Position numbers and translations under genes: made by a program. The notes beneath the pieces were generated by a model. That model made no database searches. It saw nothing but the letters and a program-made list of their open reading frames with translations, and had not been told where the DNA came from. A DNA stretch of 40,633 bases, taken from a virus. The stretch lies in UHGV virus genome UHGV-0140992; one strand, written 5' to 3'. Below, in pieces: positions 1 to 40,633 of this stretch. Positions within the stretch are counted from its first letter, which is position 1. Every line of letters begins with the position of its first letter.

Positions 1-1427
1 AAGCACCAGTCAACAATGCTGTGCTTCTGAAAAAGATGATTGGCAAGGATAGTAAGGTCGTTCCCCTGATAGCCGTCAACATCGAATGAGTAGGCCAGAT
101 CACGGACAACACTGCCTTTCTCCTGGACGAACAGAGCAATATTCGCCACGGCAATTGGTGGGACATTGCTCGAGCCATTTGATCCCTGAGAGCTGAATGC
201 AAATGATGATGGGGTAAGCACTTTGTTCTGGTCGCCAGTGATGACGTACTCACCTCCGGAAGTCAGCGCCACCAGCGAACCAACATCAATCAGGTGACGG
301 ATCTCATTAACCTGACGCCCGGCATAGGTGTAGATAATTCTGTCGTCATCCTGCGTAGGATTGCTTTTGCCAAAATCCTTATAATCCCCAGTACGGCTGG
401 CCCAGATAGTCTGAGGGAACGCAGTCGATGCGGCGAAGTAAAGACGCTGTTGATAATAAACAACAGTGCCAGGATAACCATTAACACTGTTCCAGGCATA
501 TTTAGCCCATTTATAGCTGGCATTATCCTCGCCAACGACCTGCGAAGGGATATAGGAAATCACCTCGGCAGTTGCAGTAGTGCCATTTGCAGCAGTGATA
601 CGGGCAATGCCAAAACCACTGTGCAGATACTCCCACTCAATGCCAGTATCATCATCACCGGATCCGCCCCAGCCATCCCATGATGTGCCTTCTGTATGCG
701 AAGGGCGCAAAGTACCTGTTTTGCCTGCTGTAACGGCGCGATAGTAGTTACTGTCTGCACGGCGAATATCGCCAATCGACGTACTCTTACTGGTTTCCCA
801 TACAGGTACTGAATCCACTGCAGGCTGTTCCAGATAGAACAATTTGCCTACCTGCTCCGCGCCAAAAATAGAGACGCTTGCCGTTAACGTAATTGTCCCG
901 GTGCTGGCGCTGGCATAAACCGTCACTGACTCATCAATATTGATATCTTCAAATGGCCCGTTCTTCGTTACCACATCAACCAGTTGCCAGTTGTCATGCG
1001 CATAGCGACGCAACTCTTTCGGCGGGTATGCCGGATGAACAAGCGTAAGCACGTCTGCGCTTTGCGTGAATTTAATTCGGAACAGATCGGCTTCAGTATA
1101 TGGCGTGGCAATTTCATAAATAACATTGCTGCTGTTCAGCACCAACGCACCATCTTTGATAACGCGCATGTACTGGTGTCCGAACTCCAGAGCATAGGTC
1201 TGAACCGTCGAGAACTGGAACGGGATCAGGCGGCATTTCCGATTTGGGTATTTGGCGGCACCGACAAAACGCGTACCAGGTCGATTCTCAACGCCGCCAT
1301 ACTGCCGCACGATAAAGTTATCGCACTTGCGCAATGCCACCTGGTACTTCGCCATGTCGATACGTCCGTACAACGACGGTCCAATCTCACCACCAGCAAA
1401 GCTGGGCTGGATCCAACTGATAGCCAT
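1..1427 (-). CDS. tail tubular protein B-like (T7 gp12-like), N-terminal ~475 codons; gene runs off the window start and resumes in frame at the window end
   Basis: ATG at 1427-1425 overlaps the upstream stop (ATGA); manual minus-strand translation 1427->3 is stop-free (MAISWIQPSFAGGEIGPSLYGRIDMAKYQ...); N-terminus resembles T7 gp12; follows a gp11-like gene. Confidence 0.55.
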   Translation of the reverse strand, partial: MAISWIQPSFAGGEIGPSLYGRIDMAKYQVALRKCDNFIVRQYGGVENRPGTRFVGAAKYPNRKCRLIPFQFSTVQTYALEFGHQYMRVIKDGALVLNSSNVIYEIATPYTEADLFRIKFTQSADVLTLVHPAYPPKELRRYAHDNWQLVDVVTKNGPFEDINIDESVTVYASASTGTITLTASVSIFGAEQVGKLFYLEQPAVDSVPVWETSKSTSIGDIRRADSNYYRAVTAGKTGTLRPSHTEGTSWDGWGGSGDDDTGIEWEYLHSGFGIARITAANGTTATAEVISYIPSQVVGEDNASYKWAKYAWNSVNGYPGTVVYYQQRLYFAASTAFPQTIWASRTGDYKDFGKSNPTQDDDRIIYTYAGRQVNEIRHLIDVGSLVALTSGGEYVITGDQNKVLTPSSFAFSSQGSNGSSNVPPIAVANIALFVQEKGSVVRDLAYSFDVDGYQGNDLTILANHLFQKHSIVDWC

Positions 1428-2035
1428 CAGGACAACCTCGCAATGGTAAACTCGTCAACCGGTGGCTGTGGTTCCTGTGATTCATTCTGGCTATGCGAGC
1501 CAGCACTAAGAATCACGCGATTGTACATATTGAGAGCAAATGTACCGAGATCCGCATTCCCAGTCAGCGCCATGTTAATGGCTGCCGCAAGACGCCAGGC
1601 CAGCGCCTCCATAAAAATGGCATCAAACATGTTTACATCTGAAACGCGAGAGACATACTTGAGCCATGCCTGAGGCTGGTCTGTGTAGATCAACTTTCCT
1701 GTTCCGTTGGTGTCTGCACCAACTTCGTACTGAACGCGCATTGCTGCTGTTGGATTGCGTACACCAGGAAGCATAATTTCAGTAATGCGCAGACAATCTG
1801 ACGGGTACTGGTACGCATATTCCCAGTCAGGCGGTGGATTGCTCGTATCTGCAAGCGCCACGCGTTTGGTAGCAAAGTTCCAGTCAAAATCAGAAAGCAC
1901 AGCATCACGGCAGGCCTCAAAGTGCAGCGAACATTCCCCCGCTTCCTTGCTGGCTTCCGTCAGGCTGTTAATGCTGCGGCTGTTGCCAATATTGGACAGC
2001 GCACGATTACAGATCTCTACTACAGAGGCCATCAC
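1427..2035 (-). CDS. tail tubular protein A-like (T7 gp11-like), 202 aa
   Basis: ORF track; size and position as T7 gp11, immediately before the gp12-like gene; N-terminal similarity by recall only. Confidence 0.45.
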   Translation of the reverse strand: MMASVVEICNRALSNIGNSRSINSLTEASKEAGECSLHFEACRDAVLSDFDWNFATKRVALADTSNPPPDWEYAYQYPSDCLRITEIMLPGVRNPTAAMRVQYEVGADTNGTGKLIYTDQPQAWLKYVSRVSDVNMFDAIFMEALAWRLAAAINMALTGNADLGTFALNMYNRVILSAGSHSQNESQEPQPPVDEFTIARLS

Positions 2036-2361
2036 TCACCTCCGTTACCGTACAGAGTTTCAGCCGCTGATTTTTCTACATCCCCGGAAACAGGAGCGAT
2101 CGCCATATCAGTGATCTGCAGATCGGCGCTGCGATTAACACCATCGTCAGTTTCTTTGGCAGACAGGCCTCGAATAACAGCCTTTGCAGTTATCATCACT
2201 TCTGTTCCGACGCCCTGAGGTTGCGCCTTCAGCTTATTCAATGTGTCGTTATTAAGAGTGATGCACAGCCCCCACGGGTATTCATCGCGAGTTCTGGTTT
2301 CTCCGCTCTCATCCTGGTAGCTGTCAGTGCCGGTTTTGAGGTTTACGAGTTCCATATACAC
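2032..2361 (-). CDS. hypothetical virion-module protein, 109 aa
   Basis: ORF track; co-oriented and tightly packed within the structural operon. Confidence 0.4.
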   Translation of the reverse strand: MYMELVNLKTGTDSYQDESGETRTRDEYPWGLCITLNNDTLNKLKAQPQGVGTEVMITAKAVIRGLSAKETDDGVNRSADLQITDMAIAPVSGDVEKSAAETLYGNGGE

Positions 2362-2371
2362 TCCTGCAATA

Positions 2372-2389
2372 AAGGGGCCGAAGCCCCTT
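2372..2389 (-). other. GC-rich RNA hairpin between structural genes
   Basis: aaggggc-cgaa-gcccctt inverted repeat between the 114-aa and 109-aa ORFs. Confidence 0.3.
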
Positions 2390-2405
2390 GTCTGATCCGC
2401 GAGGC

Positions 2406-2750
2406 TTACACGCCCAGTTCTTTACGCTTATCTGCGATCTTCTCGCGGAGCGTTTCGGCTTTGGCGTTATGGTGTGGCTTCTCGTTAAAGAGCAATTCGT
2501 ACTCTTCACGGAGCTTATCCAGTTCACCATCATCTGACACGTCGTTGATGATTTTGGTGCTGGTTGCTGCCATTGACACCTTTCCTGCAACTTTTGCTTT
2601 TGCCTGTCTGGCTGCATCGTTAACAGGTTCCAGTGCGCTACCAGGCTCACCTTCGTATTCGATTTCTGCCCCCTCCGGCCACAGAGTGTTATGGATATGA
2701 GAGAGGCGCAGAACGCGGTATCTTGGTTTCTCACCTGACATCGATATCAC
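2406..2750 (-). CDS. hypothetical virion-module protein, 114 aa
   Basis: ORF track; co-oriented with the structural operon. Confidence 0.4.
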   Translation of the reverse strand: MISMSGEKPRYRVLRLSHIHNTLWPEGAEIEYEGEPGSALEPVNDAARQAKAKVAGKVSMAATSTKIINDVSDDGELDKLREEYELLFNEKPHHNAKAETLREKIADKRKELGV

Positions 2751-2751
2751 C

Positions 2752-3189
2752 TTAACCAGTTACTTTTGAGCGGATCGGATACGGCGTATTGGCATCAACA
2801 TCAAGACTGATACCAGCAGTGAATTCGCCAGCCGTTAGTGGGCCAGTTGCGACGGAGTAGTTAACACGCAGATATCGCTGAACACCGGCAGGCACCTTTG
2901 CAGAAACAACTCGTTTACCTGCTGTCAGGGCGGTCTTTGCCAGTGCGCCACTATCATAAATAGTGGTCCATGATCTGTTATTCTCACTCGTCTGCAACTG
3001 GATGTTTACAGTTGCATCACCGCTTGCTGCGGCGGCTGTGTTAACCAGCGCCCAAAACTCAAGCGGGTAACCCACGCCGATATCACGACGTTTTCCGTCA
3101 ATTGGACCGAGATCGATTACGTCAGTAGAAGCCGCGGTATTCGTAACCGCCTGAGCTTCGGAGAACATCAACAGTTTGTCGGTGATCAT
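2752..3189 (-). CDS. hypothetical capsid-associated protein, 145 aa
   Basis: ORF track; immediately downstream of the major capsid gene. Confidence 0.4.
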   Translation of the reverse strand: MITDKLLMFSEAQAVTNTAASTDVIDLGPIDGKRRDIGVGYPLEFWALVNTAAAASGDATVNIQLQTSENNRSWTTIYDSGALAKTALTAGKRVVSAKVPAGVQRYLRVNYSVATGPLTAGEFTAGISLDVDANTPYPIRSKVTG

Positions 3190-3204
3190 CTTCTTTCTCC
3201 ATTA

Positions 3205-3224
3205 GTGGGTCTGTTACGACCCAC
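3205..3224 (-). other. stem-loop directly downstream of the capsid gene
   Basis: gtgggtc-tgttac-gacccac, 7-bp stem, about 17 nt after the capsid stop; no U-run. Confidence 0.3.
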
Positions 3225-3240
3225 AGGTTAATAACAGGCG

Positions 3241-4233
3241 TTACACCACGCGGGCTTCTGTTTCCAGAAGCGCATCAGTTTCACGGATTGGTACACCACG
3301 GAATGAAGTCCACCACTCGCCTTCTGTCTCTTTTACGCTGATAGCCAGAGATGTTTTCTCCAGAGACTGCAGATCAAGAGCCTGGCCTACAGTGCGGTTC
3401 ATGTAGAACACCGGGCGGCCCATGCCACGGTTTGGAATGCGATGTAGTGCTTTAACCATCAACTTCGCAATATTTGCGGCAGAGGATGGTTCTGAAAGAT
3501 TGCTGACATCGATGTTTGCAATGCGAACAACATAACGCCAGTCACGCAGAGCAAGTCCGTTATCCCATTTGTAATGGGTGCGATAGCCTTCGTACTTGCC
3601 GCCATTAGCATCTTCCAGTGTCACCTGGCCTTTATCTTCCATCTGGATGCCAGCCTTCTGCCCTTTCGGGAAGATGCCATGCACGGTGTTTTCGCCCCAC
3701 ACCACTAACCAGATTGAGGTGTTATCTGTACCCGTGCCACCAGCATCAATGATGTTCTGAGCATTACCCGCAGACAGGCTGGAATAGCGGGAGGACAGTC
3801 CCATAAACTGCTGAGGGTTAACGCTGGAATCACCATAAAACAGCGTCTGCGCCATCTGCTGATTCATCGCTTCAATAAATGCGCGGTCTTCAGACAGGCG
3901 GAATTCGGCGGTATTGCCGTTCAGATCAGCCAGTGACTTATCGACTTCCGCATAGGTTTCCAGCATGCCAACGGAATCGGTTACCTGCACTGTGGTTGAT
4001 TTGCTTGGCTGTACGCCATAGTTCAGCAAACGCCAGGTAGCTGAAGGTAAACCAGAACGAATGGTGGTTCGGTGTCCGGTAGGAAGGTTCCCTTCGACAA
4101 AAGGCATATCCTGAAGGATCGGGTTAGTTTGACCGAGAAGCTCGATAATCTTATCGACTTTCCCGTTTGGATCGACGCGCTTACCCCAGTCAGCCAGCGT
4201 TAGCGCAGTTAAGCCTTTAACAGCCATTGTCAT
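3241..4233 (-). CDS. major capsid protein, 330 aa
   Basis: ORF track; follows the scaffold gene, typical size; assignment by gene order and composition. Confidence 0.65.
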   Translation of the reverse strand: MTMAVKGLTALTLADWGKRVDPNGKVDKIIELLGQTNPILQDMPFVEGNLPTGHRTTIRSGLPSATWRLLNYGVQPSKSTTVQVTDSVGMLETYAEVDKSLADLNGNTAEFRLSEDRAFIEAMNQQMAQTLFYGDSSVNPQQFMGLSSRYSSLSAGNAQNIIDAGGTGTDNTSIWLVVWGENTVHGIFPKGQKAGIQMEDKGQVTLEDANGGKYEGYRTHYKWDNGLALRDWRYVVRIANIDVSNLSEPSSAANIAKLMVKALHRIPNRGMGRPVFYMNRTVGQALDLQSLEKTSLAISVKETEGEWWTSFRGVPIRETDALLETEARVV

Positions 4234-4241
4234 TTCCTCTC

Positions 4242-4943
4242 TTATTTGCCATAGAGCACTTCGGCCGCACTACGCTGGCCTTCATTACCACCGGTGACCA
4301 TGCCATCTTCAGACATCGCCTTTCCGATTTTCACGAACGTTTTGACCAGATCAGGGTGATTACCCAGCCCGGTGGTGTTCAGATATTCTTTGAGTTCAGG
4401 TGTCCCGAACTGGTCAAGCGCACGCTGTGCGGCGCTAAGGTTAGAAATCAACTTGTCGCCACCGATTTCTTTGTCGGCTTTTACATCCGCAGCCCACTGC
4501 TCGGTTGTTTTCTGCCAGGCTTCTGCCTGGCGCTGCTGAACACCTGCCAGAATCTTCGGATAAGCATCAACCAGCTTTTGCGCTTGCTCGTTGGTCAGGT
4601 TTAGTTCTCGCGCCACCGGCTCGAATTCCTTCAACGCTTCTGTATCCAGCTCTACGCCTTCGGCAGCCTGAAACTCGTACTTTTCAGGCGCACCCTCTGG
4701 TTTATCGCCGTCCTTTTTTTCATCCTGCTTATCGTTTTCAGGCTTTTTGTCATCAGCAGGTTTATCGCCATCAGCAACAGGTTGTGGCTTATCACCTTCC
4801 TGTTGTGATGGATCACCAACTGGAGCAGGGTTATCACCTGCAGGCGCTGACGGTTCTGACGCAGCCGGAGCTGCTCCACCATCGACTGGTTGCTCATTGC
4901 AAAGACGGCGATACAGCAAACGCTCAAATAAATTCATGATCAC
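4242..4943 (-). CDS. scaffolding protein, 233 aa
   Basis: acidic, Pro/Ala/Asp/Lys-rich low-complexity N-terminus; located between portal and capsid. Confidence 0.6.
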   Translation of the reverse strand: MIMNLFERLLYRRLCNEQPVDGGAAPAASEPSAPAGDNPAPVGDPSQQEGDKPQPVADGDKPADDKKPENDKQDEKKDGDKPEGAPEKYEFQAAEGVELDTEALKEFEPVARELNLTNEQAQKLVDAYPKILAGVQQRQAEAWQKTTEQWAADVKADKEIGGDKLISNLSAAQRALDQFGTPELKEYLNTTGLGNHPDLVKTFVKIGKAMSEDGMVTGGNEGQRSAAEVLYGK

Positions 4944-5236
4944 TCCTGTTCACTGGCCTCTTTGGCCATCTTCAAATACTGTTCAGGGCAATGCGCCATA
5001 ACGCGCTGAAACAGTTCCAGCGCCAGATTGCGTTGCCCCTCATTAAATGCCATTGCCATAGCATCCATCGGAGAGATAGCGGAAAACACCCGGCCTTTCT
5101 CCAGCACCGACCAGACAACGCGACGCCCCTGTTCACTGCTCATGACAAAGCGAATGTCATCAATTTCACGCTGTGCCATGTCACGTTGCTTACGGGCGTT
5201 TTCTTCTTTCAGTTGATCGTCTTCGAAATCTGTCAT
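4940..5236 (-). CDS. hypothetical small protein, 98 aa
   Basis: ORF track; overlaps portal stop and scaffold start (translational coupling). Confidence 0.4.
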   Translation of the reverse strand: MTDFEDDQLKEENARKQRDMAQREIDDIRFVMSSEQGRRVVWSVLEKGRVFSAISPMDAMAMAFNEGQRNLALELFQRVMAHCPEQYLKMAKEASEQE

Positions 5237-6912
5237 TGTGATTGCCCACCCTGACCACTAACTGCATTCGCCATAGCTGACAAAACACTCGGATCCGAAG
5301 TTTTAGCTTCGCTTAGCGTCTTGGCACCCTGTGCCGCCGCCATCCCCATCGCCATCATTTGTTGCTGCTGTTGTTGCTGTGCCCGTTGCTGGCGAGCCTG
5401 CTCAACCTGTTCCTGCGGAACAATGACGGTTGGAGACACTCCGGACATATCAGCGAATGCATCGATCGCCTGATCAACGTTGAGTTTGTCGAGAGCTTCT
5501 GGTTTCGCTTGCGCAAGTTGACCAATGAAGTTAACCGTGGACGCCAGACTGGACAGGCCGATAGACTTCTGCGCCTGAGCCATGACGGAAATGTATTCGA
5601 CCTTCAGGGGCATGCCTTCCATCGCGTCAGGCGGTGTCGGCAGCATGTTTTTACGCACCATCATCGAGAAAGCGCGGTCAATGAGAGGATTAAGACATTC
5701 GTCGTTCAGACGCTCCAGAACCGGCCCCAACATCAGAAGTTTTTCTTCTTTCATTTCGATCACCGCTTCAACAGGCATCGAGCGGGTATTGATGTTCTGC
5801 AACATCATGAACAGATCGACAAAGTAGGCGCTGTTAATGATTTGACGGGTGTCCTGAATGTCTGCCACCAAATCTGCTGTACTGGGGTTAACCAGATAAG
5901 CAGGCCTGAAACCATCCTGACCAGTAATCTGATCGATATACGTGATGTCGCCAGGAAGAAGGGAGGCACGCTGATTCTTGAGGGAAGTCGGAGCAACCAT
6001 CGGCGGATTGGTGGCTTTATCAATCAACTGCGACTTGCGCTTCTGGAGAAGCTGCAATGCCTTAACAGGTCCAAGCGCCAGCATACCCGGGCATGATGAT
6101 CCATAAACATCTTCGCCGTTAACTTCCCAGCGCGGAGCCATAATTGGAAACTCATCGAATCCGGACTCACGCAACAACTTGTCGTTATCGCCACCAACCT
6201 CGTAATAAACCGATTTGAATGGCTTGTTCTTGCTATCCAGCTTCGATGTATCGCGGTCAATGTTCGGGTAAACCGAATGCATCACTTCAATCCACTTCTC
6301 GTAGGTGCCGCTTTCCCACATGCTTTTTACGGATTCGCTGACGTTATTTAGCCCGAACTCCTGAACAAGCTGACGAACAGTCATAGAGAACTTGCGAAAA
6401 CAGGTGTCCACACTGCCACGAGGTGAGTTAGCCAGGTAGTAACTGCCTATCGGGAATGGCATTGTGCGAATGATGTCCTCGTCATCCTCCAGCACCGCCA
6501 TTGCACCAGTGCTGTATGTGCCGAGGCTTCCGTATAACTGCGGAAGAGACTGGTAGAGATTCGACTTATTGAACATATCGTTCATGCGGTTCTGAACTGC
6601 CTCAAGCCACAACTTAACAGGGCCATAGTCCATCATTTCAGGATCTGGCGTAGCCAGGCGAAACCACGGACGGGCGGGGCTTGTTATGCCTGACATCATG
6701 CCGCTGGCAAGAGTGCGCGCCGCCATAGTCCCGGTCGAATCAATAATGCGTGTATTGCGTCGATCGTTACGGTTAACCTCAGAAGTCAGAAAGCGGGAAC
6801 CACGCGGGTTGATGTAATCACTCAACTCGCGCCAGTGCGGCTCGAACGACTGACGCTCGCTTTCAAGTTGTGCGAACTGTTTGTTCAATCGCTCTTTAGT
6901 TGTTTCCGCCAT
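5233..6912 (-). CDS. portal (head-to-tail connector) protein, 559 aa
   Basis: downstream of terminase; Gln/Ala/Met-rich C-terminal tail resembles the T7 gp8 C-terminus; GGAG RBS upstream. Confidence 0.8.
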   Translation of the reverse strand: MAETTKERLNKQFAQLESERQSFEPHWRELSDYINPRGSRFLTSEVNRNDRRNTRIIDSTGTMAARTLASGMMSGITSPARPWFRLATPDPEMMDYGPVKLWLEAVQNRMNDMFNKSNLYQSLPQLYGSLGTYSTGAMAVLEDDEDIIRTMPFPIGSYYLANSPRGSVDTCFRKFSMTVRQLVQEFGLNNVSESVKSMWESGTYEKWIEVMHSVYPNIDRDTSKLDSKNKPFKSVYYEVGGDNDKLLRESGFDEFPIMAPRWEVNGEDVYGSSCPGMLALGPVKALQLLQKRKSQLIDKATNPPMVAPTSLKNQRASLLPGDITYIDQITGQDGFRPAYLVNPSTADLVADIQDTRQIINSAYFVDLFMMLQNINTRSMPVEAVIEMKEEKLLMLGPVLERLNDECLNPLIDRAFSMMVRKNMLPTPPDAMEGMPLKVEYISVMAQAQKSIGLSSLASTVNFIGQLAQAKPEALDKLNVDQAIDAFADMSGVSPTVIVPQEQVEQARQQRAQQQQQQQMMAMGMAAAQGAKTLSEAKTSDPSVLSAMANAVSGQGGQSQ

Positions 6913-6926
6913 TTCAATGACTCCGG

Positions 6927-7133
6927 TTACTGACCAAGCAGCGTTTTACCGCTGGTATTAGCGGTTGATGTGTCGCCCTGAGAACCGGTAAGCAGCGTAG
7001 AACTACGACCAGCAGCAGCGCGACGGCGACGAGTTTCTTCGTCGCGGGCATCAACAACGGCGGCATCCTGCTCCTGTGGTGCTGCCTGAACTTCTGGTGT
7101 TGCAGGCACTGATGGTGAGCTACCCATGCACAT
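6927..7133 (-). CDS. possible small protein upstream of portal, 68 aa
   Basis: ORF track; GGAGTCATTGA-ATG context nearly identical to the portal start context. Confidence 0.25.
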   Translation of the reverse strand: MCMGSSPSVPATPEVQAAPQEQDAAVVDARDEETRRRRAAAGRSSTLLTGSQGDTSTANTSGKTLLGQ

Positions 7134-7223
7134 ATCAATGACTCCGTACGCAATTAAATTATTACCAATTTAACCACATATGATTTATTTATCGTAGGTA
7201 GTTGACATTTAACGCACAAATTA

Positions 7224-7238
7224 TTACCTTTCAGGTAA
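7224..7238. promoter_or_regulatory. TTACCTTTCAGGTAA, operator-type inverted repeat (TTACC-N5-GGTAA family)
   Basis: perfect 5-bp half-sites; same 15-mer recurs at 28399; TTGACA hexamer about 20 bp upstream. Confidence 0.45.
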
Positions 7239-7560
7239 CCAAAGAGTTCATTCCGGTTACTAACCTGACTGGCTTGTCGTTAAATTGAACAGGTGGAGTG
7301 AGCTTTTATTTTGAGCAGTACGGCGTATGGCACATGCGCCGATAGCGGTCTGGATACGTTTAAGGGGCACCCTCCCTTGCTCGGGCAAACGAACCAGGTA
7401 GCCGGAATGTGCAAGTCGAGCGGTTTTATTCCGCGCACGGGGATTCACCATCCCGGCGATTCGGTGTGACGCCTCGGAAGAGACGAGGGTACAACGATGA
7501 GAGCATTTATGGAGCCGCGACAAAGTGTGGCGCCTTAACAGGCTAAGTGCTCTCAGCGTT

Positions 7561-7637
7561 GTGGCATTAGCTCAGTTGGACAGAGCAACCGCCTTCTAAG
7601 CGGTTGGTCGCAGGTTCGAATCCTGCATGCCACGCCA
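7561..7637 (+). tRNA. tRNA-Arg (anticodon TCT)
   Basis: cloverleaf folded by hand: acceptor GTGGCAT/ATGCCAC, D-arm GCTC..GAGC, anticodon stem ACCGC/GCGGT with loop CTTCTAA, T-arm GCAGG-TTCGAAT-CCTGC, discriminator G plus CCA; close to E. coli argU. Confidence 0.85.
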
Positions 7638-7680
7638 GAATCACGCCTAAGGACCGTGATGCCAGAAGTTCCAGGTGCTT

Positions 7681-7722
7681 GGCGGTGATGGTTTCCCTTG
7701 AAGGACTATCACCGCCCTTTTT
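7681..7722 (+). terminator. intrinsic terminator downstream of the tRNA
   Basis: GGCGGTGAT ... ATCACCGCC 9-bp stem followed by CTTTTT. Confidence 0.55.
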
Positions 7723-7750
7723 ACAGCAGGACGCCATTGCGATGACTTCA

Positions 7751-7770
7751 TGCTGTAAACCAGTACAGCC
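7751..7770 (+). promoter_or_regulatory. weak LexA-box-like site (CTGT-N8-ACAG)
   Basis: TGCTGTAAACCAGTACAGCC about 70 bp upstream of the 7838 ORF; spacer not AT-rich. Confidence 0.25.
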
Positions 7771-7800
7771 ACGGAAGGCATAACTCATTGCTTCCAGTTC

Positions 7801-7825
7801 GCCCGGTTCGTCCGGGCATTTTTTT
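7801..7825 (+). terminator. intrinsic terminator
   Basis: GCCCGG-ttcgt-CCGGGC followed by ATTTTTTT. Confidence 0.5.
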
Positions 7826-7837
7826 AAGGTGAAAATC

Positions 7838-8170
7838 ATGAAAGAGAAGACTGCAGCTGAGCGCTATGCCGCAGCTATCAATGCCGCGATGGCGATTGTA
7901 AACCTGCGTGAAGAGATTAAAGATCTCCTTGCAATTATCCATAACAACCTGACATGTACAGAGTTGCTTGGCGGTCAGTACAACGGTGAGGCGGTGAAGG
8001 AGGCATTTAAAAATGCCGAGGTAGGAATAATTCCAGCAAACTATGTCAAGGCTGAATGTGTGCTCCTAAAGGCACGAGTGAGTCTGCATGAAGATCCTGG
8101 TAATCTCGGTCGAACTGCAATGCGTTACGTGATAGACGAGTCGAATGCCAAACACAATCTACCGAAATAA
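7838..8170 (+). CDS. hypothetical moron protein, 111 aa (track start 7829 is GTG; ATG at 7838)
   Basis: ORF track; opposite strand to flanking terminase and portal; GGTG RBS. Confidence 0.45.
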   Translation: MKEKTAAERYAAAINAAMAIVNLREEIKDLLAIIHNNLTCTELLGGQYNGEAVKEAFKNAEVGIIPANYVKAECVLLKARVSLHEDPGNLGRTAMRYVIDESNAKHNLPK

Positions 8171-8174
8171 CACC

Positions 8175-8186
8175 GTGACATGTCAC
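8175..8186. repeat. perfect palindrome GTGACATGTCAC, copy 1 of 3
   Basis: exact 12-mer shared with 10440 and 31612; intergenic. Confidence 0.6.
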
Positions 8187-8260
8187 AAACAGACAGCCTA
8201 TGAGCTGGCTTTGTTTTATCCTCACCAGAGGATATCAACGACATTATCCCCACCAGCGGA

Positions 8261-9736
8261 TTAAGCATAGGGATCGTAATCTGTGATGGCCTTGCCTTGC
8301 TGGTTCTGCTGACCGGGAATTCGCAGACGCTTCGACACAGGGAACGCAAACGTCAGCAGTAGCGCATCGCCTTTACCAGGAGAACGCCCAAGTCGCTCTT
8401 TGATATCTTCCTTCGGTTCGATAACGATTTTACCGTCCACTCGAACTTTGTACTCTGCTGCCGACAGGTCGTCCGCTGTTTCCTGGTCATCCAGCATGCC
8501 GCCCAGCCTCAGCCATGTCTTGCATGAATTGAACATCTCCCCACGCTTGTTGAGCATCTGCGGGTCAGTAGACGCGCCACCGAACGGAACAAGTTGCCAT
8601 GTACGACCCCATCCGTCACCGATTGACTTCAGACCGGTTCCGTAACCGAAGTCGATGAACACCGCGTCAGCCTGATACTGGTCTTCAAAGTCAGCGATAC
8701 GCTTCGCCATAATCAGATCGTCGGTAGTCTTGTTGCCAGTCCACAGCACCTTACTGTGTAGCCCCTGCCGCAGGTATATCACCGCGTCATCAACGCCTGA
8801 ATATGCCGGGTCAACACCGATTATCACCGGAGCATGCGCCACCTGCGCAGCGGTTACCACCCGTTTCATTGCCTCATCAGTAAGACCGGTAGGGATAAAC
8901 TGCAATTCAGATGCATCAGGGAATATGCCGCGCACACGGATTTTAACGAAGTCGCTGTCTTCCCCGTAGTCATCAACCCATTTCTGCAACTGCTGTTTGT
9001 TAGTGCCTTCCACCGTTCGGCTGTCAATCTGCGCAGTTTTCCAGCGGTGTTTATATTTGCGGAAACATTCGCGGAAACGTCCGGTATTACGCGTCGGGTT
9101 TCCGAACGCCACCCAGATAATCTCAGTGTCTTCGTCCGTTAGTGCACCCTCGGCAACTTCCCACACCAGATCCGCAATGTTCGACGCTTCATCGAATACC
9201 ACGATGATGCGTTTGCGCTCGTTGTGTAGTCCGGCGAATGCCTCAGTGTTGTGCTCAGACCAGGGGATTGCGTCAGCTCGCCACCGCTTGTCGTGTCCAG
9301 GATCATTGCTGTACATCGCGGTAGCGGTACAGGTAAACCAGTCTTTCGTGATAGCAAGGTTCGACCACTTGATAATTTCCGGCCAGGTCTTCGTTCGTAG
9401 CTGGTTGTCGGTGTTGGCGGTCACCACGACCTTACAATCCTCGCAAGTGGACATGCCCCAGTTGATCAGCATTGAGATGAATGCGGATTTACCAATACCG
9501 TGACCCGAAGCACGTGCCAGCATAAGCGGCTGATAGCGCGTCTCTGGATTCTGCAGGTGATCACGTATCTCTCGGAACGCATCAGCCTGCCACTGACGTG
9601 GGCCGGTAGCATGTGCCAGTTCAGTCCCCTCTTCCCCCCACGGGAACGCATAGAGGGCATAGCCAAGCGGATCGTGAGTGAACCCTGCAATATCCTCGAT
9701 CAACTGCTCTTCAGGAGATAACGCTGTATCTGTCAC
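8261..9736 (-). CDS. terminase large subunit, 491 aa
   Basis: Walker-A-like GHGIGKS; size; GTG start overlapping the small-subunit stop. Confidence 0.85.
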   Translation of the reverse strand: MTDTALSPEEQLIEDIAGFTHDPLGYALYAFPWGEEGTELAHATGPRQWQADAFREIRDHLQNPETRYQPLMLARASGHGIGKSAFISMLINWGMSTCEDCKVVVTANTDNQLRTKTWPEIIKWSNLAITKDWFTCTATAMYSNDPGHDKRWRADAIPWSEHNTEAFAGLHNERKRIIVVFDEASNIADLVWEVAEGALTDEDTEIIWVAFGNPTRNTGRFRECFRKYKHRWKTAQIDSRTVEGTNKQQLQKWVDDYGEDSDFVKIRVRGIFPDASELQFIPTGLTDEAMKRVVTAAQVAHAPVIIGVDPAYSGVDDAVIYLRQGLHSKVLWTGNKTTDDLIMAKRIADFEDQYQADAVFIDFGYGTGLKSIGDGWGRTWQLVPFGGASTDPQMLNKRGEMFNSCKTWLRLGGMLDDQETADDLSAAEYKVRVDGKIVIEPKEDIKERLGRSPGKGDALLLTFAFPVSKRLRIPGQQNQQGKAITDYDPYA

Positions 9737-10329
9737 TGATTACCATCCTGACGTTCTTTGAGTCGCTTCCTGGCTGCTGCTATGCGATCAGCAATTGTCA
9801 CATTCACATTAACATCCAGACGTTCTTTGAACGCGTTGACATCAACATGCTTACCAATCAGCTCAAGGTTCTTCACCTTGTCAGGCCATTTAATTTTTTT
9901 GAGGATTGTCTCTATCGAATCCTCGTTCATGTTCATGATGGTCGATGACAGATCAAAGCCACTAAGCGTAGTGCGCCAGATTTTCGGCCACTCACGGATT
10001 GGTTTAAGGCTCCCATCGTCGTTGAGGATGTCGATCACGTCCATCTGGTCGATCTCCACCAGGCGCATGAGAACGTAATCAGCACTGACGCGCATTCGTT
10101 TGTTGCGCTCCTCCATCAACTCGGCAATCCGTTTTTGAATGCGTTCATCGCGCATCATGACACTGGCTTTAACTGCCGCTGTATTTGGGGAGAATCCTGC
10201 GTTAATCGCTGCCTGAGTCTGGTTTTCAGGCGTTTTGATGTATGACTGGCAATAAGCCTCCTGCATTGCTGTTAGTGGCTTAAATTGCGTTGATTTGCGT
10301 TTATAGGTTTTAGGTTCAGCAGGCATCAT
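9733..10329 (-). CDS. terminase small subunit (track ORF to 10407; likely start MMPAEPK near 10329)
   Basis: basic/helical protein immediately upstream of TerL; the N-terminal extension in the track is encoded by a DNA tandem repeat. Confidence 0.65.
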   Translation of the reverse strand: MMPAEPKTYKRKSTQFKPLTAMQEAYCQSYIKTPENQTQAAINAGFSPNTAAVKASVMMRDERIQKRIAELMEERNKRMRVSADYVLMRLVEIDQMDVIDILNDDGSLKPIREWPKIWRTTLSGFDLSSTIMNMNEDSIETILKKIKWPDKVKNLELIGKHVDVNAFKERLDVNVNVTIADRIAAARKRLKERQDGNQ

Positions 10330-10336
10330 AACCACC

Positions 10337-10365
10337 GTGGTAATAGTTACCGTTGTGGTAATAGT
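10337..10365. promoter_or_regulatory. tandem GTGGTAATAGT repeat containing operator-type site TTACCGTTGTGGTAA (10347..10361)
   Basis: two 11-bp direct repeats 18 bp apart just upstream of the terminase operon; perfect TTACC-N5-GGTAA. Confidence 0.45.
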
Positions 10366-10372
10366 ACCATGC

Positions 10373-10398
10373 AAAATAAAGCCGCCATAGTTGGCGGC
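10373..10398 (-). terminator. intrinsic terminator
   Basis: gccgcca-tag-ttggcggc hairpin with a T-run on the minus strand. Confidence 0.45.
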
Positions 10399-10439
10399 AG
10401 TATTCAAAACCCATCAAATTCATCATGCATAATCTACTC

Positions 10440-10451
10440 GTGACATGTCAC
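10440..10451. repeat. perfect palindrome GTGACATGTCAC, copy 2 of 3
   Basis: exact 12-mer; overlaps the stop of the 115-aa ORF, upstream of the terminase operon. Confidence 0.6.
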
Positions 10452-10795
10452 ACTATTAATTTCGTTTCATGCCAGCCTTTAGTCACCCAGCATTGCGAGT
10501 CACCATTACACGGGCATGAATTAACTGGAACTCTCTCGCCGCACTTACCGCAACATTTTCTGCTGATCGATTTTATACGCCCGCGCACGCGTGCATCATC
10601 CTGGCGGATCAGTAACGCGATGTACTCGGCCATTTCATAGGGATCGCGACCAGGGCGCCGGGCGGCGCAGTTCCGCGCCAGCATTTCCTGCTCCTGCTTA
10701 TCCAGCACCAGTTCAATTTTGCGCTCACCGGCGGCGGACTGCCGAGCGCGCTGCGCGGCTTTGCGTTCTGCGGGGGATTTAGCCACGAATCGCAC
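10448..10795 (-). CDS. hypothetical protein with C-terminal Cys cluster, 115 aa
   Basis: ORF track; CCGKCGERVPVNSCPC motif; last gene before the late operon. Confidence 0.45.
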   Translation of the reverse strand: MRFVAKSPAERKAAQRARQSAAGERKIELVLDKQEQEMLARNCAARRPGRDPYEMAEYIALLIRQDDARVRGRIKSISRKCCGKCGERVPVNSCPCNGDSQCWVTKGWHETKLIV

Positions 10796-10901
10796 TCCAC
10801 GCCAGATTGATTAATGACTCCCAGGTAATATAAACCCGGATACCAGCAGCCAGGCCGAAACCAATCACCATGGCATAAAGCAGAGCGTTGCACTTGTTCA
10901 T
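10779..10901 (-). CDS. possible small hydrophobic protein, 40 aa (MNKCNALLYAMVIGFGLAAG...)
   Basis: AGGAGGT RBS; start overlaps the stop of the DUF551 gene (TGATG); inner part of track ORF 10779..11048. Confidence 0.3.
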   Translation of the reverse strand: MNKCNALLYAMVIGFGLAAGIRVYITWESLINLAWSAIRG

Positions 10902-11908
10902 CACTTCACCTCCTGCGGCGGTTCTGGTAGCGGCATCCAGAACAAGGCGTTCCCTAACCACGATAAAGTGCCGTCGCTCAACTCCACGTATTCCCCTTGT
11001 ACCTGTCCTGCCATATACTCGCCGTGCTTTGAATAAATTAAAATCCAATCATCTTGAGGGGGCATTCGCTCACTACAGCTTATCCAACCATCCGGAGTCA
11101 CCGGAAGCGAGAACGGCAGCACATCTCTGTGAACAAGTTTTTGCTGTGACAGGTTATCCAGAACTTTCTGTACTGCTGCATCACCGAATACACCAAGCGC
11201 ATCTGCCATAACTCCTACAACCTGATAAGCCTCAGCGCATACCGTGGATAAACCATCCGGAATATCCGGATAGTTGCCTGCCAGTCTACGCAAAACAGCC
11301 TTAACAGCCTCAATACGGTCATCATCGTAACTTTCCGCCGTATCTATGCGGTCGAGCATGATGATTGCGTTATCAATATCAGGATTGCCGGTCCACTCAT
11401 TACCGCGATTGGATTCGGCAGCCTGGTTGCCGCGTACTGGTTGATTGTCGGCTTTACCCAGTCTGTCGTCGCTGCATGAATGCCCTTCCAGCCAGGCCAA
11501 TGCTTGTCGCATGAAATACGCAATATGTTTGCCGTGGTAATCGTCTTCATCGATGTGAAAAGCGATACTACGAATGTATTCAATTGCGTTTTCAATGGCC
11601 TCTAACGCTATCGGCGCTGGCGGAGTGGTATATAGTTTTCGACATTTGTATATCCAACCGGCATGGTCAGGCGTGTCTGTAAAACGCAAATCGTCTTCGT
11701 AGCACTCACGACTACGTTCTTTCCATTCCGTCCACGGAACACCGCTATTCCAGGTGGGGCGAGTGCAGGACTGATACAGAACAGGCTCTGCTTCCAGCGA
11801 TGCCAGAGCAATTTCATAAGCCAGGCGCTCAATATTGTCTCGCACGTCCAGGCTGCCGATTCGCTCTCTGATTTCTTTAATCAGTTCTTTGTCGGTAAAA
11901 GTTGTCAT
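10901..11908 (-). CDS. DUF551-type prophage protein, 335 aa
   Basis: C-terminal region resembles the DUF551 family common in enterobacterial prophages (recall). Confidence 0.5.
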   Translation of the reverse strand: MTTFTDKELIKEIRERIGSLDVRDNIERLAYEIALASLEAEPVLYQSCTRPTWNSGVPWTEWKERSRECYEDDLRFTDTPDHAGWIYKCRKLYTTPPAPIALEAIENAIEYIRSIAFHIDEDDYHGKHIAYFMRQALAWLEGHSCSDDRLGKADNQPVRGNQAAESNRGNEWTGNPDIDNAIIMLDRIDTAESYDDDRIEAVKAVLRRLAGNYPDIPDGLSTVCAEAYQVVGVMADALGVFGDAAVQKVLDNLSQQKLVHRDVLPFSLPVTPDGWISCSERMPPQDDWILIYSKHGEYMAGQVQGEYVELSDGTLSWLGNALFWMPLPEPPQEVK

Positions 11909-11918
11909 GTGTTAGTCC

Positions 11919-12182
11919 TTATCCTGCTGTGCTTTCAACTGATGAGGGGAACAAAATCTTTTCATCAAACCCTGCATTCATATCATGAACAGCAACACAC
12001 CAATCCATTGACGAACGATTATCAAGAGCCTCCATGATTTCATCCATGCGGCGCAGGTCATACAGGTAAATGCTTTTATCGCCAATGGTGTAAAAACCAA
12101 TTTTTTTCGGTGATGGGCAGCGATCAAGAACGTCCTGTAATTCATTCAACCATGCCCGTTCTTTTTTTGTTAAAGTTGCCAT
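11919..12182 (-). CDS. hypothetical protein, 87 aa
   Basis: ORF track; co-oriented. Confidence 0.4.
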   Translation of the reverse strand: MATLTKKERAWLNELQDVLDRCPSPKKIGFYTIGDKSIYLYDLRRMDEIMEALDNRSSMDWCVAVHDMNAGFDEKILFPSSVESTAG

Positions 12183-12183
12183 A

Positions 12184-12714
12184 TCACTCTCCTTTGATGC
12201 GAATGCCAGTGGTACTCATTCTCCTGATTTCCCAGAGCACACGAGGAACACCACCGTTTCCGACCGGATCGCGTTTACTCCGCAGGGCGACGCTTGATTC
12301 CGCCCAGCTTTTTCTTGGAGGAAGCTCTTTCACACGAACAAAACCAGCTGCGCGAAGAGATGCTCCTGATTCATCTGCCCGGGTGTACGTAATACAACGT
12401 TGATAACCCATAGCTTTTGCTGCCCGCCAGACAGCACCATAAAGCGCGCTGTTAGCGTTGCGTTCTCCTGTGGTACATGTGCGATTTACTTCAAGCGTTA
12501 ATCCATCGTCCAAATGTCGTGCAACAGGTCGACCGGCTGTCGCCACACCTATCAATTCTCCGGCATCATTTCTCAGACCAATGCTGAATTTATGCCCCAC
12601 CGGGGGTTTATTGTGTCGGTGATGTCTGGATATAAATGCCTTCGCAACACGAAGAGTAACCGGTGAAATCTGCACTCTCACTCTCCTTTGATACCAATGT
12701 TTACAGTCTGGCAA
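12184..12714 (-). CDS. hypothetical protein, 176 aa (possible acetyltransferase-like fold)
   Basis: ORF track; weak GNAT-like motif; C-terminus IRIKGE matches the neighbouring Ea22-like gene. Confidence 0.4.
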   Translation of the reverse strand: MPDCKHWYQRRVRVQISPVTLRVAKAFISRHHRHNKPPVGHKFSIGLRNDAGELIGVATAGRPVARHLDDGLTLEVNRTCTTGERNANSALYGAVWRAAKAMGYQRCITYTRADESGASLRAAGFVRVKELPPRKSWAESSVALRSKRDPVGNGGVPRVLWEIRRMSTTGIRIKGE

Positions 12715-13406
12715 GCTTCTCTGAGCACCCAGTCAATAGCGTCTTTCCATGCTCCGGTTTCGACTGACGGATTTTCACGCTTAACCTGTTCATAGAAGCG
12801 CACTGCTTTAACCAGTCCTTCCGGTACTACTGGCGATGGCTGTTTAGCTTCTAAATCAGCAATTCTGTCAACCACGGCATCGACAGCATCTGAAAAGCCG
12901 AACCAGTTACTCCACTCCGGTCTGTCCCCGGTTGCTGCAAAGTACATATCAGCTAAAGCAGACTCAGCATGGTCACGCTCATTGATGAGTTGCTCTTCGC
13001 TTTTCTCCAGTTCAGCAATACGATTACTTCCATCCGAGATAACACCTTCGTAATACTCACGCTGCTCGTTGAGTTTTGATTTTGTCTCCTCAAGCTCAAC
13101 ACGCAGCTTCCCTACCGTTAGCGCAATATCCTCGTTCTCCTGGTCGCGGCGTTTGATGTATTGCTGGTTTCTTTCCCGTTCATCCAGCAGTGCAAGCACG
13201 GTAGCCGGATTAGCCTTGGCAACAAAATCCCGGACTGGCTTACAATCAATCTCCGCAATGGGTTGATACGATGTGTAGCCATGCTGTCTTGTATAACTAC
13301 CGTGACGAATAACGAAAAAATCACCATTTATTTTTTTAGCCTGCCACTTATCTTCACCGGCTTTCTCTGCCGCTTCACGCAGTGCATGATAGTTAATTTT
13401 GTTCAC
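12678..13406 (-). CDS. Ea22-like protein, 242 aa
   Basis: coiled-coil-rich protein in the nin/ea region; family assigned by recall. Confidence 0.5.
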   Translation of the reverse strand: MNKINYHALREAAEKAGEDKWQAKKINGDFFVIRHGSYTRQHGYTSYQPIAEIDCKPVRDFVAKANPATVLALLDERERNQQYIKRRDQENEDIALTVGKLRVELEETKSKLNEQREYYEGVISDGSNRIAELEKSEEQLINERDHAESALADMYFAATGDRPEWSNWFGFSDAVDAVVDRIADLEAKQPSPVVPEGLVKAVRFYEQVKRENPSVETGAWKDAIDWVLREACQTVNIGIKGE

Positions 13407-14008
13407 TGGTTGCCTCCTTTGCGAAGCTCTGCGGCAAAGTCAACTAACCACTCGGTCATTTCAACCTTCCCTACCAGGTCTGAACCAGGAAACATACAGC
13501 AATCACTCTGCGCCGCTTTGAAATCCTTATACTCATATTCCTGAGCCACCAGATTTTTTGCAGCTTCTATAACAGCATCCACCCCCTGCGCCCGTACTTC
13601 AGCCAGGAAAGCGTCGGTGGCTTGGGTTTCGATATCGTTAATTTCAGGAAGAATCTCTTCCCATGTAGCGATATCGCCATTCAAATGCCATCCGGCAATT
13701 CCACTGGAGTTATCCGCAACACTGCGAACGGCTTCAATAGTTTCATGCATTGCCGCATTCTCCGCTGCCAGCGCCGAAAACTTCTCGTGTGCCAACTTAA
13801 CAGCCGCATCAGCCTGCTTAATTGACTCAATCGCTTTCTGCTGGTCTTCGGCCAGCGCATTAGCACGCACCAGTTGCACTTCCAGTTGCGTTGCCAAATC
13901 GCTGATCAGCTTTGCCACACTGCGCATATCAACGGCACCACATTCTGCTTTCAGTTCCGAAGCCATCTCATGCCCGGCGGCAACTAACCCTTTGATATTA
14001 CTTTCCAT
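13403..14008 (-). CDS. Ea22-like protein, 201 aa
   Basis: ORF track; acidic coiled-coil composition. Confidence 0.45.
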   Translation of the reverse strand: MESNIKGLVAAGHEMASELKAECGAVDMRSVAKLISDLATQLEVQLVRANALAEDQQKAIESIKQADAAVKLAHEKFSALAAENAAMHETIEAVRSVADNSSGIAGWHLNGDIATWEEILPEINDIETQATDAFLAEVRAQGVDAVIEAAKNLVAQEYEYKDFKAAQSDCCMFPGSDLVGKVEMTEWLVDFAAELRKGGNQ

Positions 14009-14069
14009 CTTTACCCTCGCTTATCCACATAACTTATTGATTACATTGATAACTAAAAAGATCGTCGAT

Positions 14070-14414
14070 TCAGAACTCTTCGATGTTCCAGCCACCACCT
14101 GCTTTCTTTGGTTTAACCGTTACCCCGATGATTCGGAACGGATACTGATCTGCGGCGACTTTGGTTTTCACCCTGGCGTCGTCGGTCCAGAAACCTTTCA
14201 CTTCGTGCAGTTCCATCTCTCCGGTGGCGAGCATCACAGCGAAATCGGGCGTATAGAACGTGTTGTCAGCTAACCGCAGCTTGATACCCTCGAATCGATA
14301 CCAGGCGATTTCCCCTGCACGTTTACGCTGCTCAAGGTGCTGGCAATACGCAGATTCTGTTTTGTTCATCTGGCCTGTTTTGAGTCGACCAAGAGCCTGT
14401 ATCTGTTTTCTCAT
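14070..14414 (-). CDS. DUF1064-type phage protein, 114 aa
   Basis: resembles DUF1064 family (recall). Confidence 0.5.
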   Translation of the reverse strand: MRKQIQALGRLKTGQMNKTESAYCQHLEQRKRAGEIAWYRFEGIKLRLADNTFYTPDFAVMLATGEMELHEVKGFWTDDARVKTKVAADQYPFRIIGVTVKPKKAGGGWNIEEF

Positions 14415-14417
14415 GAT

Positions 14418-14494
14418 TTACCTCTAAGGTAATTGAAAACCATATAAGACACGAAATCAATAGAGTTTAGAATATTTTGTTACCTTGTAGGTAA
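14418..14494. promoter_or_regulatory. two operator-type sites TTACCTCTAAGGTAA (14418..14432) and TTACCTTGTAGGTAA (14480..14494)
   Basis: perfect half-sites, 62 bp apart, between the P-like gene end and the DUF1064 gene start. Confidence 0.45.
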
Positions 14495-14503
14495 TTGTTG
14501 AGG

Positions 14504-14528
14504 CGTAAAAAAATGCGCTATCGCGCTG
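14504..14528 (-). terminator. weak intrinsic terminator after the P-like gene
   Basis: short GCGC hairpin with a 7-T run on the minus strand. Confidence 0.3.
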
Positions 14529-14531
14529 GTA

Positions 14532-15308
14532 TTACTTGATAAATCCTGCCGCCTTTCCCCGCCTGTATTCCTCCATCAGCCACTGCGCCGGTGTTATTCC
14601 CCCAAGGGTGGCGGCGTTAGGCATGCACCCGAAACTTCGCCCTGGTGGATGGTAAACGTCTCTCCCTGTGTCCGGAGGTGTACTCATGGGCTCTGGCTTT
14701 GCCTGTATGCTGATCACCGGATCGGGTATCTGCTGTCCGGAAGCCACCTTTTTCGCCCAATCATCGAGCAGCCTGCGCGCGTGTTTCTCAACCTCACTCT
14801 CGCTAAGCTGGCGCTGATACATTGCACGACGGGTATCACATACGACCCAGTACATAACCGGATGCCGCCACGGGAATCTTTCGGGACCACCAGGATATAA
14901 ACTTTTTTCCTTGCTGTACCGGTGAAACTCCGCCATCACATCGTCAATGGTGACGCCAAGAACCATCTTGCTGTCTTTGCACCACTTGATGAATTGCCCT
15001 GGCGACGGCCAGAACGGAGATTCACTGGCGCGGGCGTGGCGCATACCAGCGTTAACCTGTTCCATTGTAGTGATCCCATTCTCCAGAAACGCAAGCATCC
15101 ATTGCTTACGGAATTCATTAAGTTTGTTCTGCTCCCTTATGGTCGAAACGCTTGCAGGAAATGCAGCCTGTAACTGGACAAATAGTTCATTGAAAATTCT
15201 AGCAACCTGCTCCTTTTTGCCATTGCTGTCACGCCGCTCTTCATGCACAGCAACACCATGCTCACGTAAGCGATCGTACTCATTGAGAAGTTCTGGAGTT
15301 GATTTCAT
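14532..15308 (-). CDS. replication protein P-like (helicase loader), 258 aa
   Basis: clear similarity to lambda P, e.g. FPAS...EQN...RKQWMLAFLENGITTMEQVNAGMR. Confidence 0.8.
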   Translation of the reverse strand: MKSTPELLNEYDRLREHGVAVHEERRDSNGKKEQVARIFNELFVQLQAAFPASVSTIREQNKLNEFRKQWMLAFLENGITTMEQVNAGMRHARASESPFWPSPGQFIKWCKDSKMVLGVTIDDVMAEFHRYSKEKSLYPGGPERFPWRHPVMYWVVCDTRRAMYQRQLSESEVEKHARRLLDDWAKKVASGQQIPDPVISIQAKPEPMSTPPDTGRDVYHPPGRSFGCMPNAATLGGITPAQWLMEEYRRGKAAGFIK

Positions 15309-16110
15309 CCCACACCCCTTCTATCCAGTCAGTGTTATTCCAGTCAAGCTCATCGCTTTTCCCGGCATTTTTTGATTTTCCCCTGATATGATTTACGTGC
15401 CTGGCGAATTTTTGTTCCCACTGAACCTGCGTGAACACTTTGCCCTCAGCCATCCAGTAATCCCGGAATGCAGCAAGTTCAGCAGGTGTAAATTCCGGTT
15501 CCGGCAGGGCCGTTCCCCACAGCGCAGCACGCCGCCGAAAATCTGGCGACGGTAGCCAGCCATCTGTCATCGGAAATTTCCCGATGGGTTCACTCAGGCC
15601 ATCCAGAAATTCAGGTTCTGCCACCTGCAACGGCGTACTGTTCGCTTCACTGGTCGGAGCACCCTCGCGCACGTGCGCTATGTGTGGGGTTTTATATATA
15701 TCTTCCTCTTCCTCTTCCTCTGGTAACTCCTTTTGTAACGCTGTTGGCGTTACTTTTTGCGTTACTCGTTTTCTATGCTCTGCCACTCTTCTATTCGTAA
15801 GTGCACGTTTTTTCGATGATTCTCCATTATGTCGCTCAAAGTTTGGAAGAATTAGTTTGCCGTCATGATAAGCAAGCCATCCGACGCTAATGAGGGCGTC
15901 AGCAAATCCTGTAATAAAAGCGAGTCTATCAAGTACTCCTTTTGTAACGCTGCCAGCGTTACCGTCTATTGTTTGCTGGTCAGCCCATGCCCATATACGA
16001 ACCAGCTTTCCAAGAACAGCATCTGGATCAATACCCAGAATTTCTGCTATCTGAAAAATTTCAGGTTTATCAGGAGTGATAACTTCAACCTTAATCCAGC
16101 TGCTTGCCAT
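15280..16110 (-). CDS. replication initiation protein (O-like position), about 276 aa
   Basis: directly upstream of and overlapping the P-like gene; contains iteron-like DNA repeats; start set at MASSWIKV. Confidence 0.6.
   Translation of the reverse strand: MASSWIKVEVITPDKPEIFQIAEILGIDPDAVLGKLVRIWAWADQQTIDGNAGSVTKGVLDRLAFITGFADALISVGWLAYHDGKLILPNFERHNGESSKKRALTNRRVAEHRKRVTQKVTPTALQKELPEEEEEEDIYKTPHIAHVREGAPTSEANSTPLQVAEPEFLDGLSEPIGKFPMTDGWLPSPDFRRRAALWGTALPEPEFTPAELAAFRDYWMAEGKVFTQVQWEQKFARHVNHIRGKSKNAGKSDELDWNNTDWIEGVWDEINSRTSQ
15728..15965. repeat. iteron-like repeats (candidate origin) inside the O-like gene
   Basis: CTCCTTTTGTAACGCTG at about 15728 and 15946, each followed by inverted GCGTTAC; five GTAACGC/GCGTTAC copies; the two long copies are read in different frames. 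Confidence 0.4.
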
Positions 16111-16303
16111 AGGTTTCCCCTCTTGCACTCTTTAGTGCACAAGCAAATTCATTACGATGGCGGTTGGCGCTATTCATTGCACATTCAACACATGTTCCGT
16201 TCAGAACATACCTTTCAGAGAGATGGCCGTGACGGCACCGCTTTCCTGTGAAATAGCGATTTAACCCGGCTTTTGCGGCCTCCATTCTGGTTACTATCTT
16301 CAA
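16091..16303 (-). CDS. hypothetical small Cys/His-rich protein, 70 aa (cII position)
   Basis: ORF track; between the Cro-like and O-like genes. Confidence 0.4.
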   Translation of the reverse strand: MKIVTRMEAAKAGLNRYFTGKRCRHGHLSERYVLNGTCVECAMNSANRHRNEFACALKSARGETYGKQLD

Positions 16304-16403
16304 TTTTTCCGCCCCTTTTTGTTATTGATATTGACTATTTTGCACAATTGGAAAATTTGATCAACCAGATTTGGTTTTTTATTACCCTTAAGGTGCGAAT
16401 AGA

Positions 16404-16430
16404 TATGAAAAGACCGCCGGATGGCGGTCT
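16404..16430 (-). terminator. intrinsic terminator after the Cro-like gene (tR1-like position)
   Basis: agaccgcc-ggat-ggcggtct 8-bp stem with TTTT on the minus strand. Confidence 0.5.
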
Positions 16431-16451
16431 ACAGAGGGTTGTGGCTGGATA

Positions 16452-16682
16452 TCATGAGTAGAAGAAGTATGCCAGTTCTGCTTTTGAGCGCAGCCATTGT
16501 CTTGTTTTACAGGCTTTAAAAAGCCCATTCATCAATACTTTACCTGGCATTTTGCGCTTGCCTGTTAAGTGAGTCTGGATATAGTGACTCGTCGTTCCGG
16601 CTTCCTGTGCGAAGGCTTCACGCTCATCCGGAGTAAGTGCAAGCCAGTGCTTTTTGAAATCGAAATGTCCGTTATCGCTCAT
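16452..16682 (-). CDS. Cro-like regulator, 76 aa
   Basis: small protein transcribed divergently from the repressor across the operator cluster. Confidence 0.55.
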   Translation of the reverse strand: MSDNGHFDFKKHWLALTPDEREAFAQEAGTTSHYIQTHLTGKRKMPGKVLMNGLFKACKTRQWLRSKAELAYFFYS

Positions 16683-16718
16683 AGCTATTGCCTGATATTT
16701 ATTTCAGATAATAAATAT

Positions 16719-16781
16719 TCACCCATAAGGTAACAAAAATCAAGGATAGTTACCTATGAGGTGCATTTACCTGTTGGGTAA
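16719..16781. promoter_or_regulatory. OR-like operator cluster: TCACCCATAAGGTAA (16719), TTACCTATGAGGTGC (16750), TTACCTGTTGGGTAA (16767)
   Basis: three 15-bp inverted repeats at 31- and 17-bp spacing between divergent Cro-like and CI-like genes. Confidence 0.6.
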
Positions 16782-16836
16782 TATTGCTTTAAATTGAATC
16801 ATCTACTGATTCATATATGAGGCGATTTTCCAGAAA

Positions 16837-17421
16837 ATGAAAAGTATCCAGGACGTCCGCAGGCAAAATCTCAACGACTTGATCGACCGTGAATTCAATG
16901 GTGTTCAGACGCGGATGGCAGAAAAACTTGGAACTCAGGCAAATCTGGTAAACCGCTGGGCTCTTGGCAAGAAGGTTATCGGCGACCAGGTTGCACGAAA
17001 AATTGAAGCTGCCGCCAATAAACCCCGTAACTGGCTTGATATTGATCGTTCGCTTTCTCAGGAGGGTTTTCAGCCTGTCGGCCCGAGCGATATAGGTCAG
17101 CTGGCGGCTCACAACCTGGAACGCTGGATGAGCGAAAGCCGCGACCTTTCAACACAGGGAAAACTTCACCGCGCATCCGGCGTCGCCCAGGTGACAATCA
17201 GCCGCCTGTTAAACAATGAGGTCAGCGTTTCCATTTCCACCCTGGAGAATGTTGCATCCGCATTCGGGCGTCACGGATATGAACTACTGATTCACCCGCA
17301 CGACCCTGCGACTATCAACTATGACCGCTCACGCTACGCATTGTTACCCGAAACCGAGAAAGCAAAGATCGAAAGTTACATTGAATTTGTCATCAACCAG
17401 AACGAAAAAAGCAAACAATAA
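16837..17421 (+). CDS. CI-like immunity repressor, 194 aa, two HTH-like segments, no S24 peptidase domain
   Basis: divergent from the Cro-like gene across the operators; HTH-type N-terminus; no Ala-Gly / GDSM / Lys autocleavage motifs seen. Confidence 0.7.
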   Translation: MKSIQDVRRQNLNDLIDREFNGVQTRMAEKLGTQANLVNRWALGKKVIGDQVARKIEAAANKPRNWLDIDRSLSQEGFQPVGPSDIGQLAAHNLERWMSESRDLSTQGKLHRASGVAQVTISRLLNNEVSVSISTLENVASAFGRHGYELLIHPHDPATINYDRSRYALLPETEKAKIESYIEFVINQNEKSKQ

Positions 17422-17442
17422 AACTATAGTTTTCAGTAAGTA

Positions 17443-17467
17443 AGCCGCCTCATGGCGGCTTTTTTAT
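17443..17467 (+). terminator. intrinsic terminator of the repressor gene
   Basis: agccgcc-tcat-ggcggct followed by TTTTTTATT. Confidence 0.6.
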
Positions 17468-17478
17468 TGCCAGATAGA

Positions 17479-17555
17479 TTACCTTACGGGTAATTTTTTT
17501 AACTCATATCTATTGACACCAAACCAAATAAGCATAATTATTACCCCAACGGTAA
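17479..17555. promoter_or_regulatory. OL-like operators TTACCTTACGGGTAA (17479) and TTACCCCAACGGTAA (17541) around a TTGACA hexamer
   Basis: two perfect sites flanking TTGACA at 17513, upstream of the plus-strand operon. Confidence 0.55.
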
Positions 17556-17574
17556 CAGACCGAGGTAACAAGTT

Positions 17575-17727
17575 ATGCAGTGGAAAATCATCAACGGTTG
17601 GTACTGCGTTACTGCATGCGGATTCATGAGCTGGAAGTTCCGCACCTTACAGGAAGGCATTAAGTGGGCTTTCGTCAGCAAAGAAGCTCGCGATGTAGCC
17701 AACGATAACGAGATATGGGAGGGCTGA
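17575..17727 (+). CDS. possible small protein, 50 aa (MQWKIINGWYCVTACGF...)
   Basis: GAGGT RBS; stop overlaps the next start (TGATAATG); below the ORF-track length cutoff. Confidence 0.3.
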   Translation: MQWKIINGWYCVTACGFMSWKFRTLQEGIKWAFVSKEARDVANDNEIWEG

Positions 17728-17729
17728 TA

Positions 17730-18029
17730 ATGAACGTTAATCAGCAGAAAAATCTTCAAAAAATCATGCTGGCATTCGACAAGGACTACCGCCTGTCAGA
17801 ACAGCTATATGACCGACAAGTTGAACTGATTGAGAGCATCCGACTTCATCAACTGTCCTCAACTTTCGACGTTGTAACAGGCAAAGGCGTTCGTCAGGAA
17901 GTGCTGGAGGCTGCTAAAGACAGCCCTGAGTTCGAAGAACTGATGGATGCCTACCGGCGCGAGGCAATGGCAATTATAGCGCGCTGGGATCTGGCGGATC
18001 AGCTTGATGGGCAGAGGGACGCGGCATGA
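17730..18029 (+). CDS. hypothetical early protein, 99 aa (ATG at 17730)
   Basis: GGGAGG RBS 8 nt upstream; stop overlaps the exonuclease start. Confidence 0.5.
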   Translation: MNVNQQKNLQKIMLAFDKDYRLSEQLYDRQVELIESIRLHQLSSTFDVVTGKGVRQEVLEAAKDSPEFEELMDAYRREAMAIIARWDLADQLDGQRDAA

Positions 18030-18925
18030 TGCGGAACGCTGGAATCATGGATAGAACAAAATACATCGGAGGAAGCGATGTTGCAGGGATTCTTGGAATT
18101 AGCCCATGGCGCACCCCGCTTGAGGTTTATCTGGATAAGGTCCAGCCACGTGTCAAACCAGTAGACCCAAGCAAGCAGAAAGTTTTCACGCGTGGCCAGC
18201 GTATGGAGCCATACGTAATAGACCTGCTTTCTGAGGAAACAGGGATGGAAATCGTTCATCGCGGAAACCGCTATATCCACCGTGATTACGATTTTATTGC
18301 AGCTGAGATCGATGCAGAAGCAGCGTCAGGCGAGAACATTGAGATCAAAACAGTTAGTCCGTTCAAAGCCAAAGAATGGGGAGAAATCCAGACAGATGCA
18401 ATTCCTGTGCATTACACGGCCCAGGCCATGCACGGGTTGATGGTTACAAACAAACAGGTATGCGTTTTCGGTGTGCTTATCGGTGGCGACGACTTCCGAA
18501 TCTATCGGGTTGAGCGTGATGAAGAAACTATCCAGGCGATCTTAGAAAAAGAAATCGCTTTCTGGGACCGAGTGAAAAATCTTAACCCGCCGGAAGCTAC
18601 CAGCGTAAGCGATGTATCGCTGATGTTTGAGAAAGATGCCGGGACAAGTATCGAGGCTGACGGAAAGGCACTCGCACTATTCAACGATCTACGAGACATG
18701 AAATCACGCAGAAAATCACTGGAAGAAGAAATAGCTATATCAGAAGAGAAGCTGAAGATGTACATGCAAGAGCACTCAGTCCTGACCCTGGACGGAAAGC
18801 CGCTCTGCACATGGAAATCTCAGATCAGCAACAGATTCGACCAGAAGCTATTCCAGTCAGTACACCCTGAGTTATTCGAAAAATTCAAAACAACAACGAC
18901 ACAACGCGTCTTCAGAATGAAGTAA
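18026..18925 (+). CDS. YqaJ-like recombination exonuclease, 299 aa
   Basis: YIGGSDVAGILGISPWRTPLEVY motif typical of the YqaJ family; paired with RecT. Confidence 0.8.
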   Translation: MMRNAGIMDRTKYIGGSDVAGILGISPWRTPLEVYLDKVQPRVKPVDPSKQKVFTRGQRMEPYVIDLLSEETGMEIVHRGNRYIHRDYDFIAAEIDAEAASGENIEIKTVSPFKAKEWGEIQTDAIPVHYTAQAMHGLMVTNKQVCVFGVLIGGDDFRIYRVERDEETIQAILEKEIAFWDRVKNLNPPEATSVSDVSLMFEKDAGTSIEADGKALALFNDLRDMKSRRKSLEEEIAISEEKLKMYMQEHSVLTLDGKPLCTWKSQISNRFDQKLFQSVHPELFEKFKTTTTQRVFRMK

Positions 18926-18934
18926 GGAGAAAAA

Positions 18935-19957
18935 ATGTCTATCAATGCACTTAAGGCAGCGGCTACCGGTAACCAAGTTGCACATCATAATGAGAAACCA
19001 ACAACTCTGGCCGGACTTCTGGCAGACCCAAAAATTAAAGCTCAGATGGCTTTGGCACTTCCAAAGCACATGACAGCAGACCGTCTGGCGCGCATAGCAA
19101 CCACAGAGATCAGAAAGGTTCCAAAACTTGCATCATGCGACCAAGCCAGCTTCCTGGGGGCAATTATGCAATGTGCCCAATTGGGTCTTGAACCAGGCGG
19201 AGCTCTTGGACACGCTTACCTGATACCGTTCGACAAACGCCAGAAAGTAAATGGAAGATGGGAAACCGTATCTACAGAAGCACAGCTGATTATCGGCTAT
19301 CGCGGAATGATTGACCTTGCCCGCCGCTCTGGGCAGATCCTGAGTATCTCGGCTCGTACCGTACATACAAACGACAAATTCAGCTACTCATACGGCCTGG
19401 AAGAAACGCTCGAGCATTTACCTTGCGAAACAGGTGACCGCGGAGAATTAACGCACGTTTACGCCGTTGCACGACTGAAAGATGGCGGAGTCCAATTTGA
19501 AGTTATGAGCCGGGCAGACGTTGAGAAAGTTCGTGCACTGAGCAAAGCCGGTAGCAGTGGCCCATGGGTTGATCACTTCGATGAGATGGCTAAAAAAACA
19601 GTAATTCGCCGACTGTTCAAATATCTTCCTGTTTCTATTGAAATGCAGAAGGCTGTTGTTATGGATGAGCGCGCTGAAGCTGGACTTAGCCAAGATAACG
19701 CAGCTGTTATCACTGGTGAATATTCCGTAGTTGACGATGAGCGTCAACACCTGTCGCCAATTTCAGATTCAGAACGAGAAGAAGCTCGAGAATATATCAT
19801 CGCGATACTTAATAGCCTGGATCCATCTGCTGAAGATGCAAAAACGATGTTCAAGCGCGCTGAAAATGAAATTAACACCATGGCTGAAAAGCTCGGTGAT
19901 GAATATCACCAAAAATTCATGATGACGCTTAACGATATGCGTCCAGAATTCGAGTAA
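18935..19957 (+). CDS. recT: RecT-family single-strand annealing protein, 340 aa
   Basis: RecT-like motifs (GLEPGGALGHAYLIPF); classic exonuclease-RecT pair. Confidence 0.85.
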   Translation: MSINALKAAATGNQVAHHNEKPTTLAGLLADPKIKAQMALALPKHMTADRLARIATTEIRKVPKLASCDQASFLGAIMQCAQLGLEPGGALGHAYLIPFDKRQKVNGRWETVSTEAQLIIGYRGMIDLARRSGQILSISARTVHTNDKFSYSYGLEETLEHLPCETGDRGELTHVYAVARLKDGGVQFEVMSRADVEKVRALSKAGSSGPWVDHFDEMAKKTVIRRLFKYLPVSIEMQKAVVMDERAEAGLSQDNAAVITGEYSVVDDERQHLSPISDSEREEAREYIIAILNSLDPSAEDAKTMFKRAENEINTMAEKLGDEYHQKFMMTLNDMRPEFE

Positions 19958-20006
19958 CCACCACCGCGGCGCCACGTGCGCCGCACTGCAACCAAGAGAG
20001 GTATTC

Positions 20007-20255
20007 ATGAAAGGTGCATTAGGTAAGAAAGAACTCCTGGCGGTGGTGCCACTGTCATGGAGCACTATCGACCGTATGGAGCGCGCAGGGGAATTTCCTA
20101 AACGCTGGTATATCACCGATAAACGCTGCGCATGGAACCGTGATGAAGTTGAGCGTTGGCTTGATGAACGTCAGGCAGCAAGCCCGGCAGAGTTCCAGGG
20201 TAAAAAGCCTCCTGTTCAGCAACGTGTATATCGTCCCGTGAGCAACGCTGCATGA
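20007..20255 (+). CDS. AlpA/excisionase-like small DNA-binding protein, 82 aa
   Basis: AlpA-type HTH (WSTIDRMERAGEFPKRWYI). Confidence 0.5.
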   Translation: MKGALGKKELLAVVPLSWSTIDRMERAGEFPKRWYITDKRCAWNRDEVERWLDERQAASPAEFQGKKPPVQQRVYRPVSNAA

Positions 20256-20364
20256 GTGCGCTGCTAAGGCACTGGAGCAAATGGTCAGGATGGTACTTAT
20301 TCCTGGCCTCTGTTTCAGCATGGCTTTATCTGCTGGCATTAATTTTCAGAGAGGGTTGGATTAA

Positions 20365-20664
20365 GTGAGAAAGTTAAGCCGACTTGAAAAATATCACATG
20401 AATAAGGTTTCAATGCGCAGTCCGTCAAAGATTGTCGCCGTTACTCCTGCGGCGATAGAGATCGAAAAACGCGCGATTGAAAGAGAGAAAAAAGGGCAAT
20501 TCCGCATTGCCGCTCACCTTTGGCTTCAGTGTATGGATGTTGCTTCTGGTGATGTTGAACGTGCAAGGATCGCGGTTCGCAGGGACCAATGTATCACAAA
20601 AGGTAACGGCCTTCGCCGTGGCGACTATAGCGGCATAGGATGTTGTGGGGTGGTTTATGACTAA
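20365..20664 (+). CDS. hypothetical protein, 99 aa (GTG start; internal ATG possible)
   Basis: ORF track. Confidence 0.35.
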   Translation: MRKLSRLEKYHMNKVSMRSPSKIVAVTPAAIEIEKRAIEREKKGQFRIAAHLWLQCMDVASGDVERARIAVRRDQCITKGNGLRRGDYSGIGCCGVVYD

Positions 20665-21307
20665 GAAATACACACTAATCTATGCAGATCCACCCTGGGT
20701 ATACCGGGACAAAGCCGCAGATGGTAATCGCGGTGCCGGTTTTAAATATCCGGTTATGAGTGTGCTGGATATCTGCCGCCTTCCTGTGTGGGATTTGGCC
20801 GATGAAAACTGTCTGTTGGCCATGTGGTGGGTGCCAACACAACCACTCGAAGCACTAAAAGTTGTTGAAGCCTGGGGATTCCGTCTGATGACGATGAAGG
20901 GCTTCACGTGGATAAAATGTGGTAGTCGACAACCAGATAAACTGGTTATGGGTATGGGACACATGACTCGCGCCAATAGTGAAGATTGCCTGTTTGCGGT
21001 AAAGGGAAAACTACCTACGCGCATTAATGCAGGGATCGTTCAGTCATTTACCGCACCGCGGCTTGAGCATTCAAGAAAGCCAGATATCGTTCGTGAAAAA
21101 CTTGTGCAATTATTAGGCGATATTTCTCGCATTGAACTGTTCGCCCGCCAGACGTCTCATGGCTTTGATGTTTGGGGTAATCAGTGCGAAGACCCGGCAG
21201 TGCAACTACACCCTGGATACGCGTTGGATATTGGCGGATTAACAAATGCATTCAGCAATGCTCCGCTGTCACCAACAGACATCCAGGGGCGGGAGCGTGC
21301 TGCATGA
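20645..21307 (+). CDS. MT-A70-family DNA N6-adenine methyltransferase, 220 aa
   Basis: DPPW catalytic motif (IYADPPWVY). Confidence 0.75.
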   Translation: MGWFMTKKYTLIYADPPWVYRDKAADGNRGAGFKYPVMSVLDICRLPVWDLADENCLLAMWWVPTQPLEALKVVEAWGFRLMTMKGFTWIKCGSRQPDKLVMGMGHMTRANSEDCLFAVKGKLPTRINAGIVQSFTAPRLEHSRKPDIVREKLVQLLGDISRIELFARQTSHGFDVWGNQCEDPAVQLHPGYALDIGGLTNAFSNAPLSPTDIQGRERAA

Positions 21308-21502
21308 ACAGGGCATCACCAGCAGATTTAAGAAAATGCCTTGAAACTGCAAGGCATGCTTGCACACAGCGGGATCAGGTTTGTTCCAATTCCCGCTGTC
21401 ACTGATGCTGAATTTGCAACACTGTCAGCAATATTCGAAAACAAAATTGAATCACTGGCAGCAGAAGCAGAGATGGAAGAAAATCAGCAGAACTATTAAA
21501 CG

Positions 21503-22753
21503 TTATTCCCCCGCCATCCACTTCTCAAACTTCGACGGGGAGAACGGAATCAGATCCGTATGCTCCCCGTCAATCCATGAATCAATCATATCGGCCCACT
21601 GCTGCAACATGTAGGCGCGCTGTCTGGCGTATTCCGCTTTGTTATATACGGCGCGCACACCTTTCTGCTCATGTGCCAGAGCCTTTTCAATCCAGTCTGA
21701 AGGATAACCAGCCTCATGCAACAACGTACTGGCTGTACGGCGCATATCATGTACAGTGAAGTCCTGAATATGCTCACCATCTTCATTTATTATTTTCACC
21801 GTTCTGTCGATCAGAGAGTTCAGCGCGGCATTAGATAATGGCTTCCGGAAATTGTAACGACCAGGAACCAGATATTCACTTCCACCAGCGCACATCTGCA
21901 ACCCGACCAATATATCCTGTGCCTGTTTAGGCAGGTAAATAACGTGCGCCCGGCTTCCCTTCATGCGGTCTGGAGGAATTGTCCATGTCCATTTTTTAAA
22001 ATCTATTTCATCCCACGTTGCATTGGTGAATTCGCCCTTACGAACCATAGTGATAAGCACCAGTTTTAAAGCCATTTTCATAGTGCCCATAGCACCAATG
22101 GCATCCAGCGTGCGGAAGAACAGGCCAATTTCTTCTGGTGCCAGTGTTCGCTCTCGTGGTTTAAATATGGCGATAGACGAAGGTTTAATGTCAGCCGCAG
22201 GATTAAACAAACCATGACCACGGTCATTGGCGTGACGGTATACGCTACTGATGATCTCCCTGGCCTGCACTGCTGTTGCCCGGCCACCGCGTTCGACAAT
22301 CCGGTCACACAAATCACGAACCATCGATGTGGTAATTTCAGCCATCATTTTATTGCCAAGAACCGGAAGTATGTCACGGTCGATCACCGCCTGTTTCATT
22401 GCGCGGGTACTGTCAGCCAGGATGACGTGTTTCATATAACTGTCGGTATGTACCGCAAACGTCTCGGCACCACGAATCTTTTTGATACCGTCACGTTTAG
22501 CCGCAGCCGGTGACTGGCCTGCTTTAAGCAGCTTCTTTGCAGCAATCAGTTCTTCTCGCGCTTCTGCCAGGCTGATACCGTCACGCCCATACTGCCCGAT
22601 TACCAGTGTTTCGCGGCGACCGTTGATACGGTAGTCATAGCGAAACGAGACCGTGCCTGACGTAAGCACAGCTACATACAGCCCGTCACGATCGGAGACC
22701 TTGTACAGTTTGTCCTGCGGCTTGAGGTTTTTTAATTTTGTATCGGTAAGCAC
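21503..22753 (-). CDS. int: tyrosine integrase, P4-like, 416 aa
   Basis: N-terminal arm-binding-type domain and C-terminal catalytic region (HDMRRTASTLL ... Y); GTG start. Confidence 0.9.
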   Translation of the reverse strand: MLTDTKLKNLKPQDKLYKVSDRDGLYVAVLTSGTVSFRYDYRINGRRETLVIGQYGRDGISLAEAREELIAAKKLLKAGQSPAAAKRDGIKKIRGAETFAVHTDSYMKHVILADSTRAMKQAVIDRDILPVLGNKMMAEITTSMVRDLCDRIVERGGRATAVQAREIISSVYRHANDRGHGLFNPAADIKPSSIAIFKPRERTLAPEEIGLFFRTLDAIGAMGTMKMALKLVLITMVRKGEFTNATWDEIDFKKWTWTIPPDRMKGSRAHVIYLPKQAQDILVGLQMCAGGSEYLVPGRYNFRKPLSNAALNSLIDRTVKIINEDGEHIQDFTVHDMRRTASTLLHEAGYPSDWIEKALAHEQKGVRAVYNKAEYARQRAYMLQQWADMIDSWIDGEHTDLIPFSPSKFEKWMAGE

Positions 22754-22795
22754 AATTCACCCGTATAGAAACCATTTTCATGACGGTATGAGAGT

Positions 22796-22810
22796 ATACC
22801 TTTAAGGTAA
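22796..22810. promoter_or_regulatory. operator-type site ATACCTTTAAGGTAA (one mismatch)
   Basis: about 45 bp upstream of the integrase start. Confidence 0.4.
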
Positions 22811-23043
22811 TACCGTCACCTGTACCGACGAAAAATATGGTGTATAGTGAATAGAAATGAATACATAAAAACAAAAACCCTCTGTTTTTACAGAGGGTTA
22901 AATTAGTATCTGAATAGGAATGAGTTGCTATGAGTTAGCTGTTAATCATTCCCACTCAATTATTTACGATAACCATAACCAATTGAGTGATAACATTTTT
23001 CCAAATCTCAATTTTTCCCGTACCGTTTTATATACCGTCACCG
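22811..23043. other. candidate attP region with direct repeats TACCGTCACC (about 22811 and 23034) and GTACCG
   Basis: non-coding region next to int; repeated 10-mers about 220 bp apart; 9-bp inverted repeat cactcaatt ... aattgagtg around 22950-22990. Confidence 0.3.
22866..22899 (-). terminator. intrinsic terminator at the end of the late/lysis operon
   Basis: aaccctctg-ttttta-cagagggtt 9-bp stem followed by TTTTTGTTTTT on the minus strand. Confidence 0.6.
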
Positions 23044-23070
23044 GAAATCAGTACCATGAAAAATGCCATG

Positions 23071-23553
23071 CTATCTGGTCAAAGTGTCGTACTGTTTTTC
23101 GCAGACTCTTCCGGCTTCGGCTGCCCGGTCAGCATACTCTGCCAGTTGTCTGTTTCTCTCGAGAGATTTGCTGAGCACGTCGGCAAGCAAAACTCCGGTG
23201 TCTGCGGCTGACGACCCAGCGCCGACAATGGCGTTATACTGCCTGAGCTGCTCACGGATGGCAAAGAGTTGTTGCTGCAACCGGCCAGCGCTAGCGGCAG
23301 CATCAAGAGCATCATTGCGCGCCTGGTCGATCCTCTGCTGAGCTTCACGTTCATTGGTCACTTTCTCCTGTTCGTAGTACTGACGAACTTTGTCTTCTTC
23401 GGCTTTGCGGTCTTCTTCCGCCTGAGCATACCCGGCATCGTACTGGCGACTGCCGTGTATATTCCAGGCAACCACTCCTGATATGACCAGAACAGCAAGC
23501 ACTGCCACGATAAGAAACTGTTTCCAGTATGCTTTTACGAATGCCCAGATCAT
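23071..23553 (-). CDS. Rz-like i-spanin, 160 aa
   Basis: N-terminal TM helix then charged coiled-coil; follows the endolysin with ATGA overlap. Confidence 0.7.
23079..23315 (-). CDS. Rz1-like o-spanin lipoprotein embedded in Rz (+1 frame)
   Basis: lipobox LALAGC after a short signal sequence; Pro/Ser-rich; fully embedded in Rz. Confidence 0.5.
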   Translation of the reverse strand: MMLLMLPLALAGCSNNSLPSVSSSGSITPLSALGRQPQTPEFCLPTCSANLSRETDNWQSMLTGQPKPEESAKNSTTL

Positions 23554-24179
23554 ACCGCCAGCACCTTACTGGCAGTGATGTACCGCGCTCGCCGGTCGTC
23601 GATGCCGTTCCGGCCACCATTGATAATCAGAGTTACACGTGCAATATCGCCGGTATACTTCATGCATCCTTTGCTGGCGAAGAACCACGCCGCGCTACGA
23701 GCCGCATATTCGTCCTGCGCCAGCAGTTCAGGGCTCTCCAGCAGGTTAACCTTCAGACCGTTTCCGCAATCACGATAGTTATTCAAACCGGTAATCTGGA
23801 TAAGTCCGCGCCCTCGGTAATTCCAGCCATCACCAGGGGCATTGTTCCCCATGCGTTTGCTGTATACCAGATTTGCGATCGCGCGCTGGCGCTCAAGTGG
23901 CAATGGTGGTTCACCAGCACGGCGCCCCAGTGCATTAGCCTGCCCCTGAGTGAGACGCCCAGCCCGAACGAAGTTAGCCAGTCCGCTGACACTGTAGTTG
24001 AAATTCTCCTGCAACCTGGTGAAGCCCCCAGACTCATGCCCGACTTGAGCAATAAACATTGCCTGATCTTCTGCTTTGCTGATACCAAACTCTTTCATCG
24101 CAGAAGTTATATGCGAGAACCAGCGTGCGGCCAGTGCCTCGCTGATACCAGCAGCTCGCTGGAATTGTTTAATCTCCAT
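23550..24179 (-). CDS. endolysin, glycoside hydrolase family 19 type, 209 aa (start [11 protein letters not shown])
   Basis: [24 protein letters not shown] and [18 protein letters not shown] motifs as in GH19 phage endolysins (recall); track ORF extends upstream of the likely start. Confidence 0.8.
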
Positions 24180-24477
24180 GTTTAGACCTCGATACTTTAA
24201 AAATTTGAACGACGTTACCGCGCGTTTTAATAACCGCAGCCAGCATGACAGCGTTGATAATGACCTCAGATAAATCCACAGCCATTGGCGTACGTAACCA
24301 GATTGCATAGGCGACTCGAACAGGAATACTGGCCGCAGCAACAATCAGGAAATAAGCAAGCCATCCTCCCCACCTTCGATGTTGAGAGCCGTTACGCCGG
24401 AATGTGACAACGCGAATTGCTATGCCAGTGCAAATAACTGCATTGGTGATAAGCAAAAAAAACTCATGCGTTACCAT
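24169..24477 (-). CDS. holin-like membrane protein, 102 aa
   Basis: three predicted TM segments; overlaps the endolysin start. Confidence 0.5.
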
Positions 24478-24868
24478 CGTCTTTTCTCCCCGGAATTAAC
24501 TCGCGTGGATTATCGGAACGGTGATAGAGCCATATACCAATACGCACAGCGACAATTGCTGACACGAATGCGCCTGCAGAGAAAACAATCCCTTTTTCAA
24601 AAGAGTCCTGCGTGATGGTAGGGATCAGGCTGGCTATGCCGATAAGAATTGATGCTGCTGGTTTGTAAAAGAGAAGGCCGCAAAGAAAGCTGAGCATCGA
24701 CAGGAGCACCCGGCGACGGATGGGGTACTCTACTGCAGAGGTAACAAAAATTACCGCCCCAGCCAAAGCCCCTAAAGCAACCTCCGGAGGGGCACCTGCA
24801 ATAACCGCAGCAAGAGAACTAAAACTAAGCAACTGATTTAATTGCTCACTTGTTACTTGAGCAGACAT
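24464..24868 (-). CDS. holin-like membrane protein, 134 aa
   Basis: multiple hydrophobic helices; first gene of the lysis cassette. Confidence 0.45.
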   Translation of the reverse strand: MSAQVTSEQLNQLLSFSSLAAVIAGAPPEVALGALAGAVIFVTSAVEYPIRRRVLLSMLSFLCGLLFYKPAASILIGIASLIPTITQDSFEKGIVFSAGAFVSAIVAVRIGIWLYHRSDNPRELIPGRKDDGNA

Positions 24869-25149
24869 ACTTTCTCCTGTTTACTATCTATAAGCCAGTC
24901 AATTATTGATGACTAAACCCGCATAGTAAACCATATATGAATCATTATTGTTCCATATCATATATCTCAATAAAAGTACTAATGATTTTACAGAACGAGC
25001 CAGCAGAGTGGGGGCAGTTGTACAGGAACCATAGACTTAATTTTGTATTTAATAATGCTATGGTGTAATAAACCTGAACATGTATTTAAAATACGTACTG
25101 ATTCATGATAGAATTCAAAGATAACTTTTCACAAACTCCGTTTTTGATA

Positions 25150-25178
25150 CCCGCAAAATATTGCGGGCTTTTTTTTAA
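25150..25178 (+). terminator. plus-strand intrinsic terminator abutting the tailspike stop
   Basis: cccgcaa-aata-ttgcggg followed by CTTTTTTTTAA; U-run only on the plus strand. Confidence 0.45.
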
Positions 25179-28100
25179 CGTTCTTCCAGAGACTGAATCC
25201 GCTCTTTTATCTTATCCATTTCTCTGCGCTGCCATGCTGCCTCGATATAGAATAAGAGATCAGGTCTGACCCCCCATCTAGATCCTGCTGGCGTTATTTC
25301 AACGCGCTCAATGATGTCTTCCATTACCATCACTGGATTATCATCCTCATCAACAATGATGCTCCCGTCATTATCAGTCAGCGGCATTTCCCTTTGGCCA
25401 GTAATGACGTCATCATATACTGCGGGATAATCGTCATAGCAAAGAAAGGCATAGCGGCATGTTGTGCTTTCTTCTTCCATGAGTCCGTGAGAAATAAGAA
25501 CATCACGAAGTTGCTGCGCGATTACACCATGATGTATCCTCGCCCCTTCTTCCCCCTTTATAGCGACAGCGTTCAGCCATTTATAAGCGATATACCTGAC
25601 GTCACCCCAGGCATCCAGCAATGCTTCGTCAGGAGAGACCGGCTCTGTCTTTAATGTTCCGTCACTGGTAACCACAGGATTGGAGCCAAGATAAACTGTC
25701 GAGAACCTGTTTCCCGGACCACCAAGAGCATTTACATTATCAAGATAAGGTTTAACATCTCCGTTCTCAAAAAGATGTTCGAGTGCGTTATATACCGCGC
25801 GACGTGGAGTACTGCTTCCGGAACCATGCAACGTTATCATTGCACCATCTGCTGAAGACGTTATTTCACCGCCGCTAACGATTAATCTCTGAGCGGTAAC
25901 ATCATCAGACGGTACTTTCTTCGCAATAATGGCGTAATTACCCTCAAGTTTGACTTCCGCGCGAACTTGTCCTGATGTACCTGCATGGACAGTCAGTGAC
26001 TGGACGGCAACATCATCTGTGAAATCAACGGGTACAGGAACCGTCCTCACGCCTGACGTCGACATAAAAGTAGGAAGCGTTCTGTTAGGAGTGGCTCCGT
26101 AGACAAAATCCCTTGAAACAAATTCTTCCTGTTTAATTTTCACCCTGAAACAATACAAATCAGCCGGGTGACCATCGTGAACATAAGGATATTTTCTGTT
26201 GTTATCCCCTATGCTCCATGGGTTTAGAAAGTCTTCCCCACCGAAAATGTAGTACAGCCAGTTGTCTTTGATACAAACTGAACCAACACCAACTGCAGAG
26301 TTAACTATTCCGCCCTGATAAATCTGATCAGTAACATTAACCCACTCTACATTATCCAGACTCCACTCATTGACGTTAACTCTGGTCATAAATGTTCTTG
26401 GATAATTTCCTGCATAACGGTTATCAGGTTCTCCTCCTTCCCACTCACCAAATGCGCGCTCACTGCCAAAAATAATCAGCTCATCGCCAACTTTGGCAAA
26501 AGGAAGGTTTGAGTGATGAACATTATTTGGGAAGCGAAGAGAATTCCATGATGTACCTAAATCAGAGCTTCTGTGCAATGAACTACCGGGTTGAGTACTT
26601 AATGTCCCCCTGGTCGTCAGATACAGAATGCCATCATAATATTTTACACATGGCTCAGATGCATTCGCCTCATATTCTGCAGGTATGCGTCTGCGAACAA
26701 AGCTACCAGGAGAACCGAAAGCATCAGAGAAATAGAGTATCCCAAGCTCGCGTGGACCAATATCACCATTATGGTAGCCAACAGCAAAACTGTTATCGCT
26801 AATCGTCGCAAAACTGTGAATCTCAGTAACAGGAGTGCTTCCGTCAACAAAAGAAGGAATAGTTCCAAGACTGGTTTTTCTCCATGGTGACGAGTGAAAT
26901 GATGTACCAAAACTCCAGTATCTACCCTCGTTATTCTGATCCACATCCTGGGTATTTTGCGTCGTAACTGTAAAAGTATTTTTATCAATAACAGTAGTCA
27001 CCGTCATATTCCCGGTAACACCTGTAACACCAGAGTTTGAGAAGTTGACAAAATCACCAGCAAATAATCCGTGATCAGTAATGCGAATATAAGCGACTTG
27101 CTGATTTGCTGCTTTCGTTATACCACCATAAGCGCGAAGGCTGCGACTCATTGGGCGATCCCACAACTCTGCAACCTGCAGTTTATTTCCGCTCACGGTC
27201 CGCGTCTCAATTACAGCAAAAAGGCGATTTCTGACAACCCCCATACTCATGCAGTGATAGTTAACTGTGGGATAGTTTTCATGTAAATCTGTAAGCCATT
27301 CCGGCGTTGTCCAGGTCTTCCCGTCATCTCCTGAGCGAACCCATGCAACATGGAGGTTATTTACACCATGGCGGTCTCCAGCCATAAAAGGCGCATAGAT
27401 GACATTGTCATATACAAACGTTTTATCCTGCGTCCAGGCGTTGTACCACGGTGTATCTGTAATTTTAAATAACTCTCCCTGGATAAAATCTTCAGAAGCA
27501 TAAAAAAGAGGCTGGCCCGGTATTCTCTCAAATAAAAAACGAGCATTTTTAAATCGACTGACATCCGGAAGAGTTGATACTTTAAAAGTAAGCCCTAATC
27601 CGTCAATTTTATAACCTGGAGATGAGGCTTCAAGGCACGCGCTTATTGCAGTGGAATCGTCATTTATACCATCACCAACAGCTCCAAAATCTTTGGGGCT
27701 AATAGCATCACGCATTTTATCCTGGAACGTTCGGTACACAGCCCCAGAACCATACTGAATAAACCAACCAAAACCACCAACAACCCCGGCGATTGCAGCA
27801 TCGACATAATTACGCATTGAGCGATTATTTACAGCGTCCTGCTCAAATGATGGATCTGCAAGGTTAGAAATTTTGTTTTGCTTTGCATCGTAATATTTTG
27901 CAAGCAAAGATGGTTTCATCAATGCACGTCTGAACCACCCAAAACATTGCTGGATCAGCATCGTCAGGTAGTCAAAGGCATCTTCATGCACTTCGGGGAA
28001 AAATTTTCCCTGATTGCGAAGGTCTGTCTCCTGCACTACATCAAGCACACGATCTATCGTAATTCGCCATCCAGTAGCAAGCGGAGACGGAAGAACCACA

Positions 28101-28294
28101 GAACCGCCACTATAAGTGCCCGCCCCAGTTACCGTATAACCGGTATCCAGAACCAATTCTGTTACGTTTCCGTTCAGGTCAGACACCTGAACAACCAGGT
28201 CTGATTTTCTGAAAATTCGAAAAGTATACGGAAACGATGTCGTAACGCCGTTACCGGTGTATTCGTTGTGGTCAACTTCGGTTGAGACCGTCAT
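25175..28294 (-). CDS. tailspike endo-N-acetylneuraminidase (K1 endosialidase) with C-terminal intramolecular chaperone domain, 1039 aa
   Basis: long blocks match recalled phage K1F endosialidase (FERIPGQPLFYASEDFIQGELFKITDTPWYNAW ... EWLTDLHENYPTVNYHCMSMGV); chaperone-domain motifs (LGSNPVVTS, TEPV, DAWGDV) near the C-terminus. Confidence 0.85.
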   Translation of the reverse strand: MTVSTEVDHNEYTGNGVTTSFPYTFRIFRKSDLVVQVSDLNGNVTELVLDTGYTVTGAGTYSGGSVVLPSPLATGWRITIDRVLDVVQETDLRNQGKFFPEVHEDAFDYLTMLIQQCFGWFRRALMKPSLLAKYYDAKQNKISNLADPSFEQDAVNNRSMRNYVDAAIAGVVGGFGWFIQYGSGAVYRTFQDKMRDAISPKDFGAVGDGINDDSTAISACLEASSPGYKIDGLGLTFKVSTLPDVSRFKNARFLFERIPGQPLFYASEDFIQGELFKITDTPWYNAWTQDKTFVYDNVIYAPFMAGDRHGVNNLHVAWVRSGDDGKTWTTPEWLTDLHENYPTVNYHCMSMGVVRNRLFAVIETRTVSGNKLQVAELWDRPMSRSLRAYGGITKAANQQVAYIRITDHGLFAGDFVNFSNSGVTGVTGNMTVTTVIDKNTFTVTTQNTQDVDQNNEGRYWSFGTSFHSSPWRKTSLGTIPSFVDGSTPVTEIHSFATISDNSFAVGYHNGDIGPRELGILYFSDAFGSPGSFVRRRIPAEYEANASEPCVKYYDGILYLTTRGTLSTQPGSSLHRSSDLGTSWNSLRFPNNVHHSNLPFAKVGDELIIFGSERAFGEWEGGEPDNRYAGNYPRTFMTRVNVNEWSLDNVEWVNVTDQIYQGGIVNSAVGVGSVCIKDNWLYYIFGGEDFLNPWSIGDNNRKYPYVHDGHPADLYCFRVKIKQEEFVSRDFVYGATPNRTLPTFMSTSGVRTVPVPVDFTDDVAVQSLTVHAGTSGQVRAEVKLEGNYAIIAKKVPSDDVTAQRLIVSGGEITSSADGAMITLHGSGSSTPRRAVYNALEHLFENGDVKPYLDNVNALGGPGNRFSTVYLGSNPVVTSDGTLKTEPVSPDEALLDAWGDVRYIAYKWLNAVAIKGEEGARIHHGVIAQQLRDVLISHGLMEEESTTCRYAFLCYDDYPAVYDDVITGQREMPLTDNDGSIIVDEDDNPVMVMEDIIERVEITPAGSRWGVRPDLLFYIEAAWQRREMDKIKERIQSLEER

Positions 28295-28398
28295 GTTAAA
28301 TCTCCAGATAGTCGCAGCACCCGTTGCGCCGCATATCTGGTTATTCTATTACCTGGAAAACCACATATGGATAGAAAGGATGTAAATACGAATAGATA

Positions 28399-28413
28399 TT
28401 ACCTTTCAGGTAA
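28399..28413. promoter_or_regulatory. operator-type site TTACCTTTCAGGTAA
   Basis: identical 15-mer to 7224; in the divergent region between tailspike and the LexA-box gene. Confidence 0.45.
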
Positions 28414-28450
28414 TTTGCAAAACGTGCTGGATAGCAAACAAATTATTTGA

Positions 28451-28470
28451 TACTGTATAAATATACAGTT
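28451..28470. promoter_or_regulatory. LexA (SOS) box TACTGTATAAATATACAGTT
   Basis: 18 of 20 match to consensus TACTGTATATATATACAGTA, intact CTGT-N8-ACAG, overlaps a TATAAAT -10-like element about 20 bp before the downstream ATG. Confidence 0.65.
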
Positions 28471-28489
28471 ATTGCATGGAGAAGATAAG

Positions 28490-28747
28490 ATGCAGCAGTA
28501 TCACTATCCACTGGAAGACGGATTTACCGAAAGGATTCACACGCCGGGAGGCGTCAGGTCACTGGTGGAGGGATCGCACTTGATGAAATTACTCCGGGAT
28601 CTCGATAAGGATGGATTTAATGTCGATGGCCCACTTGCCGAACTGACTGCACTGATTAACTACGTCACCAGCTCACAGATGTCTATGCAGGATCTGCAAA
28701 CACATCTCGACTATTGTGCCGAACAATTACGAAAACAAACCCGGTAA
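28490..28747 (+). CDS. small antirepressor-like protein, 85 aa (track 28472 is TTG; ATG at 28490)
   Basis: GGAGAAG RBS; LexA box and operator upstream; about 45 percent identical by eye to the C-terminal domain of the Bro-N protein at 29896..30606. Confidence 0.55.
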   Translation: MQQYHYPLEDGFTERIHTPGGVRSLVEGSHLMKLLRDLDKDGFNVDGPLAELTALINYVTSSQMSMQDLQTHLDYCAEQLRKQTR

Positions 28748-28769
28748 ATTTAAAGGCCGCAAGAGCGGC

Positions 28770-29498
28770 CTATCGTTTCGCTTTGTGCTCGTCCCAGCAC
28801 GTTTTGCACCATGCCATTAAGCCGTCCGCATTTTGATTATTAGGGTAAAAGCTGGTCCGTTTTCTGCGGACATTACAAATTGGGCACCACTTCATATGGC
28901 GTGTATTCTTTGGGCCATCGAGACACCTTGCACACCACTTAGTCAATCCATCTGGATTTTTTGACGATTTCCGGAATTTGTCATATGGAAGGTTTATTCT
29001 GCATCGCAAACACTGCTTGCGGCCACTTGAAACTCTGTTAGCTGATTCTTCTTTTGGCGGCGATACAGAAGGTATTCTTGCTGGCTCTGATACTGCCTGA
29101 GGTGCTTTTTTAGATGACTGAGACGATATGTCATCACCAGGGAATCTTCCATGATATGCCGGACGCATTGATACTCCAGGTGGAAGCTCAGCTGTAAACG
29201 GCTTTGGCTGAATCAGTTGCCTCTCTTTTGCTAACTCCTGCTGTTTACAATATGTCTGGATTACCGCACTATCATAAGCAGGAGGTGCGGAAATATTAGG
29301 CGCATTACCTCCAGTTTTTTGAAACTGAGTAGAGGTGTGTTCTATCACCTGTGTACGATTAATCGTTATCTCCCCATCTTCGGTCTTTATCGTTTTGTTA
29401 TGATTAACGACCGTACGATCAGAGATCTTAGTCTTGTTCTGGTTGATAACGTAAATAATCACCGCAACCACACCAACAACTATCCAGAAAACTTCCAT
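28770..29498 (-). CDS. membrane-anchored protein with duplicated CxxC zinc-ribbon module, 242 aa
   Basis: N-terminal TM helix; two copies of CxxC-x(20)-DGL-xx-WC-xx-C; GAGGAA RBS. Confidence 0.5.
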   Translation of the reverse strand: MEVFWIVVGVVAVIIYVINQNKTKISDRTVVNHNKTIKTEDGEITINRTQVIEHTSTQFQKTGGNAPNISAPPAYDSAVIQTYCKQQELAKERQLIQPKPFTAELPPGVSMRPAYHGRFPGDDISSQSSKKAPQAVSEPARIPSVSPPKEESANRVSSGRKQCLRCRINLPYDKFRKSSKNPDGLTKWCARCLDGPKNTRHMKWCPICNVRRKRTSFYPNNQNADGLMAWCKTCWDEHKAKR

Positions 29499-29518
29499 TG
29501 CTTTTCCTCACAATAACA

Positions 29519-29626
29519 TTACCTTAAAGGTAATATCTTGCTTTCAGGTGATCAAGCGTTAAACGCCACCAACCAAATACGGTTGATTTTGATATTTCTC
29601 CGCGTTTATCATTACCTTTGCGGTAA
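29519..29626. promoter_or_regulatory. operator-type sites TTACCTTAAAGGTAA (29519..29533) and TTACCTTTGCGGTAA (29612..29626)
   Basis: perfect half-sites between the divergent 242-aa gene and the Bro-N gene. Confidence 0.45.
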
Positions 29627-29639
29627 ATTTACATCGCAC

Positions 29640-29880
29640 TCCTCTTGTGCCATAGTAATCGGGCACTGGCAAAATCCAGTGCCGGGATTGGCGTCCCGGG
29701 TTACTAAGTGGCGCATACCACGCCAGACGTGGTTTTTTTATGCGTTAAGCACAGCTATATCCGAATTATGGTGGGCTGGGCAGGGGTCCGAAAGGACGCC
29801 GGTACCACTTAGGCCGGTACGCCAACCTTGTCCAGTTCACCACCAGTAATTGGCGTTGCGGTGGTGATTAAAATCACTAA
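29640..29880 (+). other. highly structured non-coding leader upstream of the Bro-N gene
   Basis: nested inverted repeats GGCACTGG-caaaat-CCAGTGCC and CCGGGA-ttggcg-TCCCGG; CCACG-ccaga-CGTGG followed by TTTTTTTA; direct repeat GCCGGTAC. Confidence 0.3.
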
Positions 29881-29895
29881 GTGGAGATAACCACC

Positions 29896-30606
29896 ATGGC
29901 TAATGCTCAAACTTCCATCTTCAAATTTGAATCTGTTAACCCTATCCGTTCCATCATTATCGATGGCCAACCATGGTTTGTAGCCCAAGACGTTTGTAGT
30001 GCGCTGCGTATCCAAAACGTCACCCAAGCACTTGAAAAACTGGATGATGATGAAAGGTCTATGTTCAACATAGGGCATGAACATCGTGCAATTTTTGACA
30101 GCCGAGTAAAAGAGATCAACATCATCTCCGAGTCAGGCCTCTACACACTGATCCTCCGCTGCCGCGACGCAGTGACACCAGGCACTATCCCCTACCGCTT
30201 TCGTAAATGGGTTACGGGTGAGGTTCTTCCTCAGATCCGCCGCACCGGAAGCTACATTAAAAACTCGCTCCCGCAGGAAGAACGCATAAAGATGGTTGCC
30301 GACCAGGTGGCCAACGCCACGGCGTCAGCAGTAATGCAGGCGATGAAGATAGAGAACAAAACCTACAGCGCCCCACTGAATCCCGGCTACCGCAGCCTGA
30401 TTCATTCGCCGTCTGGTGTTCTCGGCCTGACGGAGAACTCACTGCTGATGAATCTGCTGAACCAGTTACAGGACGACGGGCACGACGTATCGGGCGCGGC
30501 GGCGGAGCTGACCACCATGTTCTGCTACATCGTCGGTGTGAGCAAATGCCTGCGTGATATCCAGACCCACGCGGAATACATCAACGACAAGGCAGGGTTC
30601 TTCTGA
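29896..30606 (+). CDS. Bro-N domain antirepressor-like protein, 236 aa (ATG at 29896)
   Basis: N-terminal Bro-N-type motifs (FKFESVNPIRSIIIDGQPWFVAQDVCSAL); C-terminal domain paralogous to the 28490 gene. Confidence 0.65.
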   Translation: MANAQTSIFKFESVNPIRSIIIDGQPWFVAQDVCSALRIQNVTQALEKLDDDERSMFNIGHEHRAIFDSRVKEINIISESGLYTLILRCRDAVTPGTIPYRFRKWVTGEVLPQIRRTGSYIKNSLPQEERIKMVADQVANATASAVMQAMKIENKTYSAPLNPGYRSLIHSPSGVLGLTENSLLMNLLNQLQDDGHDVSGAAAELTTMFCYIVGVSKCLRDIQTHAEYINDKAGFF

Positions 30607-30613
30607 CGGGCGG

Positions 30614-30640
30614 TGGCACAGGGATGTGCCTTTAAATAAT
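30614..30640 (+). terminator. weak intrinsic terminator after the Bro-N gene
   Basis: ggcaca-ggga-tgtgcc followed by TTTAAATAATT. Confidence 0.3.
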
Positions 30641-30678
30641 TCTGTACAGATTGCAGACTGTGGGTGAATAGCGTACTA

Positions 30679-30693
30679 TTACCTTAAAGGTAA
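30679..30693. promoter_or_regulatory. operator-type site TTACCTTAAAGGTAA
   Basis: identical to 29519; immediately before AGGAGG and the ATG at 30706. Confidence 0.45.
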
Positions 30694-30705
30694 AGGAGGC
30701 GCGAT

Positions 30706-30873
30706 ATGACAGCGTTGAAAAATCGTACTCAGCACAATGAACAAGCCAAGCAATGCTGGGATGTCATTGGAAAAGTTATGCTTGGCCGCGCAAGCAAAGA
30801 GCGCGACAAGGATATGGTTTACCAGACAGGAACATCTTTCAGCGACTTCAAGGCGGCATTTCGCTCCAAATAG
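30706..30873 (+). CDS. possible small protein, 55 aa (MTALKNRTQHNEQAKQCWDVIGKVMLGRASK...)
   Basis: AGGAGG RBS 6 nt upstream; operator directly upstream; below the ORF-track cutoff. Confidence 0.4.
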   Translation: MTALKNRTQHNEQAKQCWDVIGKVMLGRASKERDKDMVYQTGTSFSDFKAAFRSK

Positions 30874-30893
30874 AAGCACATCAGGAGTTTTCC

Positions 30894-31334
30894 TTGAAGT
30901 TTAACATTAGAATATCTAATAGTTTTCTACATGGGGAAAGCAACACCCCTTTCGCTGTAGACGGACCTTTCCTTACTGATGATGAAATAAAAATCATACA
31001 AAGTTTTTTAGAGGATGTTGCCAATGGAAGGGCGCTTGTTGGAAAAAACAAGCCCTCGTGGGTTGATGATAACCATGATAAAATTCCCGGCTCAGACAAT
31101 TATGAGCAAGAGAATTATTGGCATTATCATTGTGGGCCAACATGGTATCCAAACACATTTAAGAATTATACCATTAACTTAAATTTCAACCCTGGCGGAA
31201 GGCATTCTAATGAATGCATTCATTATGCAAAAAATGATAATGAAATTGTCATTGTTGGATTTTCAAGAGAACACATACCTTTCCTTTCATCAGATGGAAA
31301 CAACAATCCGCTTTTTAATGATGAAGAAGAATAG
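30894..31334 (+). CDS. hypothetical AT-rich moron protein, about 146 aa (TTG start; track ORF begins 30753)
   Basis: AGGAG RBS 7 nt before in-frame TTG; markedly AT-rich codons versus flanks; acidic C-terminus. Confidence 0.4.
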   Translation: MKFNIRISNSFLHGESNTPFAVDGPFLTDDEIKIIQSFLEDVANGRALVGKNKPSWVDDNHDKIPGSDNYEQENYWHYHCGPTWYPNTFKNYTINLNFNPGGRHSNECIHYAKNDNEIVIVGFSREHIPFLSSDGNNNPLFNDEEE

Positions 31335-31426
31335 CCCGCGCTGCGGGCTTTTTTGTGGACGAAACAAAAGTCAGTGCTACACTCATTGACGCCACATTGA
31401 GGTGGCTTATAGATGGAAATTTCACA

Positions 31427-31588
31427 ATGAAAAAAGCATTTGCTGCACTGTTCGTTTTGTTGTCTCTGGTAGCTTCAACTCAGGCCTTTGCCGGTCGTTG
31501 TCAGCACGACAGCGACACTGCTGCTGACGGCTCCCGCTGCGGTGGGCGTTCTGCGGACTCCCGTCCGGGCGGCGGTGGCATTCGTTAA
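31427..31588 (+). CDS. small secreted Gly/Cys-containing peptide, 53-aa precursor with signal peptide
   Basis: MKKAFAALFVLLSLVASTQAFA signal-like N-terminus with AFA-G cleavage context; 31-aa Gly/Asp/Arg-rich mature part with two Cys. Confidence 0.35.
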   Translation: MKKAFAALFVLLSLVASTQAFAGRCQHDSDTAADGSRCGGRSADSRPGGGGIR

Positions 31589-31594
31589 AAACAA

Positions 31595-31610
31595 GGCCGC
31601 GAAAGCGGCC
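31595..31610 (-). terminator. hairpin GGCCGC-GAAA-GCGGCC with minus-strand U-run
   Basis: 6-bp GC stem, GAAA loop; TTGTTTTTAA follows on the minus strand. Confidence 0.4.
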
Positions 31611-31611
31611 T

Positions 31612-31623
31612 GTGACATGTCAC
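31612..31623. repeat. perfect palindrome GTGACATGTCAC, copy 3 of 3
   Basis: exact 12-mer between the small hydrophobic ORF stop and the hairpin. Confidence 0.6.
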
Positions 31624-31630
31624 GCTCACG

Positions 31631-31771
31631 TTATGACAAGCCTATGTACCCTGCTACACCAGATAATATCATAATAACTGCAACAGCAAATTCGCCATCG
31701 TCAATGATACATTTACGGTTCATAACGCCAAGTGCAACAAGCGCAAACACAACAAGAATAAAAGCAATCAT
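31631..31771 (-). CDS. possible small hydrophobic protein, 46 aa (MIAFILVVFALVALGVMNRKCIIDDGEFAVAVIMILSGVAGYIGLS)
   Basis: GGATGAGAA RBS-like context 10 nt after the 824-aa gene stop; two hydrophobic segments; below the ORF-track cutoff. Confidence 0.3.
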   Translation of the reverse strand: MIAFILVVFALVALGVMNRKCIIDDGEFAVAVIMILSGVAGYIGLS

Positions 31772-31780
31772 TTCTCATCC

Positions 31781-34255
31781 TTATTGCGGAGTGACATCCT
31801 GTGGTCGCCACCAGTATGTCTGGTTAAACTCTTTCTTCGAACGTTGCTCCATTTTACGCAAATAACCTGGTGAAAAATACTCCTGCATCTGGTTAAAGAT
31901 CATGTGATCGAGAGCCGCCTTCAAGTACCAGAGATTCGCACCTGGCATCAGACCTTTCCCCAGCTTAACCAGATCACCACCAGTCTGCTCACTCTTCCCT
32001 TCCACAGCATTTAACGGTATGCCCTGAGCAATCTTCACTACGTCATCAACCAGACCAGCTACCGGGCCAAGCATCGACGCCAGCGCGCCGCTTCCGTACC
32101 TAGTGTGATCTGACAATAAAAAGTCACCGTAAAGGCCAAGACCACCACCTTTCAGTAGAGCACCAAGCCAAAATTTAGCAGCATCTTCTCCTGTCATCTC
32201 GCGAGGATTACGACCAGACGCAAGGTCGTTAAGTTGCTGCGACAAAGCGCCAAGAATGGTCGTACTGGCAATAAACGTCGCAATATATGCCGCACGCCCA
32301 CCAGCAGACGGCATACCCATAGCGCGTGACCAGTGACGCATAACCACCGAGATAGGGAACGATTTAAACAGGAAAACACTTCTCGTTAATTCACCTTTCC
32401 ATGTTCCACGCTGAATACCAGAACCGGTTATCAGTTGCTCACGTGCTCCCGGTGTAATAACAGCCATATCAACTTCTTCAGTTACGGCACCGAGCAGTTT
32501 ACGCATTGCCTCAAATTTCACGCGTTCAGGCTCACCAAGATGTTTAACTGCTGAATCAGGGATACGCATAATGCTTTCCGGTGTCAGCATCGTATTATTA
32601 CCGTTCCCCCAGTCCTCCTGTTTCGCCAGCTTCCATACGCTCCAGTCTGTGTCAGTAATCCCTTTGCTTTTCAGGATACGAAAATCAGAGTCATCGAGGC
32701 TACGAAGGTCTGGTGTACGTGACACTACTTCTCCCAGGCTTCCCATCATGGTTACGCCATAGGCGCGCTTGTGCGCATCTGACCATGCTGTAAGCCCACT
32801 GGCACGCATTACCGCCGTTGCCGCCCAACGAGACACTGACGGCCCCATATTATCCATCGCCCAGCGGTTAACGCTGCCAAGTAGAGATTCCATCGCCAGA
32901 CCAGCGCGGCGCGCCCGCGCAAGTTCTGTACGGTTCGTTGGGTCCATAGCTTCAAGCTGGTTGCGGAATAACTGGTTCATTGGAAGGTTGGTAACCTTCG
33001 CAGACAGATACATGGTTCCAAGATCAGAGAACGATGACAGCAACGCGGATCCGAGTCTGCTGGCAACCAGCCAGTTGCGGATATTGTCAGACCATCGCGC
33101 GATGTGCGGATTCGCTACAGGCTGTGTCTTTCCGGAAATAAAGTTGTACAGATTCTCTGTGTTGTTCGCCAGCCGCTCGACTTTACCGGTTTTACTCGGG
33201 TTAGCTGTTGCCGTTTCTGCCTTCACCTGATCAAGAAGAGAGCGGAAAACATGATCGGGGTTTGGGCCATATGTTTCCACCAGTGCAATATCTTTACTGA
33301 TACCTTCCAGGTGACCGACCATGATTTCCCATAGAGAGCGATCGCCATAAAGTTGCTGATATTGCAGATAGGAATCTGCATCTTTGAAATGTATCTGTCG
33401 TGATGCATTACCACGGTTAGCACGTGCGCCGGAAATTCGCATTCCGGTATCAGTAAGCTTATTCAGCCCACCAGTAGCGATCGTGTTATAAGCCTCTCCA
33501 AGAAATGAAGACAACTCGGCATCGTTCATCAGTTGTCCATCGGCTCGGATATAATATTTGCGATCCAGCTTACCTATAACATCGCTAACCCACTTATCCT
33601 TTGATACTGCCCCAACCTTTTCCATAGAATGATGTTGAGGGATCCCCCAGTTTTCGAGATAGCCAATGTCCCCACCAGCATCATTAAACCGGCGGCGCAG
33701 CAGCTCTGTAACTTCTCTCCACGCCTTAGCACCGTTTCTTGCTTTAGCATTGCCAGTATTTTGCCCCCGCATTTCATATACCAGGTCACGTACGCCCGCT
33801 TCATCTTCAAACAGACCAAAAAAGCGAGGATCAACTGCTTCGAATGCCTCCTGCAATTGACTCAATGCATAATCACGGGTGGCTTTTGTTCTGGATTCAA
33901 CAGAGAGGAAATTAGATTTACCGTCTGCATTAAAAGCTATAGTACGGTTAAGAGCGCCAAGTTTCCCATCAGCCCCTTGATAGCTATTGATAAATTTATC
34001 CAATCTCTGACGCGCGGCTATAGTGAGAGCCACACGACGTTTCTTTAATGCCGCTTCTCGCTGTAATTCTTCAGATGCCAATTGTGCTGCTCGATATAGC
34101 CGCTCTGATTCGGAAAGTTGTCTCCACGACATCGGGTCATCACGAGCAATGGAGCGCATATTTCGATAAATGCGGTCTTCAATGTTCTGTATTTCTCGCG
34201 CCGTTAACGTGCGCTGCGCCGCCTGCTGGACCGCTTGTATACATTCCTGTCTCAT
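31781..34255 (-). CDS. internal virion / ejection protein, 824 aa
   Basis: large co-oriented protein in the gp14-gp16-equivalent block after the tail tube genes. Confidence 0.55.
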   Translation of the reverse strand: MRQECIQAVQQAAQRTLTAREIQNIEDRIYRNMRSIARDDPMSWRQLSESERLYRAAQLASEELQREAALKKRRVALTIAARQRLDKFINSYQGADGKLGALNRTIAFNADGKSNFLSVESRTKATRDYALSQLQEAFEAVDPRFFGLFEDEAGVRDLVYEMRGQNTGNAKARNGAKAWREVTELLRRRFNDAGGDIGYLENWGIPQHHSMEKVGAVSKDKWVSDVIGKLDRKYYIRADGQLMNDAELSSFLGEAYNTIATGGLNKLTDTGMRISGARANRGNASRQIHFKDADSYLQYQQLYGDRSLWEIMVGHLEGISKDIALVETYGPNPDHVFRSLLDQVKAETATANPSKTGKVERLANNTENLYNFISGKTQPVANPHIARWSDNIRNWLVASRLGSALLSSFSDLGTMYLSAKVTNLPMNQLFRNQLEAMDPTNRTELARARRAGLAMESLLGSVNRWAMDNMGPSVSRWAATAVMRASGLTAWSDAHKRAYGVTMMGSLGEVVSRTPDLRSLDDSDFRILKSKGITDTDWSVWKLAKQEDWGNGNNTMLTPESIMRIPDSAVKHLGEPERVKFEAMRKLLGAVTEEVDMAVITPGAREQLITGSGIQRGTWKGELTRSVFLFKSFPISVVMRHWSRAMGMPSAGGRAAYIATFIASTTILGALSQQLNDLASGRNPREMTGEDAAKFWLGALLKGGGLGLYGDFLLSDHTRYGSGALASMLGPVAGLVDDVVKIAQGIPLNAVEGKSEQTGGDLVKLGKGLMPGANLWYLKAALDHMIFNQMQEYFSPGYLRKMEQRSKKEFNQTYWWRPQDVTPQ

Positions 34256-34260
34256 TTAAT

Positions 34261-36063
34261 TTAACCTCTCAAGAAACACGCCACAGCGACATCAAACAGG
34301 CTGGAATCCTGTATTGCCTGCTCACTTTCCCTGTTCGCTTCATCCAGTACTTCACGCGCGCTGCGCGATTGTGGATTACCATCATCATCCAGCACGGTGA
34401 TTATCATGTCCGGATATTCAAGCAGCGAGTCTTCAGCTATACGCAGATCAATATCTCCTGCCGGATCTGCCATCATTTTTTGTTCTGTCTGTTGCAATAT
34501 CTTACCGGGATCAAAAGGAGCTACTTCGTCTGGCGTCCTGACCTCTGCTGTTTTATAGAATGAAACAGCCTGAGCATTAAGTTCACTTTCTGCCTGCTGT
34601 CTCCGAGCCAGTTCTGCTCGAGCTTCAAAAAACTGACCGCCAGGCTCATGCGGTGCCAACGCGTTACGGGAAAATTCCAGGCGTTCTTGTGCCTGCCGGA
34701 TTCGTTGGTCAATATCCCGAAGTCTGGCCTGTTTATCTGATCGAGCACGAGACAAAGCTTTACCGCTACCGGCTGGATCTTCTGCAAGAATTTGTGCGCG
34801 CTGTTCAGTGAGATTTTCAATAATTCGTTGGCTATTAGCGATTTCAGACTGGTAAACCTGTCTATCGCCACGCGGCAAAAGCTGCGCGGCCTGTTCTTCA
34901 AGCAACCGATTTTCTATAGCGCGCGCCGTTACTCCATCATCTACAGATGACAGAGCCTCATTAACTGCCTGAGACAGCAGACTCTTGCGTCCAGGAATTT
35001 CACTGAAAGATGCAGACTCAACAATGCTGGCAACGTCTACAGGTCTCCCCTGGCTAACATCAGACATGGCTTTTCGCAGAGCCTGAATGTGCGAATTACG
35101 CGAAAGCACGTTGATCGGCACGCCGGGAGCAATATCAATTTCAGCATGATGAGCGGCATTCGCCGCCAGTGCAGCATCGATATCAACTGGTGAAAAATTT
35201 GGTGCGCTTGTAGACTCGCCGCGAGAGTTAATAAATCTGCCGACACCACCAAACGCCACCCCAAGAACAGCATCAATAGCAATTGCCTGTCGATCCAACA
35301 CATCATACTGGTTAGCCATTTCGCTATAGCCACCATCACGAAGCGTTTTTGCAGTAAGCCCACGCTGTGCCATACCGAACGCAATATTTGTACCTGCGGC
35401 ATAGGCAATATCTGGCGTTGCACGTACTGCTGTTGCTGCGGCGCGTCGCACTGAACTTTCACCCGTCCGCGCAAGCTGAGCCGCCACACCTTCCGCCAGC
35501 GCACCACCAGCACGTAACCCGAGGCTCATAGGGATCAGTGTTCCGGCACCAGCAGTAATACCCTGCACTAATCCCGCTTCCTGCGCCGTCCTGAAATCAA
35601 CACCCTGTGCTGTAAGCCGTTCAAACTCAGAAAAACCCTGTAGAGAAGTTACCGCCGCAGCACCTCCGACCGGACCACCGAGCGTTGTACCGACAACAGC
35701 CTGCCCGCCCATATCGAACAACCCATAAAGGACCTGCCCGGCGGTTCCGGTTGTCGCGGCATCAGGCGTCAGCCGCTTAACCTGCTGCTCTGCTAGTTTT
35801 CTCTGCTCAGCAATGTATGAAACTGAAGTGTCATTGATCGAGGTGTTTTCGTTAACAAACTGAGCAATCGGGGATACGATTTTATCCATCCCTGCCCATA
35901 GCAACTGATCTGGCTTTGCCACCAGCCCGGAGTACAAACCAGACAATGCCGCTCCTACAGCATTGTCGAAAAAACCAACATCGCTGTTAAAGCCAGCTGG
36001 ATTTGATGCTGCTTCGTCAAGCTGCTGATTCTGGTTTACTGGATTAAGGCCAAAGTAACTCAT
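34261..36063 (-). CDS. internal virion / ejection protein, 600 aa, Gly/Ala-rich
   Basis: glycine-zipper-like hydrophobic stretches; position in the ejection-protein block. Confidence 0.5.
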   Translation of the reverse strand: MSYFGLNPVNQNQQLDEAASNPAGFNSDVGFFDNAVGAALSGLYSGLVAKPDQLLWAGMDKIVSPIAQFVNENTSINDTSVSYIAEQRKLAEQQVKRLTPDAATTGTAGQVLYGLFDMGGQAVVGTTLGGPVGGAAAVTSLQGFSEFERLTAQGVDFRTAQEAGLVQGITAGAGTLIPMSLGLRAGGALAEGVAAQLARTGESSVRRAAATAVRATPDIAYAAGTNIAFGMAQRGLTAKTLRDGGYSEMANQYDVLDRQAIAIDAVLGVAFGGVGRFINSRGESTSAPNFSPVDIDAALAANAAHHAEIDIAPGVPINVLSRNSHIQALRKAMSDVSQGRPVDVASIVESASFSEIPGRKSLLSQAVNEALSSVDDGVTARAIENRLLEEQAAQLLPRGDRQVYQSEIANSQRIIENLTEQRAQILAEDPAGSGKALSRARSDKQARLRDIDQRIRQAQERLEFSRNALAPHEPGGQFFEARAELARRQQAESELNAQAVSFYKTAEVRTPDEVAPFDPGKILQQTEQKMMADPAGDIDLRIAEDSLLEYPDMIITVLDDDGNPQSRSAREVLDEANRESEQAIQDSSLFDVAVACFLRG

Positions 36064-38573
36064 TGCGGAATATCTCCGGAGAATCTCTGACGCTTCTGTG
36101 TCAGATTAAGAACAACGGGAGAACCATCATCTTTCAGCAGATAACCAGTACCAAGTTTCACCAGGTACTGACTATCGCCGTAACTTTGCAAACCATACTG
36201 ACCAGGCGGTGTTTTTATCCCGGAGCCGACAACTTGTTCATTCCAAGCCTGATTAACCTGCTTATCGAATTGCTCTGCAGACATTCCCCACGGCAAAAGG
36301 ACATTCCCCATTCCGTTATAGTCATGCACGCCACCTGTAGCTACGTTAACAGCCTGTTTCCAGACATCATTGTCAATTTCGCCTGATACCACGCCTTTTT
36401 TCGCCATCACACCAGCGTAATAATCCTTTGCGATCTCGTATGCCATTGATGCGCCCTGAGCGTCACCAGCAAATGCATCCTTCACCATGTCAGAAAACTC
36501 AAGGCGAAGATCAGCATCTTTAGGCATCGGAATACCTTTCGCATCATCAGTACCTTTACGAGCCGCCGCGCCAGCAAGAATTGTCTGCGCAGCGGTTTCA
36601 GGAGACACGGAAACATCCGGATTAAACCAGTTTTTTTCTGCCAAAATACCACCAGGCTTATCCATCAGTATCCCGGCAACGGCAGCAGATGGAGCGTTGG
36701 CACTGATCTGCTGTAGTGCTGACATATACACCTGCCCACCACCAGTGCTCTGCCTGATGGTATCGAGATATGCTGCCTGTTGGGAAACTGGAGCATCACG
36801 AAAGAAAACACCGATCTGATTGGCCTCGTCTTTGGAAAAGAACGTCAGTGGAGTGCCATATGACTTAGCAAGGTCACTGACCTGAGCGGCACGCAAGGCA
36901 ACGCTCTGTCCAAAGTTATCCTTATTGCTCATGTCGATAGGCTTTGCCTGTCGGGAGGCAAGAGAGAACTGCACAGGATCCGACTGCCGCTGCTTTATCA
37001 CCTGATTTGCAGCCGAAACAACGTTGTCATAAAGAGTTGCGCGTGCCGCATACCCCTCCCCTGTATCACCAGTATCCGGGCGTAATTGCTCAACATATGC
37101 TGTAATGCTGCTTGTCGGCATGTTGCGGAAAGAGCCTATATACTGTCCGGCGATCTGCGTATTCTTAAACTCGGTATATCGCAGGTTTCCTTCTCTGACT
37201 CCATAAGCTGCAATAAAATCATCCTCACCAGGTGGGTTAGGAAATTCAATGCCACGCATATACGCAGCCGTCGCATCGCGAACCCGGCTGTCGAGCATCG
37301 TTTTATATTCAGCCTGCTGTTGTCTGGCTAGTGCATCAGTCTGTCGCAACACGCTGGCCTGATCTGATTCACTTAAAGCATCGAACCAGGCTACACCGGT
37401 ATAACGTTTATTTTTTGTCGGTAGCTGAGAAAGCCCCAGCGCAGCACTAACACCTGCAGTTAACTGCTGATCACTGTATGGCTGGCTACCGTTTTCATGA
37501 TGGATAATGGCTGCACAAAGCGCCTTCAGGGTATCAGGATTTGATGCATCGAGAGGCTCATCAGCAGAAACGCCAAGTTGTTCGCACACTGCTTTGATAT
37601 ACGACATAGTGTCATTTTTATCAGTAGGCGGTGCCCAGCGATTAATTATCTCGCTGACGGTATCAATACCCTGCCGCTGATACGACATCAGGTTCCGCCC
37701 TAATGCACGAATACCGTGTTCAGGGGTTTCGAATTTGGCAAAGCGACCATCATCACCAGTCTGCCCAACCCACGGATTAGTTTTGCTGTATTCAAGATTG
37801 CCGGGGTTATTGTTGCGTATACCGCGGGTACGATCGGAAGAGCCACTATCTGCTACAGCACGGCGAGAACCAGCAGCAGTATCGCTTAACTCGCCGTTTT
37901 GCTGTCTTACCTGAAGATAGTTTGCTCCAATAGCATTTTGAGCAGTTGCTTTTGCTGTTGCTTCTTTAAACTCGATTTTCTTGGCCTGGATTTGCTCGTC
38001 ACTCCAGCCATGTGCAATGCCGTAATCCTCAATTTGCTGGAAAGTTTGCTTATTAGCCAATACGTATGCGGCGTTGTCGCCATACAATGCTGCGGCATTT
38101 TTACCATTGTTCAGCAGCGTAGCCTGAAACTGGCCTTCTTCGTAGGCATTTATTTGCCCTATCTCGTGCCGCCCGGCCTGCGTAGTGAACTGAATGCGCT
38201 GCTGCTGCGCCTGCTGCATGAAAGCATTACGAGCCTGTTCATCCGGCAGCGACATAGCCAGTTGTTCGACCTGAGCATCAAACTGCTGCGTATACTCCTG
38301 ACCTTTTCCAATAGCATTTTTCCCTTTCAGGTTAAGCAAACCTGTTTCAGGGTTATTCAGCAGATCGCTGCTTATCTGGCTTAAGCTAAGAGAAGCATCC
38401 TGAGCCATAGCAACATTCGCACGCTGTTTTGCCTGCGCAATAATACCTGCATATTGCTCTGCAACATCGCCAAGTACATCACCGACATTTGGTGTCTGAA
38501 ACGATGAGAATCCCTGCGTCGAAATCCCTCTGCTCTGAACCTGACGGCCCGATGTTGTTGGTACAACTGGCAT
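36060..38573 (-). CDS. internal virion protein, 837 aa, possible cell-wall-degrading domain
   Basis: position; conserved-looking GIRNNNPGNLEYS ... RFAKFETPEHGIRALGRNL block that I associate with virion-borne muralytic domains (recall, uncertain). Confidence 0.5.
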   Translation of the reverse strand: MPVVPTTSGRQVQSRGISTQGFSSFQTPNVGDVLGDVAEQYAGIIAQAKQRANVAMAQDASLSLSQISSDLLNNPETGLLNLKGKNAIGKGQEYTQQFDAQVEQLAMSLPDEQARNAFMQQAQQQRIQFTTQAGRHEIGQINAYEEGQFQATLLNNGKNAAALYGDNAAYVLANKQTFQQIEDYGIAHGWSDEQIQAKKIEFKEATAKATAQNAIGANYLQVRQQNGELSDTAAGSRRAVADSGSSDRTRGIRNNNPGNLEYSKTNPWVGQTGDDGRFAKFETPEHGIRALGRNLMSYQRQGIDTVSEIINRWAPPTDKNDTMSYIKAVCEQLGVSADEPLDASNPDTLKALCAAIIHHENGSQPYSDQQLTAGVSAALGLSQLPTKNKRYTGVAWFDALSESDQASVLRQTDALARQQQAEYKTMLDSRVRDATAAYMRGIEFPNPPGEDDFIAAYGVREGNLRYTEFKNTQIAGQYIGSFRNMPTSSITAYVEQLRPDTGDTGEGYAARATLYDNVVSAANQVIKQRQSDPVQFSLASRQAKPIDMSNKDNFGQSVALRAAQVSDLAKSYGTPLTFFSKDEANQIGVFFRDAPVSQQAAYLDTIRQSTGGGQVYMSALQQISANAPSAAVAGILMDKPGGILAEKNWFNPDVSVSPETAAQTILAGAAARKGTDDAKGIPMPKDADLRLEFSDMVKDAFAGDAQGASMAYEIAKDYYAGVMAKKGVVSGEIDNDVWKQAVNVATGGVHDYNGMGNVLLPWGMSAEQFDKQVNQAWNEQVVGSGIKTPPGQYGLQSYGDSQYLVKLGTGYLLKDDGSPVVLNLTQKRQRFSGDIPQ

Positions 38574-38585
38574 CTTATTATCCCC

Positions 38586-39125
38586 TTATCGACCGGTTGG
38601 AGTGCCAACAGCAGCAGAAATCGGCGCAGCCTTCTGAGAGAACGGGCTCCACGTTCCGCCGCCCATCTGGTATGCACCGTATGCTTTTAGTGGTGCCGTT
38701 AACAAAGTGCTGGTCATCGATGATTTAGCAGCCGACTGAGCAGCAGCCCCCTGTGCCTGAGCATTCATTCCCTGAACCTGATACCCATATGCCTCACGCT
38801 GAGCATTATTCACTGTCGTTAACGCATCAAGAGTGCCGAACTGAGCATTATCCGCAAAAACGTCAAGAGCTGTTCCGCTACTTAATTCCGCACCGGTAGC
38901 CCCCATAGTGGCCGCCGCAGTGCCTGAGCGTTGACGCATTTCACGACGACGCTGATCCGCTTCAATATTCCCACGATTGATTGAATCCTGTGCCTGAGCT
39001 TCAGCAATTTCAGCATTCCGATCAGCTATGGCTGACTGGTATTTTGCCTGCTTGCTCTGGCTGTACATTGACGCGGCTGTGGATGCCACTGTGACGGCAA
39101 CCAAAGCGATGGCTGGGTTACACAT
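38586..39125 (-). CDS. internal virion protein, 179 aa (gp14-like position)
   Basis: N-terminal hydrophobic helix then Ala/Gln-rich region. Confidence 0.4.
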   Translation of the reverse strand: MCNPAIALVAVTVASTAASMYSQSKQAKYQSAIADRNAEIAEAQAQDSINRGNIEADQRRREMRQRSGTAAATMGATGAELSSGTALDVFADNAQFGTLDALTTVNNAQREAYGYQVQGMNAQAQGAAAQSAAKSSMTSTLLTAPLKAYGAYQMGGGTWSPFSQKAAPISAAVGTPTGR

Positions 39126-39589
39126 TATTTTCTCTCCATGTGAAATCTGTGGAAATTAAGACCAAGAGCACCATAAGGCGCGGCTTCTTCAAGCCTGAAT
39201 CCAAGCCAGTGCAGCCATGCTTTGGCAACATGGTTTCGCTCGTCGACGTAGTTTTCCAGGCGCGGATAAACTGCCAGCATCTGCTGCAATACAGGGCGGC
39301 AGTGGCGAAGAAATGTCTTCTGATATTTTTCAATACGGCTGGTTCCTACCAGCCAGGGCGTACCATTGCCACCGATCATTGACGCCGGAGATACGCCAAA
39401 CATGGTTACCAGTTCTCCGTTCGCAAATCCTGACCAGGCCATAGTCGCAGTACGCAGACCAACACGCAGCGCATCTTCGGTAGTCATCAGTGATACCGCA
39501 TACAGTTCGTCAATATCAGCCTGACGAACATCCGGCAAAATCATCTGAAGATGCTCTTCGGTTGCGGGAATAATTTGAACATTGATCAT
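39125..39589 (-). CDS. virion protein, 154 aa (gp13-like position)
   Basis: position between tail tube B and internal virion proteins; stop/start overlaps. Confidence 0.4.
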   Translation of the reverse strand: MINVQIIPATEEHLQMILPDVRQADIDELYAVSLMTTEDALRVGLRTATMAWSGFANGELVTMFGVSPASMIGGNGTPWLVGTSRIEKYQKTFLRHCRPVLQQMLAVYPRLENYVDERNHVAKAWLHWLGFRLEEAAPYGALGLNFHRFHMERK

Positions 39590-40633
39590 CAGAACCCACC
39601 AACAGTAAGGCGAGGAATAACGGCAAGAACAGACAGCGGCAACGGATCAAGCTGACGGATTTTTACACGTCCGTTTTTGCCCCAGTTACTGTCCAGTTTC
39701 ACTTCTACTTTTCCGGTAGCATCATCAACAGGATCATCGTAGAACTCGAATTCACGCTGTGGATATTCGTACCATTTACCGCCGGGCGTAGTCGCCCAGA
39801 TGCCGCGACTGGCATTCACAACCAGAGTAACGGACGGGATCACCTGTTTTTTGTCCAGCAGCGTTTCCTGTCCGTTAATGTTGATATCCAGTGTTTCGAA
39901 TTCAGCAGTTATTGGCAGGCCGATGTGCACTACAGCCCCCGGTGATTCCAGCGTGACGGCACATCCGGAAACCACTTTCTGTGGTTCCACGTTCGCATCA
40001 GAGAGAATGTTTACGGTCTGGCCTTCAAGATGAGACAGGCCTCCAAATGTCCGGCGCGCCATCTGCCAGTTCGTGGTGGCCACATTCCTGAGGGATGGCG
40101 GGACGTTCCTGTTAGCACGAACCACTACAGCGGTATTGCTGGTTACAGAAATAATGTCGCAACGTAATTCTTTTGACACCTCATCGCCAGTATCAGGATC
40201 AGTTCCGGTATAAGGGAACTGTAGTTGCGCGCCGACATCACTACTGGTGAAGTACGCACCACCAGAAACACTGATTGTATATTCCGCGCGGTAATCCCAT
40301 TCGCCAGAACCACCAGTGATGATCATCGTTCTGTCAGACGTATTTCTTCCATCATAGCTAAGGCCAGAATCAACAAAGAAAGCATCTTCATCGCTGGTAA
40401 ATAAACGGCTGGACAGTCGCTCGATGTATCTCACTGTTTGCCCGTTAACGGTTCGGTTAACGACGAAATACACCGCATCTTCATTGCCTTCGCTGATACT
40501 GCATGTGCTTTCATATTTTCCGGTACTGGATTGTGGTGCCCATGCAAAAACCTGCTGATCACGCAAATAGGTCATCACCAGTAATTTACCGTCATCACGG
40601 ATGCAGAAGGCGCTGGAGTAAGGGACTATTGAG
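39589..40633 (-). CDS. tail tubular protein B-like, C-terminal part (continuation of the gene at 1..1427 across the window junction)
   Basis: frame of track ORF 39589..40578 stays open up to 40632 and joins the frame ending at position 1 through junction codon TTC; combined about 823 aa, comparable to T7 gp12 (794 aa). Confidence 0.55.
   Translation of the reverse strand, partial: SIVPYSSAFCIRDDGKLLVMTYLRDQQVFAWAPQSSTGKYESTCSISEGNEDAVYFVVNRTVNGQTVRYIERLSSRLFTSDEDAFFVDSGLSYDGRNTSDRTMIITGGSGEWDYRAEYTISVSGGAYFTSSDVGAQLQFPYTGTDPDTGDEVSKELRCDIISVTSNTAVVVRANRNVPPSLRNVATTNWQMARRTFGGLSHLEGQTVNILSDANVEPQKVVSGCAVTLESPGAVVHIGLPITAEFETLDININGQETLLDKKQVIPSVTLVVNASRGIWATTPGGKWYEYPQREFEFYDDPVDDATGKVEVKLDSNWGKNGRVKIRQLDPLPLSVLAVIPRLTVGGF

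Follow-up and report, generated by a model that had tools for sequence, protein, structure and literature searches.

The closest published phage to the DNA analysed here is vB_EcoP_ZX5 (MW722083), a temperate Uetakevirus with an O87:H52:K1 host, an endosialidase tail protein and integration at guaA (Pathogens 2022, PMC9782041). The window, by which we mean the whole 40,633-bp stretch under study, is with a probability of about 93% a complete temperate podovirus genome of the genus Uetakevirus (the epsilon15/phiV10 group) whose tailspike targets the polysialic-acid K1 capsule of E. coli. It is an ordinary member of the genus bearing a K1-capsule tailspike. Its gene content and order, its protein family assignments, its attP sequence and the chimeric build of its tailspike are direct observations of this analysis. 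The window is collinear gene for gene with phiV10 (72.8% coverage, 94.8% identity) and epsilon15 (49.1% coverage, 77.2% identity), and most of its proteins are 96-100% identical to their phiV10 or ZX5 counterparts, the exceptions including the tailspike, the gp14-like protein, an 837-aa ejection protein, the RecE/RecT pair, the replication genes and the accessory genes. The original prediction had seen an unusual combination of modules, but the same arrangement occurs gene for gene in epsilon15 and phiV10, and a K1 version was already in print with ZX5. It had also named near-identity to a well-characterised phage as evidence against itself, and ZX5, with 84.0% coverage and 96.8% identity, comes largely to that.

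No deposited phage is identical to the window, about 16% of which has no match in ZX5, and positions 7000-31900 are covered to at least 80% in none of the complete E. coli genomes. The departures from the closest relatives are only the usual swaps of accessory genes. A 95% rule is usual for phage species; the product of identity and coverage with ZX5, about 81%, falls under it, so that the window would represent a species separate from ZX5.

On circularisation, an 823-aa open reading frame appears across the window ends (39589..40633 joined to 1..1427, minus strand), and the window is a complete genome, either circular or circularly permuted, whose break point lies inside the tail-nozzle gene. 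Such closure fits circular permutation of the virion DNA, but any circular assembly would give the same closure. It could be argued that the window holds no viable phage genome but is an assembly artefact or a prophage remnant, defective or cryptic, given that it is cut inside a gene and that two chicken E. coli chromosomes match it unbroken across the intact attP region, which would be unusual if just one prophage were integrated. However, all conserved Uetakevirus genes are full-length, including the nozzle gene once circularised, the length of 40.6 kb lies within the genus range of 39-45 kb, and the window ends meet exactly as in phiV10. We regard a remnant or artefact as very unlikely and retain the reading of a complete Uetakevirus genome.

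Nearly every module named in the original prediction is present in this genome, the scaffold alone being unconfirmed. Terminase does precede portal on the minus strand. The small subunit TerS (9733..10407; Pfam PF03592 Terminase_2, E = 1.4e-29; phrog_51) is 100% identical in amino acids to that of phiV10. The large subunit TerL (8261..9736; phrog_2) is not of the T7 type; it has no Pfam match at E <= 0.01, T7 terminase families included, and is likened to P1 PacB and Sf6 gp2 in the phiV10 and epsilon15 records. DNA packaging would be carried out by a terminase other than the T7 type. A tRNA-Arg (anticodon TCT) at 7561..7637 on the plus strand, detected with ARAGORN and Rfam (RF00005, 73 bits), is annotated in O157 typing phages 9 and 10 as well. 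The portal protein (5233..6912, minus strand; PF12236, E = 6.4e-187; Carin-1 portal 8ck0_A, E = 7.6e-178) belongs to a family that T7 gp8 also matches and that is common to the window and T7. Between it and a 233-aa protein, a 98-aa Bbp19-like protein is listed on the minus strand. The 233-aa protein (4242..4943, minus strand) occupies the scaffold position, but the name is not borne out by any Pfam, NCBIfam or PDB match; phrog_458 is a 'protease' family, and public records call the protein 'protease' or 'peptidase', again without domain support. Its N-terminal ~85 residues are proline- and acid-rich, the remainder is predicted to be all-helical, and its AlphaFold (AF2) model is of low confidence (pLDDT 46). 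The major capsid protein (3241..4233, minus strand) is of the epsilon15/BPP-1 type (PF20911 GP7, E = 2.1e-149; 3j4u_A of BPP-1, E = 9.5e-129; 3j40_A, epsilon15 gp7, E = 2e-85). A Bbp16-like capsid cement protein (2752..3189; PF21190, E = 1.2e-46) and an epsilon15 gp10-like capsid decoration protein (2032..2361; PF21628, E = 6.1e-51) are encoded on the same strand; neither gene had been listed originally.

The order predicted for the remainder of the virion genes, from capsid through tube A (adaptor), tube B (nozzle) and internal proteins to tailspike, is seen on the minus strand. The adaptor (1427..2035; PDB 8ck1_E, E = 2.9e-26) has the T7 gp11 fold: in a Foldseek search its AF2 model (pLDDT 84) aligns to 8ck1_E with a TM of 0.83 and to T7 gp11 (7box_M, E = 3.5e-6) with a TM of 0.57. 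The nozzle, its N-terminal part given as 1..1427 and its C-terminal part as 39589..40633, matches the 'Tail Nozzle' 8ck1_A (E = 2.5e-216), LME-1 9efk_M (E = 3.6e-15) and phrog_376. Five internal or ejection proteins together span 31781-39589 on the minus strand: one at the gp13 position (39125..39589; phrog_308), one of the T7 gp14 family (38586..39125; PF24072, E = 8.2e-8; 32.8 bits, the cut-off being 27), which T7 gp14 matches too, and three large ones of 837, 600 and 824 aa (31781..38573; phrog_992, phrog_7182, phrog_1145, phrog_684). The first of the three has a transglycosylase-like region, and the annotation of epsilon15 gp15 names a lytic transglycosylase. The internal proteins, including the gp14-family and transglycosylase-bearing ones, may be ejected so that the DNA can cross the envelope.

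How far this virion is T7-like, as originally proposed, can be stated narrowly. We scanned 10 virion and terminase proteins of T7; a Pfam family exists for 9 of them, and the window matches just two of these families, portal PF12236 and gp14 PF24072; pairwise, none of its proteins is significantly similar to a T7 protein. 'T7-like' holds solely as remote homology, through the portal and gp14-like families and the gp11 fold of the adaptor, whereas capsid, decoration proteins and terminase are not of the T7 type. The tails of Carin-1 and LME-1 are T7-like structurally, without sequence similarity, according to published work.

The early region bears out the prediction of lambdoid replication, with a DnaT-domain protein and a lambda-P-like protein at 14532..16128 on the minus strand (PF17948, E = 1.6e-18; PF06992, E = 5.1e-56). 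On the plus strand, a YqaJ/RecE-like exonuclease and RecT (18026..19957; PF09588, PF03837) are 91-93% identical in amino acids to those of epsilon15; ZX5, HEMP4, PH444 and phiV10 yield no match to them at E <= 1e-5. The accessory early region (10448..14414, minus strand) encodes DUF1064, Eae/Ead/Ea22-like, Mom-like (XF1762 family) and DUF551 proteins and a regulator; it shares patches of 94-98% DNA identity with phages of the Stx-converting, P1-like and P22-like kinds, with coverage never above 36%. It is conceivable that a T7-like structural block was recently joined to a lambdoid early region in a new mosaic lineage, as first proposed: the shared portal and gp14-like families and the adaptor fold would be in line with this, as would the lambda-P, Ead/Ea22 and DUF551 genes and the patches of 94-98% identity in lambdoid and Stx-converting phages. 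However, epsilon15, phiV10, ZX5 and others have the joint architecture, which is therefore ancestral to a named genus rather than new; moreover, the window lacks pairwise similarity to T7 proteins, its capsid, decoration proteins and terminase fall outside the T7 families, and no open reading frame of at least 300 aa gives a Pfam RNA-polymerase match. As a claim of novelty this origin is refuted by the collinearity with epsilon15 and phiV10, and we hold it to be extremely improbable. The genome is best read as an ordinary Uetakevirus.

As predicted, this Uetakevirus has its lysis cassette after the tailspike gene, beside the attachment site and the integrase gene. The cassette (23071..24868, minus strand) comprises two holin-like proteins, a GH19 endolysin, Rz and an embedded Rz1 (PF16931, PF05449, PF00182, PF10721), and Rz1 (23079-23354) carries the lipobox LAGC. 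The attP core ATTGAGTGGGAATGATT (22944..22960, minus strand) equals the 3' end of guaA, and prophage-host junctions in E. coli genomes stop at its position. The 17-mer is identical to that published for phiV10, epsilon15 and ZX5 (PMC9782041). The tyrosine integrase (21503..22753, minus strand; PF22022, PF00589) has the N-terminal domain Arm-DNA-bind_3 (PF13356), and the phiV10 integrase, 98% identical to it, is annotated cd00801 INT_P4, in agreement with the predicted P4 type. It would insert the genome at the 17-bp core and rebuild the 3' end of guaA.

A lambda-style switch had also been proposed, and divergent repressor and cro-like genes are indeed found at 16452-17421, but the repressor (16837..17421, plus strand; PDB 5d50_A, E = 3.5e-42) is of the SPC32H Rep type and has as its partner a small antirepressor encoded downstream of a LexA box. 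Pfam detects HTH_3 alone in it and no S24 (autocleavage) domain. The Cro-like regulator (16452..16682, minus strand; phrog_35) is 100% identical in amino acids to phiV10 p41. The antirepressor region, 28453-31334 on the plus strand, had been missing from the original list. It opens with a predicted LexA (SOS) box, CTGTATAAATATACAG (28453..28468), an exact match to the CTGT-N8-ACAG consensus; three such matches occur in the window, where chance would give 0.63; the box lies 21 nt upstream of the start codon of the small SPC32H-type antirepressor (28490..28747, plus strand; PDB 5d50_E 'Anti-repressor protein', E = 4.1e-47). Inserted within the region is a minus-strand gene for a 242-aa zinc-finger-like protein (28770..29498; phrog_6762), 96% identical to a TL-2011b protein and absent from ZX5, HEMP4, phiV10 and epsilon15. 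There follow, on the plus strand, immI-like RNA elements (a1/b1 targets, isrK and C4 antisense RNA; 29650..29847), with Rfam scores over gathering for RF01394 (67.7 bits) and RF01695 (66 bits) and slightly under it for RF03163 (44.1 bits), and a Bro-N antirepressor (29881..30606; PF02498, E = 1e-19; phrog_130), whose C-terminal domain (phrog_450 at residues 158-239) is related to the small antirepressor.

Induction most likely proceeds by antirepression. The two-HTH SPC32H-type repressor, without a recognised autocleavage domain, would maintain lysogeny, and LexA cleavage would derepress the small antirepressor gene, while the second antirepressor, of the Bro-N type, would lie behind the C4-type antisense RNA module. 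Because the 242-aa gene is reversed between the two, a single LexA-controlled transcript may not reach the second antirepressor. The repressor of ZX5 and its homologue of the Bro-N antirepressor (ORF4) were tested by overexpression (PMC9782041), and a passage in a review, citing Kim and Ryu (2013), states that LexA-controlled antirepressors drive induction. The repressor-antirepressor system of Salmonella phage SPC32H (PDB 5d50) resembles the window in that homologues of both Rep and Ant are present, with a LexA box upstream of ant; the window differs in having a further antirepressor, of the Bro-N type, downstream of a C4/isrK RNA module and a reversed gene separating the two antirepressor genes.

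The tailspike (25175..28294, minus strand) is chimeric: the anchor domain of the genus (~aa 1-200) is joined to an endosialidase (205-876), and an intramolecular chaperone (877-1039) follows. It has five endosialidase Pfam domains and matches PDB endoNF 3gvl/1v0e (1,047 bits) and, at E = 1e-35, domain 1 of Carin-1 Dpo31. Over 2,393 bp (25204-27596) its DNA is 99.4% identical to CUS-3 siaK1, which together with the Pfam domains substantiates the predicted K1 endosialidase. The catalytic residues E581, R596 and R647 of K1F endoNF and its cleavage serine Ser911 all have conserved counterparts in the alignment. The gene (at least 80% covered) is found in 72 of 5,426 complete E. coli genomes and is near-identical among the matches listed. 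Six trimeric tailspikes would bind the T7-fold adaptor and nozzle via the conserved N-terminal anchor, the endosialidase domain would cleave the K1 capsule, and the chaperone domain would be cut off at Ser877 once folded. The host range of this phage, like its lysogeny and induction, we infer from relatives; ZX5, with a tailspike 99.7% identical in amino acids, grows on a K1 host, which we count as support for K1 targeting.

Compared with known systems, the window is closest to ZX5, which shares its gene order, tailspike and attP and has an integrase and a repressor each 99% identical in amino acids. Unlike ZX5, the window carries RecE and RecT of the epsilon15 type, a gp14-like protein only 64% identical, and additional genes (the 242-aa gene, a 193-aa gene, and the Mom-like gene with other accessory genes). 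The type Uetakeviruses, Escherichia phage phiV10 and Salmonella phage epsilon15, are syntenic with the window over the whole genome and resemble it in their head and tail genes and lysis cassette, in attP and the P4-type integrase, and in the repressor/cro switch and replication of the DnaT type. They carry O-antigen tailspikes, however, and between tailspike and lysis genes they hold genes for serotype conversion (in phiV10 this is oac, in epsilon15 polymerase and inhibitor genes), where the window has just 306 bp with a terminator. K1F endoNF shares the domain series, the catalytic residues and the C-terminal chaperone (62% amino-acid identity over residues 196-1039), whereas its N-terminal anchor is T7 gp17-like rather than of the Uetakevirus type, and K1F, unlike the window, is a true T7-like phage. 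K1F has a lytic life cycle and codes for an RNA polymerase of its own. The P22-like K1 prophage CUS-3 (Lederbergvirus) is like the window in its endosialidase, 95% identical from ~aa 193 to the end, and in being temperate and K1-specific (for the window, by inference from relatives); it differs in its virion, control and replication genes and integration site, and has a phase-variable neuO region to which the window shows no similarity.

Joining the two ends of the window restores a continuous 823-aa minus-strand ORF (1427 to 1, then 40633 to 39589), and the same ends are adjacent in the coordinates of phiV10, a type Uetakevirus, too. The window is a complete phage genome in circular permutation. 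In a megablast search of 50,697 phage records, the kind of whole-genome comparison that the original prediction had called for, Uetakeviruses are the closest phages, led by the temperate K1-host phage vB_EcoP_ZX5 (hereafter ZX5; coverage 84.0%, identity over the covered part 96.8%, identity multiplied by coverage 81.3). The corresponding values are 78.3%, 97.1% and 76.0 for HEMP4, 72.3%, 95.9% and 69.4 for the PH444 segment, 72.8%, 94.8% and 69.0 for phiV10, and 49.1%, 77.2% and 37.9 for epsilon15. The ICTV sets the limit for a genus at about 70% for nucleotide identity multiplied by coverage relative to a classified member, and the value against ZX5, a classified Uetakevirus, lies above it. 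The Uetakevirus gene order is kept as well: virion, lysis, integration and switch genes are all collinear with phiV10 and epsilon15, and this collinearity spans terminase, head, tail, tailspike, lysis, attP/int and early region. By nucleotide identity and gene order, the genome is assigned to Uetakevirus, a known and well-described genus. Under the 95% rule, the usual species threshold, it is probably a separate species from known phages, and no complete E. coli genome covers at least 80% of positions 7000-31900. The modules listed in the original prediction are all present and in the order given there. Their reading as an unusual combination is not supported, since the plan is the standard one of a named genus and its K1 variant, with a short-tailed virion reported for ZX5, is already in print (PMC9782041).

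Just downstream of a phrog_536 regulator lies the gene for the small terminase subunit (9733-10407), and the large subunit (8261-9736) has no match in the PDB or Pfam. The phiV10 and epsilon15 records compare the terminase to P1 PacB and Sf6 gp2; it is not of the T7 type. The portal gene (5233-6912) is followed by genes for a Bbp19-like protein, a 233-aa protein (4242-4943, minus strand) in the portal-capsid interval and the major capsid protein (3241-4233), which belongs to the epsilon15 gp7 family (PF20911) and has as its nearest solved relative the BPP-1 capsid protein (PDB 3j4u_A; also 3j40_A, epsilon15 gp7). Two decoration genes missing from the original prediction, one Bbp16-like (2752-3189; PF21190) and one gp10-like (2032-2361; PF21628), come next, and the three families confirm an epsilon15-type capsid with both kinds of decoration. 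The head is of the epsilon15/BPP-1 type plus extra cement proteins. The 233-aa protein had been proposed as the scaffold, a role with which its position and composition would be consistent, about 85 N-terminal residues being proline- and acid-rich and predicted to be disordered and the remainder predicted to be helical. However, nothing in Pfam, NCBIfam or the PDB matches it, and its public name in PHROGs, GenBank and NCBI records is protease or peptidase, a name that itself lacks domain support for this portal-capsid gene. Its AlphaFold model, built from a shallow alignment of sequences that all share 81% or more identity with the query, has a pLDDT of 46, too low a confidence for a fold search. 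The interval that separates the large terminase gene from the portal gene also contains, on the other strand, a tRNA-Arg(TCT) gene (7561-7637, plus strand) and a 113-aa ORF (phrog_27507; 7829-8170, plus strand) that ZX5, HEMP4, phiV10 and epsilon15 do not carry.

The virion had been called T7-like, which holds for gene order, for the portal and gp14 families and for the fold of the adaptor, but not for sequence, capsid or terminase. The portal shares family PF12236 with T7 gp8 (E 6.4e-187 for the window protein and 2.8e-113 for gp8). Among the five internal proteins (31781-39589), one has a transglycosylase-like region and another falls into the same family as T7 gp14 (PF24072; 32.8 bits, cut-off 27). 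Although 9 of 10 T7 virion and terminase proteins have a Pfam family, the window matches only these two: the Pfam families of gp9, gp10, gp11 and gp12 (among them Tube, PF17212, and Phage_nozzle, PF25675), gp13, the gp16 SLT domain and gp19 have no match there. The T7 capsid family PF21703 is replaced by PF20911, PF05396 and PF22530, looked for as signs of a gp9 scaffold and a gp19-type terminase, are without a match, the terminase genes lie ahead of the portal instead of at the right end of the genome as in T7-like phages, and no ORF of at least 300 aa has a Pfam match to an RNA polymerase, the single-subunit form of which is a mark of T7-like phages (Autographiviridae). Pairwise comparison of 17 window virion proteins with 14 T7 proteins (phmmer and BLASTP) returned nothing significant, the best E-values being about 0.001-0.03 in this 14-sequence database; four of these top matches pair positional counterparts (portal with gp8, the 233-aa protein with gp9, a 154-aa protein with gp13 and a 179-aa protein with gp14). 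Strong matches to solved chains of the marine phage Carin-1 are seen for the portal, the adaptor (1427-2035), the nozzle, whose gene spans the window ends, and the tailspike anchor, and weaker ones to Legionella phage LME-1 for adaptor and nozzle. According to the LME-1 paper, tails of the Carin-1/LME-1 type are close to the T7 tail in structure, while the protein sequences of LME-1 and T7 are dissimilar. Indeed, the AlphaFold model of the adaptor (pLDDT 84) matches Carin-1 8ck1_E with a TM score of 0.83 and T7 gp11 with E 3.5e-6, a TM score of 0.57 and 13% identity, and other podovirus gp11 homologues match it too; the epsilon15 RefSeq record notes an HHpred match of gp11 to T7 tail tubular protein A. 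The tail and ejection apparatus appears to share fold and gene order with T7, and its likeness to T7 is only remote. Since the head-tail-terminase combination is already known for epsilon15-like phages, the make-up of the virion is nothing new.

As predicted, the lysis genes lie after the tailspike and next to the attachment site, in the order tailspike, lysis cassette, attP, integrase. The cassette (23071-24868) encodes two holin-like proteins, a GH19 endolysin, Rz and an embedded Rz1 with a lipobox. The integrase (21503-22753), expected to be P4-type, indeed combines an Arm-DNA-bind_3 domain with a tyrosine recombinase catalytic domain (PF13356, E 3.9e-20; PF22022; PF00589), and the 98%-identical phiV10 integrase is annotated as cd00801 INT_P4. 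In lysogens, similarity to the window ends at 22960, within the last 15 nt of guaA. The attP site (22944-22960) reads, as its reverse complement, ATTGAGTGGGAATGATT, which is identical to the attP sequence given for phiV10, epsilon15 and ZX5 (PMC9782041). Two E. coli isolates from chicken, GPEC1337 (NZ_CM142779.1, about 1,341,015-1,366,265) and GPEC403-625 (NZ_CM142769.1), match the window without a break from integrase across an intact attP to Rz, where other lysogens break at guaA; tandem prophages, another integration site or an excised form in the assembly could account for this.

In the early region we found genes for a methylase, PerC-like and AlpA-like proteins, RecE/RecT, the repressor and a Cro-like regulator, a DnaT-domain protein and a lambda-P-like protein, as well as a block of the Eae/Ead/Ea22/DUF551 type. 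Of the lambda-like replication module that had been predicted, a P-like protein (PF06992, E 5.1e-56) is present; the product of the gene upstream of it carries a DnaT domain, and Pfam did not match it to lambda O. No N or Q antiterminator was flagged among the proteins scanned, which included part of the small ORFs. The RecE-like/RecT pair (18026-19957, plus strand) is 91-93% identical in amino acids to that of Salmonella phage epsilon15, whereas nothing in the four E. coli relatives compared matches it at E <= 1e-5, so that the module has apparently crossed between host genera. For the gp14-like protein, identity is 99% with PH444 but only 64% with the other relatives, and the 10.8-13.9 kb block is a patchwork with 94-98% identity to Stx-converting, P1-like and P22-like phages. 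This block includes a gene, missing in the closest Uetakeviruses, for a Mom-like protein of 176 aa (12184-12714, minus strand; PHROG 'Mom-like DNA modification protein', E 9.5e-42; NCBIfam XF1762, E 1.3e-60), which may modify DNA together with an MT-A70 methylase (20645-21307). PADLOC found no known defence system among 10 accessory proteins, its sole match being a type II methyltransferase. The differences from relatives are ordinary accessory-gene swaps of temperate phages.

A lambda-style switch had been expected, and the layout, judged from gene arrangement, is lambda-like, with a repressor gene (16837-17421, plus strand) divergent from a cro-like gene (16452-16682, minus strand) across a 154-bp spacer in which a repeat search found short imperfect repeats only. 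However, the repressor has HTH domains only, Pfam detecting no S24 autocleavage domain, and it is of the type of the SPC32H repressor, its best PDB match (5d50_A, E 3.5e-42), accompanied by antirepressors. These are encoded in a plus-strand regulatory island (28453-31334), which separates the ejection genes from the tailspike gene and which the original prediction did not list. Its 85-aa ORF (28490-28747), labelled hypothetical in ZX5 and phiV10, matches the SPC32H antirepressor (5d50_E, E 4.1e-47) and by homology is clearly an SPC32H-type antirepressor gene; the annotation of this gene upstream of the tailspike in both phages should be corrected accordingly. A putative LexA box, CTGTATAAATATACAG (28453-28468), is a perfect CTGT-N8-ACAG located 21 nt before the ATG of this small ant gene, a motif that occurs three times in the window versus 0.63 times expected by chance. 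All elements of the SPC32H-type scheme are in place, namely Rep and small Ant homologues and a LexA box upstream of ant. According to a review citing Kim and Ryu 2013, cleavage of LexA in such phages frees the antirepressor to inactivate the repressor. Farther along the island, immI-like RNA elements (29650-29847) comprise the a1/b1 targets together with isrK-like and C4 antisense RNAs, both of which score above the Rfam gathering threshold, and this P1-immI-like set lies directly upstream of the gene for a 241-aa Bro-N antirepressor. The C-terminal domain of the Bro-N protein and the small Ant fall into one PHROG. Between the two antirepressor genes, we also noted a reversed gene for a 242-aa protein (28770-29498, minus strand) with zinc-finger, endonuclease VII-like or Lar-like motifs; it has no counterpart in ZX5, HEMP4, phiV10 or epsilon15, is found elsewhere only in TL-2011b (96% identity) and is distantly related to proteins of Yersinia and Aeromonas phages.

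This gene content points to antirepression as the likely mechanism of induction. It is possible, though less likely than not, that induction in this phage group joins two inputs on one repressor, a LexA-controlled small Ant and a Bro-N antirepressor gated by C4/isrK, in which case both antirepressors would act on the same target. To our knowledge, such a dual-antirepressor circuit has not been described for E. coli Uetakeviruses. In the overexpression experiments of the ZX5 authors, lytic growth was blocked by the repressor and favoured by the Bro-N protein, and only the latter was treated as an antirepressor in that work (PMC9782041).

The tailspike (25175-28294) had been predicted to be a K1 endosialidase, and the evidence agrees. 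Five endosialidase Pfam domains (PF12218, PF12217, PF12195, PF12219 and PF13884) score above cut-off within residues 205-937, residues 205-876 match crystal structures of endoNF, the K1F phage endosialidase (3gvl/1v0e, about 1,047 bits), and the C-terminal S74 chaperone matches 3gw6 (E 2.4e-93), so that N-terminal extension, beta-propeller with its inserted beta-barrel, and stalk are all present. Residues E547, R562, R613 and S877 align with E581, R596, R647 and S911 of endoNF, which we take to be its catalytic Glu/Arg/Arg and cleavage serine, and are conserved. The protein is a predicted endoNF-type (GH58) endosialidase that would cleave the alpha-2,8 polysialic acid of K1; ZX5, whose tailspike is 99.7% identical, plates on a K1 strain (PMC9782041). 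Residues 1-209 match domain 1 of the Carin-1 tailspike and other Uetakevirus tailspike anchors, and from about residue 193 on the protein is 95% identical in amino acids to the CUS-3 endosialidase, the DNA of 25204-27596 being 99.4% identical to CUS-3 siaK1. The tailspike region has a G+C content of 0.43-0.45 versus about 0.51 in the head genes. Since CUS-3 is an unrelated, P22-like prophage, these identities are a clear case of recent exchange of the receptor-binding domain between two genera of temperate podoviruses, Uetakevirus and that of CUS-3, a pattern already described for Uetakeviruses and Lederbergviruses.

Of 5,426 complete E. coli genomes, 72 carry the tailspike gene with a coverage of at least 80%, which makes the K1-specific Uetakevirus a common prophage type; identity is 99.8-99.9% in the 20 best matches, among which are APEC O1, SF-468 and an isolate from cerebrospinal fluid. 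K1 strains are agents of neonatal meningitis and avian colibacillosis. Phages with endosialidases are candidates for therapy against them, a treatment that resident prophages with the same tailspike and immunity could influence. The neuO region of CUS-3, which encodes a capsule O-acetyltransferase, has no similarity within the window. Serotype-conversion genes lie behind the tailspike gene in phiV10 (oac) and in epsilon15 (polymerase and inhibitor genes), whereas the window has in their place only 306 bp of non-coding DNA with a terminator (24869-25174).

Follow-up and report, generated by a model that had tools for sequence, protein, structure and literature searches.

The window, that is, the whole stretch of DNA that was analysed (40,633 nucleotides), is a complete Uetakevirus genome with 98% identity to phages ZX5 and phiV10. 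The 15-bp motif TTACC-N5-GGTAA occurs in 11 perfect copies (7224, 10347, 14418, 14480, 16767, 17479, 17541, 28399, 29519, 29612 and 30679), each of which was found by a motif scan exactly where an earlier, sequence-only reading had placed it; dinucleotide shuffles gave a mean of 0.03 copies, and 0 of 100 shuffles reached 11. The full palindrome is 17 bp long (ATTACC-N5-GGTAAT), with an A/T-rich N5. Five imperfect sites (10329, 16382, 16719, 16750 and 22796) were also observed, the positions of which are conserved in relatives. The earlier list was right that 16719 and 22796 carry one mismatch apiece; it was mistaken about 16750 and 16382, which have two apiece, confined to one half-site that reads GGTGC in both, and 10329, 18 bp away from 10347 and with a single mismatch, was not on it.

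When a PWM was trained solely on sites from other genomes, with the maxima of 200 shuffles as control, 13 sites of the window outscored at least 99.5% of the shuffle maxima. The motif frequency is far above the dinucleotide-shuffled background, and the sites are recovered independently of the window. Weak scores were obtained for 16382 (p ~0.04), 10329 (p ~0.085) and 16750 (p ~0.29), whose positions are nevertheless conserved in relatives. All 16 sites are free of coding overlap, as had been claimed, in a window of which 8.1% is intergenic, and they are dispersed far outside OR and OL. The further claim that they precede almost every operon is generally borne out, the exception being the lysis cassette, in front of which this phage has none that can be recognised. 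Promoters are given here as consensus matches, i.e., as predictions; no recognisable core promoter is overlapped by the sites at 28399, 17479, 14480 and 16382.

Immunity region

The divergent rep and Cro-position genes are separated by a stretch with three sites, and two more flank PL, just past the rep terminator. The predicted features of the region are as follows.

16382..16396: weak operator past the post-cro terminator (16430-16411), two mismatches
16455..16682, minus strand: Cro-position protein, 76 aa, divergent from rep, matching phrog_35 "transcriptional repressor"
16736-16708, minus strand: PR promoter, TTGTTA-17-TATTAT, with the OR1-type operator centred at about -25
16719..16733: OR1-type operator, TCACC...GGTAA, one mismatch, within the PR core promoter
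16750..16764: OR2-type weak operator, TTACC...GGTGC, two mismatches
16767..16781: OR3-type operator, perfect, closest to rep
16837..17421, plus strand: prophage repressor Rep, 194 aa, full-length match to the SPC32H repressor PDB 5D50
17479..17493: distal OL operator, perfect, ending 19 nt upstream of the PL -35 (17513)
17513..17541, plus strand: PL promoter, TTGACA-17-AATTAT
17541..17555: proximal OL operator, perfect, its first T being the last PL -10 base, centred at about +1

The match of Rep to the crystallised SPC32H protein (PDB 5D50) extends over residues 1-190 (E=3.5e-42). The protein has an N-terminal HTH domain (DNA-binding), a middle HTH_3-like dimerisation domain (Pfam HTH_3 on residues 106-147) and a C-terminal tetramerisation/Ant-binding domain, and a Pfam scan gave no peptidase S24 domain. 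Throughout the genus, its recognition helix keeps the stretch NLVNRW unchanged, while the remainder of Rep falls to 43% identity. In the Cro-position protein, the HTH-like stretch AGTTSHYIQ.HLT is invariant in five genomes. The 17 bp from 16750 to 16767 match the spacing of a perfect pair in epsilon15 (33341/33358). The OL operators are 62 bp apart, start to start, and a spacing of 61-63 bp is kept in all relatives; the PL -35 is conserved in five of six aligned genomes and reads TTGACT in Tyrion. Counterparts of 16382 with one mismatch are present in phiV10, Tyrion, BUCT711 and L007, 326-370 bp from the OR1-type site.

Early, terminase and accessory transcription units

Operators and promoters of the terminase and nin-type blocks were assigned as follows.

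10329..10343: second terS operator, one mismatch, 2 nt from the terS ATG
10347..10361: terminase-promoter operator, perfect, centred at about +1 of the extended -10 promoter
10369-10361, minus strand: terminase extended -10 promoter, TGgTACTAT
14418..14432: proximal nin-block operator, perfect, also covering the Shine-Dalgarno of the DUF1064 gene (ATG at 14414)
14432..14460, minus strand: inferred nin-block promoter, TTGATT-17-TTCAAT
14480..14494: distal nin-block operator, perfect, 62 bp from the proximal one

The nin-block promoter was placed by anchored alignments, in the same register as PL; a strict promoter scan passed over it, its -10 having no A at position 2. The 18-bp pair at terS is conserved in phiV10, epsilon15, Tyrion, L009 and L012. 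Terminators are predicted ahead of the terS block (10398-10381), the replication block (16430-16411) and PL (17442-17461), and inspection by eye shows a GC hairpin with a trailing T-run ahead of the nin-block operators. Because terminators precede most internal operator units, each block seems to need its own promoter. An N- or Q-type antiterminator, the absence of which had been remarked on before, was not found in Pfam and PHROG scans of the early proteins submitted.

Further sites are associated with two antirepressor genes and with accessory genes.

28399..28413: tailspike/ant operator, perfect, in the divergent region, centred at about -57 of the LexA-controlled ant promoter
28453..28468: LexA box, CTGTATAAATATACAG, near-consensus, covering the ant promoter -10
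28490..28747, plus strand: small antirepressor Ant, 85 aa, 88% identical to SPC32H "ant", matching phrog_450
29518-29510, minus strand: extended -10 promoter of a 242-aa accessory gene (28770-29498), TGtTATTGT
29519..29533: operator of the 242-aa gene, perfect, in the promoter spacer
29612..29626: operator of the isrK/C4/Bro-N antirepressor module, perfect, centred at +1 of TTGATT-18-TATCAT
29663..29739, plus strand: isrK-family small RNA with intrinsic terminator, Rfam RF01394, 67.7 bits (gathering 50)
29764..29847, plus strand: C4 antisense RNA of the P1/P7 immI type, Rfam RF01695, 66 bits (gathering 45)
29896..30606, plus strand: second antirepressor, Bro-N plus Ant-like C-terminal domain (Pfam Bro-N; phrog_130, phrog_450)
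30679..30693: operator before a 55-aa gene, perfect, its first T ending a TACTAT -10-like hexamer

A second promoter, TTTACA-17-CATAGT, has its -35 (29628) one base downstream of the 29612 operator, and the operator at 30679 is separated by 12 nt from the 55-aa gene that follows it (30706). The C-terminus of the Bro-N antirepressor is 40% identical to the small Ant, and isrK is also present in phiV10 and Tyrion. Two geometries recur: the operator begins on the last -10 base at PL, the nin block, terminase, the upstream promoter of the isrK/C4/antirepressor module and the 55-aa gene, where bound Rep would occlude the transcription start; at PR and the 242-aa gene, it lies in the promoter spacer.

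Late genes and the int-proximal site

7172..7182, minus strand: candidate late-promoter element before gp3, CATATGTGGTT, running on as TGGTT-N5-GGTAA (7176-7162)
7202..7230, plus strand: promoter facing away from gp3, TTGACA-17-TACCTT, with a perfect -35 and its -10 overlapped by the 7224 operator
7224..7238: gp3/tRNA-moron operator, perfect, between the head operon and the tRNA/moron block
22796..22810: doubtful int-upstream operator, ATACC...GGTAA, one mismatch
24929..24939, minus strand: candidate late-promoter element before the lysis cassette, CATATATGGTT, with no operator close by in this phage
28359..28369, minus strand: candidate late-promoter element before the tailspike gene, running on as TGGTT-N5-GGTAA-TAGAAT

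An operator in front of integrase, as had been proposed, is ambiguous. At the spot corresponding to 22796, the epsilon15 record has an integrase/RNase III site in place of a repressor site, every genome shares the one mismatch, and the site is embedded in a bigger inverted repeat (22782-22817); its PWM score is high all the same.

The promoter that the 7224 operator overlaps faces away from the head genes, towards tRNA-Arg (7561-7637) and an ORF at 7829-8170. Five of six genomes have TTGACA as the -35 of this promoter; BUCT711 has TTGACC. The element CATATRTGGTT, with a -10-like hexamer and no -35, is conserved in the head, tailspike and lysis regions in the orientation of the genes. At head and tailspike, its distance downstream of the operator is 50-62 bp (the 28399 operator being ~50 bp upstream of the tailspike motif); it is operator-less at lysis, where a recognisable operator was found neither in this phage nor in ZX5; one is present in phiV10, epsilon15, SPC32H and Tyrion. 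From the sequence context, a late promoter that depends on an activator seems likelier than simple occlusion by the repressor. A separate late element, together with the downstream offset from the operator or the absence of one, points to an additional late regulator.

It had been suggested that the late genes are directly repressor-controlled. This is supported for terminase, whose promoter is overlapped by an operator centred at about +1, and not for head, tailspike and lysis, which have the separate late element. An arrangement in which all operons, late morphogenesis and lysis included, are switched directly and solely by the repressor, as had been supposed for P1, with no late activator or antiterminator, would agree with the terminators (at the nin block, the hairpin read by eye) that precede most internal operator/promoter units and with the lack of N/Q-type proteins in the scans of submitted early proteins. 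Overexpression of Rep in ZX5 likewise reduced holin and endolysin transcripts by >99.9% (PMC9782041), an indirect effect, lytic growth being blocked overall. Such an arrangement is considered unlikely in view of the CATATRTGGTT elements, the loss of the lysis operator here and in ZX5, the direction of the promoter under the 7224 operator and the presence of conserved, uncharacterised candidate regulators, namely an RHH-like/Cys-rich protein just upstream of terS, a PerC-like activator and an AlpA-like protein. The late genes of P1 themselves run through the activator Lpa (PMC8546580).

Relatives and the identity of the binding protein

The dispersed operator set is already annotated as repressor-binding in the epsilon15/phiV10/SPC32H group. 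In the record of epsilon15, the type phage (GenBank AY150271.2 / RefSeq NC_004775.2), seven identical palindromes were marked protein_bind "repressor" by the depositors, and the annotated sites are orthologous to those before terS (10347; epsilon15 12-27), gp3 (7224; 2931-2947), the tail fibre (28399; 19895-19911) and the RuvC/nin block, and to OL. The genome of epsilon15 is said to have been described by Kropinski et al. in 2007. The two phages share genus, gene order, palindrome and dispersed positions, although the epsilon15 repressor is just 43% identical to Rep. OR and the proximal nin operator are not among the seven marked sites. Compared with epsilon15, the window carries additional operators in front of accessory genes (29519, 29612 and 30679) and a C4/isrK antirepressor module, but no site at the lysis cassette. 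In 12 of 12 other phages and prophages examined that encode a full-length Rep (identity 41-99.5%; Escherichia, Salmonella, Enterobacter, Klebsiella, Citrobacter, Erwinia, Superficieibacter and Scandinavium), the motif occurred together with the OR triple and the pairs spaced 61-63 bp apart; motif and layout were missing from five loci sharing just the Rep N-terminal domain (35-40% identity).

SPC32H resembles the window in its full-length Rep homolog, its Ant (88% identical), the LexA box at the ant promoter, and the operator motif and layout. It differs in that the window has a second antirepressor module under C4/isrK RNAs, no Bro-N being annotated in SPC32H. A Rep-Ant lytic switch has reportedly been worked out in SPC32H by Kim & Ryu in 2013 and Kim et al. 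in 2016 (PDB 5D50/5D4Z). In secondary accounts, SPC32H Rep is a tetramer on palindromic DNA sites that is released by the antirepressor Ant (PMC9638917; PMC9986798). Homology, prior annotation and layout make it very probable that the sites are operators of the Uetakevirus prophage repressor Rep, encoded at 16837-17421, which is the protein proposed earlier. The expected binding of Rep to exactly TTACC-N5-GGTAA rests on database annotation and secondary citations.

Conservation alone does not separate Rep, the Cro-like protein or both as the binder. The Cro-position protein may share operators with Rep, and joint binding is not truly a rival reading. That the 76-aa protein is the main or sole binder, exerting a global shut-off in the lytic phase while Rep binds elsewhere, is very improbable. 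Its HTH-like stretch is invariant, its identity of 58-84% (Rep, 43-78%) parallels the invariant half-site, and it matches a phrog_35 "transcriptional repressor"; against this, the lysogeny repressor is the binder named by the epsilon15 depositors, Rep would be left with no other repeated palindrome, the tetramer reported for SPC32H Rep (PMC9638917) fits paired operators, and a narrower-range Cro is a known pattern, that of the telomere phage phiKO2 taking just one of five CB operators (PMC4997575). That the sites are not operators at all, being promoter/activator elements or module-boundary linkers aiding recombination among mosaic phages, is scarcely credible: similarity between genomes does often start or stop at an operator (at gp3, upstream unrelated and downstream conserved) and each extra accessory gene in the window brings its own site, but placement on or just after the -10 is a repressing, not an activating, geometry, the clustering at OR/OL beside the repressor gene, the HTH-type palindromes and the constant 62-bp pairs are left unexplained, and a role in recombination could be a by-product of repeats.

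With Rep as the binder, the analogy to P1 that had been drawn holds functionally, in that one repressor serves many operators scattered genome-wide, and is strengthened by the isrK/C4 module: as in P1 immI (c4 RNA-icd-ant), a repressor operator and a C4-family antisense RNA stand at the start of an antirepressor operon. It does not extend to membership, since P1 operators are asymmetric 17-mers (ATTGCTCTAATAAATTT) rather than palindromes, and Rep matched just SPC32H Rep and generic HTH proteins in structure and Pfam scans. In P1, moreover, C1, with 22 dispersed operators, acts on the late promoters by way of their activator Lpa, which is under C1 control (PMC8546580). The phiKO2 CB repressor, like Rep, is without autocleavage motifs (PMC4997575). 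Lambda CI/Cro and N15/phiKO2 CB share with the window the OR triple between divergent repressor and cro, OL, and cooperative or looping behaviour; their five to six operators are limited to the immunity/replication regions and their late genes depend on Q antitermination, whereas the strong sites of the window number at least 13 and are spread over the genome, and the scans of the submitted early proteins gave no Q homolog. Many copies of a repressor site, mostly in short intergenic gaps, are also known as the stoperators of mycobacteriophages L5/Bxb1 and the inverted repeats of Streptomyces phage phiC31. Stoperators are asymmetric and orientation-dependent and block elongation. The sites of the window are palindromic and on or beside promoters, and the repressor families are not known to be related.

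Each 17-bp palindrome would be held by a pair of Rep N-terminal HTH domains, and a Rep tetramer, by analogy with SPC32H, could hold two operators together, which would account for the constant 61-63 bp spacing of the operators on either side of PL and of the nin-block promoter. In the lysogen, Rep would silence every early and accessory unit separately. Induction, judged from the homology to SPC32H, would proceed by antirepression: DNA damage would remove LexA from 28453-28468, small Ant would be made, and Ant would strip Rep off the DNA. The second, P1-immI-like antirepressor module (operator, isrK, C4 RNA, Bro-N::Ant) would also be controlled by Rep, and the head, tailspike and lysis genes, tentatively, probably need an additional late activator.

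Dispersed operators and their counterparts in related phages

An 823-aa tail gene is split over both ends of the window (1-1427 and 39592-40633); hence, the sequence opens inside a gene and is a complete, circularly permuted phage genome, and it carries no host flank. Over most of its length, it shares 98% identity with the Escherichia phages vB_EcoP_ZX5 (ZX5), HEMP4, TL-2011b and phiV10, all four of which belong to the genus Uetakevirus (epsilon15-like podoviruses). The sequence-only reading had listed 11 perfect copies of the palindrome TTACC-N5-GGTAA (sites are named here by their start coordinates). All of them were recovered with every coordinate exact, and dinucleotide-preserving shuffles gave a mean of 0.03 copies, none of 100 reaching 11. 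Its imperfect sites held up in part; 16719 and 22796 do carry a single mismatch, but 16750 and 16382 carry two each, both lying within one half-site that reads GGTGC in each case. Allowing one mismatch added 10329, 16719 and 22796 to the perfect set, the first of which had been overlooked. A position weight matrix trained on sites of other genomes only was then run over the window, with the maxima of 200 shuffles as background (a scan with a matrix built from the window's own sites had been proposed in the note); 13 window sites beat at least 99.5% of the shuffle maxima. By score alone, 16382 (p ~0.04), 10329 (p ~0.085) and 16750 (p ~0.29) are weak. The sites had also been described as all intergenic, and none of the 16 overlaps coding sequence on a gene map transferred from ZX5 and complemented by our own ORF inspection, with an intergenic share of only 8.1% of the window.

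The symmetrised consensus of the sites, A-TTACC-W-rich-GGTAA-T, is identical to the annotated sites of phage epsilon15, and the 17-bp palindromic operator ATTACC-N5-GGTAAT is present in the window (11 perfect cores). Seven features of the type 'protein_bind / repressor / lysogeny', with the sequence ATTACC-N5-GGTAAT, are entered for epsilon15 in both RefSeq and the GenBank record of the depositors. One each lies before terS (terminase block), gp3 (head operon), the tail fibre gene and the RuvC/nin-type block, with the window orthologues 10347, 7224, 28399 and 14480, respectively, and three lie at OL, where the window has 17479/17541. Perfect cores number 11 in epsilon15, 8 in phiV10, 10 in ZX5, 10 in SPC32H, 9 in Tyrion and 9 in the Klebsiella phage BUCT711. 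Anchored alignments of six genomes, together with site tables, showed that the operators before terS, gp3, the tail fibre/ant region and the nin-type block are orthologous, and the following layout was found.

Operator layout conserved among the relatives
terS: 18-bp pair
gp3: one site
ant/tailspike gap: one site
before the lysis genes: one site
before int: variant site
OL: pair
OR: triple, with spacings of 17 and 30/31 bp
past the post-cro terminator: weak site
before the nin-type block: pair

Two other explanations of the repeated palindrome were dismissed. Terminators or RNA hairpins were ruled out by inspection, since the arms are 5 bp long and the 5-nt loop is A/T-rich. Two of 45 terminator-like predictions touch a motif site, and the strong GC-rich ones all lie elsewhere; one of the two (17571-17538, 3 G-C pairs in 13) lies over 17541, and the last 3 nt of the other (29570-29585) fall within the TTGATT -35 hexamer of a promoter, outside the operator. 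A role as restriction or methylation target was rejected because the sites are purely intergenic and the motif has no GATC, which would be the expected target of the phage's adenine methylase.

In the literature searched, nothing relevant was found for the motif string as a repressor or operator sequence. The dispersed operator set is already recorded in the public annotation of the type phage epsilon15, and the window is near-identical to published phages. The mechanism has been supplied by the work on Rep and Ant of SPC32H. The main value of the analysis is as a check on a by-eye reading, in which a genuine repressor regulon was correctly recovered. With 16 sites in the window, against seven in the epsilon15 annotation and none in those of phiV10 and ZX5, the full list could help to annotate phiV10-like prophages better; these prophages are common in E. 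coli and have served as reporter or typing phages.

The repressor and the geometry of its probable operators

The immunity region encodes two candidate binders of these sites:
16837-17421, + strand, 194-aa prophage repressor (Rep)
16455-16682, - strand, 76-aa protein in the cro position

Rep matches the crystallised repressor of Salmonella phage SPC32H (PDB 5D50) over its full length (residues 1-190, E=3.5e-42, phmmer), and SPC32H Rep was its only structural relative found. It has an HTH_3-type middle domain (Pfam matches HTH_3/HTH_26) and no peptidase S24 autocleavage domain. In the secondary literature, SPC32H Rep is described as having an N-terminal DNA-binding, a middle dimerisation and a C-terminal tetramerisation domain, and as a tetramer on palindromic sites that is dismantled by the antirepressor Ant (PMC9638917; PMC9986798). 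Rep identity drops to 43% across the genus, and the stretch NLVNRW of the N-terminal domain is invariant in an alignment with four genus members, which fits the invariant half-site. An HTH-like stretch of the cro-position protein is also invariant across the genus; conservation therefore cannot tell which of the two is the binder, and the cro-position protein may share the sites with Rep. In the telomere phage phiKO2, Cro bound to only one of the CB operators (PMC4997575).

When bacterial genomes were scanned with the Rep alignment, two kinds of locus were obtained. The motif, an OR cluster and operator pairs 61-63 bp apart occur in every one of the six prophages whose Rep is full-length (41-74% identity; from five further genera). 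In the window, the OR cluster between the divergent rep and cro-position genes consists of 16719, 16750 and 16767, and the pair downstream of rep of 17479 and 17541; this layout is repeated in 12 other genomes or prophages. Five loci that share the N-terminal domain only (35-40% identity; Paraburkholderia, Hydrogenovibrio and Thiomicrospira) have no TTACC-N5-GGTAA sites, and no obvious alternative repeated palindrome was seen in them, so that no switch of specificity could be traced. By every criterion that can be tested at the sequence level, the locus belongs to the epsilon15/SPC32H-type Rep-operator-Ant system.

The position of the operators relative to early and accessory promoters was analysed by site-anchored alignments, a register scan and coordinate checks.

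Promoter elements abutting operators
17513-17541, PL (promoter at OL), TTGACA-17-AATTAT; the last T of the -10 is the first T of operator 17541, centred at about +1
14460-14432, nin-block promoter, TTGATT-17-TTCAAT; geometry identical to PL, operators 14418 and 14480
10369-10361, terminase promoter, extended -10 TGgTACTAT; the -10 ends on the first T of the operator
29583-29612, promoter before the isrK/C4 module, TTGATT-18-TATCAT; the -10 ends on the first T of the operator
30674-30679, -10-like hexamer TACTAT before the 55-aa gene; ends on the first T of the operator

The proximal nin-block operator, 14418, in addition includes the Shine-Dalgarno sequence from which the first gene would be translated. 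At PR, the promoter at OR (TTGTTA-17-TATTAT), and at the promoter of a 242-aa gene (TGtTATTGT), the operator lies within the spacer. The operators at these promoters are thus placed in what are predicted to be occluding positions. At OL, the second operator (17479) is located 62 bp upstream of 17541. One Rep tetramer would hold two operators on the same helix face, and the 61-63 bp pairing, constant in every genome, fits this view; the constant 62-bp pairs give a concrete, testable prediction of how tetrameric Rep engages DNA.

Terminators lie upstream of internal operator/promoter units at 10398-10381, 16430-16411 and 17442-17461, and a GC hairpin followed by a T-run was read by eye upstream of 14480. 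As most internal units are preceded by terminators, each seems to be transcribed from a promoter of its own that is repressed separately. The 242-aa accessory gene (28770-29498, - strand; phrog_6762) encodes a C-terminal HNH/Lar-like zinc-finger region and is missing in ZX5. Its extended -10 promoter contains an operator, 29519, that serves this gene alone, and accessory genes here therefore seem to bring or acquire Rep operators. A gene of the nin-type block (12184-12714, - strand) matches PHROG 1384, 'Mom-like DNA modification protein'.

Operators had been placed in front of almost every operon, which was borne out at the dispersed sites but not at the lysis genes; an operator is present there in phiV10, epsilon15, SPC32H and Tyrion, and none was found in the window, the aligned position being degenerate both here and in ZX5. 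In the same region (24869-25177), an orphan + strand terminator (25150-25167) follows the tailspike stop; in relatives, this spot is occupied by an O-antigen-modifying gene of opposite orientation, and the stretch resembles the remnant of a moron that was lost or replaced. Site 22796 had been read as an operator upstream of integrase. It does match the motif with one mismatch, but the corresponding epsilon15 annotation is an integrase/RNase III site and not a repressor site. The same half-site mismatch (GGTAT) occurs in every genome and also creates a TATACT -10-like hexamer, and in the window the site lies inside a longer inverted repeat (22782-22817, GACGGTAT...ATACCGTC).

Antirepression and the comparison with phage P1

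Two putative antirepression circuits, LexA-Ant and C4 RNA-Bro::Ant, stand side by side in the window:
28453-28468, near-consensus LexA box CTGTATAAATATACAG, over the -10 of the ant promoter
28490-28747, + strand, 85-aa antirepressor gene, 88% identical to the SPC32H gene annotated ant
29663-29739, + strand, isrK-family sRNA (Rfam, above gathering score)
29764-29847, + strand, C4 antisense RNA (Rfam, above gathering score)
29896-30606, + strand, Bro-N antirepressor fusion (Bro-N::Ant) whose C-terminal ~80 residues are homologous to SPC32H-type Ant (phrog_450)

Operator 28399 is located at about -57 of the ant promoter. At the sequence level, the LexA box, the Ant homologue and the lack of an S24 domain in Rep point to a non-cleavable repressor, with induction predicted to run through a small LexA-controlled antirepressor. 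Kim and Ryu reportedly found in 2013 that SPC32H Rep is not cleaved and is inactivated by LexA-controlled Ant. The second module has the order operator 29612, isrK, C4 RNA and Bro-N::Ant, and the C-terminus of the fusion is 40% identical to the window's own Ant; the isrK/C4 pair is also found in phiV10 and Tyrion and is absent from epsilon15.

A likeness to the C1 operators of phage P1 had been suggested. It holds for one repressor acting at many scattered operators, but P1 operators are asymmetric, with the 17-bp consensus ATTGCTCTAATAAATTT, and C1 acts on the late genes indirectly via the activator Lpa (PMC8546580). The window sites, on the other hand, are perfect palindromes of two 5-bp half-sites. 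In P1 immI, c4 RNA limits antirepressor synthesis (PMC8546580); the window similarly has a repressor operator (29612) followed by a C4 antisense RNA and an antirepressor gene. As regards late control, it has a candidate late motif and a candidate regulator (10451-10795) within the repressor-controlled nin operon. It was concluded that the window works like the P1 C1 regulon but does not belong with it, on account of operator symmetry. Mycobacteriophage stoperators are asymmetric, have one orientation relative to transcription and act on elongation. The window sites differ from these also, being palindromic and, in several cases, located at -10/+1 positions.

Candidate late promoters and activators

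The late genes had been regarded as directly repressor-controlled. Operators do adjoin gp3 and the tailspike gene, but a separate late element is present and an extra activator is probably needed. A + strand promoter, TTGACA-17-TACCTT (7202-7230), has its -10 inside operator 7224. Its -35 is perfect; five of six genomes have TTGACA at this position, and the remaining one has TTGACC. This promoter points away from gp3, toward tRNA-Arg (7561-7637) and an ORF at 7829-8170. The tRNA gene, a tRNA-Arg(TCT) on the + strand, is antiparallel to the late genes and begins about 320 nt downstream of the promoter.

The late element, CATATRTGGTT, has three perfect copies in the window, all on the late-gene strand:
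7172-7182, - strand, before gp3
24929-24939, - strand, before the lysis genes
28359-28369, - strand, before the tailspike gene

Each of the six genomes compared has it in front of the head, lysis and tailspike genes; a hand estimate, made with no tool, puts the chance expectation at ~0.04 perfect copies. In the relatives, it is followed by a -10-like hexamer (TAGAAT, TAATTT or TATGAT) and has no -35. At gp3 and the tailspike gene, it is found 50-62 bp downstream of the operators, and a one-mismatch copy occurs within the nin-block promoter (14438-14448). These arrangements make CATATRTGGTT a candidate activator-dependent late promoter. At gp3 and the tailspike gene, the element runs on into a 'hybrid' site, TGGTT-N5-GGTAA, with one perfect operator half-site (- strand, 7162-7176 and 28349-28363, respectively). 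These hybrid sites occupy the core of the two late regions, the first 62 bp downstream of 7224 and the second 50 bp downstream of 28399. A 7-bp inverted repeat, TTAAATT-GGTAAT-AATTTAA (7154-7173), has the gp3 half-site at its centre.

The need for an extra activator was considered probable because of the direction of the promoter at 7224, the shared late element, the lost lysis operator and the precedent of Lpa in P1. Three candidates are present, namely the product of 10451-10795, a PerC-like protein and an AlpA-like protein. Gene 10451-10795 (- strand) is the last of the early-right operon and lies just before the terS terminator/promoter. The N-terminal part of its product (112-115 aa) is RHH-like, and the C-terminus is conserved and rich in Cys (CGKCG...SCPC...CW). 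The protein matches phrog_536, 'transcriptional regulator', and gave no sequence match in Pfam, NCBIfam or PDB. It has 748 homologs, mostly from Enterobacteriaceae, and the 120 of them that were listed are all unnamed, hypothetical or uncharacterised and have no Pfam domain. The AlphaFold2 model has a pLDDT of 67, and no PDB entry matched it below E=4 in Foldseek.

An unlikely scheme would combine these elements: the Rep tetramer would repress the head and tailspike late promoters at a distance by bridging 7224 and 28399 to the hybrid sites, and the 10451-10795 protein would activate the CATATRTGGTT promoters. Of all the findings, only the candidate late-promoter motif and the unnamed regulator encoded upstream of terS might yield something new; if the scheme were true, the Uetakeviruses would have a late-activator family that is new, together with a repressor/anti-activation loop.

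Follow-up and report, generated by a model that had tools for sequence, protein, structure and literature searches.

Results

The Terminase-Portal Gap

The window (i.e., the whole 40,633-nucleotide stretch of UHGV virus genome UHGV-0140992) represents a phiV10/epsilon15-type Uetakevirus (prophage), in which a gap of 1127 bp separates the start of the gp3-like gene (position 7133) from the stop codon of terL (position 8261). A first-pass annotation had described this region as an insertion of about 1.3 kb that interrupts the run of genes from terminase to portal. There is indeed a unit on the opposite strand between terminase and portal, but it is smaller than claimed, and because a counterpart region is found at the same position in all relatives, it is a shared variable slot, common across the genus between terL and gp3/portal, rather than an insertion peculiar to one genome. 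The features listed at the time (an operator, a tRNA-Arg(UCU), two plus-strand terminators, an open reading frame [ORF], and a 12-bp palindrome) are all present at or near the places assigned to them. What was overlooked is a conserved structured RNA (7319–7556) that fills most of the supposed spacer 5′ of the tRNA, and that the ORF occupies a cassette slot. Unlike the RNA and the cassette slot, the tRNA, terminators, and operator are commonplace elements that have already been annotated in relatives.

At the left edge, a putative sigma-70 promoter can be read on the plus strand (7202–7230), with TTGACA at 7202–7207, a 17-nt spacer, and TACCTT at 7225–7230; it was not called in a consensus scan because the −10 hexamer matches at just three of six positions. 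The −10 hexamer and the likely start site are overlapped by the operator TTACCTTTCAGGTAA (7224–7238), a perfect copy of a palindrome that occurs at 16 sites in the window when up to two mismatches are allowed, versus 0.96 expected. These sites cluster near a helix-turn-helix (HTH) repressor gene (16837–17421) and a Bro-N antirepressor gene (29881–30606). In epsilon15, the annotation marks the homologous site as repressor-binding, and six phages of Escherichia, Salmonella, and Klebsiella (alignment A6) show no change in TTGAC or the operator. The operator-type site suspected at this boundary is a genuine operator. The label "moron" (a lysogeny-expressed insert) fares less well: judged by its sequence, the accessory unit has terminators of its own, but its sole properly spaced promoter carries the repressor operator, which suggests expression on de-repression instead. 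It should be noted that the operator could instead, or also, control a divergent gp3-portal promoter and that the −10 hexamer is weak, both of which count against the main reading put forward in the Discussion.

tRNA-Arg(UCU) and AGA Usage

A tRNA-Arg gene with anticodon UCU and an encoded CCA end is located at 7561–7637 on the plus strand. It is predicted by ARAGORN (anticodon tct at position 35) and scores 73.3 bits against the Rfam tRNA family (RF00005; Infernal, E = 1e-15, full model, gathering threshold 29), in agreement with the earlier description of a well-formed tRNA. Annotated copies are known from O157 typing phages 9 and 10, phiv142-3, SPN9TCW, and a Klebsiella ST512 phage, as well as from many E. 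coli prophages and from RefSeq prophages; the phiV10 and SPN1S groups have this very gene in the corresponding place, with no material difference from the copy seen here, and the block flanking it is 98%–99% identical to the window in the phiV10 group. The tRNA has been lost in epsilon15, and BCE049 and E2348/69 have aberrant tRNA-like sequences instead.

The idea that the tRNA may supply the rare AGA codon is plausible, given that AGA is used at 8.5 per 1000 codons in the window versus 3.9 in a 49-kb sample of MG1655 scored alike (∼2.2-fold). AGA use does not divide simply between late and early genes, since AGA codons are concentrated in early genes and in the tailspike and ejection-protein genes, with 16 in the tailspike gene (25175–28294); the head genes adjoining the tRNA (2752–10335) contain about one.

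Terminators, Leader, and the LexA-like String

Two intrinsic terminators are predicted downstream of the tRNA on the plus strand, as noted earlier; each consists of a hairpin followed by a U-tract, and both are conserved in relatives. T1 (7681–7725; −22.8 kcal/mol, z = −5.0) has a 14-bp stem (7681–7716) and the U-tract CUUUUU. T2 (7801–7825; −13.1 kcal/mol, z = −4.4) has the form GCCCGG-UUCGU-CCGGGC plus U7, with six G-C pairs in the stem (7801–7817), which is followed by AUUUUUUU; the terminator ends 12 nt before the start codon of the ORF and is kept in all eight aligned relatives, among which SPN9TCW and epsilon15 show compensatory changes in the stem. Between them lies a conserved leader (7717–7800, plus strand) with hairpins at ∼7720–7759 and 7773–7795 in the predicted fold and with the blocks ACGCCATTGCGATGAC, GCTGTAAACC, and GCCAnGGAAGGCA invariant across Escherichia, Salmonella, and Klebsiella phages (alignment A4). 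The entire block of T1, leader, T2, Shine-Dalgarno sequence, and ATG is conserved in eight relatives. Neither a promoter scan nor inspection of alignment A4 revealed a promoter between T1 and the ATG, so expression of the ORF needs read-through.

The leader also contains the string CTGTAAACCAGTACAG (7753–7768), which fits CTGT-N8-ACAG and led the first-pass annotation to see here a lysogeny-type moron with its ORF possibly under LexA (SOS) control via 7751–7770 and its tRNA present only for AGA decoding. Although the pattern itself, the ∼2.2-fold excess of AGA over the host sample, and the arrangement as an opposite-strand unit with its own terminators all speak for this explanation, we regard it as very improbable. 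CTGT-N8-ACAG occurs three times in the window versus 0.63 expected, which is not significant for the pattern alone, and a near-perfect consensus LexA box is found elsewhere (28453–28468). The spacer AAACCAGT is not AT-rich, and the site agrees at 13 of 20 positions with the LexA consensus. In epsilon15, SPN9TCW, E2348/69, and BCE049, the ACAG half is replaced (CGTAAGCC and similar) despite conservation of the flanking leader, and the left half, GCUGUAAA, serves as one arm of a conserved hairpin, with UUUACAGC in the T1 tail as its pairing partner. Finally, the promoter scan found no promoter overlapping the site, T2 stands between it and the ORF, and the promoter that does lie upstream bears the prophage repressor operator.

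The Cargo ORF and Its Cassette Slot

The ORF (7838–8170, plus strand) encodes 110 residues when read from its ATG and would encode 113 from a GTG at 7829, so the ORF annotated earlier is real but its length of 111 residues is not. A Shine-Dalgarno sequence, AAGGTG (7826–7831), is positioned 6 nt 5′ of the ATG. The protein is predicted to be all-alpha (an AlphaFold2 model with a pLDDT of 57 was too low for use) and belongs over its full length to an orphan family, phrog_27507 (E = 3.5e-75), which has no assigned function. A search of 5.8 billion proteins turned up only 15 clusters of it, all of them in Enterobacteriaceae; no match was obtained in Pfam at E ≤ 1, in PADLOC, or by tblastn against 50,697 phage records. 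The same family is found in the same slot of Klebsiella oxytoca prophages.

Homology between the window and its relatives breaks at 7832–7843 and resumes at 8165–8174, i.e., the gene in this slot is swapped from start to stop between relatives, with sharp cassette boundaries, and in one relative (LB858871) the slot is empty. The occupants in phiV10 and epsilon15 (phiV10p03 and epsilon15p50) match PF13876 (E = 6e-35 and 4e-37), the Acb4 family of anti-CBASS sponges (PMC11722364), and that in PF9285 is Tad2-like, matching PF11195 (E = 1e-23), the Tad2 family (bioRxiv 10.1101/2025.07.12.664507). The cargo proteins of CE10 and E2348/69 have 139 and 143 residues, respectively. The presence of such genes in the slot of relatives makes the orphan ORF a candidate counter-defense gene; judged by position alone, the 110-residue protein is most likely another early counter-defense protein.

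The right edge of the cassette is marked by the palindrome GTGACATGTCAC (8175–8186), where the earlier annotation had placed the boundary. It is a repeated palindrome, with three exact copies in the window (at 8175, 10440, and 31612) versus 0.08 expected, and in nine relatives it is almost unchanged, save for a single substitution in E2348/69. It is followed, where the cargo ORF and terL converge, by a weak hairpin with a T-rich tail (8194–8215; about −8 kcal/mol); relatives have a better stem at this position, and a rho-independent terminator is annotated there in phiV10.

A Conserved Structured RNA Upstream of the tRNA

The structured RNA 5′ of the tRNA is roughly 240 nt long (7319–7556) and is encoded on the plus strand, as its abundant G-U pairs establish. 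Its core (7319–7508) comprises helices P1, P2a/b, P5, and P7 and the proposed pseudoknots PK1 and PK2, and is recognized by our covariance model R1 as a single copy in the window (160.7 bits, E = 1.6e-48). In an alignment of 26 sequences, 97.4% of cells pair and 12 of 33 base pairs show compensatory change, a result that is not reached by any of 500 shuffles; in 80 distinct sequences, 97.0% pair. The core is followed by a closing stem, P8, formed around a variable insert by GAGAGCA (7499–7505) and UGCUCUC (7548–7554), and then by an AGCGUU tail that abuts the tRNA (stem and tail together, 7499–7560). P8 is also seen in the minimum free energy (MFE) fold, and its arms covary across loci (AAGAGCA/TGCTCTT, AGCGCAC/GTGCGCT, and GAGGGCA/TGCTCTC, the latter with a G-U pair). 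A GTTGTGG (GUUGUGG) junction occurs at 96 of 124 loci and is followed by sequences resembling the acceptor and D-arm of a tRNA. One of the pseudoknots is supported by covariation and one is proposed: for PK1, a second collection scan with a different conserved block as anchor yielded only singleton changes, one of them G-U compatible and two disruptive, so that PK1 remains an invariant complementarity without covariation support. A 19-nt stretch, GGUAGCCGGAAUGUGCAAG (alignment A3, columns 89–107), is nearly invariant, with one variable position among the sequences aligned, from Enterobacteriaceae to a Stenotrophomonas phage; its exact 18-nt core is also found in an Azonexus genome.

No family in Rfam 15 matches 7300–7562, even at E ≤ 10 with relaxed filters, and at related loci Rfam returned only the tRNA and two chance-level sub-threshold matches, none of them over the RNA element. 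The chance-level matches that we discarded were a RyhB-like one (22 bits) on T2, a Plastid-ycf2 one on the tRNA antisense strand, and a DicF-like one. In the literature searched, we found no description of this RNA: svsR, a prophage sRNA near cI, is a different element, a 77-nt segment inside the 3′ end of cI (PMC12803456), and the Pas sRNAs and the Minerva preprint are unrelated. The RNA is a real, undescribed family that is named in no database.

Distribution and Genomic Settings of the RNA

The RNA is present in 1840 of 5426 complete E. coli genomes (about a third) and annotated in none of them. Among phages, it is carried by P1 and P7, by lambdoid phages (Stx2c-converting and cdtI-type), and by podoviruses of Salmonella and Klebsiella, in all of them within a repressor-controlled early operon. 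In lambdoid phages that lack an annotated N gene (the annotation is absent in cdtI, NU14, and mEp460), it lies in the PL leader: after a cI terminator comes a PL promoter close to consensus (TTGACA-16-CATAAT in cdtI, TTGACA-18-TACATT in mEp390) and, ∼45 nt past the predicted start site in these two phages, the RNA. About 58 lambdoid loci, whose repressors belong to four different families, share this placement. In P1 and P7, the RNA is part of the C1-controlled ban operon, and in a Stenotrophomonas phage a strong terminator (2224–2240) is found directly 3′ of the RNA, before the early genes.

In 33 loci, the 5′ end of a tRNA is 4–6 nt away from the RNA, and in 18 loci a tRNA 3′ end is at a distance of about 15 nt. 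Convincing intrinsic terminators 3′ of the RNA are seen in 36 of 39 Uetakevirus, 25 of 43 lambdoid, and 8 of 16 P1-like loci, and those in the latter two groups are mostly weak; an association between the RNA and downstream terminators thus holds in the Uetakeviruses and is weak as a general rule. In epsilon15, both the RNA core and the tRNA have been lost, yet T1, T2, and the Acb4-family ORF are kept.

Discussion

We propose that the terL-gp3/portal gap constitutes an accessory operon, self-contained and read from the opposite strand, headed by an RNA that acts in the manner of put; operon and antiterminator taken together as one proposal come close to an even call. Given the operator over its promoter, the operon would be kept off in the lysogen and switched on by de-repression or infection. 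Its transcript would open with the ∼240-nt pseudoknotted RNA, continue 4–6 nt on with tRNA-Arg(UCU), then pass T1, the conserved leader, and T2 to reach the cargo ORF, whose Shine-Dalgarno sequence and ATG directly follow T2, and end at the repeated palindrome and the hairpin shared with the convergent terL gene. By established tRNA processing, an RNase P cut at the 5′ end of the tRNA would release the RNA, and the tRNA itself would add AGA decoding capacity to a phage whose AGA use is about twice that of the host sample. The role of the RNA would be to carry RNA polymerase past T1 and T2 and on into the cargo gene. For the function of the RNA taken alone, put-like, cis-acting processive antitermination is our best guess, and a tentative one. 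A role at the head of early operons is suggested by the placement of the RNA after PL in lambdoid phages, in the ban operon of P1 and P7, and before a terminator and the early genes in the Stenotrophomonas phage, and by the absence of a called promoter between T1 and the ATG in the window. It should be noted that the RNA is not homologous to put, that many lambdoid and P1-like loci lack convincing terminators, that epsilon15 keeps T1, T2, and the ORF without the RNA core, and that the flanking tRNA or tRNA-like acceptor and D-arm sequences, and the terminator directly 3′ of the RNA in some phages, fit a discrete stable RNA equally well; all of these count against antitermination.

Such a discrete RNA, possible but on balance unlikely, would be an early, trans-acting phage product excised by tRNA processing enzymes (RNase P cutting just before the tRNA or tRNA-like sequence that lies downstream in Uetakeviruses and lambdoid phages, 3′ trimming of the upstream tRNA-Ile in P1) that binds a conserved host protein or RNA for host takeover or counter-defense, with T1 merely ending its transcript. 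The near-invariance of GGUAGCCGGAAUGUGCAAG from Enterobacteriaceae to the Stenotrophomonas phage, the recurrence of its core in Azonexus, the pseudoknots (one covariation-supported, one proposed), the short distances to tRNA ends (33 and 18 loci), the GUUGUGG junction into tRNA-like sequence (96 of 124 loci), the terminator directly 3′ in the Stenotrophomonas phage and T1 after the tRNA here, and the counter-defense cargo of relatives all speak for this reading. However, no host partner can be named, the constant 5′ position in long early operons, in the orientation of the genes, is not required of a molecule acting in trans, and expression of the cargo ORF behind T1 and T2 is left unexplained. 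A bolder version, which we consider improbable, makes the RNA a new phage class that is itself a counter-defense or host-takeover molecule within a three-part early anti-defense operon, together with the tRNA and a sponge-type gene; it could then be an aptamer or decoy for an immune signal or host nuclease, or a tRNA-linked RNA freed by RNase P.

About as improbable is that the RNA gates or processes early phage transcripts, either as a leader that senses a ligand (riboswitch) or as a ribozyme that cleaves itself. Invariant junctions and loops combined with variable, covarying stems and pseudoknots form a pattern typical of aptamers and ribozymes, the RNA does sit in operon 5′ leaders, and T2, set against the Shine-Dalgarno sequence, resembles an expression platform. 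But T2 is 290 nt downstream, past the tRNA and T1, and just 3′ of the core one finds P8 and the tRNA and no evident terminator/antiterminator alternative; moreover, known riboswitch and ribozyme models give no match even at E ≤ 10, and there is no known candidate ligand. That 7319–7556 is instead a small protein gene or a DNA-level site (for recombination or packaging) is hardly credible: although ORFs of 45–87 residues can be drawn across it on both strands, and hypothetical proteins are annotated there in phiV10, mEp460, and Ayreon, the length of the copies varies in steps that are not multiples of three and break every frame, substitutions in the stems are compensatory with G-U pairs on one strand only, and the element appears at unrelated genome positions in three phage groups.

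Whatever its function, an RNA with a complex fold and strong covariation has gone unannotated in 1840 of the 5426 complete E. coli genomes. An antiterminator role would account for the working of the early-left operon in lambdoid phages without an annotated N gene, and the problem solved by put would then have a second RNA solution, unrelated to the first; a role in trans would make it a new phage effector RNA. Either reading can be tested directly in established systems (P1, phiV10, and mEp460). The slot behind the fixed leader, which alternates among Acb4-family genes, Tad2-like genes, and small genes without assigned function, is a compact place to seek new anti-defense proteins, including the 110-residue orphan.

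The put RNAs bind the zinc-binding domain of the RNA polymerase beta-prime subunit and suppress termination in cis. The RNA described here resembles them (putL and putR of HK022, putL of HK639) in lying just 3′ of a repressor-controlled early promoter (PL), in the orientation of the operon, in lambdoid phages in which an N gene is unannotated; in being a compact structured RNA with invariant unpaired nucleotides; and in being followed, both here and in the Stenotrophomonas phage, by intrinsic terminators that would have to be read through. The two are not homologous in sequence or structure as far as the covariance model can tell: run with filters off, R1 found no match in the 22.5–31.5 kb region of HK022 or anywhere in the HK639 genome, its annotated putL (34187–34312) included. 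They also differ in size and complexity (about 190–240 nt with at least five helices plus pseudoknots, versus ∼70 nt and two stem-loops for put) and in number (one copy per phage, versus putL plus putR), and the RNA studied here occurs in addition in P1 and, beside tRNAs, in podoviruses.

ROOL, GOLLD, and the stable RNAs C and D of the T4 tRNA cluster are structured noncoding RNAs of phages and prophages that have no assigned function, are often found beside tRNA genes, and are probably co-processed with the tRNAs. The present RNA shares with all of them its structured, noncoding nature and its place next to a tRNA; it is much smaller than ROOL and GOLLD, has no Rfam match, and keeps a consistent position in the leader of early operons. 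As to the cargo gene, the window ORF matches neither PF13876 nor PF11195. It shares with the Acb4-family and Tad2-like genes of relatives the short length of the protein and the exact place in the cassette, preceded by an identical arrangement of leader, T2, and Shine-Dalgarno sequence.

A variable slot between the terminase and portal genes

By DNA searches, the region is assigned to the phiV10/epsilon15 group (genus Uetakevirus), with 98-99% identity to phiV10, vB_EcoP_ZX5, HEMP4, and O157 typing phages 9 and 10, one replaced segment excepted. The late genes lie on the minus strand: the portal gene (5233-6912), a 68-aa gp3-like gene (6927-7133), the large terminase gene terL (8261-9736), and the small terminase gene (9733-10407). 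Where the first-pass annotation had described an insertion of roughly 1.3 kb between terminase and portal, there is indeed an opposite-strand unit, but the gp3-terL gap is 1127 bp, and as all relatives compared carry a region here, it is a variable slot that they share rather than an insertion private to this genome.

The unit is bounded on the left by an operator-type site, TTACCTTTCAGGTAA (7224-7238), and on the right by a 12-bp palindrome, GTGACATGTCAC (8175-8186), as first proposed; repeat statistics bear out both. The operator family (consensus TTACCT-N3-AGGTAA) has 16 sites in the window at up to two mismatches against 0.96 expected, including 14418, 14480, 16719-16781, 17479-17555, 29519, 29612, and 30679; clusters lie on both sides of an HTH repressor gene (16837-17421) and upstream of a Bro-N antirepressor gene (29881-30606), and the equivalent of the 7224-7238 site is annotated as repressor-binding in the epsilon15 record. 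The operator overlaps a putative promoter, TTGACA-17-TACCTT, whose TTGAC is, together with the operator, invariant in an alignment of six phages from three genera; we infer that this promoter drives the operon and that the prophage repressor represses it. The palindrome, judged by its recurrence, is a second repeated site family, with three exact copies (8175-8186, 10440-10451, and 31612-31623, against 0.08 expected) and one with a single mismatch (5173-5184). It is kept in Escherichia and Salmonella relatives, being near-invariant in nine of them with one substitution in E2348/69, and one copy immediately precedes the small terminase gene. A near-invariant 60-nt block, TTAAATTATTACCAATTTAACCACATATGATTTATTTA, lies within 7134-7201 between the gp3-like gene and the TTGACA and is kept in phages of Escherichia, Salmonella, and Klebsiella. 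It probably serves to regulate the divergent gp3-portal late transcript; the minus strand of 7134-7201 shows no recognisable sigma-70 promoter.

A conserved pseudoknotted RNA precedes the tRNA

About 80 nt downstream of the putative promoter begins a structured RNA (7319-7556, plus strand; core 7319-7508) that the first-pass annotation had overlooked. Over the 240 nt preceding the tRNA, identity is ~83% to unannotated intergenic DNA of lambdoid phages (cdtI, mEp460, 2H10, Ayreon, and the Stx2c phages) and ~80% to the tRNA-Ile/ban interval of P1 and P7. In the alignment, invariant blocks alternate with variable stems bearing compensatory changes; a protein-coding reading was rejected, as differences in copy length disrupt every frame. 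For the proposed structure (P1, P2a/b, P5, P7, and two pseudoknots; 26 diverse sequences), 97.4% of cells pair, and both sides change in 12 of 33 pairs, a value reached in none of 500 shuffles; slid controls pair at 26-42%. With 80 distinct sequences aligned to the model, 97.0% of cells pair, with two-sided changes in 12 of 23 pairs. The closing stem P8 (7499-7505 with 7548-7554) covaries too. Pseudoknot PK2 shows one compensatory pair (CACC:GGUG to AACC:GGUU), and PK1 (GCACAU:AUGUGC) is invariant, so that covariation gives no proof of it. Frequent G-U pairs in this predicted fold indicate that the RNA, like the tRNA, lies on the plus strand.

This RNA family seems to be undescribed: Rfam 15 gave no match to the region even at E ≤ 10, the put RNAs of HK022 and HK639 showed no homology, and no description was found in the accessible (non-subscription) literature, beyond which an earlier one is possible. 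A weak covariance-model match at 19029-19180 (minus strand; 13.3 bits, E about 0.004 with rough calibration) is probably due to chance. Of the RNA, epsilon15 keeps only the P1 hairpin (3546-3629 in its sequence, 33.7 bits), the core and the tRNA being lost; it retains both terminators, the leader between them, and an Acb4-family ORF. Its record annotates an RNaseIII site (3450-3549) in the leader just 5′ of the P1 remnant.

The RNA is widespread and recurs in repressor-controlled early operons

Among 5426 complete E. coli genomes, 1840 carry the core, at 1920 chromosomal and 554 plasmid places; in 60 records drawn from all parts of the ranking, none of the matches overlaps an annotated feature. 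The RNA occurs in at least 120 IMG/VR contigs and in a Stenotrophomonas phage; 27 GTDB species representatives contain the exact 18-mer, most of them Enterobacteriaceae, alongside Azonexus and four MAG contigs from outside the Proteobacteria (Dysgonamonadaceae, Oscillospiraceae, Bacteroides, and Bacillota).

We surveyed the contexts of 138 RNA loci. At 33, all in the Uetakevirus slot, tRNA-Arg(UCU) begins 4-6 nt after the RNA; at 18, which show the P1 arrangement, tRNA-Ile(CAU) ends ~15 nt upstream of the RNA and ban follows; and at ~58 a same-strand cI-type repressor gene (HTH plus S24), from one of four families, precedes the RNA by 95-155 nt. The order in cdtI is cI stop, terminator, near-consensus promoter (TTGACA-16-CATAAT), and RNA ~45 nt past the predicted start, and mEp390 is alike. 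This placement makes the RNA the leader of the early-left (PL) operon; a cI 3′ UTR was rejected, given the intervening terminator and promoter. In P7 the operon bearing the RNA is under C1 operators, and in the Stenotrophomonas phage a strong terminator stands after the RNA, before the early genes. A repressor-controlled early operon is thus the common theme. One IMG/VR contig carries tandem copies downstream of a cI-like repressor gene (minus strand, 4786-4959 and 3979-4154; 165 and 120 bits), with an opposite-strand 166-aa ORF between them and another opposite-strand ORF after the second, and looks as if moron insertions had been accompanied by duplication of the RNA.

The tRNA and AGA codon usage

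The tRNA-Arg (anticodon TCT; 7561-7637, plus strand) is called by ARAGORN and scores 73.3 bits with the Rfam tRNA model, in agreement with the first reading. That it supplies the rare AGA codon is plausible, with a modest effect: scored on a greedy ORF set of 11,943 codons, the window has 102 AGA (8.5 per 1000) and 60 AGG (5.0 per 1000), against 3.9 and 2.5 per 1000 in a 49-kb MG1655 segment scored in the same way, but the head and terminase genes (2752-10335) have only ~1 AGA in ~2400 codons. AGA codons are found chiefly in the early genes (10448-16682), the 1039-aa tailspike (25175-28294; 16 AGA), and the large ejection/tail proteins (31781-38573; 20 AGA), an unevenness that suggests different origins of the modules or different constraints on their expression. 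A role against tRNA-targeting defences is possible, as a candidate only.

Aberrant tRNA-like sequences take the place of the tRNA in E. coli BCE049 (about 2957-3170 in the extracted locus) and E2348/69 (3233-3345). Both start with GTGGTG or GTGGTT, end with CACCACAACC, share GGGGAATGGG, and are rejected by ARAGORN. The E2348/69 copy, annotated by PGAP as a pseudogenic tRNA-Gly, has recognisable D and T arms and ~55 nt in place of the anticodon arm; in that of BCE049 (~215 nt), a hairpin resembles a D arm and the T-arm region is non-canonical. Downstream of lambdoid copies of the RNA comes a third sequence resembling an acceptor plus D arm, GTGGTAATCCGCGAAATGGCGCGG.

Terminators, leader, and exchangeable cargo

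Two plus-strand terminators, as originally noted, follow the tRNA and are borne out by sequence and folding energy: T1 (7681-7725; stem 7681-7716, -22.8 kcal/mol) and T2 (7801-7825; stem 7801-7817 then U7, -13.1 kcal/mol). In the leader between them, CTGTAAACCAGTACAG (7753-7768) matches CTGT-N8-ACAG and had been noted as a weak LexA-like site that possibly regulates the ORF. Three such strings occur in the window against 0.63 expected. An alignment of eight relatives from Escherichia, Salmonella, and Klebsiella shows strong conservation of the leader around 7753, yet the ACAG half is absent from epsilon15, SPN9TCW, E2348/69, and BCE049. The conserved half, GCUGUAAA, pairs in the predicted fold with UUUACAGC at the T1 tail, and a promoter scan found none overlapping the site; SOS control of the ORF is therefore not supported. 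A better candidate for the phage's SOS input is another of the three strings, the near-consensus box CTGTATAAATATACAG (28453-28468), 40 nt after a perfect repressor operator (28399-28413) and just upstream of an 85-aa plus-strand ORF (28490-28747) with no Pfam match.

The cargo ORF (7838-8170, plus strand; ATG at 7838) encodes 110 aa, one fewer than first reported. Homology to relatives extends to 7832-7843 (T2, Shine-Dalgarno, and ATG) and returns at 8165-8174 (stop codon and palindrome). Between these points the slot holds a PF13876 protein by Pfam match in phiV10 (phiV10p03) and epsilon15 (epsilon15p50), a "Gp49 family protein" (PF13876 by RefSeq name) in most of the E. coli prophages listed, a PF11195 Tad2-like domain protein in PF9285, DUF2829-annotated proteins in a Klebsiella ST512 phage, unknown proteins of 139 and 143 aa in CE10 and E2348/69, and nothing in LB858871; the 110-aa protein occupies it in the window, BCE049, and Klebsiella oxytoca prophages. 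Of these families, PF13876 corresponds to the Acb4 sponges directed against CBASS (PMC11722364) and PF11195 to Tad2, the anti-Thoeris sponge (10.1101/2025.07.12.664507). For the 110-aa protein, neither Pfam nor PADLOC gives a match, and its PHROG is an unannotated one. The protein has only 15 clusters among 5.8 billion proteins and an all-helical AlphaFold2 model of low confidence (pLDDT 57); its position in the slot makes it a counter-defence candidate. Positions 7100-8300 are covered to at least 80% in only 2 of 5426 complete E. coli genomes, and as BCE049, the one of these two inspected, lacks a canonical tRNA, tRNA-Arg and the 110-aa cargo occur together in none of the listed complete genomes inspected. 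The tRNA, terminators, operator, and Acb4-type neighbours are already known or annotated.

Possible functions of the RNA

The comparisons establish the parts of the unit with their order and conservation, the structure of the RNA, and the exchange of cassettes; release of the RNA by RNase P, like the promoter, its repression, and the role of the ORF, is inferred. T1 and T2 separate the only plausible promoter from the ORF, whose ribosome-binding site comes right after T2, and as genera share this arrangement, some means of read-through is required. The lambdoid phages cdtI, NU14, and mEp460, which carry the RNA, lack an annotated N gene, and the position of the RNA at the early promoters of such phages parallels that of HK022 putL (PMC9378689). 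Together with the terminators before the ORF, this leads us to favour, tentatively and at somewhat less than an even chance, cis-acting processive antitermination by the RNA. Three points count against that reading: the lack of homology to known put RNAs, the many lambdoid and P1-like loci without convincing downstream terminators, and the retention of T1, T2, and the ORF in epsilon15 after loss of the RNA core and tRNA. The main rival, which we consider only a little less likely, is that the RNA acts in trans as a stable species cut out by tRNA processing; this fits both the tRNA and tRNA-like flanks and the terminators directly after the RNA. That the RNA is a riboswitch or ribozyme seems quite improbable.

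The operator sites of the window resemble the C1 operators of P1 in being scattered over the genome instead of confined to one immunity region.

Follow-up and report, generated by a model that had tools for sequence, protein, structure and literature searches.

What does a phage gain from repeating one short perfect palindrome at the ends of its gene blocks, and which protein would recognize it? This question is raised by the virus UHGV-0140992, whose complete epsilon15/phiV10-like (Uetakevirus) genome makes up the window analysed here (40,633 nucleotides). As a preliminary description of this DNA had noticed, the 12-bp palindrome GTGACATGTCAC occurs in three exact copies (sites 1 to 3; Table 1), and nowhere else in the window. 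Dinucleotide shuffles of the window contained 0.00 copies of it. In 1000 first-order Markov simulations, no palindromic 12-mer reached three copies in any sequence (0 of 1000), and one occurred twice in 21; counting any palindromic 12-mer corrects for the post hoc selection of this particular one. A single copy with one mismatch lies at position 5173, within the portal gene, which is no excess above chance, and it is not retained as a site in the relatives whose genomes were compared. All three exact copies have the 14-mer CGTGACATGTCACA in common, in either orientation.

The gene context previously given for the three copies agrees with our reanalysis. Site 1 is located between the Cys-rich ORF and terS, and the far flank of site 2 is the end of TerL at 8261 on the minus strand. 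Hairpins or terminators had been reported beside two of the copies; this adjacency is real, but all three copies, not two, adjoin terminator-like hairpins. The common order in this phage places each site between a stop codon and an intrinsic terminator, with site 1 lying 42 nt upstream of terminator t1. At site 2, read in the late direction, the order is reversed, the terminator coming first and the site second. Terminator t1 is kept in epsilon15 and Tyrion, and the phiV10 record annotates terminators at the places equivalent to the hairpins beside sites 2 and 3.

Table 1 Palindrome sites of the window, their equivalents in related phages, and neighbouring features
Feature	Position	Strand	Remarks
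Site 1, primary copy	10440..10451		Late-strand reading TGTGACATGTCACG; overlaps the TGA stop of the predicted RHH-Cys4 gene 10448-10786
Cys-cluster ORF, presumed site-binding protein gene	10448..10786	-	112 aa; GTG start at 10786, GGAG before the start; alternative GTG start at 10795
Terminator t1	10381..10398	-	Intrinsic; GCCGCCAACTATGGCGGC then TTTATTTT; between site 1 and terS
Site 2	8175..8186		4 nt past the stop of moron ORF 7829-8170 (+); 7 nt before a hairpin with T-run
Site 2 equivalents			epsilon15 2142; phiV10 2262; phiv142-3 (GTGACACGTCAC); Tyrion 2702
Hairpin by site 2	8194..8207		A-run and T-run flanks, bidirectional terminator-like; between site 2 and the TerL end
Moron ORF	7829..8170	+	3' end ..AATAACACC adjoins site 2
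tRNA-Arg	7561-7637	+	Lies with moron ORF 7829-8170
Site 3	31612..31623		7 nt past the stop of the 46-aa hydrophobic late ORF (-); abuts a minus-strand terminator hairpin
Site 3 equivalents			epsilon15 19517; phiV10 19493; phiv142-3 7086; Tyrion 20377
Terminator by site 3	31594..31611	-	Intrinsic; AGGCCGCTTTCGCGGCCT then TGTTTTT; directly downstream of site 3 in the late direction
Small hydrophobic late ORF	31631..31771	-	46 aa, phiV10 p21-like; stop precedes site 3; same length as phiV10 p21 (141 nt)

A palindrome in transcribed 3' regions, beside terminator hairpins, could be a structural element of RNA or DNA, namely a transcript hairpin, part of a terminator or a processing site. We find this scarcely credible. 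The hairpin that the 12-mer can form is weak, a 4-bp stem with a tetraloop at -1.2 kcal/mol, and no better than those of shuffled sequences (z = -0.03). Its 'stem' displays no compensatory changes across lineages while the centre varies, and the preference for Y and R at the flanks, together with the full dyad symmetry, points to recognition of double-stranded DNA.

The preliminary description took the 12-mer itself to be the conserved unit, which is borne out by its positional conservation in relatives: it was found at the three equivalent junctions of epsilon15, phiV10, phiv142-3, and Tyrion. The exact 12-mer ends the gene homologous to the Cys-cluster ORF in 78 of 80 Uetakevirus loci from IMG/VR, as it does in epsilon15, phiv142-3, and Tyrion, and in 49 of 75 loci a second site with the 2-bp spacer (N2) follows 2.0-2.9 kb downstream of site 1. 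In the phiV10 record the cut falls within the site, exactly past the stop codon of gp55; that of epsilon15 is cut elsewhere.

The preliminary description made no link between the site and the adjacent Cys-cluster ORF, which we regard as the key point. The predicted layout of the encoded protein comprises a basic N-terminal helix, a ribbon-helix-helix (RHH), a long helix, a Cys4 motif (CxxC-x8-C-x7-C), and a terminal helix; the RHH fold of the N-terminus is predicted with moderate confidence. Counterparts are epsilon15 gp49, phiV10 gp55, and N15 gp46 (phrog_536), and this same family, labelled 'transcriptional regulator', was the sole match in PHROGs. Neither the window protein nor 83 family members matched Pfam, the protein was also matchless in NCBIfam and the PDB, and both the family and the site are absent from Pfam, NCBIfam, and the literature searched. 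Among complete E. coli genomes, 697 of 5426 carry the gene, annotated solely as 'hypothetical protein'. It occurs in at least six unrelated lineages of temperate phages, including the model phages epsilon15, phiV10, N15, phiKO2, and ZF40, and the hosts found so far are all Enterobacterales or Vibrio, a range that search bias may shape.

The gene is linked to the site, the site is conserved, and its spacing is strict; many phages of gut bacteria that are unrelated to one another share this pair of gene and site. In N15-like, ZF40-like, lambda-like, P2-like, Pantoea, and Vibrio phages, YGTGAC-N2-GTCACR again lies at the stop codon of the homologous gene or close to it. GTGAC-N2-GTCAC was present at the gene stop or within 21 nt of it in 49/49 N15-like, 47/51 Yersinia P2-like, and 37/46 ZF40-like loci, with ZF40, Chlobot, AH07, and N15 themselves among the phages that have the stop-codon site. 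The site overlaps the stop codon or directly follows it, which makes the gene and its primary site a single portable module. Across 3.43 Mb of DNA around family members we counted 404 N2 sites against 3.3 expected, and in 98% of them the flanking bases were Y and R; the other spacers yielded 0 (N0), 2 (N1), 1 (N3), and 0 (N4) sites in the same DNA. The half-sites are invariant, and the centre dinucleotide is clade-specific (AT, TG, GC, CT or AC). No site was found in lambda, P22, or P2, all of which lack the gene. Extra copies keep their positions within each lineage; those of ZF40- and N15-like phages are intragenic, such as the conserved copy in N15 repA, and Chlobot and the Yersinia P2-likes have one site each. 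A cos or pac packaging site was considered and ruled out, as the site follows the predicted RHH gene despite unrelated terminases and far from terS.

The motif matches the SlmA site in 8 of its 12 positions and resembles matS and CRP in their half-sites, as would be expected if it were bound by a host factor (MatP, SlmA or CRP) and the neighbouring phage gene were irrelevant. SlmA, of the TetR family, and CRP are helix-turn-helix proteins; the SlmA consensus is GTGAGTACTCAC, and the CRP site is TGTGA-N6-TCACA. The likeness of these 12-bp-type dyads, with their outer GTGA...TCAC, and of the CRP-like TGTGA/TCACA half-sites is one of resemblance only. The inner bases differ from those of the SlmA site, and the phage palindrome reads TGTGA-N4-TCACA where CRP has N6, a mismatch that had already been recognized. 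Host binding is highly improbable: the spacing fits none of MatP, SlmA, or CRP, the sites follow the phage gene across at least six lineages, phages that lack the gene have none, the centre dinucleotide changes with the clade of the phage protein, and matS is reported to be otherwise avoided by prophages.

The homology of relatives stops exactly at the site, with at least four distinct downstream contexts after site 1, and to this extent the earlier suggestion of a module-boundary signal is upheld. The moron ORF 7829-8170 is not homologous to phiV10 p03; the same 9 nt end both genes, and the site follows. Such breaks, and the 3' end ..AATAACACC shared by non-homologous moron genes ahead of the site, would also be produced if the palindrome were a recombination signal, a short joint for cassette swaps between phages to which protein binding is secondary. 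This is very unlikely. Any functional module would be expected to end in such a homology break, 12 bp are too short for homologous recombination, and neither the strict 2-bp spacer nor the Y/R flanks, the clade-specific centres, or the conserved intragenic copies (N15 repA, ZF40) would be accounted for.

The three palindromes are very probably docking sites of the small phage protein encoded beside site 1; from the sequences we infer with considerable confidence that the product of 10448-10786 binds them. A binding site for a phage regulator had been proposed before, and the best reading is indeed the site of a predicted phage-encoded factor, at a 12-mer conserved by position in relatives. We postulate that the full site is YGTGAC-N2-GTCACR (14 bp), and that the protein, a predicted RHH dimer with a C-terminal Cys4 (zinc) module, is produced from the last gene of the early-right operon. 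During lytic growth it would be made and would occupy the three sites, which would end the early-right operon, the opposite-strand moron, and the terminase-to-structural late block. At these unit boundaries the bound protein would act on elongating RNA polymerase, possibly as a roadblock, an insulator, or a modulator of the adjacent terminator, and its C-terminal module may also pair sites. The boundary placement suggests control of transcription at unit ends or DNA bridging; it points weakly to an effect of the protein on transcription, perhaps in termination or antitermination. Taken whole, with sites cognate to the 10448-10786 protein and a boundary action on transcription, the explanation is tentative, its chances falling somewhat short of even. 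A roadblock beside an already good terminator seems redundant. In addition, a single transcription-boundary mechanism may not hold family-wide, because the next gene's Shine-Dalgarno sequence comes directly after the site in N15, Chlobot, and many Uetakevirus variants, because extra sites can be intragenic, and because terminator adjacency is confined to Uetakeviruses.

The preliminary description also offered a late activator as the binding factor. As a general function this is unlikely: sites 2 and 3 close transcription units at their 3' ends and do not precede late operons, homologues are also encoded by phages with Q-type antiterminators of their own (ZF40, N15, Chlobot, AH07), and the promoter-like fit at site 1 is gone in relatives with an extra ORF there. 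A related possibility is a Q-like late switch, in which site 1 would be part of a late promoter or a loading site, the protein would let RNA polymerase pass t1 into terS-terL and on, and sites 2 and 3 would be secondary. The gene does occupy the 'Q position', closing the early genes with a terminator and then the first late genes directly behind it; a comparable layout precedes a promoter, a terminator, and the holin gene in Vibrio phage K303, and no Q homologue is annotated in Uetakeviruses. With the GTGACA of the site as a -35 element, the promoter-like fit is GTGACA-18-CATGAT in the window; epsilon15 and Tyrion share GTGACA-17-TAAATT. The interval between t1 and terS is too short to hold a promoter, so RNA polymerase must reach terS by reading through t1 whatever the mechanism. 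We nevertheless consider such a switch unlikely. At least 21 relatives have a 70-aa ORF after the site (L013-type), where the -10 fit vanishes, and the predicted transcription start of epsilon15 would sit inside the terminator stem. Sites 2 and 3 are without promoter geometry, the homologues coexist with bona fide Q-like genes in the four phages named above, and searches of Pfam, NCBIfam, and the PDB returned no similarity to any Q family.

In sequence, the phage sites look like matS one base shorter. The matS pattern is GTGAC[AG]N[TC]GTCAC (PMC3603311), and MatP binds it via a central RHH and carries a C-terminal oligomerisation element (PMC12756933). The phage protein could thus be a functional counterpart of this Ter-macrodomain organiser, acting on the organisation of replicating phage DNA and not on transcription; its dimers would pair or bridge phage sites via the C-terminal module, or shield the DNA from MukBEF-type SMC complexes. 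The GTGAC and GTCAC half-sites are identical in the two systems, and the phage palindrome, like matS, would be bound by an RHH dimer with a basic helix before and a long helix after it, as predicted for the phage protein. As with matS, each genome has only a handful of sites, which lie outside promoters and are often found within genes or at 3' ends, and the host clade is the same, although the phage host range may be a product of search bias. However, matS is a 13-bp dyad with a 3-bp spacer, and the phage spacer is strictly 2 and not 3: the window holds no GTGAC-RNY-GTCAC (N3) site even with one mismatch allowed, and pooled phage DNA contains 404 N2 sites versus one N3 site. Sequence homology is undetectable (hhalign of the family against E. 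coli MatP and an 82-sequence MatP alignment: probability 0.1-0.2%, E about 0.4; no Pfam MatP match). The phage protein has a predicted Cys4 module and lacks the N-terminal four-helix bundle and the coiled coil of MatP, its site is joined to the gene's own stop codon, and the single site of Chlobot and the Yersinia P2-likes is unbridgeable within one genome copy. Hence, a MatP-like role is rather unlikely.

We also put forward a broader proposal, which is speculative and rather unlikely. Temperate phages of Enterobacterales and Vibrio may carry a portable matS-like system, consisting of a minimal RHH-zinc protein and a few YGTGAC-N2-GTCACR sites, one base pair off matS against cross-talk with MatP, that organises, pairs or insulates phage DNA in lytic growth; alternatively, a DNA-tethered factor may set termination efficiency unit by unit. 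If true, the matS-like system could shield phage DNA from SMC complexes of the MukBEF/Wadjet type. The near-identity to host matS raises the question of whether phages copy or deliberately avoid the chromosome-organising code of their hosts. Meanwhile, pairing an orphan protein family with a precise 14-bp site whose spacing is strict creates a protein-DNA system that can be tested at once. It provides a handle on the late transcription control of epsilon15-like phages, in which terS is reachable solely via terminator read-through, and the sites are practical module-boundary markers for annotating such prophages.

Other known systems share parts of this arrangement. Like the lambda-type Q proteins (lambda Q, 82 Q, 21 Q, P22 gp23; QBE/qut), the phage factor would be a small zinc-containing DNA-binding protein, the zinc being predicted, encoded by the last early gene, with a DNA site just downstream of the gene and upstream of the terminator preceding the late genes in the Uetakevirus and Vibrio K303 layouts. 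Unlike them, it has no Q-family homology, its site is a perfect dyad present three times, twice without promoter geometry, and its homologues coexist with true Q genes elsewhere. The phage and plasmid RHH regulators P22 Arc and Mnt, CopG, omega, and ParG and the RHH antitoxins share with it a small size, a beta-alpha-alpha dimer fold (predicted for the phage protein), a short palindromic target and, as in Mnt and NikR, a C-terminal oligomerisation or effector extension. These proteins bind promoter operators upstream of the genes that they control, whereas the phage sites are at 3' ends or intragenic, and a Cys4 module and a 14-bp site have been described for none of them. The partition systems P1 parB-parS and F sopB-sopC involve an unrelated type of protein and a partner ATPase that the phage module is without, and the module is found in integrating as well as plasmid prophages; as in these systems, the site lies directly downstream of the gene of its presumed binding protein, and the pair travels as a cassette.

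The palindrome GTGACATGTCAC has three exact copies in the window and no others, as the preliminary description had reported, and the gene labels it placed around them were correct. Dinucleotide shuffles of the window contained no copies. Because the motif had been picked after being seen, we also applied a broader null model, counting any palindromic 12-mer present three times in Markov simulations at window composition, and none of 1000 simulations produced one. Only one copy with one mismatch occurs, in the portal gene; that number is no more than expected by chance, and relatives do not keep the copy. Extended to 14 bp, the three exact copies are still identical, reading CGTGACATGTCACA on one strand or its opposite. 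With its late genes on the minus strand, the window represents the whole, circularly permuted genome of an epsilon15/phiV10-like podovirus (genus Uetakevirus). The circle was opened within a p15-like tail gene, whose two pieces (1427 and 1045 nt) together are as long as phiV10 p15 (2472 nt).

Positions of the palindromes and associated elements, and gene-end sites by phage
Feature	Genome	Position	Sequence or remark
Site 1	Window	10440..10451	GTGACATGTCAC
Site 2	Window	8175..8186	GTGACATGTCAC
Site 3	Window	31612..31623	GTGACATGTCAC
One-mismatch copy	Window	5173	Portal gene
RHH-Cys4 gene (Cys-cluster ORF)	Window	10448-10786 (-)	112 aa
Terminator t1	Window	10381-10398 (-)
terS start	Window	10329 or 10326	ATG, probable
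Alternative terS start	Window	10407	TTG
Interval added by the TTG start	Window	10326-10407	t1 and two operator dyads
Interval without the 70-aa ORF	Window	10399-10439
70-aa ORF	Locus L013	3357-3575
tRNA-Arg(TCT) moron and hairpins	Window	7561-7817
Terminator-like hairpins	Window	7681-7716, 7801-7817
ORF after hairpins	Window	7829-8170	phrog_27507
Split tail gene	Window	1-1427, 39589-40633	p15-like
Repressor-type dyads	Window	7223-7239, 10328-10362, 14417-14495, 16766-16782, 17478-17556, 22795, 28398-28414, 29518-29627, 30678-30694	ATTACC-N5-GGTAAT
Three palindromes	epsilon15	39612, 2142, 19517	Exact
Copy past gene 33	N15	28546-28565	Extended repeat
Copies in early operons	ZF40	5125, 7622	Exact
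Promoter-like element and terminator	Vibrio K303	33336-33495	TTGAAA-17-TATGTT
Gene-end site	ZF40 (myovirus)		TGTGACATGTCACA
Gene-end site	Chlobot (true lambda-like)		GTGACATGTCAC
Gene-end site	AH07 (Pantoea phage)		GTGACCTGTCAC
Gene-end site	N15 (linear plasmid-prophage)		GTGACTGGTCAC
Gene-end site	Yersinia vB_YenM phages (P2-like)		TGTGACGCGTCACA

Loss of position in relatives would, by the preliminary description, have counted against the motif, but it keeps its position in epsilon15, phiV10, phiv142-3 and Tyrion. Salmonella phage epsilon15, whose terminase region is about 81% identical to that of the window, carries the exact 12-mer three times at equivalent junctions. The same arrangement of three copies was found in phiV10, phiv142-3 and Enterobacter phage Tyrion, two of these copies being the variants GTGACATGTTAC and GTGACACGTCAC. 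The view that the 12-mer itself is the conserved unit was also borne out: the flanks differ between phages, and the motif itself is therefore under selection. In 78 of 80 IMG/VR Uetakevirus loci carrying the RHH-Cys4 gene, that gene ends at an exact copy of the 12-mer. A genome-end (cos/pac) site was considered and rejected; although the phiV10 record opens midway through a site, its first base is simply the one that follows the stop codon of gp55, and the epsilon15 record is cut elsewhere.

Site 1 overlaps the TGA stop codon of the Cys-cluster ORF, the counterparts of which are gp49 of epsilon15, gp55 of phiV10 and gp46 of N15. This ORF matches phrog_536 ('transcriptional regulator') and no family in Pfam or NCBIfam; searches of the protein against these databases, PDB sequences and Foldseek gave nothing useful. 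The family alignment displays a basic N-terminal helix followed by KIELVLD, a helix, RRPGRDPYE and a second helix, a pattern typical of ribbon-helix-helix (RHH) proteins, which is the predicted fold. A long helix, a CxxC-x8-C-x7-C cluster and a terminal helix follow. The AlphaFold model had a pLDDT of 81.

Phages of very different kinds encode homologues (35-77% identity), each with the dyad on its own stop codon or a few bases past it, whereas in Vibrio K303-type siphoviruses the site lies 238 nt downstream of the gene. The linkage holds in 49/49 N15-like, 47/51 Yersinia-type and 37/46 ZF40-type loci. Half-sites are invariant across lineages, and the central dinucleotide is clade-specific. 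In 3.43 Mb of pooled phage DNA surrounding family members, GTGAC-Nn-GTCAC occurred 404 times with a spacer of 2, as against 0, 2, 1 and 0 times with spacers of 0, 1, 3 and 4 (about 3 expected per spacing), and 98% of sites were flanked by a pyrimidine and a purine. No N2 site was found in lambda, P22 or P2, which lack the gene; the GTGAC-N1-GTCAC copies of lambda were rejected as coincidences in coding regions. Linkage, strict spacing and absence from gene-less phages together indicate that gene and site form one module. The site is the 14-bp YGTGAC-N2-GTCACR, and the palindromes are predicted, with high confidence, to be binding sites of the adjacent RHH-Cys4 protein.

Beyond the gene end, genomes carry 0-2 extra copies, with positions kept within a lineage and differing between lineages, and none of the copies has an obvious promoter-operator position. 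In Uetakeviruses, every one of the three copies has a stop codon on one side (that of the RHH gene, of an opposite-strand moron or of the last small late ORF) and an intrinsic terminator on the other. N15-like phages have one copy within the 5′ third of repA, where at least 20 nt are invariant despite surrounding synonymous variation, and another past gene 33. The latter is extended in most N15-like phages to CCCC-GTGACCAGTCAC-GGGG followed by a T-run, a longer inverted repeat absent from other copies. ZF40-likes have two copies 2-3 kb apart, in the second gene of each early operon, bracketing the immunity region. This symmetrical placement around cI/cro, in the leftward and rightward operons, is kept in seven relatives (L277-L283) and would be compatible with looping, or with early transcription being blocked from both sides. 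AH07 has one copy within a Q-like gene, and Chlobot and the Yersinia P2-likes have the gene-end copy only. Vibrio K303 carries one copy 19 nt before the terS ATG and another about 110 nt before the promoter-plus-terminator that precedes the holin gene. There, a promoter-like element followed by a strong terminator resembles the lambda pR′-tR′ layout; the phage record has no annotated Q-type antiterminator, and the RHH-Cys4 gene takes the 'Q position'.

The surroundings of site 1 bear on what binding might do. Site 1 is 42 nt upstream of t1, and two repressor-type operators, together with a Shine-Dalgarno sequence, occupy the 50 nt from t1 to the terS start. A terS ORF called from the upstream TTG would cross t1 and two operator dyads, and one of the two ATG codons, annotated as the start in phiv142-3 and epsilon15, is probably the true one. 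This leaves no promoter space after t1, and transcription must therefore pass through t1 to get to terS. In at least 21 relatives, a 70-aa Cys-containing ORF normally separates site 1 from t1; the window lacks it except for the last ~25 nt, and in loci L063, L066 and L079 the spot is taken by a umuD-like moron with a LexA box.

A strict Q-like model for the protein and site 1 is weakened by several observations: the promoter-like fit is gone in relatives with the inserted ORF, the predicted epsilon15 transcription start lands inside the terminator stem, no promoter accompanies sites 2 and 3, and true Q genes are present beside homologues in other phages. A general sigma-70 promoter role for the GTGACA half-site was likewise rejected, as the fit is not conserved. 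The consequences of binding can only be inferred. We favor a role at unit boundaries, in controlling either elongation or termination, because of the layout of site 1, t1 and terS and the stop-site-terminator pattern that the three copies share; the protein might act as a roadblock or insulator, or as a terminator modulator.

Other identities were also considered. The palindrome is not the prophage repressor operator, since the sites annotated as repressor-binding in the epsilon15 record are a different dyad, ATTACC-N5-GGTAAT. This dyad is far commoner than the palindrome, with 14 copies in the window at two or fewer mismatches against 1.06 expected, and it occupies intergenic regulatory regions. 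Each late block (terS, the gp3-like gene and the tail fibre gene) has copies upstream, suggesting direct action of the prophage repressor on late units. An RNA hairpin role was rejected, and a host-factor reading is rejected or unlikely. Nor does site 2 accompany a moron gene that is itself conserved: the window ORF that follows the tRNA moron and its hairpins is unrelated to p03, which occupies the same position in phiV10.

No paper with GTGACATGTCAC was found in the searched literature. Two matches to the N15 variant were mammalian primers, the 'gp46' seen in NAR688 (telomere phage) lysogens is the cB repressor, outside the RHH-Cys4 family, and the ZX5 paper covers only repressor, antirepressor and integrase. 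The gene is annotated as 'hypothetical protein' (RefSeq) in 697 of 5426 complete E. coli genomes. What appears to be new here is a predicted orphan family of RHH-zinc DNA-binding proteins with a precisely defined, gene-linked 14-bp site, one that mimics host matS half-sites and lies at 3′ ends rather than promoters.

Host matS, GTGAC[AG]N[TC]GTCAC (PMC3603311), is bound by MatP via a central RHH (PMC12756933). The phage site has identical half-sites but is one bp shorter (404 N2 against 1 N3 in the pooled phage DNA). Comparison by hhalign of one MatP and of 82 MatP sequences with two family alignments was not significant. Membership of the MatP family is not established, and two of its defining features, spacing and homology, were not seen in the phage system. 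A MatP-like bridging role of the protein on phage sites would agree with their non-promoter placement and with the symmetric bracketing in ZF40-likes, but does not fit single-site phages. Since prophages reportedly avoid matS, a possible functional analogy with MatP/matS would be notable.

What the first reader, a model, noticed from the sequence alone, without database searches (positions are those of the whole stretch)
10330..10451. Dense control region in front of the terminase operon
Within 120 bp: the 12-bp palindrome, a hairpin with U-run, and a tandem pair of GTGGTAATAGT repeats embedding a perfect operator-type site just before the likely TerS start. This is the best candidate late promoter/operator. 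The repeats also explain the odd N-terminal extension of the TerS ORF in the track.
Basis: seen in the sequence. Interest (0 to 1): 0.55.

Follow-up and report, generated by a model that had tools for sequence, protein, structure and literature searches.

The report
Repressor-controlled promoter before phage terminase genes
The stretch in front of the terminase genes of this epsilon15-like temperate phage holds the terminator of the preceding operon and two adjacent prophage-repressor binding sites over a likely promoter, an arrangement already annotated in phage epsilon15; the 12-bp palindrome belongs instead to the upstream regulator gene and is the one unexplained part.

Summary
All the described features are real and non-random. 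They read on the minus strand, because terS and terL are minus-strand genes.

The window is a complete circular 40.6-kb Uetakevirus (epsilon15/phiV10-like) genome. The 120 bp is two independent modules, not one control region.

**Module 1: terS control.**
- An intrinsic terminator lies at 10398-10373.
- A conserved extended -10 element, TGnTACTAT (10369-10361), is fused to two adjacent repressor operators.
- O1 (10361-10347) is a perfect TTACC-N5-GGTAA site.
- O2 (10343-10329) has one mismatch and covers the Shine-Dalgarno sequence.
- The true terS start is the ATG at 10326.
- The "tandem repeats" are these two operators.
- The same motif occurs 14 times in the genome (0.76 expected), always between genes, and clusters around a repressor homologous to SPC32H Rep (PDB 5D50).
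- The epsilon15 GenBank record already annotates the homologous site as a repressor binding site and the hairpin as a terminator.

**Module 2: the palindrome.** GTGACATGTCAC (10451-10440) travels with the 3' end of the upstream gp49/N15-gp46-like gene in diverse phages and prophages, not with terS.

The TerS N-terminal extension is an ORF-calling artefact.

The region itself is a new member of a known kind; the palindrome-gene cassette is the unexplained lead.

The parts
10448..10795 (-). Gene for a gp49-like (epsilon15 gp49 / N15 gp46-like) small protein, PHROG 536 'transcriptional regulator'. It is the last gene of the early-right operon. Homologues are 112 aa, so the real start is probably the GTG at 10786.
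   Evidence: ORF list. PHROG 536, E 6e-54. No Pfam, NCBIfam or PDB match. The homologue consensus starts MxKSPAERK.
10440..10451 (.). 12-bp palindrome GTGACATGTCAC overlapping the TGA stop of the gp49-like gene. It is one of three exact copies in the genome; the others are at 8175-8186 and 31612-31623. It is a cis element of the gp49-like gene module, not of terS.
   Evidence: 3 copies against 0.03 expected. Same three syntenic positions in epsilon15 and PAS61. Stays with the gp49-like stop in 78 of 80 IMG/VR loci. Present at the stop in 36 of 58 prophage loci.
10404..10424 (-). Remnant of the 3' end of a gene that is intact in some relatives (GATGAATTTGATGGGTTTTGA = ...DEFDGF*). It is filler between the palindrome and the terminator, and it holds the -10 of the only two-hexamer promoter match.
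   Evidence: Comparison of 63 distinct leaders. Type-B relatives have a full gene ending ...GATGAATTTGATGGACTTTGA at the same place.
10373..10398 (-). Intrinsic terminator: stem-loop 10398..10381 plus T-run 10380..10373. It ends the early-right operon.
   Evidence: Terminator scan. Fold of -13.8 kcal/mol. The homologous hairpin is annotated as a rho-independent terminator in epsilon15 at 39646-39672. Conserved in type A and B leaders, absent in type C.
10361..10369 (-). Predicted extended -10 promoter element TG-G-TACTAT (TG at 10369..10368, hexamer at 10366..10361). The predicted transcription start is near 10354, giving a leader of about 28 nt.
   Evidence: TGnTAnnAT is invariant in 8 divergent leaders and in Klebsiella phages. 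It is the only match in the window to TGNTANNATTACC-N5-GGTAA, with 0 expected. It ranks 180 of 81,194 positions with a simple sigma-70 matrix. Activity not tested.
10347..10361 (.). Operator O1, TTACC-ACAAC-GGTAA, a perfect core. It overlaps the last base of the -10 hexamer and the predicted start site.
   Evidence: Homologous to the epsilon15 'protein_bind repressor' at 12..27. Half-sites are invariant in 21 distinct close leaders and in all divergent ones.
10329..10343 (.). Operator O2, TTACC-ACGGT-GGTTA, with one mismatch. It covers the Shine-Dalgarno GGTGG (10336..10332) and ends 2 nt before the start codon.
   Evidence: The epsilon15 counterpart TTACT-TCGGT-GGTAA also has one mismatch, but in the other arm. 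O2 lies 20 bp instead of 18 bp from O1 in BUCT554-type leaders and is lost in Klebsiella phages.
10337..10365 (.). The 'tandem repeats' (10337-10347 and 10355-10365). Each is the left arm of an operator plus its flank: ACTATTACCAC on the minus strand.
   Evidence: and the sequence itself.
9733..10326 (-). terS (Terminase_2 family), starting at the second ATG of ATGATG. The ORF extension up to the TTG at 10407 is not translated.
   Evidence: Pfam PF03592, E 1e-29. In-frame stops upstream of the start in relatives. One natural variant, ATTATG, destroys the first ATG. epsilon15 and TL-2011b annotate the short form.
16837..17421 (+). Prophage repressor Rep, the presumed binder of O1 and O2.
   Evidence: Full-length match to SPC32H Rep, PDB 5D50_A, E 3.5e-42. 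Five of the 14 operator matches lie within about 150 bp of this gene.

Best explanation
The stretch holds two juxtaposed modules.

**Module A (10398-10324, minus strand)** is the control region of a self-contained terS-terL transcription unit.
- The intrinsic terminator stops transcription coming from the early-right operon.
- Directly after it lies an extended -10 promoter, TGgTACTAT, that needs no -35 element.
- Its last base is the first base of operator O1. O2 follows 18 bp later and covers the ribosome-binding site.
- In a lysogen the prophage repressor occupies O1 and O2 and occludes the -10/+1 region, so no terminase is made. This repressor is a homologue of SPC32H Rep, which binds palindromic sites as a tetramer.
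- On induction, the LexA-controlled antirepressor Ant (also encoded in the window) takes Rep off the DNA and the unit is transcribed.

**Module B** is the palindrome GTGACATGTCAC. It is the cis site that accompanies the gp49/N15-gp46-like gene and most likely binds that protein. It is next to terS here only because no gene lies in between.

**Status of each step.** Shown: the sequence features, their non-randomness, their conservation pattern, the homologies and the synteny with annotated epsilon15 features. Inferred: Rep binding, promoter activity, the repression mechanism, and what binds the palindrome.
For: **Operator identity**
- TTACC-N5-GGTAA occurs 14 times against 0.76 expected.
- All matches lie outside the long ORFs.
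- Five of the 14 flank the rep gene. One of them lies over the -10 of a textbook promoter, TTGACA-17-AATTAT.
- epsilon15 has 15 such sites at syntenic places, and its record annotates seven as repressor sites, including the one before terS.

**Repressor system**
- Rep matches 5D50_A at E 3.5e-42, and Ant matches 5D50_E at E 5e-47.
- A LexA box, CTGTATAAATATACAG, lies at 28453.
- A review passage states that Rep binds palindromic sites as a tetramer.
- Overexpression of the repressor of phage ZX5, whose copy of this leader is 98.7% identical, cut holin and endolysin transcripts by more than 99.9%.

**Selection on the sites**
- Among 21 distinct close leaders, the seven variable positions between the terminator and the ATG fall in operator spacers, flanks, or the free positions of TGnTAnnAT.
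- None falls in the 20 half-site positions. By my hypergeometric estimate this is about 0.008.

**Promoter**
- TGnTAnnAT fused to O1 is invariant across eight divergent leaders and in Klebsiella phages, including leaders with no terminator and with a different upstream gene.
- The same fusion of a -10 hexamer to the operator recurs at 17541, 14418, 29612 and 30679 (identical TACTATTACC). Each points at a downstream gene.
- terS-terL is bracketed by terminators on both sides, so it needs its own promoter or antitermination.

**Palindrome independence**.
Against: - No transcript or binding data exist for this phage.
- The primary epsilon15 and SPC32H papers could not be read, so the link between the motif and Rep rests on genomic distribution and a GenBank annotation.
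- The -10 hexamer TACTAT is only 4 of 6, there is no -35, and the element ranks only 180th in the window on a simple matrix.
- O1 and O2 are 18-20 bp apart, about 1.7-1.9 helical turns. Most other operator pairs are 62 bp apart, so cooperative binding by one tetramer is uncertain.
- O2 overlaps the Shine-Dalgarno sequence, so part of its conservation may be translational. It is absent in Klebsiella relatives.
- No heteroimmune relative was found, so co-variation of repressor and operator could not be tested.
Confidence: 0.62

Rival explanations
1. Roadblock only. There is no promoter between the terminator and terS. terS-terL is transcribed by read-through or antitermination from the early-right operon. 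Rep bound at O1 and O2 acts as an elongation block and translation-site occluder that backs up the terminator in lysogens.
For: - No two-hexamer sigma-70 promoter lies between 10373 and 10326.
- Several other operators abut start codons rather than obvious promoters: 14418, 22796 and 29519.
- Type-C relatives lack the terminator, so read-through from a LexA-controlled upstream gene would reach terS there.
Against: - The invariant TGnTAnnAT fused to O1 in all lineages is unexplained by this model.
- The same -10/operator fusion is used at clear promoters.
- No Q-, N- or RfaH-like factor was identified. The gp49-like protein matches no antiterminator family.
Confidence: 0.2
2. Integrated late switch. 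The palindrome is an activator or antiterminator site for the gp49-like protein and acts on terS expression together with the terminator, as in the lambda arrangement of Q, pR' and tR'. On this view all three features form one control region.
For: - A regulator gene, then a palindrome whose half GTGACA resembles a -35, then a terminator, then the late genes.
- Scan hit GTGACA-18-CATGAT. epsilon15 has GTGACA-17-TAAATT.
- The other two palindrome copies also sit 0-4 nt upstream of terminators.
Against: - The palindrome stays with the gp49-like gene when a gene is inserted before terS.
- In the window the putative -10 lies in a gene remnant.
- In epsilon15 the transcript would begin at the terminator stem.
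- At 31612 there is 1 nt between the palindrome and the terminator, so no promoter fits.
- Homologues in N15 and Chlobot have the palindrome directly before the next gene's Shine-Dalgarno sequence, with no terminator and no terS.
- N15 has a separate Q-like late activator.
Confidence: 0.1
3. Packaging signal. The direct repeats before terS are terminase small-subunit recognition sites (pac or cos-like), and the region is a genome end.
For: - Several GenBank records of relatives start within this region: phiV10, Tyrion, SPN1S and epsilon15.
- In lambda and SPP1 the recognition sites lie at the 5' side of the small-subunit gene (own knowledge).
Against: - Those record starts differ from one another (window positions 10447, about 10401, about 10398, and 10372). 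Other records start elsewhere or are circular.
- The window itself closes into a circle elsewhere.
- The repeat unit is the same motif found at 12 other intergenic places, including around the repressor gene.
Confidence: 0.03
4. The TTG-started 224-aa TerS, as annotated in phage PAS61, is real, and the repeats encode a TITT-rich N-terminal tail.
For: An open frame of 29 codons lies upstream of the ATG in the window. The PAS61 record annotates the long form.
Against: - In-frame stops lie at -6, -30 or -42 nt in relatives.
- A 2-nt length difference falls inside the 'extension'.
- The extension would start inside the terminator stem-loop with no Shine-Dalgarno sequence.
- The Pfam and PHROG matches begin within the short form.
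Confidence: 0.02

Closest known systems
Annotated control features of Salmonella phage epsilon15 (NC_004775.2: protein_bind 'repressor' 12..27; rho-independent terminator 39646..39672; terS 47..643)
   Same: - Homologous sequence and the same order: gp49 gene, palindrome, terminator, operator, terS.
- The same operator core, TTACC-N5-GGTAA.
- The same set of dispersed sites at syntenic positions.
   Different: - The record annotates one site before terS. It does not annotate the second site (30-44), the TGnTAnnAT element or the 12-bp palindrome.
- The window has a 41-nt spacer containing a gene remnant where epsilon15 has 22 nt.
- The ZX5 paper reports 42% homology between the repressor shared by ZX5 and phiV10 and the epsilon15 repressor. 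I did not measure the identity of the window's repressor to either. The operator halves are nevertheless the same.
Rep-Ant-LexA lytic switch of Salmonella phage SPC32H (PDB 5D50; Kim and Ryu 2013, Kim et al. 2016; papers recalled from memory and not readable here)
   Same: - The window encodes full-length homologues of Rep and Ant, with a LexA box in front of ant.
- Rep is described as a tetramer that binds palindromic sites, which fits paired operators.
   Different: I could not check which operators were tested experimentally, or whether a terS-proximal site was among them. The 18-bp O1-O2 spacing differs from the common 62-bp pairs.
Repressors with many dispersed operators: P1 C1 and mycobacteriophage L5 gp71 'stoperators' (own knowledge)
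   Same: A single prophage repressor has more than 10 sites spread over the genome, including in front of structural and late units, instead of control only at PL and PR.
   Different: The sites here are symmetric 15-17-bp palindromes, often paired and fused to -10 hexamers. P1 and L5 sites are asymmetric. L5 stoperators act on elongation and are orientation-dependent.
Plasmid R1 copB followed by the P-repA operator (own knowledge), as an analogue for the palindrome
   Same: A small regulator gene is followed immediately by a dyad-symmetric site at the junction with the next unit.
   Different: - There is no detectable homology. Only a weak, non-significant hit to 'LexA regulated protein' was found for one homologue.
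- No conserved promoter overlaps the palindrome.
- Extra copies sit next to terminators elsewhere in the genome.

Membership tests
Uetakevirus Rep operator | Palindromic core TTACC-N5-GGTAA (extended ATTACC-N5-GGTAAT) | tested here: met
   O1 is perfect and O2 has one mismatch. The extended left arm ATTACC is present in both.
Uetakevirus Rep operator | Over-represented, intergenic, and clustered around the repressor gene | tested here: met
   14 matches against 0.76 expected. All lie outside real genes. Five lie next to rep.
Uetakevirus Rep operator | Cognate repressor encoded by the same genome | tested here: met
   16837-17421 matches SPC32H Rep (5D50_A), E 3.5e-42, over its full length.
Uetakevirus Rep operator | Homologous position annotated as a repressor site in the type phage | tested here: met
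   epsilon15 protein_bind 12..27 lies directly before terS.
Uetakevirus Rep operator | Physical binding by Rep and repression in vivo | not testable with these tools
   Needs EMSA, footprinting and reporter assays.
Intrinsic (rho-independent) terminator | G+C-rich stem-loop followed by a U-run, downstream of a stop codon | tested here: met
   7-bp stem with 6 G-C pairs, a 4-nt loop and TTTATTTT; -13.8 kcal/mol. It lies 50 nt after the gp49-like stop.
Intrinsic (rho-independent) terminator | Compensatory changes that keep the stem in relatives | tested here: inconclusive
   The stem is simply conserved. The differences seen between relatives lie in the loop and at the base of the stem and are not compensatory.
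Extended -10 sigma-70 promoter | TG one base upstream of a TAnnnT hexamer; a -35 element is dispensable | tested here: met
   TGgTACTAT at 10369-10361. TGnTAnnAT is invariant in divergent leaders.
Extended -10 sigma-70 promoter | Mapped transcription start | not testable with these tools
   No transcript data are available.
Lambda-type Q antitermination module (Q gene, pR' with Q-binding site, tR') | Upstream protein belongs to a Q antiterminator family | tested here: not met
   The gp49-like protein has no Pfam or NCBIfam hit. N15 has both a gp46 homologue and a separate Q-like protein.
Lambda-type Q antitermination module (Q gene, pR' with Q-binding site, tR') | Conserved promoter between the regulator gene and the terminator | tested here: not met
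   The spacer is 22 nt in epsilon15, a gene remnant in the window, and a whole gene in other relatives.
pac/cos terminase recognition site | Repeats specific to the packaging region, with a genome end nearby | tested here: not met
   The same motif occurs at 12 other loci. The genome is circularly closed elsewhere, and relatives' records start at varied points.
Ribbon-helix-helix DNA-binding protein (for the gp49-like protein) | Strand-helix-helix fold | tested here: inconclusive
   The AlphaFold2 model has pLDDT 66 and pTM 0.41, with helices at 33-44 and 55-78. No Foldseek match is significant. The only ribbon-helix-helix protein listed is the AtaR antitoxin, at E 8.

The most novel reading that the evidence does not exclude
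GTGAC-N2-GTCAC is the cognate site of the uncharacterised gp49/N15-gp46-like protein family. Together they would form a widespread, undescribed cassette of a gene plus a site at its 3' end.

The protein, made from the last gene of an early operon, would bind at the operon's end, and at one or two other terminator-adjacent copies. There it would gate what RNA polymerase does: roadblock, enhanced termination or antitermination.

In Uetakeviruses it would thereby set the boundary between the early-right operon and the terminase unit, and insulate the late units.
Probability: 0.25. Interest if true: 0.65.

Novelty: new member of a known kind. Interest (0 to 1): 0.4.

Why it matters
**For this genome**
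- It fixes the terS start at 10326. At least one GenBank relative, PAS61, carries the over-extended call.
- It shows that terminase expression is placed under direct prophage-repressor control behind a terminator. This fits the need to keep a DNA-cutting enzyme off in lysogens.

**For the family**
- It supports a picture in which epsilon15-like phages run their late genes as several separately repressed units. The alternative would be one Q-type late operon.

**The wider lead**
- The palindrome is an exact 12-bp site tied to the stop codon of an uncharacterised small protein. It is found in epsilon15-like, N15-like and P2-like phages and in many Enterobacterales prophages, often next to terminators.
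- This gives a cheap, testable entry point to the function of a common phage gene of unknown role.

Tried and rejected
**Primary papers.** Neither the epsilon15 genome paper nor the 2013 SPC32H antirepressor paper is held in the library. The ZX5 paper has no operator mapping.

**Two-hexamer promoter scan.** The only hit, GTGACA-18-CATGAT, uses the palindrome as its -35 and a gene remnant as its -10. It is not conserved, so I rejected it.

**Function of the gp49-like protein.**
- Pfam, NCBIfam and PDB sequence searches found nothing.
- The AlphaFold2 model is of low confidence and Foldseek gave no significant match.

**Literature search.** The 12-mer returned no papers. A search on the operator halves found nothing relevant.

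**Co-variation test.** I looked for heteroimmune relatives, so as to test whether repressor and leader motif change together. Every Uetakevirus examined shares the same half-sites, and more distant TerS homologues belong to other phage types.

**Rfam.** No known RNA family lies in 10300-10460. The hits elsewhere are listed under things noticed in passing.

**Readings considered and rejected.** A cos/pac site, a coding N-terminal extension, and a uniform promoter-relative position for the palindrome. In BUCT554 the palindrome lies 6 nt from a -35; in N15 it lies 24 nt from one.

Full report
**Context**

The window is a complete, circularly closed 40,633-bp genome of an epsilon15/phiV10-like temperate podophage (genus Uetakevirus).
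- The 311-bp stretch around the finding (10250-10560) is 100% identical to Escherichia phage vB_EcoP_PAS61 and 97-99% identical to TL-2011b, ZX5 and phiV10.
- An 824-aa structural gene runs across the window ends without a stop.
- The terminase genes are on the minus strand: terL at 9736..8261 and terS at 10326..9733. All features of the finding must therefore be read on the minus strand.

**Observation**

Reading 5' to 3' on the minus strand:
- The gene for a 112-115-aa protein homologous to epsilon15 gp49 and N15 gp46 (PHROG 536) ends with TGA at 10450..10448.
- That stop lies inside the palindrome GTGACATGTCAC (10451..10440).
- A 41-nt spacer follows.
- Next is a stem-loop, GCCGCCAACTATGGCGGC (10398..10381), and TTTATTTT (10380..10373). 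The scan calls this a terminator, and it folds at -13.8 kcal/mol.
- Then comes GCATGGTACTATTACCACAACGGTAACTATTACCACGGTGGTTATGATG.
- The two 11-nt repeats are exact and 18 bp apart.
- TTACC-N5-GGTAA matches perfectly at 10361..10347 (O1) and with one mismatch at 10343..10329 (O2).
- The motif has 14 matches in the window against 0.76 expected.
- GTGAC-N2-GTCAC has three exact matches against 0.03 expected.

The repeats are more precisely two adjacent copies of one operator-type palindrome.

**What the TTACC-N5-GGTAA sites are**

- All 14 matches lie between genes.
- Five flank the gene at 16837-17421. Its product aligns over its full length with the repressor of Salmonella phage SPC32H (PDB 5D50_A, E 3.5e-42).
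- One of these five lies over the -10 of a near-consensus promoter, TTGACA-17-AATTAT, that points into the leftward early genes.
- The window also encodes the SPC32H-type antirepressor (5D50_E, E 5e-47), behind a LexA box at 28453-28468.
- A review passage states that Rep binds palindromic sites as a tetramer and is dismantled by tetrameric Ant.
- In epsilon15 the same core occurs 15 times at syntenic places. The GenBank record annotates seven as 'protein_bind: repressor', including 12..27 directly before terS, and annotates the homologous hairpin as a rho-independent terminator.

**Evidence that the sites before terS are under selection**

I collected 80 IMG/VR loci by TerS homology, which gave 63 distinct leaders.

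Among the 21 distinct close leaders, seven positions vary between the terminator and the ATG:
- 10372;
- 10367, the 'n' of TGn;
- 10364, where C to T gives TATTAT;
- 10355 and 10354, in the O1 spacer;
- 10345, between the operators;
- 10337, in the O2 spacer, where all four bases occur.

None of the 20 half-site positions varies. By my hypergeometric estimate the chance of this is about 0.008.

Across divergent lineages, O1 is invariant.

O2 is kept but carries its single mismatch in different arms:
- window: TTACC...GGTTA;
- epsilon15: TTACT...GGTAA.

O2 lies 20 bp rather than 18 bp from O1 in BUCT554-type leaders. It is lost in Klebsiella phages.

**A promoter**

The two-hexamer scan finds none between the terminator and terS.

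The alignment does show an invariant TGnTAnnAT whose last T is the first T of O1:

| Leader | Sequence |
|---|---|
| window | TGGTACTAT |
| epsilon15 | TGTTACTAT |
| L074 and BUCT554 | TGATAGTAT |
| L064 | TGTTAGTAT |
| L072 | TGTTACCAT |
| Klebsiella phages | TGGTATTAT |

This holds even where the terminator and the upstream gene differ. It is the signature of an extended -10 promoter.

The same fusion of a -10 hexamer to the operator occurs at four other sites, each oriented toward a downstream gene:
- the strong leftward promoter (AATTAT|TACC at 17541);
- 14418 (TTCAAT|TACC);
- 29612 (TATCAT|TACC);
- 30679 (TACTAT|TACC, the same 10-mer as before terS).

terS-terL is also closed off downstream by a hairpin flanked by A- and T-runs after terL. 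The unit therefore needs its own promoter or antitermination.

I infer a Rep-repressed extended -10 promoter with a start near 10354 and a leader of about 28 nt. O1 covers -8 to +8 and O2 covers the ribosome-binding site. This is inference; no transcript data are available.

In phage ZX5, whose copy of this leader is 98.7% identical, repressor overexpression reduced holin and endolysin transcripts by more than 99.9%. That is consistent with direct control of late units but not specific to terS.

**The TerS start**

- The ORF runs up to the TTG at 10407 only because this leader has no in-frame stop.
- Relatives have in-frame stops 6, 30 or 42 nt upstream of the conserved ATG.
- The 18 versus 20 bp operator spacing is a frameshifting length difference inside the 'extension'.
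- One natural variant reads ATTATG, which removes the first ATG.
- epsilon15 and TL-2011b annotate the short form. PAS61 annotates the long one.
- With GGTGG at 10336..10332, the spacing fits the ATG at 10326.

**The palindrome is a separate module**

In the IMG/VR loci there are three upstream arrangements:
- Type A: the gp49-like gene plus palindrome lies directly before the terminator, as in the window.
- Type B: an extra gene ending ...DEFDGL* is inserted before the terminator.
- Type C: a LexA-controlled umuD-like gene is inserted and there is no terminator.

In 78 of 80 loci the palindrome overlaps the stop of the gp49-like gene wherever that gene is, at -107 to -469 nt from terS. It does not follow terS.

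The window's 41-nt spacer contains GATGAATTTGATGGGTTTTGA. This is a remnant of the 3' end of the type-B gene. It also explains the weak promoter-like hit.

Homologues in unrelated phages carry GTGAC-N2-GTCAC at, or within about 7 nt after, their stop. These are Chlobot, Pectobacterium ZF40, N15 gp46, phiKO2 gp45, a P2-like Yersinia phage, a Vibrio phage and Pantoea AH07. Two others do not.

In species-representative bacterial genomes, 36 of 58 prophage loci (40-86% protein identity) have an exact copy within -3 to +5 nt of the stop. In 28 of them it overlaps the TGA.

The half-sites are constant while the central two bases vary. That is what a dimeric DNA-binding protein would produce.

**The other palindrome copies**

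- epsilon15, PAS61 and the window each carry two further exact copies at syntenic places: after terL and after the gp18-like gene.
- These sit 0-4 nt upstream of a terminator hairpin, in the direction of the transcript being ended.
- N15 has three copies. BUCT554 has four.
- In 15 of 37 palindrome-bearing prophage loci (the 36 above plus one copy further from the stop), a terminator-like hairpin begins within 0-56 nt of the palindrome.

**What the gp49-like protein is remains open**

- It has no Pfam, NCBIfam or PDB match.
- The AlphaFold2 model is of low confidence (pLDDT 66). It shows helices compatible with a ribbon-helix-helix core plus a Cys-rich tail.
- Foldseek found nothing significant.
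- No held paper contains the 12-mer.

I therefore treat the palindrome as the probable binding site of this protein, with an unresolved role at operon ends. I do not treat it as part of terS control.

**Rivals**

- A pure roadblock model with no local promoter remains possible (0.2). It fails to explain the invariant TGnTAnnAT.
- A lambda-Q-like integrated switch is unlikely. The spacer between the palindrome and the terminator is not conserved, and the protein matches no antiterminator family.
- A pac or cos reading is rejected. The motif is dispersed over the genome, and the records of relatives start at different points or are circular.

**Verdict**

- The features are real, and the operator, promoter and start-codon reading is largely right.
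- This part is a new member of a known and already annotated kind.
- The tandem second operator, the extended -10 fusion and, above all, the cassette of gp49-like gene plus palindrome are additions not found in the annotation or in the searchable literature.
- Interest is moderate.

Noticed in passing
window 8175-8186 and 31612-31623; epsilon15 (L004) 2142 and 19517; BUCT554 (L101) 5660 and 27924: The two other exact copies of GTGACATGTCAC each sit 0-4 nt upstream of an intrinsic terminator hairpin, in the direction of the unit being terminated. At 8175 that unit is the plus-strand tRNA/p50-like unit; at 31612 it is the end of the gp18-like gene.
   Followed up: partly
N15 (L098) 28550, 33237, 39269: N15 has three copies of GTGAC(TG/CA)GTCAC. 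One is at the stop of gene 46. One lies between gene 33 and the terminator in front of the antirepressor operon, 24 nt upstream of a TTGACG hexamer. One is inside repA.
   Followed up: partly
window 7561-7634 (+): A tRNA gene (Rfam 73 bits) lies between the portal-side operator at 7224 and the p50-like gene. It is apparently driven by a Rep-controlled plus-strand promoter, TTGACA-17-TACCTT, at 7202-7230.
   Followed up: no
window 29663-29739 and 29764-29847 (+), then 29881-30606 (+): Matches to the isrK and C4 antisense RNA families lie upstream of a BRO-N antirepressor-like gene, with a Rep operator fused to a -10 hexamer at 29607-29626. This looks like a P1/P7 immI-like second antirepressor module.
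   Followed up: no
window 28453-28468 and 28472-28747 (+): A LexA box, CTGTATAAATATACAG, lies directly before a homologue of the SPC32H antirepressor Ant (PDB 5D50_E, E 5e-47).
   Followed up: partly
window 14418/14480 and 17479/17541; epsilon15 32555/32617 and 35907/35969; PAS61 5730/5792 and 8835/8897; BUCT554 11580/11642 and 14644/14706: Rep operators often come in pairs exactly 62 bp apart (about 6 helical turns). This would suit a tetramer bridging two sites. The pair before terS (18-20 bp apart) is the exception.
   Followed up: no
window 1..1427 joined to 39589..40633 (-): An 824-aa structural gene runs across the window ends, so the window is a complete circular assembly of the phage genome. 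It is 813/824 identical to the PAS61 homologue.
   Followed up: yes
PAS61 (L005) 12387-13061: The GenBank record of the near-identical phage PAS61 annotates the 224-aa TTG-extended TerS. Comparative data show this is an over-call.
   Followed up: yes
L066 (IMG/VR contig 3300007747_000006): A natural deletion fuses codon 110 of the gp49-like gene to the terminator, removing the palindrome. The operators and terS remain intact.
   Followed up: no
BUCT554 (L091) 1614-1690; Klebsiella phages L092, L099 and L100: In type-C relatives the palindrome is followed 6 nt later by TTGACT and a LexA box over the -10 hexamer. These drive a umuD-like gene inserted before terS. UmuD-like genes also neighbour the gp49-like gene in Chlobot.
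   Followed up: no

What the first reader, a model, noticed from the sequence alone, without database searches (positions are those of the whole stretch)
14500..16430. Terminators inside the early-right operon without a recognisable N or Q antiterminator
A tR1-like terminator follows the Cro-like gene and a weaker one follows the P-like gene. I recognise no N-like or Q-like protein. Read-through may rely on an unrecognised factor, on leaky termination, or be replaced by direct repressor control of downstream promoters (operators at 14418 and 14480).
Basis: inference. Interest (0 to 1): 0.45.

Follow-up and report, generated by a model that had tools for sequence, protein, structure and literature searches.

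The report
Terminator-split early genes with repressor-gated promoters
In this epsilon15/phiV10-type temperate phage the "early-right operon" is cut by two terminator-like hairpins, and each downstream gene block has its own promoter flanked by binding sites for the phage repressor. No lambda-style antiterminator seems to be needed, and this layout is already annotated in close relatives.

Summary
The window is a complete Uetakevirus (epsilon15/phiV10-like) genome, and the early-right genes lie on the minus strand.

**Observation.** Both hairpins are real.
- A good intrinsic terminator follows the cro-like gene at 16411-16430 (-): 8-bp stem, -15 kcal/mol.
- A weak one follows the P-like gene at 14507-14526 (-): 4-bp GCGC stem plus T7.

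**Operators.** The two "operators" are exact copies of TTACC-N5-GGTAA, which has 11 exact copies in the window. epsilon15 also has 11 copies at the same kinds of positions, all in intergenic DNA.

**Promoter after P.** The post-P region has the same layout as PL: operator, 19 nt, -35, 17 nt, then a -10 abutting a second operator, with operator centres 62 bp apart. This layout is conserved in 7 of 7 relatives.

**Promoter after cro.** A conserved imperfect operator and promoter-like pair also follows the cro terminator.

**Best reading.** The region is a chain of repressor-gated transcription units insulated by terminators, not one antiterminated operon.

**Novelty.** phiV10's record already annotates both terminators, and epsilon15's record already annotates the dispersed repressor sites. 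The finding is ordinary and largely known.

The parts
16837..17421 (+). Immunity repressor (Rep/CI-like, 194 aa, two HTH-like regions, no S24 peptidase domain)
   Evidence: Full-length homologue of Salmonella phage SPC32H Rep, PDB 5D50, E = 3.5e-42. phiV10 gp40 is annotated as a repressor with two HTH motifs.
16708..16781 (-). OR/PR region. Operators at 16719-16733 (1 mismatch), 16750-16764 (2 mismatches) and 16767-16781 (exact). PR-like -35 TTGATT at 16738-16743; -10 AATATT or TATTAT at 16708-16719.
   Evidence: promoter scan.
16452..16682 (-). cro-like gene (76 aa)
   Evidence: phrog_35 transcriptional repressor, E = 5.6e-13. Its position is divergent from the repressor gene.
16401..16430 (-). 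Intrinsic terminator after cro: 8-bp stem, tetraloop, then UUUUCAUAUCU
   Evidence: The homologous site in phiV10 is annotated as a 'putative rho-independent terminator'. In epsilon15, SPN1S and Klebsiella phage ST512-KPC3phi13.3 a hairpin is kept but the U-tract is lost.
16336..16396 (-). Imperfect operator GCACCTTAAGGGTAA (16382-16396), 17 nt, -35-like TTGATC (16359-16364), 16 nt, CAAAAT within TGCAAAATA (16336-16344). Candidate promoter for the replication block.
   Evidence: The operator right half-site GGTAAT, the TTGATC and the CAAAAT/AAAATT are conserved in most of the 7 phages aligned; coordinates. The hexamers score only 8 of 12, so this is inferred.
14532..16303 (-). Replication block: small Zn-ribbon protein (16091-16303), DnaT-like protein (15280-16128), lambda-P-like protein (14532-15308)
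   Evidence: Annotation of close relatives; phrog_1081 for the small protein.
14507..14526 (-). Weak terminator-like hairpin GCGC-GATA-GCGC followed by A and T7
   Evidence: The homologous site in phiV10 is annotated as a 'putative rho-independent transcriptional terminator'.
14418..14494 (-). Operator-promoter-operator cassette: operator 14480-14494, 19 nt, -35 TTGATT 14455-14460, 17 nt, -10 TTCAAT 14432-14437 abutting operator 14418-14432. That second operator also covers the Shine-Dalgarno sequence of the DUF1064 gene. Operator centres are 62 bp apart.
   Evidence: Same layout and same 62-bp spacing as PL. Conserved in 7 of 7 relatives. One operator of the pair is annotated as a repressor binding site in epsilon15.
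14070..14414 (-). DUF1064 / resolvase-like gene, first gene of the next transcription unit
   Evidence: Pfam PF06356; phrog_190 Holliday junction resolvase.
17442..17555 (+). Terminator after the repressor gene (17442-17461), OL2 (17479-17493), PL TTGACA-17-AATTAT (17513-17541), OL1 (17541-17555)
   Evidence: -21.1 kcal/mol; 10 of 12 promoter match.
10329..10398 (-). Terminator 10381-10398, extended -10 TGGTACTAT 10361-10369, tandem operators 10347-10361 (exact) and 10329-10343 (1 mismatch), terS ATG at 10327-10329
   Evidence: epsilon15 has the same arrangement, with a terminator and a repressor site annotated there.
10448..10786 (-). 112-aa gp49-family protein. It has a ribbon-helix-helix-like core and a Cys-rich C-terminus and is the last gene of the early block. 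It is not Q-like.

Best explanation
The region is not one lambda-style operon that must be antiterminated. It is a chain of separately promoted transcription units gated by the phage repressor (Rep).

- Unit 1: PR transcribes cro and mostly stops at the intrinsic terminator at 16411-16430.
- Unit 2: A weak promoter just downstream (TTGATC-16-CAAAAT), preceded by an imperfect operator, together with some read-through, serves the Zn-ribbon, DnaT-like and P-like replication genes. This unit ends at the weak GCGC hairpin plus T7.
- Unit 3: A PL-type promoter bracketed by two operators 62 bp apart starts the resolvase-to-gp49 block.
- Unit 4: A further terminator followed by an operator-gated promoter starts terS/terL.

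In the lysogen the tetrameric Rep occupies all of these sites, and the paired sites are probably looped. On induction an antirepressor removes Rep and all units fire without any N- or Q-type factor. The terminators act as insulators or attenuators between units.

Shown here: the hairpins, the operators, their statistics, their conservation, and the absence of detectable N or Q. Inferred: promoter activity, Rep occupancy of each site, and termination efficiency.
For: - **Operator counts.** TTACC-N5-GGTAA occurs 11 times exactly in the window. It also occurs 11 times in epsilon15, all within the 6.6% of that genome that is intergenic; chance for that is about 1e-13.
- **Operator positions.** Sites lie at OR and OL and before the resolvase, terS, gp3, tailspike, antirepressor and integrase genes.
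- **Repeated pattern.** The order terminator, then operator(s), then next gene block recurs three times on the minus strand.
- **Post-P cassette.** It copies PL exactly: operator, 19 nt, -35, 17 nt, -10 abutting an operator, 62-bp spacing. It is kept in 7 of 7 phages from E. coli, Salmonella, Enterobacter and Klebsiella, even where the flanking genes differ.
- **Post-cro region.** The operator half-site and promoter-like hexamers are conserved in most of the 7 phages, while the U-tract of the cro terminator is lost in 3 of 7. Downstream expression therefore does not track a terminator/antiterminator pair.
- **Repressor identity.** Rep is a full-length homologue of SPC32H Rep, PDB 5D50. That protein is a tetramer with a looping-type tetramerisation domain (PMC9986798).
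- **Antirepressors.** Ant homologues are present. Overexpressing the repressor in the 97%-identical phage ZX5 cut endolysin and holin transcripts by more than 99.9% (PMC9782041).
- **No N or Q.** No N or Q, and no boxA near PR or PL, was found by any search.
- **Prior annotation.** epsilon15's RefSeq record annotates dispersed repressor sites at the homologous places.
Against: - No transcript or binding data were available, so promoters are consensus matches plus conservation only.
- The post-cro promoter matches only 8 of 12 hexamer positions, its operator is imperfect, and it has no downstream operator.
- If every unit fires on derepression there is no obvious early/late timing. The promoters before gp3, tailspike and lysis have poor -35 elements and share a block, cATATGTGGTT, which hints at an unidentified positive factor.
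- The post-P hairpin is so weak that it may not terminate at all.
Confidence: 0.6

Rival explanations
1. Leaky termination is the main route. PR transcripts read through both hairpins at useful frequency without any factor, and the internal operator/promoter elements are minor or serve only to tighten repression in the lysogen.
For: - The cro terminator has an interrupted U-tract (UUUUCAUAUCU).
- The post-P stem has only 4 bp, and its fold is not better than shuffles in epsilon15.
- Three of seven relatives lack the U-tract after cro altogether.
Against: - The post-P cassette has a complete PL-type promoter conserved in 7 of 7 phages. That is hard to explain if it were not used.
- An 8-bp, -15 kcal/mol GC-rich stem usually terminates a substantial fraction of transcripts (general knowledge, not tested here).
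Confidence: 0.25
2. An unrecognised phage antiterminator, protein or RNA, lets PR transcription pass the terminators. Candidates are the 50-aa and 104-aa first PL products, the 63-70-aa Zn-ribbon protein, and the gp49-family RHH/Zn protein.
For: - Several small early proteins have no known function.
- The gp49-family protein has an Arg/Lys-rich N-terminal helix.
- Its presumed palindromic site lies next to terminators at three operon ends.
Against: - The 50-aa and 104-aa proteins are not basic or Arg-rich.
- The PR and PL leaders are only about 20-35 nt, and only 21 nt separate the cro stop from the hairpin, which leaves no room for nut- or put-like elements. No boxA was found there.
- The gp49 gene lies downstream of both terminators, and none of its palindromes is near them.
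- Its homologues also occur in N15-like phages that have their own Q.
Confidence: 0.1
3. The post-P hairpin, and possibly the U-tract-less post-cro hairpins of epsilon15-type relatives, are not terminators. They would instead be mRNA 3'-end stabilisers or processing sites, or part of the upstream region of the next promoter.
For: - The stem has 4 bp, z = +0.3 in epsilon15.
- The stem never covaries; only the loop varies.
- epsilon15's record annotates several RNase III sites elsewhere in the genome.
Against: - The hairpin plus an uninterrupted T7 run is kept in 7 of 7 phages directly after the stop codon of different replication genes. This is the classic position and form of a weak intrinsic terminator.
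- phiV10's annotators called it one.
Confidence: 0.15

Closest known systems
Uetakevirus relatives: epsilon15 (NC_004775.2), phiV10 (DQ126339.2), SPC32H/SPN1S, vB_EcoP_ZX5
   Same: - Same gene order. The repressor is a homologue of SPC32H Rep (PDB 5D50), and Ant-type antirepressors are present.
- Same TTACC-N5-GGTAA sites at homologous positions; epsilon15 annotates 7 of them as repressor binding sites.
- phiV10 annotates terminators after its cro-like, P, repressor and gp55 genes at the homologous places.
   Different: - The accessory genes of the resolvase-to-gp49 block differ.
- The window has a canonical U-tract after cro, which epsilon15 and SPN1S lack.
- The window carries a second, Bro-N-fused antirepressor preceded by isrK-like and C4-like RNAs.
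Lambda early-right operon (PR-cro-nutR-tR1-cII-O-P ... Q) with N antitermination
   Same: - Divergent repressor and cro genes with a three-site OR, and cro followed by a terminator.
- A P-like replication gene.
- A regulator-like gene as the last early gene, just before a terminator and the late genes.
   Different: - No N, no Q, no boxA or nut-like element.
- The terminator is intrinsic, not Rho-dependent.
- Operator-flanked promoters follow each terminator.
- The repressor has no RecA-cleavable domain and is inactivated by antirepressors.
Phage P1 C1 regulon with the immI (c4 antisense RNA / ant) region (from established knowledge of P1)
   Same: - One repressor with many operators dispersed around the genome, each gating a separate promoter.
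- An antirepressor gene preceded by a C4-type antisense RNA. Rfam C4 scores 66 bits at 29764-29847, downstream of a repressor-controlled promoter.
   Different: - P1 C1 is an unrelated protein that binds asymmetric 17-bp sites. Here the sites are 15-bp palindromes bound by a SPC32H-type tetramer.
- No P1 Lpa-type late activator was identified or searched for specifically.
Mycobacteriophage L5 gp71 'stoperators' (from established knowledge)
   Same: Repressor sites are scattered through the genome, including downstream of transcription start points. The terS tandem operators lie between the -10 and the start codon.
   Different: L5 sites are asymmetric, orientation-dependent and mostly within transcribed intergenic gaps, where they block elongation. 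Here the sites are palindromic and positioned at promoters, either abutting the -10 or 17-19 nt upstream of the -35.

Membership tests
Lambda N-type processive antitermination | An N-family arginine-rich protein encoded as the first PL gene | tested here: not met
   The 50-aa and 104-aa PL products have no Pfam or NCBIfam hit and match only PHROGs of unknown function. Their sequences are not Arg-rich. No six-frame ORF matches lambda N; best E = 0.23.
Lambda N-type processive antitermination | A nut site (boxA plus boxB hairpin) between the promoter and the first terminator | tested here: not met
   CGCTCTTTA with up to 1 mismatch gives no hit in the PR-to-terminator or PL leader segments, and overall hits are at chance level. 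Only 21 nt lie between the cro stop and the terminator stem.
Lambdoid Q-type late antitermination | A Q-family protein | tested here: not met
   No Pfam, PHROG or NCBIfam antiterminator hit among 20 early or accessory proteins. No ORF resembles lambda Q or phiKO2 Q. The gp49-family profile against Q gives hhalign probability below 1%. Its model resembles RHH domains, not Q.
Lambdoid Q-type late antitermination | A late promoter with a Q-binding element, followed closely by a terminator upstream of the late genes | tested here: inconclusive
   A terminator at 10381-10398 precedes terS, and a promoter-like GTGACA-18-CATGAT overlaps the palindrome at 10440-10451. In relatives with genes inserted there, the palindrome stays with the gp49 gene and not with the terminator, and no -10 element is kept.
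HK022-type put RNA antitermination | A roughly 70-nt two-stem-loop RNA just downstream of PL and PR | tested here: not met
   The leaders between the predicted -10 and the first start codon are about 20-35 nt. No RNA family hit was found in 10200-17800 even at E <= 5. Caveat: I did not confirm that Rfam holds a put model.
Intrinsic (Rho-independent) terminator | A GC-rich stem-loop immediately followed by a U-tract, downstream of a stop codon | tested here: met
   16401-16430 (-): 8-bp stem with 6 GC pairs, -15 kcal/mol, z = -4.6, and 5 T in the next 8 nt. For 14507-14526 the feature is only marginally met: a 4-bp stem and T7 separated from the stem by one A.
Uetakevirus Rep/operator/antirepressor immunity system (SPC32H, epsilon15) | A Rep homologue | tested here: met
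   E = 3.5e-42 over residues 1-190 against PDB 5D50 chain A.
Uetakevirus Rep/operator/antirepressor immunity system (SPC32H, epsilon15) | Dispersed palindromic operators at the positions annotated in epsilon15 | tested here: met
   Eleven exact sites in each genome. Positions before terS, gp3, the tail fibre or tailspike gene, OL, OR and the resolvase gene coincide. Actual Rep binding was not tested.
Uetakevirus Rep/operator/antirepressor immunity system (SPC32H, epsilon15) | An Ant-type antirepressor | tested here: met
   Residues 160-236 of the product of 29881-30606 match SPC32H Ant (5D50_E) at E = 3e-13. The product of 28472-28747 matches phrog_450/1760 and has a LexA box at 28453-28468.
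P1 C1-type dispersed-operator regulon | A C1-family repressor and asymmetric 17-bp operators | tested here: not met
   The repressor belongs to the SPC32H Rep family and its sites are 15-bp palindromes. The system works like P1's but is not a member.

The most novel reading that the evidence does not exclude
The 112-aa gp49-family RHH/Cys-rich protein (10448-10786) and its GTGAC-NN-GTCAC palindrome could form a previously undescribed regulator-plus-site module acting at operon ends. It might be a DNA-bound termination, insulation or antitermination factor, and it could take the place of Q in timing or separating early and late transcription in phages that lack N and Q.

What supports it:
- The palindrome is embedded in, or lies within 3 nt after, the gene's own stop codon across distant phages.
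- Two further copies lie next to the terminators after terL and at the end of the structural operon.

What limits it: the module would not act on the two terminators of the finding, because no palindrome is near them.
Probability: 0.1. Interest if true: 0.65.

Novelty: already known. Interest (0 to 1): 0.25.

Why it matters
The result shows that a common group of E. coli and Salmonella prophages (epsilon15/phiV10 type) organises its lytic genes differently from lambda. These phages have many short units, each locked by the same repressor, instead of a few long operons opened by antiterminators.

This matters for annotating such prophages. Absence of N or Q does not mean a prophage is defective.

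It also matters for engineering phiV10- or SPC32H-based reporter phages, where insert position relative to these terminator/promoter cassettes will decide expression.

The principle itself is already recorded in the feature tables of epsilon15 and phiV10. What is still missing is experimental transcript mapping.

Tried and rejected
- **Covariation test.** I hoped that epsilon15's repressor, reported as 42% homologous to ZX5's (PMC9782041), would recognise a different operator, so that operators and repressor could be shown to co-vary. This failed: epsilon15 uses the same TTACC-N5-GGTAA core. Only positional conservation could be used.
- **gp49 as Q.** Its position as the last early gene before a terminator and terS, and its Cys-rich C-terminus, suggested Q. 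I rejected this on profile and fold comparisons and because homologues occur in N15/phiKO2, which have their own Q.
- **The palindrome as a Q-binding element in a late promoter.** This is unlikely, because the palindrome stays with the gene and not with the terminator when genes are inserted between them.
- **Plus-strand promoter-like site at 14446-14473.** I considered it as an antisense promoter. It is not conserved in relatives.
- **Rfam.** At a permissive threshold across 10200-17800 it gave only sub-threshold hits driven by terminator hairpins.
- **Literature.** The primary epsilon15, phiV10 and SPC32H papers are not in the held library, so prior knowledge was taken from GenBank/RefSeq feature tables and citing papers.
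Full report
**What the window is.** Megablast of 10000-18000 finds 95-97% identity, in mosaic blocks, to Escherichia phages HEMP4, vB_EcoP_ZX5, TL-2011b and phiV10, and to many E. coli prophages. These are Uetakeviruses, the epsilon15-like temperate podophages. The 40.6-kb window is essentially a whole genome of this type.

The genes of the finding lie on the minus strand, in this order:
- cro-like, 16682-16452
- a 63-70-aa Zn-ribbon protein, 16303-16091
- a DnaT-like protein, 16128-15280
- a lambda-P-like protein, 15308-14532
- a DUF1064/resolvase-like protein, 14414-14070
- eae-, ea22-, Mom- and DUF551-type accessory genes
- a 112-aa protein, 10786-10448
- terS and terL

The repressor gene (16837-17421) and the recombination, excision and methylase genes are on the plus strand.

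**Checking the observation.** The terminator after cro is AGACCGCC-ATCC-GGCGGTCT at 16430-16411, followed by TTTCATATCT. It folds at -15 kcal/mol with z = -4.56. It is present in 78 of 80 IMG/VR contigs that encode an identical Cro, and the differences are mostly in the loop.

The element after P is GCGC-GATA-GCGC-A-T7 at 14526-14507. With a 4-bp stem it is thermodynamically marginal: z = -2.5 here and +0.3 for the epsilon15 version. Even so, the sequence GCGC-N4-GCGC, one purine, then T7 is kept in all seven diverse relatives aligned and in 72 of 80 IMG/VR loci.

Both sites are already annotated as putative rho-independent terminators in the phiV10 GenBank record.

**No N or Q.** Twenty early and accessory proteins were scanned against Pfam, PHROGs and/or NCBIfam, and none gave an antiterminator hit. 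All 731 six-frame ORFs of at least 30 aa were compared with lambda N, lambda Q and the Q-like gp38 of phiKO2; nothing scored better than E = 0.2.

The leaders from PR and PL to their first genes are about 20-35 nt, and only 21 nt separate the cro stop from the hairpin. That leaves no room for nut- or put-type RNA elements. boxA-like matches are at chance level and none lies in those segments. Rfam finds nothing in the region even at E <= 5.

The best positional candidate for a Q analogue is the 112-aa last early gene (phrog_536, labelled "transcriptional regulator").
- It has no PDB sequence relative.
- Its AlphaFold2 model has pLDDT 75.
- Foldseek gives no significant hit.
- Profile comparison with lambda Q and phiKO2 Q is null.
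- Homologues sit in N15-like phages that have their own Q, and in P2-like Yersinia phages.

**What is there instead.** TTACC-N5-GGTAA occurs 11 times exactly in the window, with several one- or two-mismatch copies. With up to 2 mismatches there are 38 matches against 11.5 +/- 3.3 expected.

The sites are:

| Location | Coordinates |
|---|---|
| OR | 16719, 16750, 16767 |
| OL | 17479, 17541 |
| After the cro terminator (2 mismatches) | 16382 |
| Between P and the DUF1064 gene | 14480, 14418 |
| Directly before terS | 10347, 10329 |
| Before gp3 | 7224 |
| Before the tailspike gene | 28399 |
| Before the antirepressor region | 29519, 29612 |
| Before another plus-strand gene | 30679 |
| Upstream of integrase (1 mismatch) | 22796 |

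(Source.)

epsilon15 also has 11 exact copies. All are in the 6.6% of its genome that is intergenic, at the homologous positions. Seven of them are annotated in its RefSeq record as repressor binding sites.

The repressor is a full-length homologue of SPC32H Rep (PDB 5D50, E = 3.5e-42). That protein is a tetramer with a looping-type tetramerisation domain that also binds the antirepressor (PMC9986798).

**Promoter architecture.** PL reads: operator, 19 nt, TTGACA, 17 nt, AATTAT, where the last T of the -10 is the first T of the second operator. The operator centres are 62 bp apart.

The post-P region has the same layout: operator, 19 nt, TTGATT, 17 nt, TTCAAT abutting the second operator, again with 62-bp spacing. 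The downstream operator also covers the Shine-Dalgarno sequence of the DUF1064 gene. This layout is conserved in all seven relatives, with -35 TTGAT(T/A) or TTGAAA and a -10 of the form TTCAAT, TTAAAT, TTTAAT or ATAAAT. It is conserved even in epsilon15 and Tyrion, where the flanking replication and resolvase genes belong to different families.

After the cro terminator, most of the seven phages keep three elements: an imperfect operator with an invariant right half-site GGTAAT and a variable left half-site, then TTGATC 17 nt downstream, and CAAAAT or AAAATT 16 nt further on. In contrast, the U-tract of the cro terminator is missing in epsilon15, SPN1S and a Klebsiella phage, where only the hairpin remains.

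A third repetition lies before terS: terminator 10398-10381, an extended -10 (TGGTACTAT here, TGTTACTAT in epsilon15) abutting two tandem operators, then the terS ATG.

**Interpretation.** The recurring order of terminator, operator(s)/promoter, then next gene block argues that this is a set of independently promoted, Rep-gated units. So do the identity of the post-P cassette with PL and the fact that promoter and operator conservation does not track terminator conservation. The terminators would act as insulators or attenuators.

Induction would work through antirepressors, not repressor cleavage.
- Rep has no S24 peptidase domain.
- A small Ant-like gene has a perfect LexA box.
- A Bro-N::Ant fusion lies behind isrK-like and C4-like RNAs.
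- In the 97%-identical phage ZX5, overexpressed repressor cut endolysin and holin transcripts by more than 99.9%, and the antirepressor promoted lytic growth (PMC9782041).

I put about 0.6 on this model. Leaky termination probably contributes, especially at the weak post-P hairpin, and cannot be separated from the model without transcript data. An unknown antiterminator is the least supported alternative.

**Open point: timing of late genes.** The promoters before gp3, tailspike and lysis have operators upstream, poor -35 hexamers, and a shared block cATATGTGGTT-N5-GGTAAT... in both the window and epsilon15. This suggests a positive factor that I could not identify.

**An unexpected side observation.** The 12-bp palindrome GTGACATGTCAC occurs exactly three times in the window and three times in epsilon15, at homologous places:
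- overlapping the TGA stop codon of the gp49-family gene (10440-10451);
- just after the hairpin that follows terL (8175-8186);
- immediately before the terminator at the end of the structural operon (31612-31623).

The link between gene and palindrome is general. It holds in 76 of 78 close IMG/VR loci. It holds in 8 of 8 loci of two distant subfamilies, with a variable central dinucleotide and the palindrome starting 3 nt before to 3 nt after the end of the stop codon. It also holds in phiKO2 and in a P2-like Yersinia phage. The palindrome stays with the gene when other genes are inserted before terS.

Together with the RHH-like fold, this suggests a regulator-plus-site module of unknown function located at operon ends. 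It is not near the two terminators of the finding.

**Novelty and verdict.** The absence of N and Q is real as far as sequence, profile and fold methods can see.

The terminators (phiV10) and the dispersed repressor sites (epsilon15) are already in public feature tables, so the finding is ordinary for this phage group. Interest is low to moderate. The gp49-family palindrome module is the only part that looks undescribed.

Noticed in passing
10440-10451, 8175-8186, 31612-31623 (window); L003 39612, 2142, 19517; L004 4246; L005 4288; L006 4499 and 7214; L094-L101: The perfect palindrome GTGACATGTCAC occurs three times per genome at conserved operon ends, next to terminators. One copy contains the TGA stop codon of the 112-aa gp49-family RHH/Cys-rich gene. 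The gene-palindrome link (GTGAC-NN-GTCAC at -3 to +3 of the stop) holds in 76 of 78 close loci and 8 of 8 distant loci. It persists when genes are inserted downstream. The palindrome is not annotated in the epsilon15 record and its function is unknown.
   Followed up: partly
29519-30606: Repressor operators at 29519 and 29612 flank a promoter, TTGATT-18-TATCAT, whose -10 abuts the operator. It is followed by Rfam isrK (29663-29739, 67.7 bits) and C4 antisense RNA (29764-29847, 66 bits), then a Bro-N::Ant fusion gene (29881-30606). This is a P1 immI-like antirepressor control module in an epsilon15-type phage.
   Followed up: partly
28453-28747: A perfect LexA box, CTGTATAAATATACAG (28453-28468), lies directly upstream of a second, small Ant-like gene (28472-28747; phrog_450/1760). 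That gene is divergent from the tailspike promoter and its operator at 28399. The phage therefore appears to carry two differently controlled antirepressors.
   Followed up: partly
7172-7181, 28359-28368, 24929-24938 (minus strand); L003 2989, 19941, 24752, 35954: A shared block, cATATGTGGTT-N5-GGTAAT(A/AG)AAT, lies 30-41 bp downstream of the operators before gp3 and tailspike, and a 1-mismatch copy lies before the lysis genes. It is conserved in epsilon15. The -35 hexamers are poor, which looks like a late-promoter signature that may need an unidentified activator.
   Followed up: partly
10327-10407: The long terS ORF starting at TTG 10407 corresponds to the 675-bp terS that PGAP annotates in the E. 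coli F11 prophage. It would run through the terminator 10381-10398 and both operators. ATG 10329, the shorter start used in epsilon15 and ZX5, is the likelier start.
   Followed up: partly
22796-22810: A one-mismatch operator, ATACCTTTAAGGTAA, lies about 30 bp upstream of the integrase GTG start (22753, minus strand). This suggests that the repressor also controls int.
   Followed up: no
7561-7637: A tRNA-Arg (anticodon TCT) lies on the plus strand between terL and the gp3 operon. It is next to a plus-strand ORF (7829-8170) and strong plus-strand terminators at 7681-7716 and 7801-7817.
   Followed up: no
12184-12714: A Mom-like DNA-modification protein (phrog_1384, E = 9.5e-42; Pfam Mom below its cut-off) is encoded among the accessory genes of the resolvase-to-gp49 block.
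   Followed up: no
L003 33690-33735; L011; L009 (relatives): In epsilon15, SPN1S and Klebsiella phage ST512-KPC3phi13.3 the hairpin after cro is kept, but its U-tract is replaced by TCCTTCC or TCCTGCC. The cro terminator is therefore not a conserved functional terminator across the genus.
   Followed up: yes
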